Position numbers and translations under genes: made by a program
The notes under the pieces: model-generated
What the model saw: the letters and a program-made list of their open reading frames with translations, nothing else
What the model was told of the DNA's origin: nothing
The model's database searches: none
Source: Chrysomallon squamiferum
Taxonomy: Eukaryota; Animalia; Mollusca
Length of the DNA: 64,000 nt
Reading direction: 5' to 3'
Assembly (NCBI GenBank): GCA_012295275.1
Contig: CM022672.1
Coordinates: 21,142,001-21,206,000 of the forward strand
Shown here: positions 1-64,000 of the stretch, piece after piece
Layout of the letters: every line of letters starts with the position of its first letter
Numbering within the stretch: position 1 is the stretch's first letter

Positions 1-33
1 AAATTACAAGTTCTGAAGCTTACTTGAAATAAG
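1..33 (+). other. Non-coding 5' exon of M4 protease copy 1 (5' end at or near the window edge)
   Basis: Ends AAG|GTGAGA (donor at 34). The same block recurs at 8231-8263 and ~24761-24793 just downstream of a TATA box. Matching acceptors TTTCAG lie at 616 and 625. Confidence 0.6.
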
Positions 34-57
34 GTGAGAATAATTTAGATTATATTT

Positions 58-141
<84 letters not shown>

Positions 142-293
142 ACTTGTTGTCAGATCTCTTTGTCACTTTTGACTTGTTTCAAATCTCACTCTTTTCCCAT
201 TCTTTCATCTCCTTTTCGTCGTATATTTCTCTTTTTCACCATCTTTCTTTCTGTTCCAAATGTGTCTTTCTCTATCGAATGTCCTCCCCTACC

Positions 294-381
<88 letters not shown>

Positions 382-644
382 TAATATTTCGTATTTCAAA
401 TTATAGATACACTTTCATAGGTTCAGTAAAAAAAAAAAAAATAATAATAATAAGAAGAAGAAGAATAAGCAAAAATAAAAAATATTAATAATAACAATAA
501 TAATAATAATAATAATTATTATTATTATTATTATTATTACATTTAAATAATATATATGTATATAAAAATTAGAAAAAATAATGAAGAATATGTATAAGAA
601 AACTGCTTAATTTCAGAGGTTTCAGACGTTGCTTCAACACCAGC

Positions 645-3600
645 ATGATGAAAATTGGTTTAGCTGCAATTGTCTGTAAGTATATTTTGTTGATTCTAAT
701 ATATTTCTATTAGTGAAATGCCTTTTATAGTTCCCTGAACATACCGACATTCTGTTAAATTTTTAATATTTTAATAACAGCTCTTTCAAGTCATTTAAAT
801 AGCTCCTGGTTTGGAATCGTTCATTATAACAATAATAAGATCAAATAGTTTGTGAAATGGTTCAGGTCAGATGCGAAGCAGTATACTTCAGTTCTTAATG
901 CCTAGGATTGTTTAAATCCTTACTGGGTTGTATTTGGACCGAATGAGCAGTAAAATTCACATTCAGTAGATCATAATTATACTTGCACTTTCAACAGTGA
1001 ACTATAGACAGTACTACTGAAGTTAAATTCTTAACTGAGATATCAAATCTTTTAAAAATAATTTTCTTATGACACTAAGATTTTAACGAGAAATACAAAC
1101 AACAATTTCACGCATCTTATTATCCTAAGTTATTGTAATAGTGTCACGAGTTTTGTTGTTTAATGGGTACAAAAAACAAAGTCTAAAACATAGAATTTTC
1201 AGTCCATGGAAAACTCAAATTCTAAAATAGACTAATCATCATTTTCATAATGTTTTGTAATCCGTTTCGTTTGAGAGTCATTTAATGAAATTTTCCACGC
1301 TGGAACTTCTGTTTTGGCAAGAGTTTGTATTCATAAAATGCTTATTATTTGGTGAAGTTTATACAAAATTATATATATTTTGAACAATTGTCTAAAATGT
1401 ATTCCTATCCTTAAACTGATTTGGGGGTGCTAATATCTATTTGCGTCTCACAGGGAATACTGTCAGAAAACACGTCTGAGCGACTTCATGTAGTCAGGAA
1501 TATCTATGAATAGTTACAAAAAATTTGTATTAACCTTTTGCATATATATTCAGGATAGTAACCAGAGAATTATACCGTCATATTTCTACTGTTAGTTGAA
1601 CATCATGGGGACAGGTTGAAACTAACATTTGTAGTTAGAAATGTTCTTTTTTCTACGATGGAAATCAATATAACTAACATGGACACCTTGCATCCAAATC
1701 GTGTTCAAAGTCCAACTTGTATAGTAATCTAGGGGTTTCCAAACATTTTATTTCACCGATCCCTTTGATGATGTCCGAATAATCGAGAGTTTGATAATTA
1801 AATATTTAGAAGATGTTTTTTTTACGACGTGTTCGTTGAATAATAATGATTACGGTATAGTAAAAACTGAATATTAAAAAAACGAAAATATACACCACCA
1901 ACAACAACAACAACAAACAAACAAAAAAAAAAACACACAAAAAAACACAAAAAAACCCTCAAACAAAACAAACAAACAAAACAAACAAACAAACTAATAA
2001 AAGAAAAACCATTTATAATTAAAGGTGAAATCTGGGATTGATATATTTTAAATGGACTACTGACACTGGACTGGTAATTTTTAAGGTTTAATTTTGAATC
2101 TCCTCTTTCTTCCAAGTTCGGCATGTTTCTCTACATTATTAGAAGTACGTTAGTATCGCTAAATCCAGTACAACCATATATGAAGTTGGGAATGGTAAAA
2201 TAAAAGACAGTTGACTTGCAAAAAAGTAGGTATATCCAGTATAAATTATTTCAAAAACAACAATATCTTGGGGTTCTGTATTGTTGTGGTCAGTTTTGGA
2301 TTCTGTTGTTATTCATTTTTTTAGAATGTTTAATTTTAACAGAAAAAAAAATAAACAAATAAAAATAAAAATAAAATTCAAGAAAAAGAAAGAAAACAAA
2401 CACAAACATCATTAAGATCACTTTAACTCTGATCGATATAAGGGGGTGGAGCACTGTGGAAACCAGACTTGTAAAAATTTAATTCAAATCACAAAAAAAG
2501 TTCTATAACATAATGATGTCGGTATGAGAAATCTGACGTGGTCTTGACAAATATCCGTCGAAACACCTCTATTTGAAACTAATGAAACTAATTATACTAG
2601 TGCAAATATGTAAATAGTAGTTTTTAATTTTGTTTTCAAGACATTATACAGCATCATTTTCCTTTCACCATAATTAATTTCTATAAATATTTTTCTTTTT
2701 AAAGGTTTTATTTCCTTCATTTCTGTCGACTGCGCTGACAGACAAGATGCTGGAGAAAGAGCAAACCTGGTGATGCCAGATCGTCGCAGTGTATATTTTG
2801 AAGAAAGTCGACAAGAACGATCGGAAATAAATGTGAATGGAAAGAACCGGAAAAATTTACACGATATTCTCAACGCAAACAGTCATTATGACTTCAAAGT
2901 TGTACGAACCGTTAAAATCGCAAACGGCAAAACAAAACAACGTATAGAAGTAACCTTCGATGGCATCCCTGTATTTGGTCTCAGTATCCAGGCTACGTAC
3001 GACGAAAAGAACGGTTACACGGGAGCTCTGACGGGCGAGTTTGTCTCGGGAATAGAAAATGATATCAGCGACTCTTCATCTTGCCAAAGAAACGAAAACT
3101 TTTTGCTTTCACTAGGCAAAAAGAAATCTGGGCTTCCAGCTGTCTGTCCACACTGCAGCTTAACTAGGTCACAGAAGTATATCTATTTTGATAACAAAAA
3201 TAAGGCACATTTAGCTTATGTTATAGAAATCGAAAACGATGCCCCAGAGAAATTTTCTCGATATTATCTCATTGTTGATGCTTGCACCCTCGGCACTTAC
3301 GAGATGAAAAACACGACACCAAACCGCAAACAGTCGGTATCTTCCATCCATGAAGCAGATATCACTAAAGAGGAAAGAAGATCGAATATCAATAAAAGGC
3401 AAAATTGTCCAGTGTCTGCCAGAGGGACAGGAGGGAATCCCAAAATAGGACCTATCCATTACGGAACCTGGCCATTTTGTCTTGATGTTACAAGGAGAGG
3501 TCGAAGATGTATCTTGGAGAACGCTAACGTAAAGGTTACTGACATGAAACACAGGAATACAGGAGGACGCGTATATCGGTACAACTGTCGTAGAGCACGT

Positions 3601-4650
3601 GATTCGATTAATGGAGCAAACTCAGCAAACCTAGATGCATTCTTTTACGGAAATGTCATGACTCGCGTATTCCAAAATAATTACCACATGAATCCACTGC
3701 CTTACCAGATCTCATTAAAGACCCACTGGGGAAATAATTATAATAATGCATTTTGGGACGGGAGAGCCAGAGAAGCCGTTTTCGGCGATGATAATAACTA
3801 TGTTTATACTTGGGTATCTCTGGATATAGTCGCACATGAAGTTGCTCATGGCATGACAGACCAGTATTCTAATTTGGTGTATGCAGATGAGTCTGGTGGA
3901 ATAAACGAAGCATTTTCTGATATTACAGGTGAGATGGTTGAGGCTTTTTCTGGTTACAGAACTACTGACTGGATGGCCGGTTACGACATTACCAAGAGGC
4001 AAAATAGTGCAATAAGATATTTCTGGAATCCGCCAAAGGATGGTGTTTCAATTAGCCATGTAGATGATTACAACAACGGAATGGATGTCCACTACAGCAG
4101 CGGTATTTACAATAAGGCATTTTATGAGATGGTTGTGACACAAAGGATACCTATGAGACTTGCATATCACATGATCCTGTTAGCCAATCAAATGTATTGG
4201 AATGCTAACAGCAATTTCCAACAGGCAGCCTGTGGAGTTCGAAATGCCGCCATAGATCTGGGTATCAGCACATCTAAAGTCGATGCTGCCTTTTCAGTCG
4301 TGGGTATCAACACCGCCAGATGTGGTGGAGGAAACAATGGATATAACACGCTTTATCCTGGCAGACTGACATTCAACGTGTCTCCGTCGGTCAATCCATG
4401 TTTTCTACTACAGCCGCGTTCGGCCTCTTGGTATTACATATATGTCATTGCAAACACCAGAAATGGAAATCACGTCCTGATGACCATTAAGAACGGAGTC
4501 ACTATGCAAACCATTGGCTCAAGATACGATCGACTCGCTTATTACTTACCCAGCAACGGACAGGATCGTCTAATCTGCTTTTCTGCCAGCAGACCCACAA
4601 CAGTATATTTACGAACGTACTATTGTGGATTTAACGGTTGCGTAAACTGA
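645..4650 (+). CDS. M4-family (pseudolysin/vibriolysin-like) zinc metalloprotease preproprotein, copy 1; join(645..675,2705..4650), 658 aa
   Basis: Exon 645-675 encodes MMKIGLAAIV plus T, then donor GTAAGT at 676. Acceptor TTTTCTTTTTAAAG|2705 restores the frame to give the signal peptide MMKIGLAAIVCFISFISVDC-A. The propeptide has FTP-like (QRIEVTFDGIPVFG) and PepSY-like (AHLAYVIEI...YLIVDA) motifs. The mature domain has GGNPKIG, NAFWDG, HEVAH (3835-3849), GGINEAFSD (third Zn ligand E at 3907) and DVHYSSG (H at 4090). A ~110-aa C-terminal extension follows. The ORF-track start at 2770 is not the true start. Confidence 0.93.
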
Positions 4651-4692
4651 TGACCATAAATATGTGAAAGAAATATTTCTACAGTTTTATCG

Positions 4693-4698
4693 AATAAA
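4693..4698 (+). terminator. Polyadenylation signal of copy 1
   Basis: AATAAA ~43 nt after the stop codon, at an equivalent position in copies 2 and 4. Confidence 0.65.
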
Positions 4699-5134
4699 GA
4701 TTTATCTCACTGTATTTTCTAGTAAACAGAAGACCACTCTGAAATCAATTTGAAAACTGATAACTGACTCAAAAATTAACGGAAGAATCACCTTTATCTA
4801 TTTTTTTCCCCTGTTTAATTAAATGTGAAATCTCATAATGCTATTTGTTGTCTTTTTGTCGATAATTTTATTTGTGTGTTCCTAAGAACTGTACTTAATA
4901 ATATTAGAAAGGATACTGATATGTCGTTAAGTCAGTAAAATTGATACTCGGTAACAAATGGTAAAAAACTTTAAAAATAAAATATTAATAATAAATGATA
5001 GTATGTGCAGCTGAATACGTTCCACTTTGCAAAAATGAAAAGATTTCTGCTAAAGCTATTCATTTTTCCAAAAAGTCACGCCCATGCACACACACAGACA
5101 AACCTACAATTACTGGAACAAAAATGTACATTGT

Positions 5135-5240
<106 letters not shown>

Positions 5241-7120
5241 GAGTTCAAAGAAATAGGACACAAACATAAACAAAAGAAAAAGTAAAAGTTATATGTTCCT
5301 TCCATTAATGACAGTAGGTTTATGATAAGTGGAGTAGATATTTTTGTTGGGAGAATTTCGGTAGTTTGCACATCTTTAAACAAGTGGCTCCCCAATTTTT
5401 TAGATAAACTGAGCCCAACAATGATAAACATTGTGGAACATTAAAAAAGAAATTTAAAAGTTCTGTTAAACTTTCAAGCCAGAACTTTGCTGAAGCTAAA
5501 TATAAAATACACAATGTAACGCGGAATAAGACATTATTATGCAACAAGTCAATCTGTTACGGACATATTGTATTTTTTTTTAATATCAATTCACATCTTA
5601 TTCTGAATTTTATCGCAGAATCCCACTTAATTACAGGAAATATAACTTGAAATCCGACACGATTTGCTTTGCTTCAGGTTTAAAGGAGTTTACCACAATA
5701 TGTGGGAAACAGTTATTCATGATTATCAGATATTACACATATCAAGTAATATGGAAAATAGCAGTCCAATGTGAAAAAAAAAAAAAAAATGTATTTGCTT
5801 CGTATTCGCTAGGCTAATATCAAGTTTGGGAGTACATTTGCCTAGACGTTTTTCTGTAATGAGATTAAACGGCTATAAACAACTGTAATCAGCTGTAAAC
5901 AACAAAAAAAAAATAAATAATAATCATAATAAAATTGCATAAATAAAACAAAATAACGAATCCAGGTAATACATTTGTAACGATATAGCCACACACACAC
6001 ACACATTACCCTATTTAATCCTTAAGACAGACTATAATTTGTAGAAAAAATAAGGTGATAGTCCTTTGCAATGAGTAGGTTTCTATAATTTTCACAGTGA
6101 TAACTGAAAACTGAAAACTGTGTGAACACTTTTTTGGAGGCAATGTAAACATAATTTGTAATAAAACGTTTCGTTTTTGGATCCAGCTCAGTTTCTGCGG
6201 TTTCCATTTTATTTTTTCATCTATAGGATTGTTAACAAAATGAGCCTCGAAACTGTGTCAGTAGAAATTTTTAACCATTTAAAGCTACCGATTTTCAACC
6301 ATCTAGAAGTATATTGAATCTGAAACAAACCAATGAAGGCAATCTTTTGCAGAAATTGTTACTTTTGTAATATCCCAAATTAATACAACACTCTGTTAGT
6401 GTAAATAAGCCTTTAAAATATTTATTAAGCAGCGTTCTTGGCATCTCACATCTTTTTCAGAAAATTATTTTATTGGCGTGTATAAAAGTAGGTCATCAGC
6501 TATCTATGATACTACATGCATAGTCCTACGAACTGAACCTATGCTCCACACACATACACACATCCACACACACGTGTACACACAAATACAAATACATACC
6601 CACACACACATACACACGTGTACACAAACATACAATCATACACTGGTTTTGGTTTACATTGATATATTAGTTTTATTACGGGTTATGTTTGGCACTAATG
6701 ATTCGCTTCAGGTATGATACATGTTCATCTTAACGTCGTTTACGTTTACATACATGAGGACTATAAATCGTATTTTAGACTTTGTTCTTGCACTCATTCT
6801 TCACCAAAATAAATCCTATTTATTAAATTCATAAATGTGTATGTATATCACAGGTTAATAAAAAAATACATGTTTATGTGTCTACATGTGCATGCAACAG
6901 TACATGCAACAGACACATATAGAAGTATATATTTAAGCAACCATCTATCTGTCTAATCCACCTAGTGTGTGCGTGCGTAGATAGAACGATAGCGTGTAAA
7001 TTTGTAATAACAAACACATAAAAATACATGGAATACTATAAGCAGAATATAATAACACATACGCAAAAATGCAAATATATTGACAGTCATGAATTCACAC
7101 ATCTATACTACAAATGTCTA

Positions 7121-7228
<108 letters not shown>

Positions 7229-8158
7229 TAAATAAATACATATATATTTATTCAGGCAGGGTTTATAATGGCTGATCTGGTGCGAAAAAGGTATTATTTA
7301 TAACTTGAATCATATTCTACAACAACAACTACTACTACTGCTGCTGGTGTTGCTCCTGCTACCATTACTCCTATTACTACTACTAACAACAACAACAACA
7401 ACATTAATAAATAAATAAATAAATAAATAACATTAAAGTAAATATTTAAGAAATAAATGTTATTATTACTAAAAATTAAATGAAAAAGAAGAAAAAAGAG
7501 AGAGAATATATAAATTAAATTTTAGTACAAAAATATCGATCCTTCTGTCAATATATGTGTCCTTTTGGTATTTTTTTATCTAAATAAATCTTTTACTAAA
7601 ATCACGTTCGCATAAATGGACATTTTTTTTGTTGACGTTTCTGAGAAATGGTCTTTTGATTCAAAATAAAATTTTAACGCTCAGGTCAAGTTTAACTTTA
7701 TTAACTGGAAAAGTCATCACATTGTCCACTTGGGTGTGAATTTTATTTTAAAAACACACAAAAGTATTTAATCTTCAGTCTCAAGTTTTAAAACGTGCAT
7801 ACATAAAAGTTAGAAAATAATCTTCTTCCCTGACTGACCTTTTGTCAAATAAATATTATTTTGAACCAGTATTTGCAGTACATTCATGTACCTAATCATG
7901 ATATATAGATTCATTAATACTGGTGTAGTTTTCATGCACACTCGAGAATAAAAAGTTCTTTTAGTTCATATTTAGGACAGGTATTTAATTAAATGTTTCT
8001 CTGATGGTATCTAACCAAAACCCGAAACAGACTGAGAAAATTTACAAAAGATTAAAAAAGTGAAACAGAACAAAAAAATATATATTGAATTATATTAGAT
8101 TATACTCCAGGACTTAATTGAAAAAGTAGATAACAAACTGGTACAATCAACTGAAATT

Positions 8159-8263
8159 AACCAATCAAAATTAGAATAGAGAGAGAAGGAAGATGACAAC
8201 TGCTTTATATAAGGCGAAAGGAAGAAGACGAAATTACAAGTTCTGAAGCTTACTTGAAATAAG
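8159..8263 (+). promoter_or_regulatory. Pol II promoter (CCAAT 8161, TATATAA 8206-8212) and non-coding exon 1 of copy 2
   Basis: AACCAATCA, then TATATAAGG ~45 nt later, then a short exon ending AAG|GTGAGA (donor 8264). The same arrangement is conserved upstream of copy 4. Confidence 0.7.
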
Positions 8264-8289
8264 GTGAGAAACATTTAGATTATATTTTC

Positions 8290-8372
<83 letters not shown>

Positions 8373-8695
8373 ATAATAATAATTATAACTATTATTATTT
8401 TACTTTTTCTTTTTTTTTTACTGAAAGATGAAATATTATTGCAGATATATATATATCTGCAATAATATTTCCTCTTTCAAATTATATATACACTATCATA
8501 GTTTCATTAAAAAAGAAAAGAGTAAAATAATAATAGTTATTATATTAAAAAAATAATAGTTATAATTATTATTATTATTATTATTATTATTACATACAGA
8601 AATAAATAAATATATATGAATGAAAGAAAATAAAGAAAACATTTACAGGGGAATTATCTAATTTCAGAGGTTTCAGACGTTGCTTGAAAACCACT

Positions 8696-11600
8696 ATGAT
8701 GAAAATTGATTTAGCTGCAATTGTCTGTAAGTATACTTTATTCATTCTAATACATTTTAGTAGTTAAATGCCTTTTATTGTTCACTGAACATATTATAAT
8801 TCTGTTATTAATATATATAAATCTTAACATTATTTTTATATTTCATTAACAGCTCTCTGAAATTATTTAAATAGCTCCCTTTTTGGAATCATTCATTATA
8901 ATATTATTAAGATAAAATATTCTGTAAAGTGGTAGAGGTCGGACTGGAAGCAGTGTACCTCTGTTCTTGATGCATCGGCCTGCTTAAATCCTTATTGGAT
9001 TGTATTTGAAGCGTATGAACAAATACATTCACGTTCAGTAGATTATAATTATACTTGCACTTTCAAAAGTCAACTACAGACAGTACTTCCAAAATTACAA
9101 ATTTTAACTGAGATATCATGTCTTTTAAAAGGAAACATCAAGATTTTAACGACAACATGCAAACAGCAATTTTATGCGCATTATTATAATAAGGTATTGG
9201 AATATTGTATTGGTTACTGTTTAAAATAATATATATGTTAAAAAATAATAATAACAGAAACAAACAAAAAATCCAAAACAGAATTTTGAGCCCATGGAAA
9301 ATTCAAATTGTAAAACAGACTAATCATCCATCTTATATGATTTTCATTCAGTCGTTTGGAAAATAATATTTTATAATCCGTTTTGTTTTCGGATCTTTTA
9401 ATGAAATTTTCGTCGCTGGAATTTCTGTTTTGACAAGAGTTTGTATTCATAAAATGCTTATTATTTAGTGAAGTCTCAAAAAAATTACATATTCGTAAAT
9501 TATATATATCTTGACAATTGTCTAAAATTAATACGTATCCCTTAAATTGTGATTTGAGGTTCCTGATACGTATTTGTGTCTCACGTATACGTATACAATA
9601 TCTCACACAGGAAATATTGTCAAAAAAACACGTCTTATGGACTTCATATAGTCATGAATACATCGGAATAGTTCTAGAAAGTTGCATTAACCTTTATATA
9701 CATATTCGGGATATTAAACAGAGAATTATGTGATCATGTTTCTGCTGGACTGATTGAACGCCGTGGGGTCGGTCGGGTTGAAACTGACATTTGTAGTTAG
9801 AAATGTTATTTTCTCTACGATGGCAATCACTATATCTAATGTGGACACCTTGCATCCAAATCGTGTTCAAAGTCCAACCTGTATAGTAATTGATGATGTC
9901 ATAATAATCCAGATTTTGATAATTAAATATTTTTTTGTGACGTGTGCGTTGAATAATAATGATTATTGTACAGTATAAACTGTATATTACAAAAAGAAAA
10001 CATACACCAAAAAAACAACAGCAGACAAGAAAAAGAAAAACTATTTATAATTAAAGGTGAAATCTGGCATTGATATTTTTTTAATGGCCAGTTGACATTG
10101 GACTGATAATTTCTAAGCTTTAATTTTGAATCTCCTCTTTCTTCCAAGTTCGGCATGTTTCTCTACATAATTAGAAGTACGTTAGTATCGCTAAATCCAG
10201 CTTCAACCGTATATGAAGTGGGGAATGGTAAAATAAAATGTAGTACACTAGCAAAAAATTATTTCACAAATGTAGCTGTGATTTCAACGATACCTTTGCA
10301 TTCTATGCTGTTGTGGTCAGTTTTGGATTTTTTTGAATATTAAAACTTCTAAAAAAACAAAAAAAAAAAAACAAACAATATATATAAATAAATAAATAAA
10401 TAAAAGATCAAGAAGAAAGAAAGAAAAAACAACAACAATAATATCACTTTATCTCTGATCAGTGGGGGCTCGGACCACGTTAGAAATCAGTATTGAAAAC
10501 ATTTAATTCAACTCGGTATGAGAAATCTGATGCGCTCTTAATAAATATCCGTCGAAACATTTGTATTTAGATCATCACTACAGAAAACAAAAAACTCTAC
10601 TTATTATTATTGTTATTGTTGTTATGAATAACTGGTGAACTTGAAACGGCTGTACATAAAAGAATAAATCGTTAAGCATGACATTAATATGTTTACCCAT
10701 CGCAATTTGGACATTGATTTCTGATAGCTCAACGTTTCTACTTATGCACCAAGAGCGATATTTCTTCTTTTTTTTTTTTCCTGGAATTCTTTCCTTTTTC
10801 TTAATTCCCTAAAATCTTAAAATTCCATTTATAATCAAAACATCTAATTAATTTACATGTTCTTAAACATTGTGTACCACAATAATAATAATAGCAACAA
10901 CAACATCAACAACAACATTCATAATAATAATAATAATAATAATAATCATAATAATAATAATAATAACTATTATTATTATTGTTGTTGTTATTGCTGTTAC
11001 CATTATTACTATTATAATTATTATTATTATGATTATTATTACTAGTATTATTATTTTTTTATTCATTTATTCATTCATTTATCTGTTGAAAATAATTATA
11101 CTATTACAAATATATAAAAAGTAGTGATTAAGTTAGATTTCAAGACGTTTACATTACAGAGCATAACTTTCCTTTCACCATAATTAATTTATTAAAATAT
11201 TTTTTCTTTTCAAAGGTTTTATTTCCTTCATTTCTGTCGACTGCGCTGACAGACAAGATGTTGGAGAAAGAGCAAACATGGTGATGCCAGATCGTCGCAG
11301 TGTATATTTTGAAGAAAGTCGACAAGAACGATCGGAAATAAATGTGAATGGAAAGAACCGGAAAAATTTACACGATATTCTCAACGCAAACAGTCATTAT
11401 GACTTCAAAGTTGTACGAACCGTTAAAATCGCAAACGGCAAAACAAAACAACGTATAGAAGTAACCTTCGATGGCATCCCTGTATTTGGTCTCAGTATCC
11501 AGGCTACGTACGACGAAAAGAACGGTTACACGGGAGCTCTGACGGGCGAGTTTGTCTCGGGAATAGAAAATGATATCAGCGACTCTTTATCTTGCCAAAG

Positions 11601-13161
11601 AAACGAAAACTTTTTGCTTTCACTAGGCAAAAAGAAATCTGGGCTTCCAGCTGTCTGTCCACACTGCAGCTTAACTAGGTCACAGAAGTATATCTATTTT
11701 GATAACAAAAATAAGGCACATTTAGCTTATGTTATAGAAATCGAAAACGATGCCCCAGAGAAATTTTCTCGATATTATCTCATTGTTGATGCTTGCACCC
11801 TCGGCACTTACGAGATGAAAAACACGACACCAAACCGCAAACAGTCGGTATCTTCCATCCATGAAGCAGATATCACTAAAGAGGAAAGAAGATCGAATAT
11901 CAATAAAAGGCAAAATTGTCCAGTGTCTGCCAGAGGGACAGGAGGGAATCCCAAAATAGGACCTATCCATTACGGAACCTGGCCATTTTGTCTTGATGTT
12001 ACAAGGAGAGGTCGAAGATGTATCTTGGAGAACGCTAACGTAAAGGTTACTGACATGAAACATAGGAATACAGGAGGACGCGTATATCGGTACAACTGTC
12101 GTAGAGCACGTGATTCGATTAATGGAGCAAACTCAGCAAACCTAGATGCATTCTTTTACGGAAATGTCATGACTCGCGTATTCCAAAATAATTACCACAT
12201 GAATCCACTGCCTTACCAGATCTCATTAAAGACCCACTGGGGAAATAATTATAATAATGCATTTTGGGACGGGAGAGCCAGAGAAGCCGTTTTCGGCGAT
12301 GATAATAACTATGTTTATACTTGGGTATCTCTGGATATAGTCGCACATGAAGTTGCTCATGGCATGACAGACCAGTATTCTAATTTGGTGTATGCAGATG
12401 AGTCTGGTGGAATAAACGAAGCATTTTCTGATATTACAGGTGAGATGGTTGAGGCTTTTTCTGGTTACAGAACTACTGACTGGATGGCCGGTTACGACAT
12501 TACCAAGAGGCAAAATAGTGCAATAAGATATTTCTGGAATCCGCCAAAGGATGGTGTTTCAATTAGCCATGTAGATGATTACAACAACGGAATGGATGTC
12601 CACTACAGCAGCGGTATTTACAATAAGGCATTTTATGAGATGGTTGTGACACAAAGGATACCTATGAGACTTGCATATCACATGATCCTGTTAGCCAATC
12701 AAATGTATTGGAATGCTAACAGCAATTTCCAACAGGCAGCCTGTGGAGTTCGAAATGCCGCCATAGATCTGGGCATCAGCACATCTAAAGTCGATGCTGC
12801 CTTTTCAGTCGTGGGTATCAACACCGCCAGATGTGGTGGAGGAAACAATGGATATAACACGCTTTATCCTGGCAGACTGACATTCAACGTGTCTCCGTCG
12901 GTCAATCCATGTTTTCTACTACAGCCGCGTTCGGCCTCTTGGTATTACATATATGTCATTGCAAACACCAGAAATGGAAATCACGTCCTGATGACCATTA
13001 AGAACGGAGTCACTATGCAAACCATTGGTGCAAGATACGATCGACTCGCTTATTACTTACCCAGCAACGGACAGGATCGTCTAATCTGCTTCTCTGCCAG
13101 CAGACCCACAACAGTATATTTACGAACGTACTATTGTGGATTTAACGGTTGCGTAAACTGA
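8696..13161 (+). CDS. M4-family zinc metalloprotease preproprotein, copy 2; join(8696..8726,11216..13161), 658 aa
   Basis: Exon MMKIDLAAIV plus T|GTAAGT (8727). Acceptor TTTTCAAAG|11216 is in frame. The large exon is nearly identical to copy 1, with all catalytic motifs intact. Confidence 0.92.
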
Positions 13162-13203
13162 TGACCATAAATATGTGAAAGAAATATTTCTACAATTTTA
13201 TCG

Positions 13204-13209
13204 AATAAA
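13204..13209 (+). terminator. Polyadenylation signal of copy 2
   Basis: AATAAA at the same position as in copy 1. Confidence 0.65.
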
Positions 13210-13661
13210 GATTTATCTCACTGTATTTTCTAGTAAACAGAAGACCACTCTGAAATCAATTTGAAAACTGATAACTGACTCAAAAATTAACGGAAGAATC
13301 ACCTTTAACTATTTTTTTGCCCCTGTTTAATTAAATGTGATATCTCATAATGCTATTTGTTGTCTTTTTGTCGATAATTTTATTTGTGTGTTCCTAAGAA
13401 CTGTACTTAATAATATTAGAAAGGATACTGATATGTCGTTAAGTCAGTAAAATTGATACTCGGTAACAAATGGTAAAAAACTTTAAAAATAAAATATTAA
13501 TAATAAATGATAGTATGTGGAGCTGAATACGTTCCACTTTGCAAAGATGAAAAGATTTCTGCTAAAGCTATTCATTTTTCCAAAAAGTCACGCACATGCA
13601 CACACACAGACAAACCTACAATTGCTGCAACAAAAATGTACATTGTTACAGGGCTTGTAAG

Positions 13662-13826
<165 letters not shown>

Positions 13827-15716
13827 GAGTTCAAAGAAATAGAAAAAAGAAATAGGACACAAACATAAACAAAAGAAAAAGTAAAAGTTATATGTTCCTT
13901 CCATTAATGACAGTAGGTTTATGATAAGTGGAGTAGATATTTTTGTTGGGAGAATTTCGGTAGTTTGCACATCTTTAAACCAGTGGTTCCCCAATGTTTT
14001 TAGATAAACGGAGCCCAACAATGAAAAACATTGTGGAACATTAAAAAAGAAATTTAAAAGTTCTGTTAAACTTTCAAGCCAGAACTTTGCTGAAGCTAAA
14101 TATAAAAATCACAATGTAACGCGGAATAAGAAATTATTATGCAACAAGTCCATCTGTTACGGACATATTGTATTTTTTTTAATATCAATTGACATCTTAT
14201 TCTGAATTTTATCGCAGAATCCCACTTAATTACAGGAAATATAACTTGAAATCCGACACGATGTGCTTTGCTTCAGGTTTAAAGGAGTTTACCACAATAT
14301 GTGGGAAACAGTTATGCATGATTATCAGATATTACACATATCAAGTAATATGGAAAATATCAGTCCAATGTGAAAAAAAAAAAAAAAAAAATGTATTTGC
14401 TTCGTATTCGCTAGGCTAATATCAAGTTTGGGAGTAAATTTGCCTAGATGTTTTTCTGTAATGGGATTAAACGGCTGTAAACAACTGTAATCAGCTGTAA
14501 ACAACAACAACAACAAAAAATAATAATCATAATAAAATTGCATAAATAAAACAAAATAAGGAATCCAGGTAATACATTTGTAACGATGTAGCCACACACA
14601 CACACACATATTACCCTATTTAATCCTTAAAACAGACTATAATTTGTAGAAAAAATAAGGTGATAGTCCTTTGCAATGAGTAGGTTTCTATAATTTTCAC
14701 AGTGATAACTGAAAACTGAATTCTGTGTGAACACTTTTTTGGAGGTAATGCAAACATAATTTGTAATAAAACGTTTCGTTTTTGGATCCAGCTCAGTTTC
14801 TGCGGTTTCCATTTTATTTTTTCATCTATAGGATAGTTAATAAAATGAGCCTCGAAACTGTGTCAGTAGAAATTTCTAACCATTTAAAGCTACCGATTTT
14901 CAACCATCTAGAAACAAATTGAAACTGAAACAAACCAGTAAAGGCAATCTTTAGCAGAAATTGTCACTTTTGTAATACAACACTCTGTTAGTGTAAATAA
15001 GCCTTTAAAATATTTATTAAGCAGCGTTCTTGGCATCTCACATCTTTTTCAGAAAATTATTTTATTGGCGTGTATAAAAGTAGGTCATCAGCTATCTATG
15101 ATACTACATGCATAGTCCTACGAACTGAACCTATGCTCCACACACATACACACATCCACACACACGTGTACACACAAATACAAATACATACCCACACACA
15201 CATACACACGTGTACACAAACATACAATCAATCATACACTGGTTTTGGTTTACATTGATATATTAGTTTTATTACGGGTTAGGTTTGGCACTAACGATTC
15301 GCTTCAAGTATGATACATGTTCATCTTAACGTCGTTTACGTTTACATACATGAGGACTATAAATCGTATTTTAGACTTTGTTCTTGAACTCATTCTTCAC
15401 CAGAATAAATCCTATTTATTAAATTCATAAATGTGTACGTATATCACAGGTTAATAAAAAAATACATGTTTATGTGTCTACATGTGCATGCAACAGTACA
15501 TGCAACAGACACATATAGAAGTATATATTTAAGCAACCATCTATCTGTCTAATCCACCTAGTGTGTGCGTGCGTAGATAGAGCGATAGCGTGTAAATTTG
15601 TAATAACAAACACATAAAAATACATGGAATACTATAAGCAGAATATAATAACACATACGCAAAAATGCAAATATATTGACAGTCATGAATTCACACATCT
15701 ATACTACAAATGTCTA

Positions 15717-15845
<129 letters not shown>

Positions 15846-16631
15846 AAATATATATATATTTATTCAGGCAGGGTTTATAATGGCTGATCTGGTGCGAAAA
15901 AGGTATTATTTATAACTTGAATCATATTCTGCAACAACAACTACTACTATTGCTGCTGGTGTTGCTCCTGCTACCATTACTCCTATTACTACTACTAACA
16001 ACAACAACAACAATAACATTAATAAATAAATAAATAAATAAATAACATTAAAGTAAATATTTAAGAAATAAATGTTATTATTACTAAAAATTAAATGAAA
16101 AAGAAGAAAAAAGAGAGAGAATATATAAATTAAATTTTAGTACAAAAGTATCAATCCTTTTGTCAATATATGTGTCCTTTTGGTATTTTTTTTATCTAAA
16201 TAAATCTTTTACTAAAATCACGTTCGCATAAATGGACATTTTACTGTTGACGTTTCTGAGAAATGGTCTTTTGATTCAAAATAAAACTTTAACGCTCAGG
16301 TCAAGTTTAAATTTATTAACTGGAAAAGTCATCACATTGTCCACTTGGGTGTGAATTTTATTTTAAAAACACACAAAAGTATTTAATCCTCAGTCTCAAG
16401 TTTTAAAACGTGCAGACATAAAAGTTAGAAAATAATCTTCTTCCCTGACTGACCTTTTGTCAAATAAATATTATTTTGAACCAGTATTTGCAGTACATTC
16501 ATGTACCTAATCATGATATACAGATTCATTAATACTGGTGTAGTTTTCATGCACACTCGAGAATAAAAAGTTCTTTTAGTTCATATTTAGGACAGGTATT
16601 TAATTAAATGTTTCTCTGATGGTATCTAACC

Positions 16632-17172
16632 AATCGGTAGCTTTAAATGGTTAGAAATGTCTACTGACACAGTTTCGAGGCTCATTTTATTAACTATCCT
16701 ATAGATGAAAAAATAAAATGGAAACCGCAGAAACTGAGCTGGATCCAAAAACGAAACGTTTTATTACAAATTATGTTTACATTGCCTCCAAAAAAGTGTT
16801 CACACAGTTTTCAGTTTTCAGTTATCACTGTGAAAATTATAGAAACCTACTCATTGCAAAAGACTATCACCTTATTTTTTCTACAAATTATAGTCTGTCT
16901 TAAGGATTAAATAGGGTAATATGTGTGTGTGTGTGTGGCTACATAGTTACAAATGTATTACCTGGATTCCTTATTTTGTTTTATTTATGAAATTTTATTA
17001 TGATTATTATTTTTTGTTGTTGTTGTTGTTTACAGCTGATTACAGTTGTTTACAGCCGTTTAATCTCATTACAGAAAAACGTCTAGGCAAATTTACTCGC
17101 AAACTTGATATTAGCCTAGCGAATACGAAGCAAATACATTTTTTTTTTTTCACACTGGACTGCTATTTTCCA
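16632..17172 (-). repeat. ~540-bp inverted copy of the inter-gene spacer (homologous to ~14351-14898 and ~5752-6293)
   Basis: Reverse-complement match. The spurious METAETELDPK ORF is on - at 6022-6207 and 14627-14812 but on + at 16718-16903. Confidence 0.9.
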
Positions 17173-17457
17173 GTTGACACTGGACTGATAATTTCTAAGC
17201 TTTAATTTTGAATCTCCTCTTTCTTCCAAGTTCGGCATGTTTCTCTACATAATTAGAAGTACGTTAGTATCGCTAAATCCAGCTTCAACCATACATGAAG
17301 TGGGGAATGGTAAAATAAAATGTAGTACACTAGCAAAAAATTATTTCACAAATGTAGCTGTGATTTCAACGATACCTTTGCATTCTATGCTGTTGTGGTC
17401 AGTTTTGGATTTTTTTGAATATTAAAATTTCTAAAAAACAACAAAAAACAACAACAT

Positions 17458-17501
<44 letters not shown>

Positions 17502-18025
17502 AAGATCAAGAAGAAAGAAAGAAAAAACAACAATAATATCACTTTATCTCTGATCGACATCACGGCGGTGGGGGCTCGGACCACGTTAGAAATCAGTGTT
17601 GAAAACATTTAATTCAACTCGGTATGAGAAATCTGATGCGCTCTTAATAAATATCCGTCGAAACATTTGTATTTAGATCATCACTACAGAAAACAAAAAG
17701 CTCTACTTATTATTATTGTTATTGTTGTTATGAATAACTGGTGAACTTGAAACGGCTGTACATAAAAGAATAAATCGTTAAGCATGACATTAATATGTTT
17801 ACCCATCACAATTTGGACATTGATTTCTGATAGCTCAACGTTTCTACTTATACACCAAGAGCGATATTTCTTCTTCTTTTTTTTCCTGGAATTCTTTCCT
17901 TTTTCTTAATTCCCTAAAATCTTAAAAGTCCATTTATAATCAAAACATCTAATTAATTTACATGTTCTTAAACATTGTGTACCACAATAATAATAATAGC
18001 AACAACAACATCAACAACAACATTC

Positions 18026-18078
<53 letters not shown>

Positions 18079-18344
18079 CATAATAATAATAATAATAACT
18101 ATTATTATTATTGTTGTTGTTATTGCTATTACCATTATTACTATTATAATTATTATTATTATGATTATTATTACTAGTATTATTATTTTATTCATTCATT
18201 CATTCATTTATCTGCTGAAAATAATTATACTATTACAAATATATAAAAAGTAGTGATTAAGTTAGATTTCAAGACGTTTACATTACAGAGCATAACTTTC
18301 CTTTCACCATAATTAATTTCTATAAATATTTTTTCTTTTCAAAG

Positions 18345-19829
18345 GTTTTATTTCCTTCATTTCTGTCGACTGCGCAGACAGACAAGATGCTGGAGAAAGA
18401 GCAAACAAGGTGATGCCAGATCGTCGAAATGTATATGTTGAAGAAAGTCGACAAGAACGATCGGAAATAAATGTGAATGGAAAGAACCGGAAAGATTTAC
18501 ACGATATTGAGCACTGACGGGCGAGTTTGTCTCGGGGATAGAAAATGATATCAGCGACTCTTCAGCTTGCCAAAGAAATGAAAACTTTTTGCTTTGACTA
18601 GGCAAAAAGAAAGCTGGGCTTCCAGCTGTCTGTCCACACTGCAGCTTAACTAGGTCACAGAAGTATATCTATTTTGATAACAAAAATAACACGGCACCAA
18701 ACCGCACAAAGTCGGTATCTTCCATTCATGAAGCAGATATCCCTAAAGAGGAAAGAAGATCGAATATCAATAAAAGGCAAACTTGTCCAGTGTCTGCCAG
18801 AGGGACAGGAGGGAATCCCGAAATAGGACGTATCCGCTACGGAACCTGGCCATTTTGTCTTGATGTTACGAGGAGAGGTCAAAGATGTATCTTGCAGAAT
18901 GCTTATGTAAAGGTTTCAGATATGAATCAAAGGTATTCTGGAGGACAAGTATATCAGTATAATTGTCGAACAGCACGTGATTCGATCAATGGAGCAAACT
19001 CGGCAAACCTAGATGCATTCTTTTATGGAAATGTCGTGAGTAAAGTTTTCCGAAACAATTACCATATGAATCCATTGCCTTACCAGACCTCATTGAAAAC
19101 CCACTGGGGATATCAAAATAATAATTATGGGATTCGAGATCCAAAGAAGCCCTTTTCGGCGATGAGAGTAATCGACTTTATACTTATGTAGCTTTGGATG
19201 TGATCGCACATGAAATTGCTCATGGTATGATAGACCAGAATTCTCAGTTGGTGTATGCAGATCAGTCTGATGGAATAAACGAAGCATTTTGTGATATTAC
19301 AGGTGAGATGGTTGAGGCTCTTTCTGGGTACAGAACTAATGATTGAATGGCCGGAATATTTTCGGAATCCGTCAAGAAATGGTGTTTCAGTCGGCCATGT
19401 AAACAATTACTACAACGGAATGGATGTCCACCATAGCAGCGGTATTTACAATAAGGCATTTTACGAGATGGTTGTGACACAAAGGATACCTATGAGACAT
19501 GCATATCACATGATCATGTTAGCCAATCAAATGTATTGGAATACTAACAGCAATTCAACGTGTCTCCGTGGGTCAATCCATGTTTGCTACCACTGCCCCG
19601 TTCGGCCTATTGGTATAACATATATGTCATTGCATACACCAGCAATGGAAGTCACGTCCTGATGACCATTAAGAACGGAGTCACCATCCAAACCATTGGC
19701 TCAAGGTACGATCGACTCGCTTATTATTTACCCAGTTATGGACAGGATCGTCTAATCTGGTTTTATGCCAGCAGACCCACAACAGTATATTTACGAACGT
19801 ACTATTGTGGATTTAACGGTTGCGTCTAG
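18345..19829 (+). pseudogene. M4 protease pseudogene (copy 3)
   Basis: The acceptor (AAAG|18345) and HEIAH / GINEAFCD / DVHHSSG are retained. Relative to copy 1 there are deletions of ~154 nt (at ~18508), ~108 nt (~18689), 4 nt (~19126), ~35 nt (~19354) and ~157 nt (~19556). TGA stops occur at ~18595 and 19344. There is no upstream promoter or signal exon, and the polyA signal has decayed to AATATA (19879). Confidence 0.93.
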
Positions 19830-20555
19830 TAAACTGATGCTATACATATATGAAAGAAATATTTCTACAATTTTATTGAATATACATCTATGTATTTTCT
19901 TGTAAACAGAACAACACTATGACAACTGATAACTGACTAAAACATTAATAGAAGGATCACCTTTATCTGCTTGTTTTCCTGTTTAATTAAACGTGAAATC
20001 TCATAATGCTATCTGTTGTCTTTTTGTCGATAACTTTATTCTTATGTACCTAAGCACTGTACATTATATATTAGAAACGATACTGATATGTCATTAAGTC
20101 AGTAGAACTGATACTCGGTAACAAATGAAAAGAAATGGCAGAAATGAAAAGACGTCTACTAAAGCCATTTATTCTTCCAAAAAGACAAGTATATGCGCAG
20201 ACACAGACAGGTCTAAGTATATTATTTCCCTAATTACGGTAATAAAATAAATACAAAAAGAAATCAAAAGTAAAAGTTATATGTTTCCTCCATTAATCAA
20301 AATATGATCATAATAACTGGAAGAATTTCGTCAGTTCGGACATCTTGAAATCAGCAGTTCCTTAGCTTTTTAGATAAACTGAGCCCAGCAATAAAAAAAA
20401 AAATATTGTGGAACCTTAGAAAGAAATCTGAATGTAAAACTTTCAAGCCAGAACTTTCCTAGAGAAAAATACTTCTGTCTACATAAATTTAACAATTCTA
20501 TACGTTCATCTTCTAACTGATACTTTCCACACACACACGAACACACATAAACACA

Positions 20556-20595
<40 letters not shown>

Positions 20596-21134
20596 AACCA
20601 AAAAAAAGAACAAAAACGATTCAATCAGATGTACATTTTATGCACACTAAATGTAATTAAAGTGACGAAATCATAATTTATTCATATTCACTTCATTTCT
20701 CTACATAAATGAAATTATATATTTTACTAATATAGAGATACATATAACCAACCAGATGTATTGCTTCTTTTATAAATAATATCTTAACTGAAGATATGTA
20801 AAATATTAGTGTTTATCTACTCTGTCTTTCAGTCCGTCTCTGTATTTGTAGTTGTGTATATATATAATATATATATTTATATATTAATATAACGATTAAA
20901 AATTAATAACGATTTGTTTACAGGGAAACGCCCAACAACCAATAGTTATAAACTGAAACAACCATTTTCTGATAATATCTTCTGAAGACGAATAAAATAA
21001 AACAGGAAACTTTCTGTAATACATGGGCGTTTACATCATCTACATTTTTATTGTTGTTTATTTTGTTTGGTTAATGCACCCGAAATTATATTTATGTATA
21101 CGTGAATGTGTATACCTACCTACATAATATGACT

Positions 21135-22215
<1,081 letters not shown>

Positions 22216-22733
22216 TTCTGACTGATTAAAACATCAATGAATATATTCGCAAGCTCTTATCTCAGTCCACATTACTTAACTTAAATCTATCGTAAAAATA
22301 TATTAAATAGGGAGGGATCGACAGAACGATTTCAAATTATAGATATATATTATTTAAAACTGTTCCAACGAATTTCATATACTAATAAATTTCAAATATT
22401 TGATAACTGAACCTAAATAAATTAAGAACAAAATGGACTACAAAGAAATATATAAAATAATAATATAATAATAATAATAATCATCATCATCATCATCATA
22501 AAAGAAACGAAAAGAACAAATAATTAATCGATGTTTATATCAGGGATAACAGTGTCACTTTTTAACAAATACATATTAGTATGAATGGACATTATGTGTT
22601 CAAGTTTCTGAGAAATGATGCTTCTGATTCAAAATAATACATGAGCGTTCAAATCAGTTTTAAATGTAATAAGTAACAAAGTCATGAAACTTTGCAAGAG
22701 ATTTTTAGTTCCAAGCAAACACATAAAAAGAGT

Positions 22734-24141
22734 GGTATCAGGACAATTGTCCCCAGACAACTACCCCCACAATTTCTTTTTCAAATATACCATACAGAAC
22801 GATTTTCAAGCAACATTCCAATACATTAGTCAAAGTGTGTTGCATTAAACTTAATTGAAAGAATTTGGATTTCTAATTCAATAAATTAGTCAAAGCTAAC
22901 TAGAATCAGCTAATTACTAACTAAACTTGAGTATTTGGATTACTTTGATTTGCTAAAACATATTATAAAATATCATCTAACAATCAAAACTAATTAGAGT
23001 CAGTTAATTACTAATTCAGGCTAATTAAATGCTAAAGCTTCCTTTGATTTGCCAAGTGATCTATAACTGAGATGAATGAAACAGTATATTAGGTCATGCC
23101 TTATAGCAAAAATATTATATTCTCTAAAATAGAGTTCACTGACTCAGAGTGTGGTCATACAAAATTTGCCTTCGAAAACTGTGTATGTCCGACAGAAGGA
23201 ACTTAGTGGTGCAATGTTTTCTTACGAGTGTGAAGGAAGAAGGCAACACGTCCGTAAAGCTAAAATGTACTGTGACTGGATGCTTCTTTCATTTGAGTCA
23301 ATGCATCTGGCGCCAAATTCAACTTATTAGTCTGGCAGTTCGTTACAACACTGATGAAGAGTTTGCTTAACTGATCCATCAGATAGCTGAAATTGCATTC
23401 GTTCCAGTGGATGAAGTCACGGCAGCTTTTGAAACACTATCAGTGATGATTCTGTGTTATAAATATTGGAGTACGTTGAGGACAACTTCGTCTATTGCCA
23501 ATATGGCAGAGCTGGTCGCAGACATGGTCCGCCGTTACAGTCTTGGCATGTGGAACATGCACCAGAGGTTGGAAAAGAATGTGGTGCGGACTAACAACTT
23601 CGTGGAAGGGTGACACCGATGCTTCCAGTCAAACATTGGTGCCATCTGAATTTCTGGAAGTTTATAGACATTTTAAAGCGTGAATAAGCACTAATGAATT
23701 GGGAATAAATCAGATGAACAGAAGAGAAGCACCTCAACCACTTCATCGAAAATACCAAGAAGCTTCATTGTGTTCGTTGAGACTGGTCAGACAGCGTGAA
23801 AACCGACACGTCGTGGACTGTTTGAGTGGAACGTCACACAACATGAAAGTGTGAAAACTGAAAAGTATCAATGAACTCTTGTAAGAAGTGCCTTAGTAAA
23901 CATGGTTATAGTTGAACCTGTACTTGTGAATGAACTGTTGATTATACAAGGCTTTACTAGAGAACTATGAACAGACTACTCTGAATTTCATTTTATATGT
24001 GGTATATTATTTTTGAAGTTTTAAAAAATTTGTTCTTATACATGTAAATATATATTATTGTGCTTGAAAATCATTAGAGGAAGAAAACATGGGGGGCAGT
24101 TGTCCGGTGGTCAGTTGTCCGGGGGAAATTGTCCTAGAAAC
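22734..24141 (+). mobile_element. Degenerate Mutator-like (MULE) DNA transposon
   Basis: Left TIR GGACAATTGTCCCCAGACAACT (22741) pairs with the right end AGTTGTCCGGGGGAAATTGTCC (to 24134). Internal broken frames (~23230-23850) encode GCFFHLSQCIWRQIQ, IAFVPVDEV and WNMHQR...RTNNFVEG*H, typical of MULE transposases, with stops and frameshifts. No target-site duplication was recognised. Confidence 0.85.
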
Positions 24142-24687
24142 AAATATCTCTAAAAAATATATAACTTAAAAAATAAATAAATAAATAAAAGATTAAAAAA
24201 GAAAAAAAAATTGAAAATAGAAAAACCAAAACAAACAAACAAATATTATAAAACAACCAAAACAAAAACCCAAAACCAAAGAATCACAGGAAGAATAACT
24301 GTATCCATTGATTGCTGCTGTTTTTATATGTTCATAACATAAAACTGAATGAAATCCACAATTTTAGCATACATAACAATGACTTCTTTAATGATATAAC
24401 AAATTCAGATATTTCTAATAAATTTCGACATCCGCTTGTTTATCACTATAAGTATCTAAACATAACGAATCACAGTTGTTGCTAAAGTTTTATTACTTGG
24501 AATTTACGTCAAACATAGGATGGGACTGTCGTTTCATTGATGATATCTAGCGAAACCTGAGACAGATTGCGTAAAAAGAAAAAAGAAAAACAGAATGAAA
24601 GAGAAACAAAATGACATTAACTTACACCCAGGTGTTAGATGAAACAGATAACAAAATGATATAATTTTTTTAAAATTCGCTGAAATT

Positions 24688-24793
24688 AACCAATCAAAAT
24701 GAGAAGATAGATAGAAGAAAGATGGCGAATGTTTCATATAAAGGCGACACAAACAAGACGAAACTACATGTTCTGAAGCTTATTCGAAATAAG
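24688..24793 (+). promoter_or_regulatory. Pol II promoter (CCAAT 24690, TATAAA 24737-24742) and non-coding exon 1 of copy 4
   Basis: Same motif order and spacing as the copy-2 promoter despite diverged flanks. Donor AAG|GTGAGA at 24794. Confidence 0.7.
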
Positions 24794-24818
24794 GTGAGAA
24801 ACCTTTCATTACATTTTC

Positions 24819-24939
<121 letters not shown>

Positions 24940-25059
24940 CTATAATAATTTATGGTCTTTTAAATAACAGAGGTACTTTCATAGTTTAGTTTTAAAAATT
25001 AAGGAAAAGAAAGTAAACTATTTAATTCCAGAAGTTTCAGACGTTGCTCGAAAATCAGC

Positions 25060-28000
25060 ATGATGAAGATTGGTTTAGCTGCAGTTGTCTGTAAGTATGT
25101 TTTCTTGATTCTTTTGCGAGTTTAGTAATGTAATTCCTCTGATGTTTCCCTCAGCCTCTTGACATTGTTTTATTAATTTAGATAACCATTAAAAATCTCA
25201 TACAGTTTAGTAACACTCTCTCAAGTGATGTAAGCTCCCATTCCGGAAACGTTCATTTTAACGTTAGGATAAAAATTGCCATGGCAACGATTACGCGATT
25301 TTGTTTTAACCTCCGGAGGTTAGGATCAGTTTTACCATTTTTCGGATGCTGTATATAAATAATGATTTAATTTTCCAGTAGAATGCAGAATTTCATTTAA
25401 AAAACAAAACATTTTAACACTGCAAATTGAAACTACATGGAGAAATATTGGGGTAAATGTTTCCTTTATGAAGCCACAGAATTTAATTCATCATGATACA
25501 AAATATTCTGAGAAGCAATGCAACGCTGCTTAAAGCTTTATTTGATAATATGTGAAGTTATCATGCAACGAATGAGCAATGAAATTTACCTAATTATACT
25601 GCAAATTTCATTTTGATCTGGGACATCAAACTTTTTAAAATTAAATTGCCCTGTGACTCCCAAAGTTTAACGTACAGTTTTATCCTGTTATTGTAATACT
25701 GTCAAGTCTATAATTAGTTGCTGTTTAAAAGATCGACGTAAAAAAAAAAAAAAAAAAATAAAAGCAAAAACAGTAAAATCCAAAACATAGAATAGTCATT
25801 CCATTATAAAATTCACGTTCTAAAACAGAACAGTGATCCCTCCTATATGATATTCACCCCATCTTTTGTACCATATTATTTTATAATACGTTTGTTTTCG
25901 GTGTCGTTTAATGAAAAAATTTAATATTTCTTGCTGGTAATTGTTTTTTGGTGTAGGAATGTTTTTATTCGTAAAATTTATCAAACAGTGCTGAAATCTA
26001 TACTAAATTACGTATTCATAACTTATATGCATCTTGACAGTTGTCTAAAACTGATATCCACCCGTTAAAATGTGATTTGGGGTGCTAATATCAATTTATG
26101 TCTCACAGGGAATACTGTCACAAAACACGTATGATCGACTTCATGTAGTCATGAATATATAGTTAAAGAAAGTTGTTTTAACCATTTGTATACATATTCA
26201 GGATAATAACCAAAGCATTATCAGGTTAAGATTGTACTGGATAGATTGGACCCATGTGGACATGTTTGGAATGGAGATTTTTGGTTAGAAATCACCTTTA
26301 TCTGTGCTGGTAATCCAGTAACTAAAATGGACACCCTGCAGCCAAATCCTGCTCAAAGCCCTGCACGAATATATAAACAGTTAACTCATTATAAACTTAA
26401 ATCAAATTGAATAATTTCATGAGAGAGGTCAGATGATAACAGGCAGTGCAAACATTAGAATCCAACATTGCAGCAAATGGGGAACACTTACTTTTCAGTT
26501 CTGAAGCTGTACAAATTGGAGTCCAAAATTCCATTCAGTTATATTATTTCCTAACCAACAAACAGTGATGTCCTTAATGTCAGTTTGCTCTGTCTACGGA
26601 CCCTTGGCTCCGAGGATGCTTATGTTTTCCTAGGACCATCATCAACTAAAGTCACATTACTTTCAATTCAATGATTACATATATTTTCTGAAAGTTTTAG
26701 GAATTATACATATTTTCTGTAACGTACGTGTGTCTGTGTGTGTGTGATAAGATAAAATTGTTATACTACTAATTAGTATTAACACTGTGTTGCTGCTGTT
26801 GTGCTTGATGCTGTTATTACTACTATATAGTTCAAAAACTATTTCAATAATTGTGCTATTTTTTTTATGTAAGTATGCCTGGCTATGTATGTATATGCCT
26901 ATGTATCCAATTGAAAATAATAATAATAATACAAAGATATATATATATACCGTATATACTTGTGTACAAGGCGACCTTATGTATAAGTCGATGTGTATTT
27001 TAAGACCAAAAATTGCGTCATTTTGTGTATTACTTGTGTATAAGTCGACTGTAGATTCCAGGCACCGTCACTATTTTTAGACCAGTGTGACAGTGCCATG
27101 AAGGCCTACATTGTACGCCTACTGTAACATAACTTGCACGAGCTGTAACTTGCACGAACATACCATAATAACGTAAATGCATGTATTACACGAGCTATAG
27201 CCTAAATGTATCATAAACAGTATTTCAAATATGGCGAGAAGTTGAACTGATTTCTGCTGCAGAACGTTTATAGAAATTTAGTTTGTTTTCGATTTGTCGG
27301 TAGTGGATATTAATGACGATTGCAATATTATTTCACCAAATTCTTTACAATTAAACAAGTGAGTTTTGTTTATGAAATTAGGACCGATATTTAGTGCAAT
27401 TTGGCAGAGCAGTCTGCATTCCTAGATCAGTGCAAGACGCCGTAAGGCATAACGCCGTACTGACGGTTTTCTCGCTTTAAAATGTATTTTTATGTCATTA
27501 AACGGAAGAATATCATGTTTTACCTTCATATTTGGTTTTGTTATTTAATTTTTCAAAAATGTTTATACGATAAAATTATATTTTTGAAAAGCTGAAAGAC
27601 CGGGATTATTTTAGATGCATCCCGTAGCAAAAAATAGTCAAAATGGCGACTCTTCGGCAACAGCTACAAAAGCATTACCTATGTATAAGTCGACCCCCAA
27701 AATATTACCTTAATATAGTCTCCCAAAAATTCGTCTTATACACAAGTATATACGGTATATATTTATATGTTAAAGCATTGATTAACATCGTCTAAAGATT
27801 TTCTTCTGCATAGGGCGTAACTTTGCCTTAACCGTAATTAATTTATTTATATATTTCCTTTTTTTAAAGATATTATTTCCTTCATTTCTGTCGACTGCGC
27901 TGACAGACAAGATGCTGGAGAAAGAGCAAACATGGTGATGCCAGATCGTCGAAATGTATATATTGAAGAAAGTCGACAAGAACGATCGGAAATAAACGTG

Positions 28001-29815
28001 AATGGAAAGAACCGGAAAGATTTACACGATATTTTCAATGCAAACAGTCATTATGACTTTAAAGTTGTACGAACCGTTAAAATCGCAAACGGTAAAACAA
28101 AACAACGTATAGAAGTAAGCTTCGATGGCATCCCTGTATTTGGTCTCAGTATCCAGGCTACGTATGACGAAAAGAACGGTTACACGGGAGCTCTGACGGG
28201 CGAATTTGTCTCGGGAATAGAAAATGACATCAGCGACTCTTCAGCTTGTCAAAGAAATCAAAATTTTTTGTTTTCTCTAGGCAAACAAAAATCTGGGCTT
28301 CCAGCTGCCTGTACATACTGCAGCTTAGCTAGGACACAGAGGTATATCTATTTTGATAACAAAAATAAGGCACATTTAGCATATGTTATAGAAATTGAAC
28401 ACGATGCCCCAGAGACATTTTCTCGATATTATCTCATTGTTGATGCTTGCACTCTCAGCACTTACAAGATGTATAACACGGCACCAAACCGCAAACAGTC
28501 GCTATCTTCCATTCATGAAGCAGATATCCCTAAAGAGGAAAGAAGATCGAATATCAATAAAAGGCAAAATTGTCCAGTGTCTGCCAAAGGGACAGGAGGG
28601 AATCCCAAAATAGGACCTATCCGCTACGGAGACCCACCGTATTGTCTTGATGTTACAAGGACAGGTCAATGGTGTTTCTTGAACAATTCTTATGTAAAGG
28701 TTACTGACATGAAACAACAGACTACCGGAGGACAAGTATATCGGTACAACTGTAGTAGAGCAAATGATTCGATTAATGGCGCAAACTCGGCAAACCTGGA
28801 TGCATTCTTTTATGGAAATATAATGACTCAAGTTTTTCGAAAGTATTTCCAGATGAATCCACTGCCTTTTCAGATATCACTGAAAACCCACTGGGGAAAT
28901 CATTACCATAACGCAGCGTGGCACAAGAGCCAGAAATATGCCCGTTTCGGCGATGATAGTGACAGCTATTATACTTATGTAGCTTTGGATGTGGTCTCAC
29001 ATGAAGTTGCTCATGGCATAACAAACCAGTATTCTAGTTTGTTTTATTCAGGTCAGTCTGGTGGAATAAACGAAGCATTTTCTGATATTACAGGTGAGAT
29101 GGTTGAATTTCTTGCTCCCTACAGATCGAATGATTGGTTGGCTGGTTACGATGTAAGCAAAGGGAAATATACAGCGATGCGATCACTTAAAAATCCGCCG
29201 CTGGATCATAAATCAATTAGTCATGTAAATAACTACCATGATAAACTAAATGTCCACTACAGCAGCGGTATTTACAATAAGGCATTTTATGAGATGGTTA
29301 TGACACAAAGAATACCTATGAGAGATGCATATCACATGATCTTGTTAGCCAATCAAATGTATTGGAATTCTAACAGCAATTTCCAACATGCAGCCTGTGG
29401 AGTTCGAAATGCTGCAGCAGATCTGGGTATGAGTACTGCTCGAGTGGAAGCTGCGTTTTCAGTCGTGGGTATCAACTTTACTGCCTGTGCAGGAGGGAAC
29501 AATCAATACAACACTCTTGAACCTGGCAAACTGACGCTCAAAGTATCTCCCTTGTTCAGTCCGTGTTTGTTAATACAGCCCAGATCAGAGTTGTTGTATA
29601 TTCTGTATGTCATTGCAAACACTAGCAATGGGGGCCATGTCAAGATGACCATTAAGCATGGTGTCACTATGAAAGAGATTGGTTCAAGATATGATCGACT
29701 GGGCTATTATTTACCCAGAAGCAGGCAGGATCGTCTAATCTGCTTTTCTGCCAAGAGATATATAACAGTTAATTTAAACACATACTACTGCGGACATAAG
29801 GGTTGCGTCAATTAA
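25060..29815 (+). CDS. M4-family zinc metalloprotease preproprotein, divergent copy 4; join(25060..25090,27870..29815), 658 aa
   Basis: Exon MMKIGLAAVV plus T|GTAAGT (25091). Acceptor TTTTTAAAG|27870 gives MMKIGLAAVVYIISFISVDC-A. HEVAH, GGINEAFSD and NVHYSSG are intact, and the large exon is the same 1,946 nt. Confidence 0.93.
26950..27755. mobile_element. Non-autonomous Tc1/mariner(pogo)-type MITE, ~806 bp, in the intron of copy 4
   Basis: TIRs CCGTATATACTTGTGTA... and ...TACACAAGTATATACGG are flanked by TA on both sides. The subterminal motif TGTATAAGTCGA repeats at ~26980, ~27036 and ~27682. The element is absent from the introns of copies 1-3. Confidence 0.88.
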
Positions 29816-29862
29816 ACTGATGAACATACGCAGATGTAAGGAATATTTCTACAATATTCCCG

Positions 29863-29868
29863 AATAAA
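29863..29868 (+). terminator. Polyadenylation signal of copy 4
   Basis: AATAAA in conserved context (CGAATAAAGATTTATCTCA). Confidence 0.65.
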
Positions 29869-30640
29869 GATTTATCTCAATTTCAATGTATTTTCTAGTG
29901 AATTTAAATTTAATAATTAATTGAAAAGTAAATGAAAAATCACCTCTATCAACGTTTTTCCCTGTTTAATCAAGCGTGAAAGCTAACGATATTATTTGCC
30001 ATTCCATCGATGGAATTTAAATGAAAAGATGTCTTCTAAAGCCTTATTTTTCCAGACAATACACAGGAACAAGCACACAGACAGACAGGCCTACATATAT
30101 TATTTCCCTAATTACCGTAAAAAAATACATTATTACAGGGGTGTACAATGTTTATTTTTAAGTCTACATACAAAGTCCTACGAACAAAACCTAAGCTCCA
30201 CACACCACATACACATGTACACACAAATACAAATACATACGCACACACAAACACATAAACACATGTACACACACTTACACTCACAGACTGGTTTTACTTT
30301 ACAGTGATATATCAGTTTTATTATGGGTTAGGTTTGGCACTAACTATTCGCTTCAGGTATGATACATGTTCATCTTAACGTCGTCTACGTTTACATACAT
30401 GAGGACTATAAATCGTGCGCGTATTTTAGACTGTTCTTGAAATCATTCTTCTTAAAAATAAATCCTTACTTTAATAGAATAAAATAGGTCAGGGTAGAAA
30501 CGACATATGTGTTAAATAAATAAATATGCATGTGTATCACAGGTTAAGGAAAAATAGAAAAATAAAATCTCAAGTATGGAATTCAGATAAATTTCGTATA
30601 TACATATATACATACATATTCTTACAAAAATACTCACATC

Positions 30641-30672
<32 letters not shown>

Positions 30673-30997
30673 TATTTATAAACATGTAATATATAAGCAT
30701 ACATCTGTCCAACTATCACACGCACACACATGCACACAAACTTTCATATATATGGGAGTGTGTGCGTGCGTAGACAGAAAGAAGCATGCTATTTCGTAAT
30801 AACAAATACATAAAAATACATGCAATAAATATGAAGTAACAAGATTATACACACGTATTTATCTAACAGTTTCAAACATGTATGCGAAATATAAACAAAC
30901 GTATGTACAAACAGACCTATACGCAGAACATAACAACATATAGGCAAAAAGGCAAATATCACATGGACAATCGAGAATACACACATCTACACTACAA

Positions 30998-31130
<133 letters not shown>

Positions 31131-31475
31131 GTGTTTAAGTCTTATACAGGGAAACACGCAATAACCTTTTTCTGATAATGTCTTTCTGAAGACGAATAAA
31201 AAATAAAACAGGAAATATTATGTAATACGTGGGCGTTTACACAAGATACATTTTTATTGTCGTTTATTTTGTTTGGTTAATGCACCCGAAAATATATTTA
31301 TGTATACCTGCATGTGTGTACCTGCCTATATGTGAGTGTGTGTGTGTGTGAGTGTGTGTGTGTGTGTGTGTGTGAACGTACAGTACAATTTGTATTGTTG
31401 CTGTTAGTTGTTTATTGTTGTTGTTGTTAATAGTTGAAAAAACTGAAATGAACAATAAAGATTATATTAGAGAGA

Positions 31476-31551
<76 letters not shown>

Positions 31552-31614
31552 AATCAAGTCTGATACAGAAAAACAGAGAATGAAAATGAACGAGGAAAAA
31601 ATATTTAAATAAAC

Positions 31615-32063
31615 AAATACTATAATATAAATTATTTACTAGCAGTCTGGCTGTTATTACTCTCTACAAACAGCGTTATCAGCGTGTTAAAGCACAGATA
31701 CAAATTAATAAACATTTATTTATTATAGTATCGTTTTATTACAAGTTTTATTACAAATGGGCCACTGAAATATTCTGCAAATTCTCGTAGCAAGCGAGTG
31801 AGCTAAATGTGTTAAACCAGTTAGTTGTTACGAAATACTTAACCAGACCATTCAGATAATGAGAATCTTGAGAACAGAGAAAACAGAAAAAAACATGTAC
31901 AGAAGTGTTTTGTCAATATCGATTAGAAAACACTTGTAATAAAATGATACTGTAATAAATAAATGTTTATTAATTTGTATATGTGCTTTAACTCGCTGAT
32001 AACACTGTTTGTACAGTGTAATAATAGCCTGTCTGCTAGTAAATAATTTATATTATAGTATTT
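31615..32063. mobile_element. Palindromic MITE/foldback-like element with ~135-bp inverted arms
   Basis: 31615-~31750 is the imperfect reverse complement of ~31927-32063, around a ~175-bp non-coding spacer. Confidence 0.75.
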
Positions 32064-32100
32064 TTATATCTAGGGTTTTTTATCTGTATTTTCCGTATTT

Positions 32101-32170
<70 letters not shown>

Positions 32171-32999
32171 ACATAGACAAAATATGTGAATGCGAATACG
32201 CAGGTGTACAAAAGAAGATGAATGAATAAATAAATAAATAAAATAGCTACCTGAATACTAGTGTATAATTTAAGAAATCATTTTCAATCACTGTTTACGA
32301 GTGTAAAATAAATAAATAAATAAATAAATAATAATAAATAATAACAATAACAAATTATTTCTCAAAACCAAAGCCACAGTTCACGGTTCGGCTTGTACAT
32401 CACACGTTAGTGTTAGGGCGTGTGTCACAACATACGACCAACAGATTAGATATTTTCCATTTACTTTCCTATTAAAGTTACCTCTTGAACCAAAGCAGGT
32501 TGGATGGATATCAAGTGAGGTGTTTGTGAACGGATACAACGAACACCACACGGCGAAAACACTCTATACCTTCGGGTATACCAAATCAAAATGGGCAGAG
32601 TTTACACATCGGACAGCCAAAATGATATACAATCGCACTTCGCTGAACGTCGCTTTTTGACCTCGTTTCTGCAATAGAAAGTCTTATTATGTACATTAGA
32701 ATAGAAAAATGAAAAGTGCTCTTCAAAGACGGATAGGCTAGGGTATCTAGGGTGTATAAAGAGATCCAATATACTCGCTTAGGCTGATATCGCATTTAAC
32801 ATGTTCGCCGCCACGTTCAACTTGAAACGTGTTAATGAAAATTAATCTAATATGCGGAAAGAACAGTCCTACGTCAATGCTGGCATATTGATCGAAAGCT
32901 CTAGCATACGTTTTTTTGTTTTATGGTAGTTCTCGGTGTTGCTAAGTCAAATTATATCGTCGTCTTCGATGCTGCTGTCGTTGCTGTTGTGAAATCAAA

Positions 33000-50486
<17,487 letters not shown>

Positions 50487-51778
50487 AAAAAAACACTGTT
50501 AAAAGAAATGTGTATGTAGAGAAACAAAAACATATATACAAAGGTATACAACATTAGTTAGACATGTTGACACAAACTGGCGACTGAAAAGGAAACAACA
50601 GTTTCAGAGATAGCCTGAAAGAAAAACGGATTCTCTATTGATTTGGGGCTTTTGTTTTTCTGTCTGAACAAGTAAAAGGTGTTTCAGGTTTGATAATTTA
50701 GTTTAATATGATCATCATTTATTCGGAAATTGTTTATAGCTTTCGGGACAATCATTTTGAGTTCCGTAGAAGATATATATTTAGCTCTCCCTCACTCTCT
50801 CTGTCTCTTTCTCTTTATCTCTCTCACTCTGTTTTGTATTCGTCAATCCAATTATCTGCCTGTTTGCCTATGTATCTATCTATCAGTGTGTGTGTGTCTG
50901 TATGTCTGTCTCTCAATCAATGTACCTACCTACTTACCTACCTAACTACCCAACAACCTATCTATCTAACTACCTCTCTCTCTATTTACTTATCTATCTA
51001 TCATTCTGCCTGTCTATGTATCTATTTATTTATCTCTCTCTATATATGTATATCATAATATCTATATATCTATGTGCGTCTTTCTTTTTATTTATCTATC
51101 TGTCTGTCTTTCTGTTTCTTATTGTCAGCGTCACTGATTATTTATACAGATATATATTTAAAAAATGCCTTTACATGAAAACATTAAATAAACTTACAAG
51201 CGACAGCGAACAAAATATGAACATTAAATCAATAGTAGTAATGAGGCTGTTTAAAAAAAAAAAAATGGTAAGACTGGTTGAAAAGACTAATTCAACTGAT
51301 TAATTGTTTGAGACCCATTAAAATAGGAAAACGTTCTGTTAGGTATCATAAACAGTCATTATATAGAGGAACATTATTATTATCAATATTATTGTTAATA
51401 TTACTATTATTATTATTATATTTCATCGCTATCGTGCCTTTGTTTCTTTGTCTTTCAGAACAAATTGAATATATATGTATGAAATTATAAATGGTGTTTG
51501 TTTTGTTTTCCATTTTAACAACATATTTTTTTATCTAATTTTGTAAACTTTGATTACAAAACCACTACCACTATTGTTACAGCTACTACTGCAAATGCTA
51601 TTATTACTACTACTGCAAACTACAATAGCTACGATAAAAACAGCTTCTACTATTACAGCTGTTTATGTCGTTCCTACTGAAAATATTACTATACAAATAC
51701 AAAAAGAAATCACTGGTCTAGATTTTAGAGGTAGAACTATAGATAAAGCGAGTCAGAGTCACATATTAAAAGACATAC

Positions 51779-51881
<103 letters not shown>

Positions 51882-52169
51882 TCAAACTATCATATTATCC
51901 TCAAATAGTTATTTATCATTCCAGTTCTTGTTCCATACACAAAAATTCCAAACAAACTTTGTCAGAACTATTAGCAGTATTATTATACAACTTCTTACCG
52001 ACCACATTCGGCTACTCTCAGCAGTCTCAGTGTCCACACAAAGTCAGAGTGATTCTTATTTTCAGATCTGTCGGTTAACTGGGAGGTACTGAGTAAACAT
52101 TAAATAATGATTCAATGGATAATATACGAAATAAAGATCTGAAACTTTTTAATAGGTGTGTGCGCGCGT

Positions 52170-52227
<58 letters not shown>

Positions 52228-52434
52228 TTTTAATAAAAACAATATCAATAATTACAGAAATAATAGAAAACAAAATACGTTCACTACAAACAAGAACAAC
52301 AAAAACAACGAGAGTAACAGAAGTAGTAGTGGTAATAGTCGTAGTGGCTGCAGCTCTACCGTAGTAACTCTCAATAGAGAAACAACTATACATACTGTAC
52401 TTTTTAAATTAATTACAGATGTTGTGTGTGTGTG

Positions 52435-52497
<63 letters not shown>

Positions 52498-53657
52498 TTA
52501 ATAAAATAAAAATAAAAAAAACATAAGAAAAGATATTTATCTACGTCATACGGTTAACCATTCCTAAAATAATCGATCACTTGGTTAGTAAATAATATTT
52601 ATACTACGTATATATATATATACATATACATGTATCTACCTTACTATCAATAAACATAGAATGGTACATTAAACACAGATAAAAGGTAGCATTTTGTTTT
52701 CTTTCATTCGTTTTTCATTACAGTATAAAACTCCACCCCACCCCCCAACAAGCTTTTCGTCAAACTACCCCACAGAGCTGCCACACAAGATAATCATTTT
52801 TAAATAATCAATCACCGTTTTGAAGGACAAAGACTTTGAAATCGAATACAGCGAGCCATTATTCCTCGTCGCTGTTACCGTCTGCACTTCAGAATGTTGT
52901 GGGGGAGTGAAGAAACAAGGGGGACTAGTGACGTGTGTACACGGTTATTACTTAGAATAACAGCGTTTGCGTTAATATTTACATTGTACGTCCCTCCTAG
53001 GTAACTAAGTGTTGCAATGAGAATGCGAGAACGTAAATGTAGTATATTGTTATTTTATACGACGCGTGTCAAGGCTGGGGCAAGGATGTGGAAATAAACA
53101 CAGCGAAATTAACGCACGTGCAGATGATATGGAAGTTCAAAGGGGAACGTTTGTGTTATCGTCTGCTATTTTGGAGCGAGTTTTCAAACTGAAATGCAAC
53201 CCCGTTCGGTGAGTATTCGGAATCTTAAGTGGATACAGTGGTGTATGATTTAATCTTTGTAAATTAGAAATATTTTAAATTTTATATTCATTCTAATGAT
53301 GAGACATATGATACGTTTTCGCGGGTCATATACAAAAATAATCTACATTCTCGTGTCAGTAAACTCTCTGTACTGTCCTGCTTGCGTGGGCCTATTTTTA
53401 GAACTGTTTTGTTATGATAATGAATGTTTTACTTTATGTATGTTTCTTCACAGTTAAACTTGGTACCATGCTTGATCTTTTGAACGTAATTAAAGACACA
53501 GAAACGTGCAGCACATACTAATATATGCACGCATCCATGCACATCTACACCGGCATATCCTCCGCACATATCATGCCTCACAACTGAATAGAAAATTAAT
53601 TATTAGCATATGGAACATAATTATTATTTATTAAAAACATAATTTAAAAAAAAAAAA

Positions 53658-53716
<59 letters not shown>

Positions 53717-54099
53717 TATTAATATATTTATAATAATAATTTAAAGAAATGTTTTATTTAGATCGTATCAGCGCTACTTTTAATCAGTTATCTAACAGTG
53801 TATTCTAATTCTTGTTTTTTTCCTGGGTTTTCTTTGTTGTCGTTCTGGGTGACAGAGGTGCGAAGCGAGCTTTGAATAATAAATCCACTGTTGCGTCATT
53901 CGGTTACTTTTCCCATTAACAATAAGACTTTTAAAAAAGTATTTAATTACATGCCAGTCCGATCAAAACAGAAGTTATTGATTCTCAGTTAAAATGTACA
54001 CTGTCAATACAGCTATTTTGTATTTCGAACAAGTGTATGAGATAACATAAACTAGGTATTAAGTCATGACTCGCCTTTAATCAATTTATTTCTTCGTCT

Positions 54100-54131
<32 letters not shown>

Positions 54132-54142
54132 CTTTTACGTTC

Positions 54143-54173
<31 letters not shown>

Positions 54174-54821
54174 CTCTTTTCTTTTTTAACAACCTAATTT
54201 GCCGGCATTGCATTTCAGATAATCTCCTGCCTCGGTCTAAATTTCAGATCGAAGCTAATATAAAATGATTCACAATGTTTATTTTGTGGTTGGAGCACGT
54301 AGCCTGAATTTTAATGTACGACAGGATCAGATCTCATGGGTGCGCTCTTTGGGTATTTTTTTCGTGTTTTTTTTTTTTTTTTTTTTAGGAAATCCAATGA
54401 GGACTTCTCACCTGTCAGTTCAGAACTTGTGTTAAGAAAAAGTTTATTGTGTTGTTTTAAGTATTTTCGAACAGTTTATTAAAATTTAATTACACGAAAT
54501 TAAACAAAATTTAATATTTAATACATAACAGGGTTTATATCCGTAACAGTTCATGTTACATCCCAGCCTATAAAACTATTGGAATTGGGGTTGTCACGGG
54601 CTGTTTTGGGTTTTTTTTTTTTATAGGGAGGTCTTTGTATCAGTAACAAATGGAATTATTTATATAAATAATAAAATAAACGGTTATTTTAATATTAAAT
54701 GGGAATAGGATTTATGTTATATATTTTACGAAATAAATTAATAAGGAAAATAAATAAATAAAACGTTATTAATAAGAAGAATGCAATGAATACAGATTTT
54801 ATTTTCATTTATTTATTTATT

Positions 54822-54893
<72 letters not shown>

Positions 54894-55299
54894 TTAAAGA
54901 CATGAAATTGAGGAAATAAATATATATCTACTGTTTAAAACGCTGACATTTCAGTCTAAAATTTATCGAAAAAAATAAGTTTGAGATCAGTTTCTTACCT
55001 TTTTCAGAACGAGATTAGTATTGTCTACAGCTATCATTACATAACTGTTTATGACGTGATAAAGCTCACACCTCTGACCTGCAATATAGTGTAATTTATT
55101 ATTTACTATTGTTGGTAGTAGTGTTCTTCTGTTTCTTCTTCATAAATCTGTGTAATGAAACCCGTTTTGATTGTCCTTAAAACCATATTCAAAAATGTTC
55201 TAAAACAAAAATAATAATTGAGAAATTTAATAGATTTTATTTGCTGTTGAAACAATGCTAAGAAATAAATTTAAAAAAAACTAAGACCTTTCTATAACG

Positions 55300-55300
<1 letters not shown>

Positions 55301-55368
<68 letters not shown>

Positions 55369-55570
55369 ATATATATATACATATATATATATACATACAT
55401 ATATATATACATATATGTATATATATATATATATGTATGTATATATATATATATGTATGTGTGTATTTATGTATGTATGTATGTATTGATGTATGTATGT
55501 GTGTATTTATTTATGTATGTATGTATGTATGTATATAGGTAGGTAGATAGGTAGATGGTTTGTGTATATG
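55301..55570. repeat. Compound (TA)n/(TATG)n microsatellite
   Basis: Direct reading. Confidence 0.9.
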
Positions 55571-58500
55571 TTGATTCATGCATACATACAATTTATTCAT
55601 ATATCCATTCATCCATTCTGTACAACAATACTTTCAACCAAATTTTCTACCAGAAATCTGCTGATATTGATAAACACTGTTACTAAGACTCTGTTGTGCT
55701 CTCAGTAAATGTTATTTTATTAAACCTTTCTTTTTTTTTTTTCTTTCTTTTTTCTTTCTTTCGGGCATGAACCTCTCGTCGTATTGTCCATTGTCGTTCT
55801 CCAGTGGGGGTATTCACTTAATATCGTTTTTCTCATTAGCATGTGTCAGGGCAGGTGGGAAAGTTGAAACATGTAGCGACGCGCCACACTCTGATCTTAG
55901 TTTATTTGGCTGACTGTTGATCTCTGTGTAACCAATGTTGTTTTTTTCTTTTCTTTCTTCTGCACGTATATTGTACGAGTTTATGAATGTGTGTGGCTAT
56001 GCGCGTGTTTCTGGGTGTGTCTTTGGGGTTTTGTGTGTATAAGTTAACGGAAGCGAGAGCGAAGTTTGAAGGAGGAGGTAAAATGGATATATGGGTATAA
56101 ATAGGAGATAAAGCGTTGCAAGAATAGGGTGCAGTGATAAACAGAGAAAGAAACAAATAAAAACCTATGTATGTATGTATTTTTGTATGTGTGTTAATTT
56201 TTTTATCTACCTATATACGAATGTTTAGTTAAATGACAAGAAGATAAGAAAGGATGTTTGGACAAAGTCTTGCGGTTGTTTTTCTTTCTTTAATAGTTGT
56301 TCTTTTTTATTCTTTCTTGTTGTTGTTATTATTGTTGTTGTTTTTAAAGTCTTTAAATACTGTGTGCCTGTGTCTGTGTGTATATGAATGTACGTATTTA
56401 TATATATATATATATATTTGTGTTAGTTTGTCTGTATATGTGAGAGAGTGTATGGATATGTGAATACGAGGTAGAGAGAAAGAAGGGATGTTAGGAAGCG
56501 AGAAGGTTGGACGAGGAGGAGAAGGGGAACGCAGATACAGATGTACAGAAAGATGTACAGTTAGACACAGAGGGAAGGAGAAAGAAGAATCTGACATAGA
56601 CATATCCAACCAGATAAACAACTAGACAGATAGCATATAGATAAATTAGCTGATAAAAACATGCTCGAACACAGTGAGATGTATGATAGAAGAAAGAGAC
56701 AGATGTAAAGGATGGGTCTTGTGATCCCCATCGAAGGGAAACAACTCGGTTTATGCTTATTTATATTTCATTAGAACATTAAAACAGAAGAAAAAAGAAA
56801 AGCCAAACACACAGTCATCTTCCTATTTTACTACCTTTTACAAAACGACCTTAAATGTCAATCCGGTTCCATTAACGTCTTTCCTGGCGACACGAAATTC
56901 TTAAAATCTATTTAAGATATCAAATAAAACAATCATCTTGGTGTTAAATCTGTTTCTCTTGTTTTTGTTTTTTTTCTGAAAAATCGGGAAATGTCAATCT
57001 TGACTTTATATATTTATTTATATATCTATTCTGGAGCCTTTAAATGGGTGCCATACTTATAATCAAGGTCGCTTTTGTTATTTTTATGAAAGCAACTGAC
57101 TCAAACAATAAAACGTCAGCCTGACTCGGATATATCAGAAAAAGAGAACGGTCAGTTAGCTGAACTGACACGTCTCAAGTCAAACGCTGTGATTGAGAAA
57201 TGAGAAAAGAAACGCTTTCAGGCAGTATTTCACAGTGATGACGTACACTGCCGACGATATGTTTTATTCATTAGCTATTTTGTATTTGAAGGCAACTGTT
57301 GCTGCTTGCGAAAGGTCTGCGATAAAATAGCAAAGGACCACAAAGGGTCGATATATGTGGTTTATGAATCTGTCAGAGATCTTTTCGTTACTAGTTATTG
57401 TCCCCATTTACACGCGATGAATGGCAGTATAATAATTTCTTCAATACATGTTGGAGTGTGAGAGCAGCATTTACGTGGGCTCATTCTTTTTTTTTTCTTT
57501 TCTGTTTTGCAAGGGCGGTTCGTGAAAAGATAAAGGGAATTATTGTTGATAGGTGTCGACAGAAAGACAGAGATAGATGGTAAACTGTCAAATAATAATT
57601 GACCTTAGTCTAACAACCTTTATGTTGGTAATTGACAGCTGTATCATACCCCGTATAATAATGTCAGAAAAAGAGACAGGTTCAGCAGTTATATTTTAAT
57701 AAAATATCCAGATAATTCGTTCGGTGCGCATTTTATTAATCGAATCAACTGTTGGGCATGCGTAACCGCAAAATAATTGTGTACGTGGAAAGTTTGCATA
57801 AACACTAAAGATAAAGTGTTGAGTGATACCAGACGTGCGTGTAGTTTGTGTATTAGGTGATTATTACGTGTCAAGTGTTCTTATGTGAGTTTGACAAGGT
57901 CTTGGTTATAGCTTTGACTACCAGCATGAAAAACATTCATCATTAACAACATATTGCCTTTTTTTTTGTTTTTTTTTTTTTTTTTAATATTATTATTGCT
58001 GAAATATTCCATTGAAGAATATCTGTTATAAAGCCATAATAAAAGCCTTGAATTTTCTTTTTCTTTCAAATCTTGATTTTGTAATAACATGAAGAAATGA
58101 TGCATTAGCTTATATCAATATACTGTAAACATATTATCAACGAGTCATGAATGTATATCAACTTTACATTTTTACTATTGACGTACTATTAATTTATCAT
58201 CCATTTATTAAAGAATCTTTAAGTTATCATCAAAGTATCTCCAACGTGCCTTCAACTTATTATAAACATACCATCAATTATAACGGCATAAGTACTTTCC
58301 AGTGATTTATTTGAGTGAGCGAGATAGTTATTATTTCGTTCTTTCTGCTTTCTCTCCCTTTTCTGTCTTTCCTTGTGTGTCTGTTCGTTGTTGTTTTTTT
58401 TTGTGTTTTTTTTTTTTACTTATTTATTGTTTCTCTTGTTGATTTTCTTTTCTTTTTGATTTATTTTTATATTTGTGTGTTTGTTAAACATAATTCATAT

Positions 58501-60421
58501 ATCGAAAAGTGGTGAATTTCAAAACAAAACAAAACATTTCACTAAACCCGCAGAAATGAACAAATGATTCAACCATTTCAAACTTGACATGTCAACTGAA
58601 GCTTGAAGCACCTTTGATAAATGCAATAGCAACAGGTCTTTCTCAAACATCATGATTTACATTTCACAGTAAGTCACAGATACACACAGTTTTAATATAT
58701 TAATGATGATGTATGAGACGAAAAAACATTTTTTCCACTCCAGCAGTTAATCATCGATTAATACAAAGGATTCTTTCGTATACATCTTTCCATAAGAATG
58801 TAAACATATGCCAATTTAATGAACTTTAATAAGAAAAATGAAATGTATTGCCAAAACATTTAGTTATTTTGTTCTCTATCGTGCAGGTATTTATCGTATA
58901 AATAACCTCTGAAAATATTCATCACTTCTGTTTTATAGATACAAACCATAGCTCACTTAAGAAAAGGCGTTTTGGTATAAAATCAAACTGCCCATAAAAA
59001 ACTCGGTGAAAGCTAATAGTTATTAGAATCAAAGATGATTGTTCATGTTCACTTCTGTTTTATAGATACAAATTTCCTTAAGTTACTCATATCATACTCA
59101 AGTTTGGGTTAACACACAAACGAGTGTTAATATTTGATCTTACTAATGGCTGAAAAACATTCCAATAAACTGAAACAAAATCATAATAGAAAAACTTACC
59201 ATATTTAATGTTAGATTTTTTAATGATTCCAATTAATTTGTCTTATCGTTTTGCATGATAAAAATTTAGTTTTATTTATAAAAAATAATAATAATAATAA
59301 TAATAATAATATTAACCATCTTATTTCACACCGAACATTTTATTTCAAACTTTATTTTTTCGTGAACTGTTGGAATTTATTACTCACTATTTTTCTGTCC
59401 TTTTGTTAACAAGGTAACGGCTGTTACTCTATCCATACTTGACTGCATGGTGTAAAATTACTATGCCAATAAAATCACTAATCTATTAAATAAAGGTGAA
59501 AAAATGCCATAGATCTGCATAAATTACTAAAACCAATTTAACATAATCAAACAAACTATTCAGGTGTTTGCAGTAAAGGAAGGTTGCATGAATCATTTTA
59601 AATATAAATAATTATTATACAAGTTTAGTAAAAATTAAAATCATATTAAAAGTACTGAAAAAAAAGTGAAGAAAAAAAGTACCGTGATAATTTATGGATT
59701 CGTAATTCCTATAGAATGATTTAAAAAAAAATGTATTTATGTTTTTTTTTTTTATATTTTTGTATTTGATAATTAGAATTGTCGTTTTCTAGTCCTGGGA
59801 AGGCAATCCAGGAGGCTGCCACTTATATCTGACATGACCTTAAATCAACCCCATTCATATCATGGGTACAACCAGTTCAGAGACACAAATTTATGTTTAA
59901 TATTCTTAAGTAACAGGAAAAAAACAACTTGTGTTAAACAATTTAATGATTCAAGGAAGATCCAACATTCGATATATTTTTTTTTTTTTTTCATTTAACT
60001 GTAGTATTCAAGCACGCAAGACTGTATAATTAGTTCGTGTAAAGGTTAACATGAATTCGAGCTAGAATATTAATATAGCATAATCATATTATCCATAATA
60101 CGACTAAAAACCTGTGATGTCCACCTCCCCACAAAAAAAAATTAATTCCATTTCCAAACGTACATTCAGTGACCGTGTTCATGTAACTTATAAAAAAAAT
60201 CATTGCTGTTATATCCTCTTTTAAAAAAGAATAATCCTTACTGTCATCTAATTGTTAGAAAAGTGTTGAAAAATCGTAAGCGAACATCTTCCATTCGTTC
60301 GTTAATTTATTAATTCATACTGTCATAAATTTTGTCTTAAATAAAGTTTCTTTAGTCGTTAGACCTAAAGGTCTAAATAAAATGTCTTATACATCCCAGA
60401 GATATTTTTTTTTACTATTAT

Positions 60422-60467
<46 letters not shown>

Positions 60468-62220
60468 TTTTTTGTTTGTTTGTTTGTTCTTATTTGTTTG
60501 TTAACAATTCAGATATATACAAATGTAATAATAAAACAACAAACTCTTAAGAATCATTGTTGGCCGAACATTTTCCACTATTTCTTGATGTCAGATATTT
60601 TAAAAATGTTAATAATATCATCAGAGAAATAATTGAGAATACAAAAATATTACACTGAAGCTTTTAATTCTCGATTATTTTATTCAAACACAAATAAGAA
60701 ATTATGTAATAGAAATAAAAGAGTAAAATAGCATCATATTTTAATTCCCAAGACCTTATTATTTTATTATCAAACTTTGTTATTGGAAAGACCTTTGTAT
60801 TTACTGTCTAAGATATAAAAACATGTTGAGGTGTTGCTAAATGTATATTCGTAAATTTGTACGATCGTTCGCTCGTTCGTTCGTTCGTTTGTTTGATCTC
60901 TCATTCATTTAATCATTCTCACATTACATTCCAAAACCTGTCAGCATTAAATTCAGCTAATTAACTCACTGCTGTGTTCTTTTTTTTTTTTTTTTTTTTT
61001 ATGTGATAAACTATTACAAAATACGTGACGTGACCCAGAACAAGCGACCTAATTTCTTACACACAGTCATTACGCAAAGCATTGTTCTGGCTCGTTTTGT
61101 TAGTCACATATCCCCTCATCTAGGTAACCCCGCTCTTGAATCCACCCTAACGAAAGGACTATAACACTTAGCTATTACATATGTTGAAAGCATTTTATTG
61201 CTTTAATGGTCGATAACGACAGGGTAGAATTTTAACGTTCGTCTTTCACTGCTGCTGGTTGGTTGTCACTGTATATATTTGTTTTATTACCTGAAATCAT
61301 TGTGATTTTTTTTTCTAAAAGACATAACGACCGAGTGGAAAATGCCTATAACGGAATTTTGAGAGAACCGAACACAAACGTTGTCTAAGTGTCTCGTTTA
61401 TTCATTTGTAATGGAAGGTGTTGAAAATATCGGTAAGACAATATCTTTATCGTTATTAATTAGAAATAAAAGGAAATTAACAAATGTTTGTCTGTCCATT
61501 GTAATTAAAATCACTGTTATTTTATATATGACTGTTGATTGGTTCTTTTTTTACTTGTTTGTGTAGAATAAATCATTATTTTAAAACGATTTTTGAGCAC
61601 ATCGGTCATTTATTTTGTTTCATTTTATTTTATTTTATTTTATTTTACATAACAGCCAGTGGCCTACAACTTCTGTTTTAAATAATTCTGTATATTTTCG
61701 TTTGCATGGAAATGATTCTTTGATAATTAAGTGAGAGTACCCCACGGATTGGGAAAATCTGTATTCCTCTCTCCTGCTATCATCATTAAACTAGAAAGTA
61801 TGAGTAACATTCAATTACCATTAATATGAAGATTCACTGATTCATATAATTATATATTATATATGTAATCATTTGCAAAAAGTTGTATTACTCTGAAACC
61901 TAATTATGCATCAATTGAAACCAATAAAATGGAAATACAGTTTTAAATCTAAAAAGGTAATTTTAACAAAAAGTAATTAAATAAATAATTATGTATATAA
62001 AATAGGAATTAATTTATGTTTATGTATGTCGGCTTGTTTACATATATGTATGTATATATCTTTAAAAATATGTATAAATGTTTATGTATGTATGTTTATA
62101 TGTATATACAAAAATGTGTATAAGTATGTACATATGTTGTATGTTTGTGCGTGTGCGTGTGCAGCTGGGGATGGAAGGAAAGTATTACAAATTAAAATAT
62201 AAATCATTTTGAATTTTTAA

Positions 62221-62257
<37 letters not shown>

Positions 62258-62361
62258 GATAACGGTAACAATAACAACACAATAATAACAGTAATAATAA
62301 TAAAATTGATTATGATGATAGTAACGAAACAAAAATTACGTTATTGCGTAAATCTCCTGAT

Positions 62362-62399
<38 letters not shown>

Positions 62400-62744
62400 C
62401 AATATTTTAAATGTATTGCCTTTTATGTAAAAATATTTTACCTGTCTCTTGGGAGATATTTGCGTACTCAGCTAATGTTACTGTTTTCTGTTGTATCAGC
62501 AGTTCAGAAATCATTGCAATAACGTTATATTATTAATAGGCAATGTGAAAAATCAATGTAATATTGTCTGCGCACTTTGATGTAGTAACTGGATTATAAA
62601 TTGCCTGTTGTGTTTGTCATGACATTCAGTTTATCATGGACATTCTTTTTTTTTATTTCTCTGTCACACACTTATACATTAACACGTGCACGCAACGCCA
62701 CACAGAGACGCATAGACAACTAGATCAAGTACGTATGCATGAAT

Positions 62745-63046
62745 TTACAAATACATACACACATATACACACATACGTATGTTCGCACATACATACAAAC
62801 ATGTACACATGTACACATGTACACATACATACATACATACACACATGCATACATACATACATACATACATACATACATACATGCAAACATGCAAACATAC
62901 ATAAACATACATACATACATACATACATACATACACATGCAAACATACAAACATGCACACATACACACATACATACATACACACACACATACATACACAC
63001 ATACATACATACATACATACATACATACATACATACACACATACAC

Positions 63047-63079
<33 letters not shown>

Positions 63080-63110
63080 CATACACATATATACTTACAT
63101 ATATGTATAT
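62745..63110. repeat. Degenerate (TACA)n microsatellite
   Basis: Direct reading. It generates the HTYI/MYVC pseudo-ORFs. Confidence 0.92.
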
Positions 63111-64000
63111 GAAAGGAAAACGTACACCATCGTCTGACAAACGAATCGTGGGCATTGTTTCCATGTGGGAATATCATGAATGGTCAAGTCAACAAAAAAA
63201 AAAATAATAATAATAATAAAAAAAAAAAACATTCTACTTGGTATGAACACATTTCGTTTCACCATATCAATGCCTTCTTTTATTTATATAGTTATTTAAA
63301 CGGGTATCTTTCTGAATAAGTTCTTTTCAAATTTTCATCACTGTTTTTTTCTTTCTAATAATATGTAAAGAAGTTAAACACTGATGAGTCAAAATGCAAA
63401 TTCTTTATTGCAATACCTGTGTCGTGATGTATTTTTTGTTACCATATAACTCATTCGAACGCTTTTTCTGTTTTAGAAATAAATAACATTCTTTTCTTGT
63501 CTAGATTTACATTTGCAGTAATTTTTAAGTATTCTGAAAATGAATAAATAAATTTCATTTAAATCTTTATTTTAAAACAAATTCAAAAATTGTATTAACT
63601 TTTGTTTTCTAATTACACTCGAGAAGACACCTCACTTGTACTTTTTTCAAGTAGTTAACACCATATACTAAAGCTCTAAATGAATTGCTTATAAATCTGA
63701 TTTTTATGCCTCATTAACCACAAATGCCCTTACATGTTTTTCTTTTATTGAATGAGAATGTGAACATTATTTTTTATTATTTCTTTAGACGACTTTAAGC
63801 AATCGGATTAAAAAGGAAATCAGCACGAACATTTGATATGCCTTGTTGATTTCTATAAATCGTTTCGTGCTAAGTTCTGTCATACTTTAAAAATGCTGAA
63901 TTAATTGTACATATCCGTAGATAAAACGATATTATGCACTCACATAAAAATAAATAGTAATGATTTTGCGTGTACACATACATAAACATACACAGTCACA

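Follow-up and report, generated by a model that had tools for sequence, protein, structure and literature searches.

A small 5′ exon of animal type joined to a long exon of bacterial origin has direct precedents in aphid ldcA and rlpA and in stink-bug GH26. In the available text of the aphid study (PMC2662799), ldcA consists of a non-coding first exon and a single coding exon, and rlpA carries its signal peptide on a separate first exon whose borders coincide with domain borders. The hemipteran (stink-bug) GH26 genes, as described in the accessible part of their report (10.1101/2024.04.15.589584), are bacterial in origin and ~217 My old. They consist of a ~50-bp coding exon, one intron of 80-250 bp and a ~1,000-bp exon, encode a signal peptide and have expanded in copy number. 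Among molluscs, the biomphalysins of Biomphalaria are a secreted, expanded, bacteria-derived family with tandem copies; the available portion of that report (PMC8047071) describes them as wholly intronless and as pore-forming proteins, not proteases. Two other transferred genes, a fungal amylase (PMC3584928) and msp130 (PMC11878542), became intron-rich, and the amylase has no signal intron in the text available. Proteases of family M4 are described as "known almost exclusively from bacteria" in the accessible part of PMC7851659.

Here, we analyze a cluster of M4 protease genes in a 64-kb stretch of DNA from Chrysomallon squamiferum, hereafter the window. These genes resemble GH26 in their short coding exon, single long exon, signal peptide and copy number, ldcA in their putative non-coding first exon, rlpA in the separation of signal-peptide sequence onto an upstream exon, and the biomphalysins in their tandem arrangement. 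They differ from GH26 in enzyme, host and intron length (2.0-2.8 kb), from rlpA in that the intron cuts through the signal peptide, and from the biomphalysins in having predicted introns and encoding proteases.

Cluster Layout and Gene Copies

The window consists of animal-type DNA with ~30% GC and many microsatellites. Three long frames are near-copies of one protein (copies 1, 2 and 4), and a fourth copy (copy 3) is broken. The features are as follows.

1..33, + strand: copy 1, putative non-coding exon 1, with donor AG/GTGAGA, as in 3/3 copies
34..616, + strand: copy 1, predicted 5′UTR intron of 583 nt (592 nt if the acceptor at 626 is used); two TTTCAG acceptors
617..675, + strand: copy 1, exon 2; UTR plus 31 coding nt (645-675) for the first half of the signal peptide
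676..2704, + strand: copy 1, predicted phase-1 intron of 2,029 nt splitting the signal peptide; GTAAGT donor, pyrimidine tract plus AAAG acceptor
2705..4698, + strand: copy 1, exon 3; remainder of the signal, FTP propeptide, M4 catalytic domains, C-terminal beta domain; stop at 4650 and AATAAA at 4693 (Pfam and motif reading)
8159..8263, + strand: copy 2, CCAAT box (8159), TATA box (8206) and exon 1, the boxes conserved with copy 4
8668..8726, + strand: copy 2, exon 2; coding 8696-8726
11216..13209, + strand: copy 2, exon 3; stop at 13161, AATAAA at 13204
18345..19830, + strand: copy 3, a paralogue disrupted by internal deletions, which retains its acceptor
24688..24793, + strand: copy 4, CCAAT box (24688), TATA box (24737) and exon 1
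25032..25090, + strand: copy 4, exon 2; coding 25060-25090
27870..29868, + strand: copy 4, exon 3; stop at 29815, AATAAA at 29863
33000-50486: neighboring multi-exon gene for a protein with a cyclic-nucleotide-binding domain; six coding segments located

Neither exon 1 nor exon 2 was located for copy 3 within the window. This decayed copy (18216-19900) is the sole one in the window without leader exons, and an inverted repeat segment (16632-17172) adjoins its break. The neighboring gene, which had previously been credited with 8 exons, yielded 6 coding segments. A search of the window with Rfam gave 0 matches. The M4 copies are integrated in host DNA, as indicated by the eukaryotic multi-exon neighbor and by sequencing run X1, an independent run that behaves as DNA and covers the intron and exon of copy 4 in 30/30 bins. 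Within copy 4 intron 2, positions 26949-27765 form a non-coding, MITE-like element with terminal inverted repeats, whose depth in run X1 is ~1,000 times that of single-copy sequence. A mitochondrial insert was considered for this high-depth element (26.9-27.8 kb) and rejected, as six-frame translation with tables 1 and 5 yields no long frame, and terminal inverted repeats are found instead.

Copies 1 and 4 share 77% protein identity, and the dN/dS of 0.43 between them indicates that the copies are under purifying selection. Their synonymous divergence (2705-4650 versus 27870-29815) rises from 0.13 in the propeptide to 0.38 in the catalytic region and 0.73 in the C-terminal region. Between copies 1 and 2, identity reaches 98% downstream of 2583, yet only 72% across 380-1932. 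The uneven divergence in these two pairs suggests patchwise gene conversion. Near the active site, copy 4 (27870-29815) carries NAAW, whereas copies 1 and 2 and most relatives carry NAFW; this substitution may alter specificity.

The Encoded Protease

The protein is a vibriolysin/LasB-type M4 zinc preproprotease with predicted proteolytic activity. Pfam assigns, named in this order, FTP (24.8 bits), Peptidase_M4 (74 bits; cut-off 22.4) and M4_C (106 bits; cut-off 24.4). The zinc site is intact in copies 1 and 4, with HEVAH at 388, E412 as the third ligand and H473 as the catalytic histidine. The predicted structure (pLDDT 77.6, pTM 0.82) shows 42-44% identity to MCP-02 and PlM4P, 39-40% to LasB and 24-27% to thermolysin-type enzymes, with target TM-scores of 0.83-0.89 against MCP-02, PlM4P and LasB. 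It also matches the MCP-02 propeptide 3nqz_A (E 3.7e-10), consistent with a prepro architecture containing FTP and PepSY-like elements. The C-terminal domain had no Pfam PPC or PKD match, and a wide structural search with this domain gave no result.

Vibriolysin MCP-02, PlM4P and the Pseudomonas elastase LasB (MEROPS M4) provide the closest comparison: all have a signal, an FTP propeptide, M4 and M4_C, share the HExxH and Glu zinc ligands, and are 39-44% identical to the window proteins. The window genes differ in their predicted spliceosomal introns and putative Pol II promoter, and their products in extra conserved cysteines and a K/R-R-Q linker motif. This motif precedes the catalytic domain in 8/14 aligned proteins, as scored by eye, and its presence suggests host-type processing.

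Predicted Signal-Peptide Intron and Front End

The earlier note on this DNA proposed that a 31-nt coding segment is spliced in phase 1 across 2.0-2.8 kb to an intron-free exon. At the level of sequence, this proposal is borne out in all three intact copies. The segments 645-675, 8696-8726 and 25060-25090 each start with ATG and end at T/GTAAGT, and acceptors consisting of a pyrimidine tract and AAAG lie at 2704, 11215 and 27869 in copies 1, 2 and 4. The resulting predicted introns are 2,029, 2,489 and 2,779 nt long. The joins 645-675/2705-4650, 8696-8726/11216-13161 and 25060-25090/27870-29815 give open frames of 658 aa each with a single stop, and the 1,946 coding nt of each large exon are unbroken. 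The unspliced first in-frame ATG (2773, 11278, 27932) lies downstream of the signal peptide, in agreement with the note's contention that the open reading frame track misses the start. Nine signal residues are encoded in the large exon (exon 3) and the rest in the small exon; the predicted intron cuts through the signal, and the exon border does not fall at the signal/domain border.

The choice of the small exon was examined among candidate ATG..GT phase-1 mini-exons upstream of the acceptors, which number 3, 2 and 4 in copies 1, 2 and 4. Only the 31-nt candidate, with its second ATG, is common to all copies. Exon 2 with its donor is identical at 58/65 positions between copies 1 and 4, whereas the intron is identical at 677/1047 (Fisher p 1e-5); for copies 1 and 2, the corresponding figures are 60/65 and 826/1036 (p 0.006). 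Conservation alone fails to single out exon 2, however, because the top 65-column intron window is identical at 61/65 positions in both copy pairs. A separate intronic block (1446-1720, 9603-9882, 26073-26361) is 78-80% identical across the three copies. It begins near an acceptor-like CAG, and a frame read from it stops early; this block could be a regulatory element or an unused exon.

Further upstream, the two acceptors of the predicted UTR intron (617, 626) lie 9 nt apart, and either may be the one used. Within the window, matches to exons 1 and 2 occur in the M4 copies only. In copies 2 and 4, a CCAAT box and a TATA box at matching spacing lie ahead of the putative UTR exon. For copy 1, the promoter lies outside the window and the predicted start site is near base 7-10; its front (positions 1-137) is 97.8% identical to copy 2 and 92% identical to copy 4. 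An AATAAA signal follows 43-48 nt past the stop in each intact copy. The proposed eukaryotic front end with 5′-only introns thus stands as to promoter, predicted introns and polyA signal on a prokaryote-derived ORF, with splicing itself a prediction.

RNA contigs bear on this last point. The predicted copy 4 junction 25090/27870 is absent among the 15 of 21 joints listed for runs X1-X4, and across these four runs RNA contigs give no cover over 28636-30190. For copy 1 exon 3, no RNA dataset was listed as containing it, which counts neither for nor against expression. As no spliced read was seen, both splice junctions stay predictions. In run X4, the exon-2 bin of copy 4 has a depth of 0.76. RNA contigs of X2-X4 match 28100-28307 at ~82%, at a depth 29-48x higher than the high-copy element would predict if everything were DNA. 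Because contig depth is a poor measure, this excess is a weak hint that a diverged paralogue is transcribed.

Bivalve-Like Loci

A metagenome scan with a bivalve query recovered at least 80 loci, five of which (L001-L005) are 53-65% identical to the query; the remainder are 32-39% identical. L003 comes without upstream DNA, and front ends were compared in L001, L002, L004 and L005. In the tree, L001 and L002 cluster with Ruditapes and Mercenaria (support 99/97). L001, L004 and L005 share upstream DNA and look like paralogues from one host type, so the four loci represent only about two independent sources.

All four contigs with upstream DNA have a phase-1 AG within the signal peptide, located 16 (L001, L004, L005) or 17 (L002) codons before the conserved propeptide Asp, versus 14 in the window. 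Upstream, 4/4 loci have a small exon that starts with ATG, measures 34-37 nt (16-22 nt if a later ATG is used) and ends at a GTAAGT or GTGAGT donor, giving predicted signal-peptide introns of 318-1,065 nt with 11-12 signal residues downstream. The recurrence of a phase-1 acceptor and a small ATG exon in 4/4 contigs indicates that the leader is likely old. The split codon is T/GT (Cys) in L001, L004 and L005, as in window copies 1 and 2. In L005, an in-frame stop just upstream of the acceptor means that the ORF cannot start by read-through. Homology of the introns requires indels in the signal, because their position differs by 2-3 codons between lineages. The N-termini of the ORF calls P0001/P0197 and P0016 are rich in Phe and, judged from the protein sequences, look like acceptor read-through 15 and 14 codons before the Asp.

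The two lineages differ elsewhere in their front ends. The bivalve-like loci have a second predicted phase-1 intron in the propeptide, which the window copies lack, and they seem, from their sequences, to lack the UTR intron. A TATA-like box lies ~96 nt before the ATG (17 in L002). The last exons of L001 and L002 are open for 600 and 566 codons. A tandem array with a period of ~50 nt occupies the contig end of L001 (10359-11584).

The Molluscan M4 Clade

The best sequence matches to the window proteins are one unnamed protein, abalone proteins and gammaproteobacteria, at ~33-42% identity. A profile search adds Elysia, Babylonia, Lottia, Potamilus, Tegillarca, Mactra, Solemya, Ruditapes and Mercenaria, such that the named relatives comprise Haliotis, Elysia, Babylonia, Lottia and six bivalve genera. 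Catalytic-domain trees place the window proteins within a single mollusc-like group that includes gastropods and bivalves, with SH-aLRT 99 for 28 rows (a subset selected from 74) and support of 100/98 for 19 rows. The RefSeq proteins of Haliotis, Ruditapes and Mercenaria labeled "neutral protease-like" or "elastase-like", which are automatic names only, belong to the same clade, but they are 30-42% identical to the window proteins, which form a long separate branch.

Twelve animal-like rows join the mollusc-like group against 27 named bacteria (support 98), the bacterial rows being search neighbors. In these trees, built without a distant outgroup, the animal-like rows form one side of a branch; they are nearer vibriolysin than thermolysin. 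Animal-like M4 proteins of a sister group (P0149, P0242, P0253, P0261, P0305 and relatives) occur as several paralogues per long contig, and P0149 keeps two bacterial PPC domains. The presence of gastropods in both main subgroups makes the gene likely older than the gastropod-bivalve split. From these trees, the M4 gene was likely inherited from an old bacterium-to-mollusc transfer that preceded this split.

A literature search on M4 transfer to molluscs or animals, covering titles and the starts of abstracts outside subscription papers and supplements, returned nothing on topic, and the accessible part of PMC8079154 has 0 matches for the terms sought. A pan-molluscan vibriolysin clade with 5′-restricted introns is apparently undescribed.

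Origin of the Leader

The earlier note suggested that host leader exons were recruited onto, or evolved at, the prokaryotic ORF to route it into the ER. The routing argument finds no support, since bacterial homologues already have signals: a simple hydropathy rule finds an N-terminal hydrophobic signal in 26/27 named homologues. The cleavage context is also alignable, with ASA-ADRVD in Luteimonas and VDC-ADRQD in the window at the same place. Of the two wordings, "evolved at" fits better than "recruited onto". The reading we favor, with moderate confidence, is that a bacterial vibriolysin-type M4 gene gained one intron early, inside its inherited signal, and now exists as tandem copies. The transfer looks too old for DNA similarity with a host donor gene to remain. 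Animal genes in general show an excess of phase-1 introns close to signal cleavage sites, for which both proto-splice-site insertion and exon shuffling have been argued as causes in the available text of PMC1626468.

The strongest competitor, which we regard as rather unlikely, is exon capture: the bacterial ORF would have inserted into intron 1 of a host gene for a secreted protein, and that gene's promoter and leader exon would have taken the place of the bacterial start and n-region in a single step. Joining a host exon would fix expression at once, aphid rlpA is interpreted in this way in the accessible text of PMC2662799, and a small ATG exon of like size (31-37 nt) recurs in distant lineages. 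The window leader peptide scores 24-28 against L001, L004 and L005, a level that just 1-2 of 159 bacterial N-termini attain. However, one bacterial N-terminus scores 29, and the score against L002 is just 14, which 55/159 equal or exceed. Because the bacterial maximum is 29 and the bivalve-like maximum 28, leader-peptide likeness cannot separate a host from a bacterial origin. The position of the intron, which splits the signal instead of bounding it, and the cleavage site at the bacterial position also argue against capture.

A related scenario, which we consider unlikely, is a single transfer, switched on by a captured host promoter and leader exon, whose recipient was either an early mollusc or a still older ancestor among marine invertebrates. 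The earlier ancestor is considered as recipient because an animal-like sister clade exists. The ~1.8-kb catalytic exon would have stayed intron-free in every lineage since, over what we take to be ~500 million years, with new introns added 5′ only.

It is improbable that a phase-1 hot spot acquired signal-peptide introns independently in the window and in the bivalve-like loci. At least 23 parallel gains are inferred for the transferred fungal amylase gene in the text available (PMC3584928), and both the offset of 2-3 codons and the phase-1 enrichment near cleavage sites would accord with parallel gains. The shared phase, the identical split codon in three loci and the similar leader length speak against them, as do the Phe-rich N-termini of P0001/P0197 and P0016, which resemble read-through of an acceptor at a comparable distance from the Asp.

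Recombination with cDNA causes intron loss that is biased to the 3′ side and leaves a 5′-only pattern. An intron-rich ancestor that lost its downstream introns in this manner would yield the pattern seen here, and msp130, another old transferred family, is intron-rich in the available text of PMC11878542. We consider this history very improbable: the last exons of L001 and L002 are open for 600 and 566 codons, long contigs yield many ORF calls (570-810 aa) in which the catalytic domain is unbroken, and no intron-rich member was found among the loci and ORF calls examined. Bacterial contamination, or unexpressed relics with chance signals as leader exons, would explain why RNA junction evidence is lacking but is scarcely credible given the microsatellite-rich introns, the eukaryotic neighbor, purifying selection and the same layout in other hosts.

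Implications

With early intron gain inside an inherited signal as the favored reading, our analysis allows a history and mode of action to be proposed. A vibriolysin-type gene, its own signal peptide included, would have been acquired from a bacterium before the gastropod-bivalve split, and one phase-1 intron would have become fixed early inside that signal. Later 5′ introns would have been added separately, the UTR intron in the window genes and the propeptide intron in the bivalve-like loci. RNA polymerase II would start ~30 nt after the TATA box, and removal of two introns would join the pair of small 5′ exons to the single exon that is free of introns. The 20-residue signal would be cut after V-D-C; the propeptide would fold, act as an inhibitor of the enzyme and probably be cleaved off at the K-R-Q linker motif. 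The secreted enzyme would then digest extracellular protein, for example, food, mucus or matrix.

ORF-only callers miss the true start and signal peptide of such genes. An expanded, secreted M4 clade across gastropods and bivalves contrasts with the description of M4 as a family of bacteria, and Vibrio need not be the source of M4 peptides in mollusc samples. The clade offers an old, multi-lineage case of how a transferred gene gains its first intron and why the rest of it stays intron-free.

Follow-up and report, generated by a model that had tools for sequence, protein, structure and literature searches.

Vibriolysin-type M4 metalloprotease genes in a mollusc chromosome: recent tandem copies of an old family of probable bacterial origin

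The window, here the whole stretch of 64,000 nucleotides analyzed from contig CM022672.1 of the mollusc Chrysomallon squamiferum, carries on its plus strand three intact M4 metalloprotease genes of two exons each and a fourth copy that deletions have left as a pseudogene (Table 1). The intact loci are host genes for a vibriolysin-type M4 zinc endopeptidase and, like the pseudogene, probably arose by recent tandem duplication within a family found across molluscs. This family likely goes back to a single ancient transfer with a Gram-negative donor, and it may provide a secreted digestive protease. To our knowledge, M4 proteases have been described as almost exclusively bacterial. A preliminary description of the same DNA had reported the M4 protease array, an observation that is confirmed here with refinements, and had interpreted it as a bacterial gene that was captured, kept active and amplified, which is partly supported; as an array, the locus reflects nothing more unusual than the recent tandem expansion of an old gene.

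Copies A, B and D comprise 658 codons each with a single stop, and each is interrupted by one phase-1 GT..AG intron (2029, 2489 and 2779 nt, respectively). Exon 1 of copy A joins exon 2 in frame (phase 1), and the N-terminus that it opens is hydrophobic (Kyte-Doolittle 11-mer means up to 2.5). Four co-oriented copies had been described, and four copies are indeed present on one strand, yet only three are intact, as copy C, for which an exon 1 was searched for and not found, differs from A by five deletions (154, 108, 4, 35 and 157 nt), four of which shift the frame. Microsatellites are present, as is one transposon-like element, which lies in the intron of copy D and reaches a summed depth of 1e3 to 3e5 across four sequencing runs. 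A Pfam search of two ORF fragments at 23143-23610 found no transposase. The adjoining multi-exon gene, earlier taken to be an animal gene, has a cNMP-binding match, and two of its three listed Atlas clusters are 100% eukaryotic, the third having no recorded taxa.

Table 1. Positions of the M4 protease copies, landmarks of copy A and the inserted element within the window
Feature	Position	Strand	Remarks
Copy A, exon 1	645-675	+	31 nt; carries the start codon and half (the first) of the predicted signal peptide; GTAAGT donor
Copy A, exon 2	2705-4650	+	Remainder of signal peptide, FTP/PepSY-fold propeptide, basic linker, catalytic domain, PPC-like C-terminal domain
Copy A, end of KR-Q linker	3394		In exon 2
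Copy A, HEVAH	3835		In exon 2
Copy A, NEAFSD	3904		In exon 2
Copy A, DVH	4084		In exon 2
Copy A, PPC-like domain	~4345-4647		In exon 2
Copy B, exon 1	8696-8726	+	
Copy B, exon 2	11216-13161	+	Protein identity to A 99.2%, with no differences in the catalytic domain
Copy C, pseudogene	18345-19832	+	Exon 2 only
Copy D, exon 1	25060-25090	+	
Copy D, exon 2	27870-29815	+	Identity to A 77%; all catalytic residues kept; NAAW in the NAFW strand
Non-autonomous DNA-transposon-like element	26948-27757		810 nt, in copy D intron; 19-bp perfect terminal inverted repeats, TA flanks

It is virtually certain that the window proteases are host genes. Within 25000-30800, the copy D region in which depth was assessed, the copy D exon was about as deep as its intron and flank in four of four runs from three studies, so that copy D is not a contaminant; in run X5, the depth of exon contigs was 1.2 to 1.8 times that of intron contigs. 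Alleles of the A/B type were recovered at about twice the single-copy depth in all four runs, a check of the A/B duplication that depends solely on paralogous alleles aligning to D. Bacterial contamination or mis-assembly would be compatible with a single exon holding nearly the whole protein, and, among the contigs listed, none reaches from the array as far as the adjoining CNBD gene, and only one crosses the stop codon of copy D with at least 31 letters on either side. However, three copies have spliceosomal introns, one of these introns harbors a high-copy host transposon, the microsatellite-rich flanks are duplicated, one copy is a decayed pseudogene and the depth equals that of the flanks, so that the probability of this explanation is negligible; the preliminary description had likewise argued against contamination from introns and local duplications.

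The proteins of the window show the hallmarks of peptidase family M4, namely HEXXH and NEXXSD motifs, the corresponding Pfam scores, and a two-lobed fold with Tyr, Arg and His in place. In copies A, B and D, HEVAH lies at residue 388 and NEAFSD, the NEXXSD third zinc ligand, at residue 411, and Peptidase_M4_C (E 2e-30), Peptidase_M4 (2e-20) and FTP (2e-5) all exceed the Pfam gathering scores, with Peptidase_M4 and Peptidase_M4_C reaching 74.1 (cut-off 22.4) and 106.1 (cut-off 24.4) in A, and 63.6 and 112.6 in D. These matches and the three intact copies agree with the earlier view of locally amplified host genes of bacterial type, and all five M4 motifs quoted at that time are present in copy A. 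The FTP and PepSY-like propeptide was borne out: FTP is above its cut-off, and although Pfam PepSY gave no match in the window proteins, their propeptide resembles that of the vibriolysin MCP-02 in sequence (3nqy_A, E 1.5e-9) as well as in fold (3nqz_A, E 6.6e-10). The closest solved relatives by E-value are PlM4P (7ecc, 1e-77) and MCP-02 (3e-71), followed by LasB (2e-66 to 6e-63). An AlphaFold model (pLDDT 81.8, pTM 0.85) has the thermolysin-like two-lobed fold, and Foldseek superposed it on MCP-02 at an rmsd of 1.6, with a TM-score on the target of 0.95 for 3nqx and 7ecc. In 53 of 53 rows of the mollusc clade, no variation occurs at the two zinc histidines, at the catalytic and third-ligand Glu residues, at the Arg or at the His of DVH. 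The active-site Tyr, Arg and His are all present in the window proteins, and the four acidic positions that act as calcium ligands in LasB read D/E/E/D in A and D. The earlier reading that the genes were kept active would follow from these conserved residues and from a dN/dS of 0.43 between A and D, which are free of stops; their products are very probably active secreted proteases.

Past the catalytic domain, the window proteins extend by ~110 residues that are homologous to PPC. HHalign against bacterial PPC gave 86.6% (E 4.5e-6, 114 columns), as compared with at most 1.5% in 30 column shuffles and 7.2% for the reversed control; Pfam PPC had no match in the C-terminal domain of the window proteins, whereas it matches the animal-like row P0219. 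The domain is modelled as a beta-sandwich. Its fold matches are headed by SIDT and other jelly rolls (Z 11.1), collagen-binding and PPC domains follow (Z 8.8-9.5), and GOLD is a further generic jelly roll among them. The origin of the domain was decided by profile comparison, not by fold searches. As judged from sequence profiles, it is a degenerate PPC domain, which makes the layout similar to vibriolysin/HapA rather than to LasB, and LasB has therefore been replaced as the model that the preliminary description had adopted. An animal-type C-terminal domain is common to the window proteins and other molluscs. In one bacterial M4 protease, PPC domains bind protein substrates (PMC3327674).

Relatives annotated as "elastase-like," "neutral protease-like" or "hemagglutinin/proteinase-like" were named in 18 species from four mollusc classes, comprising snails, clams, an octopus and a chiton (four Haliotis species, Lottia, Babylonia, Elysia, Physella, Solemya, Tegillarca, Pinctada, Ylistrum, Potamilus, Mactra, Ruditapes, Mercenaria, Octopus bimaculoides and Liolophura). 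It had been anticipated that such proteins might be auto-annotated in other molluscs and the transfer be old, and, since this is so, any transfer is old and the window genes are not a lineage-specific capture; the expected patchiness among animals does not extend to molluscs, four classes of which carry the family. In both careful trees, the bootstraps of which stopped short of full convergence, the window genes fall within the mollusc clade (100/98), and the family was almost certainly inherited within molluscs. Together with one further protein, P0341, they form a deep paralogue branch of their own (100/94), and neighboring paralogues are also found in Elysia, Ruditapes and Mercenaria records. 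An extra cysteine is present in 46 of 53 mollusc rows; across 140 bacterial rows, Cys does not rank among the four most frequent letters. When thermolysin and Streptomyces serve as outgroups, all animal rows fall with the Gram-negative vibriolysin/LasB/ProA subfamily (100/99), in trees that included three outgroup rows only and left out P. aeruginosa LasB. The animal clade attaches at the base of this subfamily, where the tree does not settle the branching and no donor lineage stands out, and a topology uniting all Gram-negative rows to the exclusion of animals is not rejected (p-AU 0.31; AU tests were run on 35 of 64 rows); the nesting within gammaproteobacteria that had been expected was accordingly not obtained.

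An ultimate bacterial origin by transfer is very likely. A more specific scenario is put forward tentatively, namely that a vibriolysin-like gene entered a mollusc or lophotrochozoan ancestor before the classes split, was retained in at least four of them and gave rise to several paralogue lineages, in one of which activation was rewired from bacterial self-cleavage to a host convertase at the KR-Q linker; the genes would then constitute an undescribed thermolysin-type animal family central to digestion or defence. As an alternative, the genes might have been passed down vertically from an ancestral early eukaryote or animal and lost in most lineages. This history gains some room from the lack of demonstrated nesting of the animal clade inside a bacterial family, and from the naming of only about a quarter of the database, by which other eukaryotes could be missed. 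Nevertheless, the named eukaryotic matches are all molluscs but for one parasite transcriptome, ten of ten listed Atlas clusters are 98-100% bacterial (small clusters were outside the search, so this is no proof of absence), no eukaryotic M4 occurs among the 29 PDB sequences to which the animal profile aligned, and the animal rows fall in one bacterial subfamily with the whole domain order kept, which makes this history improbable.

The number and the age of the transfers were also considered. Two or more independent ancient transfers, into molluscs and into a 12-row clade of longer proteins (607-793 aa) that may belong to annelids or other invertebrates, are unlikely, even though the joining of all 33 animal-like rows in one clade is weak (81/72), a reduced quick tree separated the groups, and the 12-row clade differs in length and is devoid of the mollusc-type extra cysteine; the best careful tree has a single clade, which is not rejected, and the tree constrained to it is 1.9 log units above the free tree (p-AU 0.55). 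Such a history would leave the reading of the window genes unchanged. A recent transfer into the lineage of this organism, separate from other molluscs, could account for the long branch of the window proteins and for best mollusc matches that are only 34-42% identical, hardly above those in bacteria (35-39%). However, the AU test rejects a grouping of the window genes with Gram-negative bacteria apart from other animals (p-AU 0.00045), the animal-type C-terminal domain and extra cysteine are common to the window proteins and other molluscs, and the GC3 of the window protease genes (0.37-0.40) is near or below that of host exons (0.46-0.51), so that a recent transfer is highly improbable and already largely refuted.

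The short autocleavage junction of the bacterial proteins is replaced in the window proteins by a longer linker of ~49 residues with a dibasic site, as compared with a bacterial median of 20, and animal linkers are longer overall (median 61 vs 20 residues). The pattern [KR]R[QE] occurs in the linker of 11 of 21 parsed rows of the window subclade (ten are without it, and the parser passed over six of the 27 rows) and in none of 131 parsed bacterial rows, although longer linkers also have a higher chance of containing a dibasic site. On balance, the added linker with its KR-Q site slightly favors activation by host convertases. In the mechanism proposed, the signal-peptide N-terminus would direct the protein to the secretory pathway, and the FTP/PepSY propeptide would serve as chaperone and inhibitor. 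A host proprotein convertase would cut after the Lys-Arg of the linker, replacing or acting beside bacterial self-cleavage. The extra cysteine pair might tether the new N-terminus, and the PPC-like domain could hold protein substrates that the zinc site cuts. Digestion is suggested as a possible main role, with some hesitation. Marine Vibrio M4 proteases are virulence factors against shellfish.

If these readings are correct, a phylum-wide family that has stayed intact since before the split of chitons, snails, clams and octopus would be among the older retained bacteria-to-animal transfers, and animal secretomes would gain a protease class. Matches to "elastase," "hemagglutinin/protease" or "vibriolysin" in mollusc transcriptomes need not indicate bacterial contamination. 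The surprise is limited, since public databases already annotate these genes and the locus is one more local expansion. Article listings and abstract openings, with subscription journals and MEROPS outside the scope, contained no paper describing mollusc M4 genes, and term searches of the main text yielded no relevant passage (PMC13342648, PMC5685644, PMC11184841, PMC9132205, PMC3482391, PMC3750612). The supplements of the HGT compendia PMC13342648 and PMC12637581 may list such genes.

Among known systems, the "elastase-like" and similarly named mollusc models belong to the clade of the window genes and agree with them in length (~630-700 aa), in the order of domains, in the catalytic residues and in having a degenerate PPC domain, but are only 28-42% identical. 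The vibriolysin-type M4 proteases (Pseudoalteromonas MCP-02, PlM4P and Vibrio cholerae HapA) have the same signal peptide, FTP, PepSY fold, M4, M4_C and a single PPC, with an rmsd of 1.6 over ~300 residues and 42-44% identity in the catalytic domain; in contrast to them, the window proteins are encoded by nuclear genes with a spliceosomal intron, and have extra cysteines, N-glycosylation sequons (two in A, five in D) and a PPC domain too diverged for Pfam. P. aeruginosa LasB (pseudolysin) has the motifs quoted in the preliminary description in common with the window proteins (39-40% identity, rmsd 1.8-2.6), but scores below the vibriolysins, and its chains cover profile positions 36-501 of 613, and thus are without the C-terminal PPC; pseudolysin proper is ruled out by the ~110 additional PPC-homologous residues at the C-terminus of the window protein. 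Legionella ProA (equivalog NF045902) was rejected at 252.8 and 224 bits against an NCBIfam cut-off of 900 bits. Fungalysin M36, a eukaryotic relative with an FTP propeptide, has a gluzincin fold like the window protein, yet membership in this family was dismissed (Pfam E 0.002, 18.1 against a cut-off of 23.3; TM ~0.5; 14% identity).

At 26-39% GC per 2 kb, the window is rich in AT and carries abundant microsatellites, and within it three long open reading frames on the plus strand and one fragmented copy match one another. The four co-oriented M4 metalloprotease copies of the preliminary description are thus all present on the same strand, but only A, B and D are intact, while C is a pseudogene broken by deletions. 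Each intact copy has a 31-nt exon 1 with a GTAAGT donor and a pyrimidine-rich AAAG acceptor before exon 2, and its strongly hydrophobic N-terminus constitutes a predicted signal peptide interrupted by the intron. Residue 5 of this peptide is Asp in copy B and Gly in A and D. The proteins of A and B are 99.2% identical and those of A and D 77.2%, with a dN/dS of 0.43 between A and D (110 synonymous, 193 non-synonymous differences), indicating purifying though fairly relaxed selection.

Features of the protease array and its surroundings
Feature	Position	Strand	Description
Copy A	exon 1 645-675, exon 2 2705-4650	+	658 codons, one stop
Copy B	exon 1 8696-8726, exon 2 11216-13161	+	658 codons, one stop
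Copy C	18345-19832	+	without exon 1; five deletions
Element, 1394 nt	22741-24134		imperfect terminal inverted repeats, decayed ORF fragments
Copy D	exon 1 25060-25090, exon 2 27870-29815	+	658 codons, one stop
MITE-like element, 810 nt	26948-27757		in intron of copy D; perfect 19-bp terminal inverted repeats, TA flanks
Inverted repeat	31597-32164		arms 153 nt, 88% complementary, spacing 179 nt
CNBD gene (cyclic-nucleotide-binding domain)	~44800-50480	+	multi-exon host gene; exons near 44800, 45350, 48060, 50400; partial model

Contamination is unlikely, as had been argued from the introns, since the intact copies are interrupted by them and depth over the D exon is near that of its intron and 3' flank in all four sequencing runs whose contigs cover it (region 25000-30800). 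Exon and intron/3' flank depths are 7.6-10.7 vs 5.5-8.5 in run X1, 51-67 vs 52-68 in X2, 38-64 vs 42-59 in X7, and 161-239 vs 114-133 in X5, where the exon is higher. The exon of copy A was matched in seven runs from three studies. Of 24 listed exon differences, 23 are the letters of A and B, and depth at four A/B-type differences where C is deleted (15.4, 119, 346 and 108) reaches about twice the single-copy level or more, which speaks for separate A and B loci rather than two haplotypes assembled in tandem. The array adjoins a multi-exon animal gene, as first described: the CNBD gene exon at 45318 has a cNMP_binding match and eukaryotic Atlas clusters. Among the contigs listed for 25000-30800, none bridges the array to this gene. 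The 810-nt element is very highly repeated in each of the four runs (with a summed depth of as much as 3e5), the ORF fragments of the 1394-nt element, Mutator-like in look as we take them to be, find no support in Pfam, and the inverted repeat is probably another small transposon.

Synonymous divergence between A and D climbs along the gene, with a dS of 0.13 in the propeptide and 0.75 in the C-terminal domain. Copies A and B share 96-98% across 2583-8018 and 11087-16633, yet 72% around exon 1. Together these patterns point to gene conversion or unequal crossing-over among the copies of the array. The segment 16632-17172 is an inverted copy (96%) of 5752-6293 and 14351-14898 and lies directly against an incomplete B-intron copy (17170-18508), a junction that marks the rearrangement yielding the exon-1-less C. 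In copy D, the NAFW strand of A reads NAAW and 29% of catalytic-domain residues differ, which would fit a specificity diverging from that of A.

The top matches of the window proteins are animal, and the window genes add new members to a family already in public annotation, under the labels elastase-like, neutral protease-like, hemagglutinin/proteinase-like or hypothetical. Named relatives occur in eight gastropods (Haliotis asinina, rufescens, cracherodii and rubra, Lottia, Babylonia, Elysia, Physella), eight bivalves (Solemya, Tegillarca, Pinctada, Ylistrum, Potamilus, Mactra, Ruditapes, Mercenaria), Octopus bimaculoides and the chiton Liolophura sinensis, a distribution resting on sparse names (attached to 7 of 30 clusters looked up). 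This agrees with the earlier suspicion that mollusc homologs might be auto-annotated and the transfer old. An exhaustive profile search (best 150 of 16932) added a long-branch group of 12 proteins of 607-793 aa (P0330, P0332, P0219, P0298, P0254, P0287, P0344, P0278, P0339, P0261, P0263, P0359) with longer C-termini, several of them on ENA contigs of 0.6-7.5 Mb. We infer that these are animal proteins, which may carry the M4 family beyond molluscs. Only one of the 12 carries a species label: it comes from a Siedleckia nematoides transcriptome, and as this apicomplexan is a parasite of a polychaete, the annelid host may be the true source of the sequence.

Trees were built on the catalytic domain (292 columns) from row sets without LasB itself. 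In a 66-row tree, window A and D fall together with the other mollusc-type rows, 26 in all, in a single clade (100/98). In a 64-row tree, picked from 212 rows so as to include the new groups, support is 100/98 for the main mollusc clade, 95/80 with Octopus and Ylistrum, and 81/72 for all 33 animal-like rows together. On a 35-row subset, an arrangement in which the window genes join bacteria apart from other animals was rejected (p-AU 0.00045), and a single animal clade was not (p-AU 0.55). The window genes were therefore inherited within molluscs, and judged by their position alone the host is probably itself a mollusc. The proposed capture is well supported as being of Gram-negative type rather than specifically gammaproteobacterial: in the 64-row tree all animal-like rows group with the Gram-negative M4s, away from the three rows of thermolysin/Streptomyces type (100/99), but the base of this group is not resolved and a bacterial clade excluding the animals was not rejected in the 35-row subset (p-AU 0.31). 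P0319 (Octopus) and P0337 (Ylistrum) form a separate paralogue branch (100/98), which implies that early molluscs already had several M4 paralogues. P0341, an ENA protein on a 269-kb contig, stands alone as a close sister of the window genes (100/94) and shares their cysteine-capped C-terminus. The observation is real, and the array combines a likely old transfer with recent local expansion. M4 peptidases are called almost exclusively bacterial in one abstract (PMC7851659), and titles and abstract openings of the literature searched yielded no paper on a mollusc M4 family or its origin. A compendium of horizontal transfers places Mollusca last among its top seven phyla, and its main text has no mention of proteases; its supplements may list these genes (PMC13342648).

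All 53 mollusc-clade rows keep the catalytic residues and zinc ligands unchanged, and 46 of them have a cysteine where A has C269, a residue not among the four most frequent there across 140 bacterial rows. In the subclade of the window genes and many gastropods, the pre-catalytic stretch has a median of 61 residues vs 20 in bacteria. All 21 parsed rows of the subclade have a cysteine at the end of this stretch, and 11 of them carry the motif [KR]R[QE] in it, vs 0 of 131 parsed bacterial rows (the parse missed 6 of the 27 subclade rows and 9 of the 140 bacterial ones). The window linker carries KR then Q, three residues ahead of C245. Dibasic sites are known targets of animal proprotein convertases, and hence activation by such an enzyme at this site is slightly favored from the sequence, with some matches expected by chance in a longer linker. 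The putative protease would be secreted, fold with the aid of its propeptide, lose it and then cut extracellular proteins in a zinc-dependent manner, with its PPC-like domain holding substrate by analogy with the PPC domains of the bacterial M4 protease E495, for which this is reported (PMC3327674). Digestion is tentatively the leading candidate role, being the simplest reading for secreted enzymes of broad specificity whose genes expand locally; matrix remodelling or hatching and, equally, mucus or microbe control are less probable, and predation is less probable still.

Pfam M4, M4_C and FTP score above cut-offs in all three intact copies, and by sequence the closest solved structures are PlM4P (E 1e-77) and vibriolysin MCP-02 (3e-71), followed by LasB (2e-66), ProA (2e-55) and thermolysin (1e-26). 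The AlphaFold model of copy A (pLDDT 81.8) superposes on MCP-02 with an rmsd of 1.6 and its propeptide matches that of MCP-02, in keeping with the FTP+PepSY-like propeptide noticed earlier. The C-terminal ~110 residues have no match in a Pfam search and adopt a jelly-roll sandwich in the structure model. A profile of this region from 37 animal proteins aligned end to end with one from 38 bacterial PPC-bearing M4 proteins (86.6%, E 4.5e-6, the first few columns overlapping the end of the catalytic domain), vs at most 1.5% for 30 shuffles and 7.2% for the reversed profile. Of the LasB/vibriolysin likeness originally described, the vibriolysin half therefore holds: the precursor has the layout of vibriolysin and HapA, including the PPC-type C-terminal domain, and differs from LasB both in layout and in a sequence match weaker than those to PlM4P and MCP-02.
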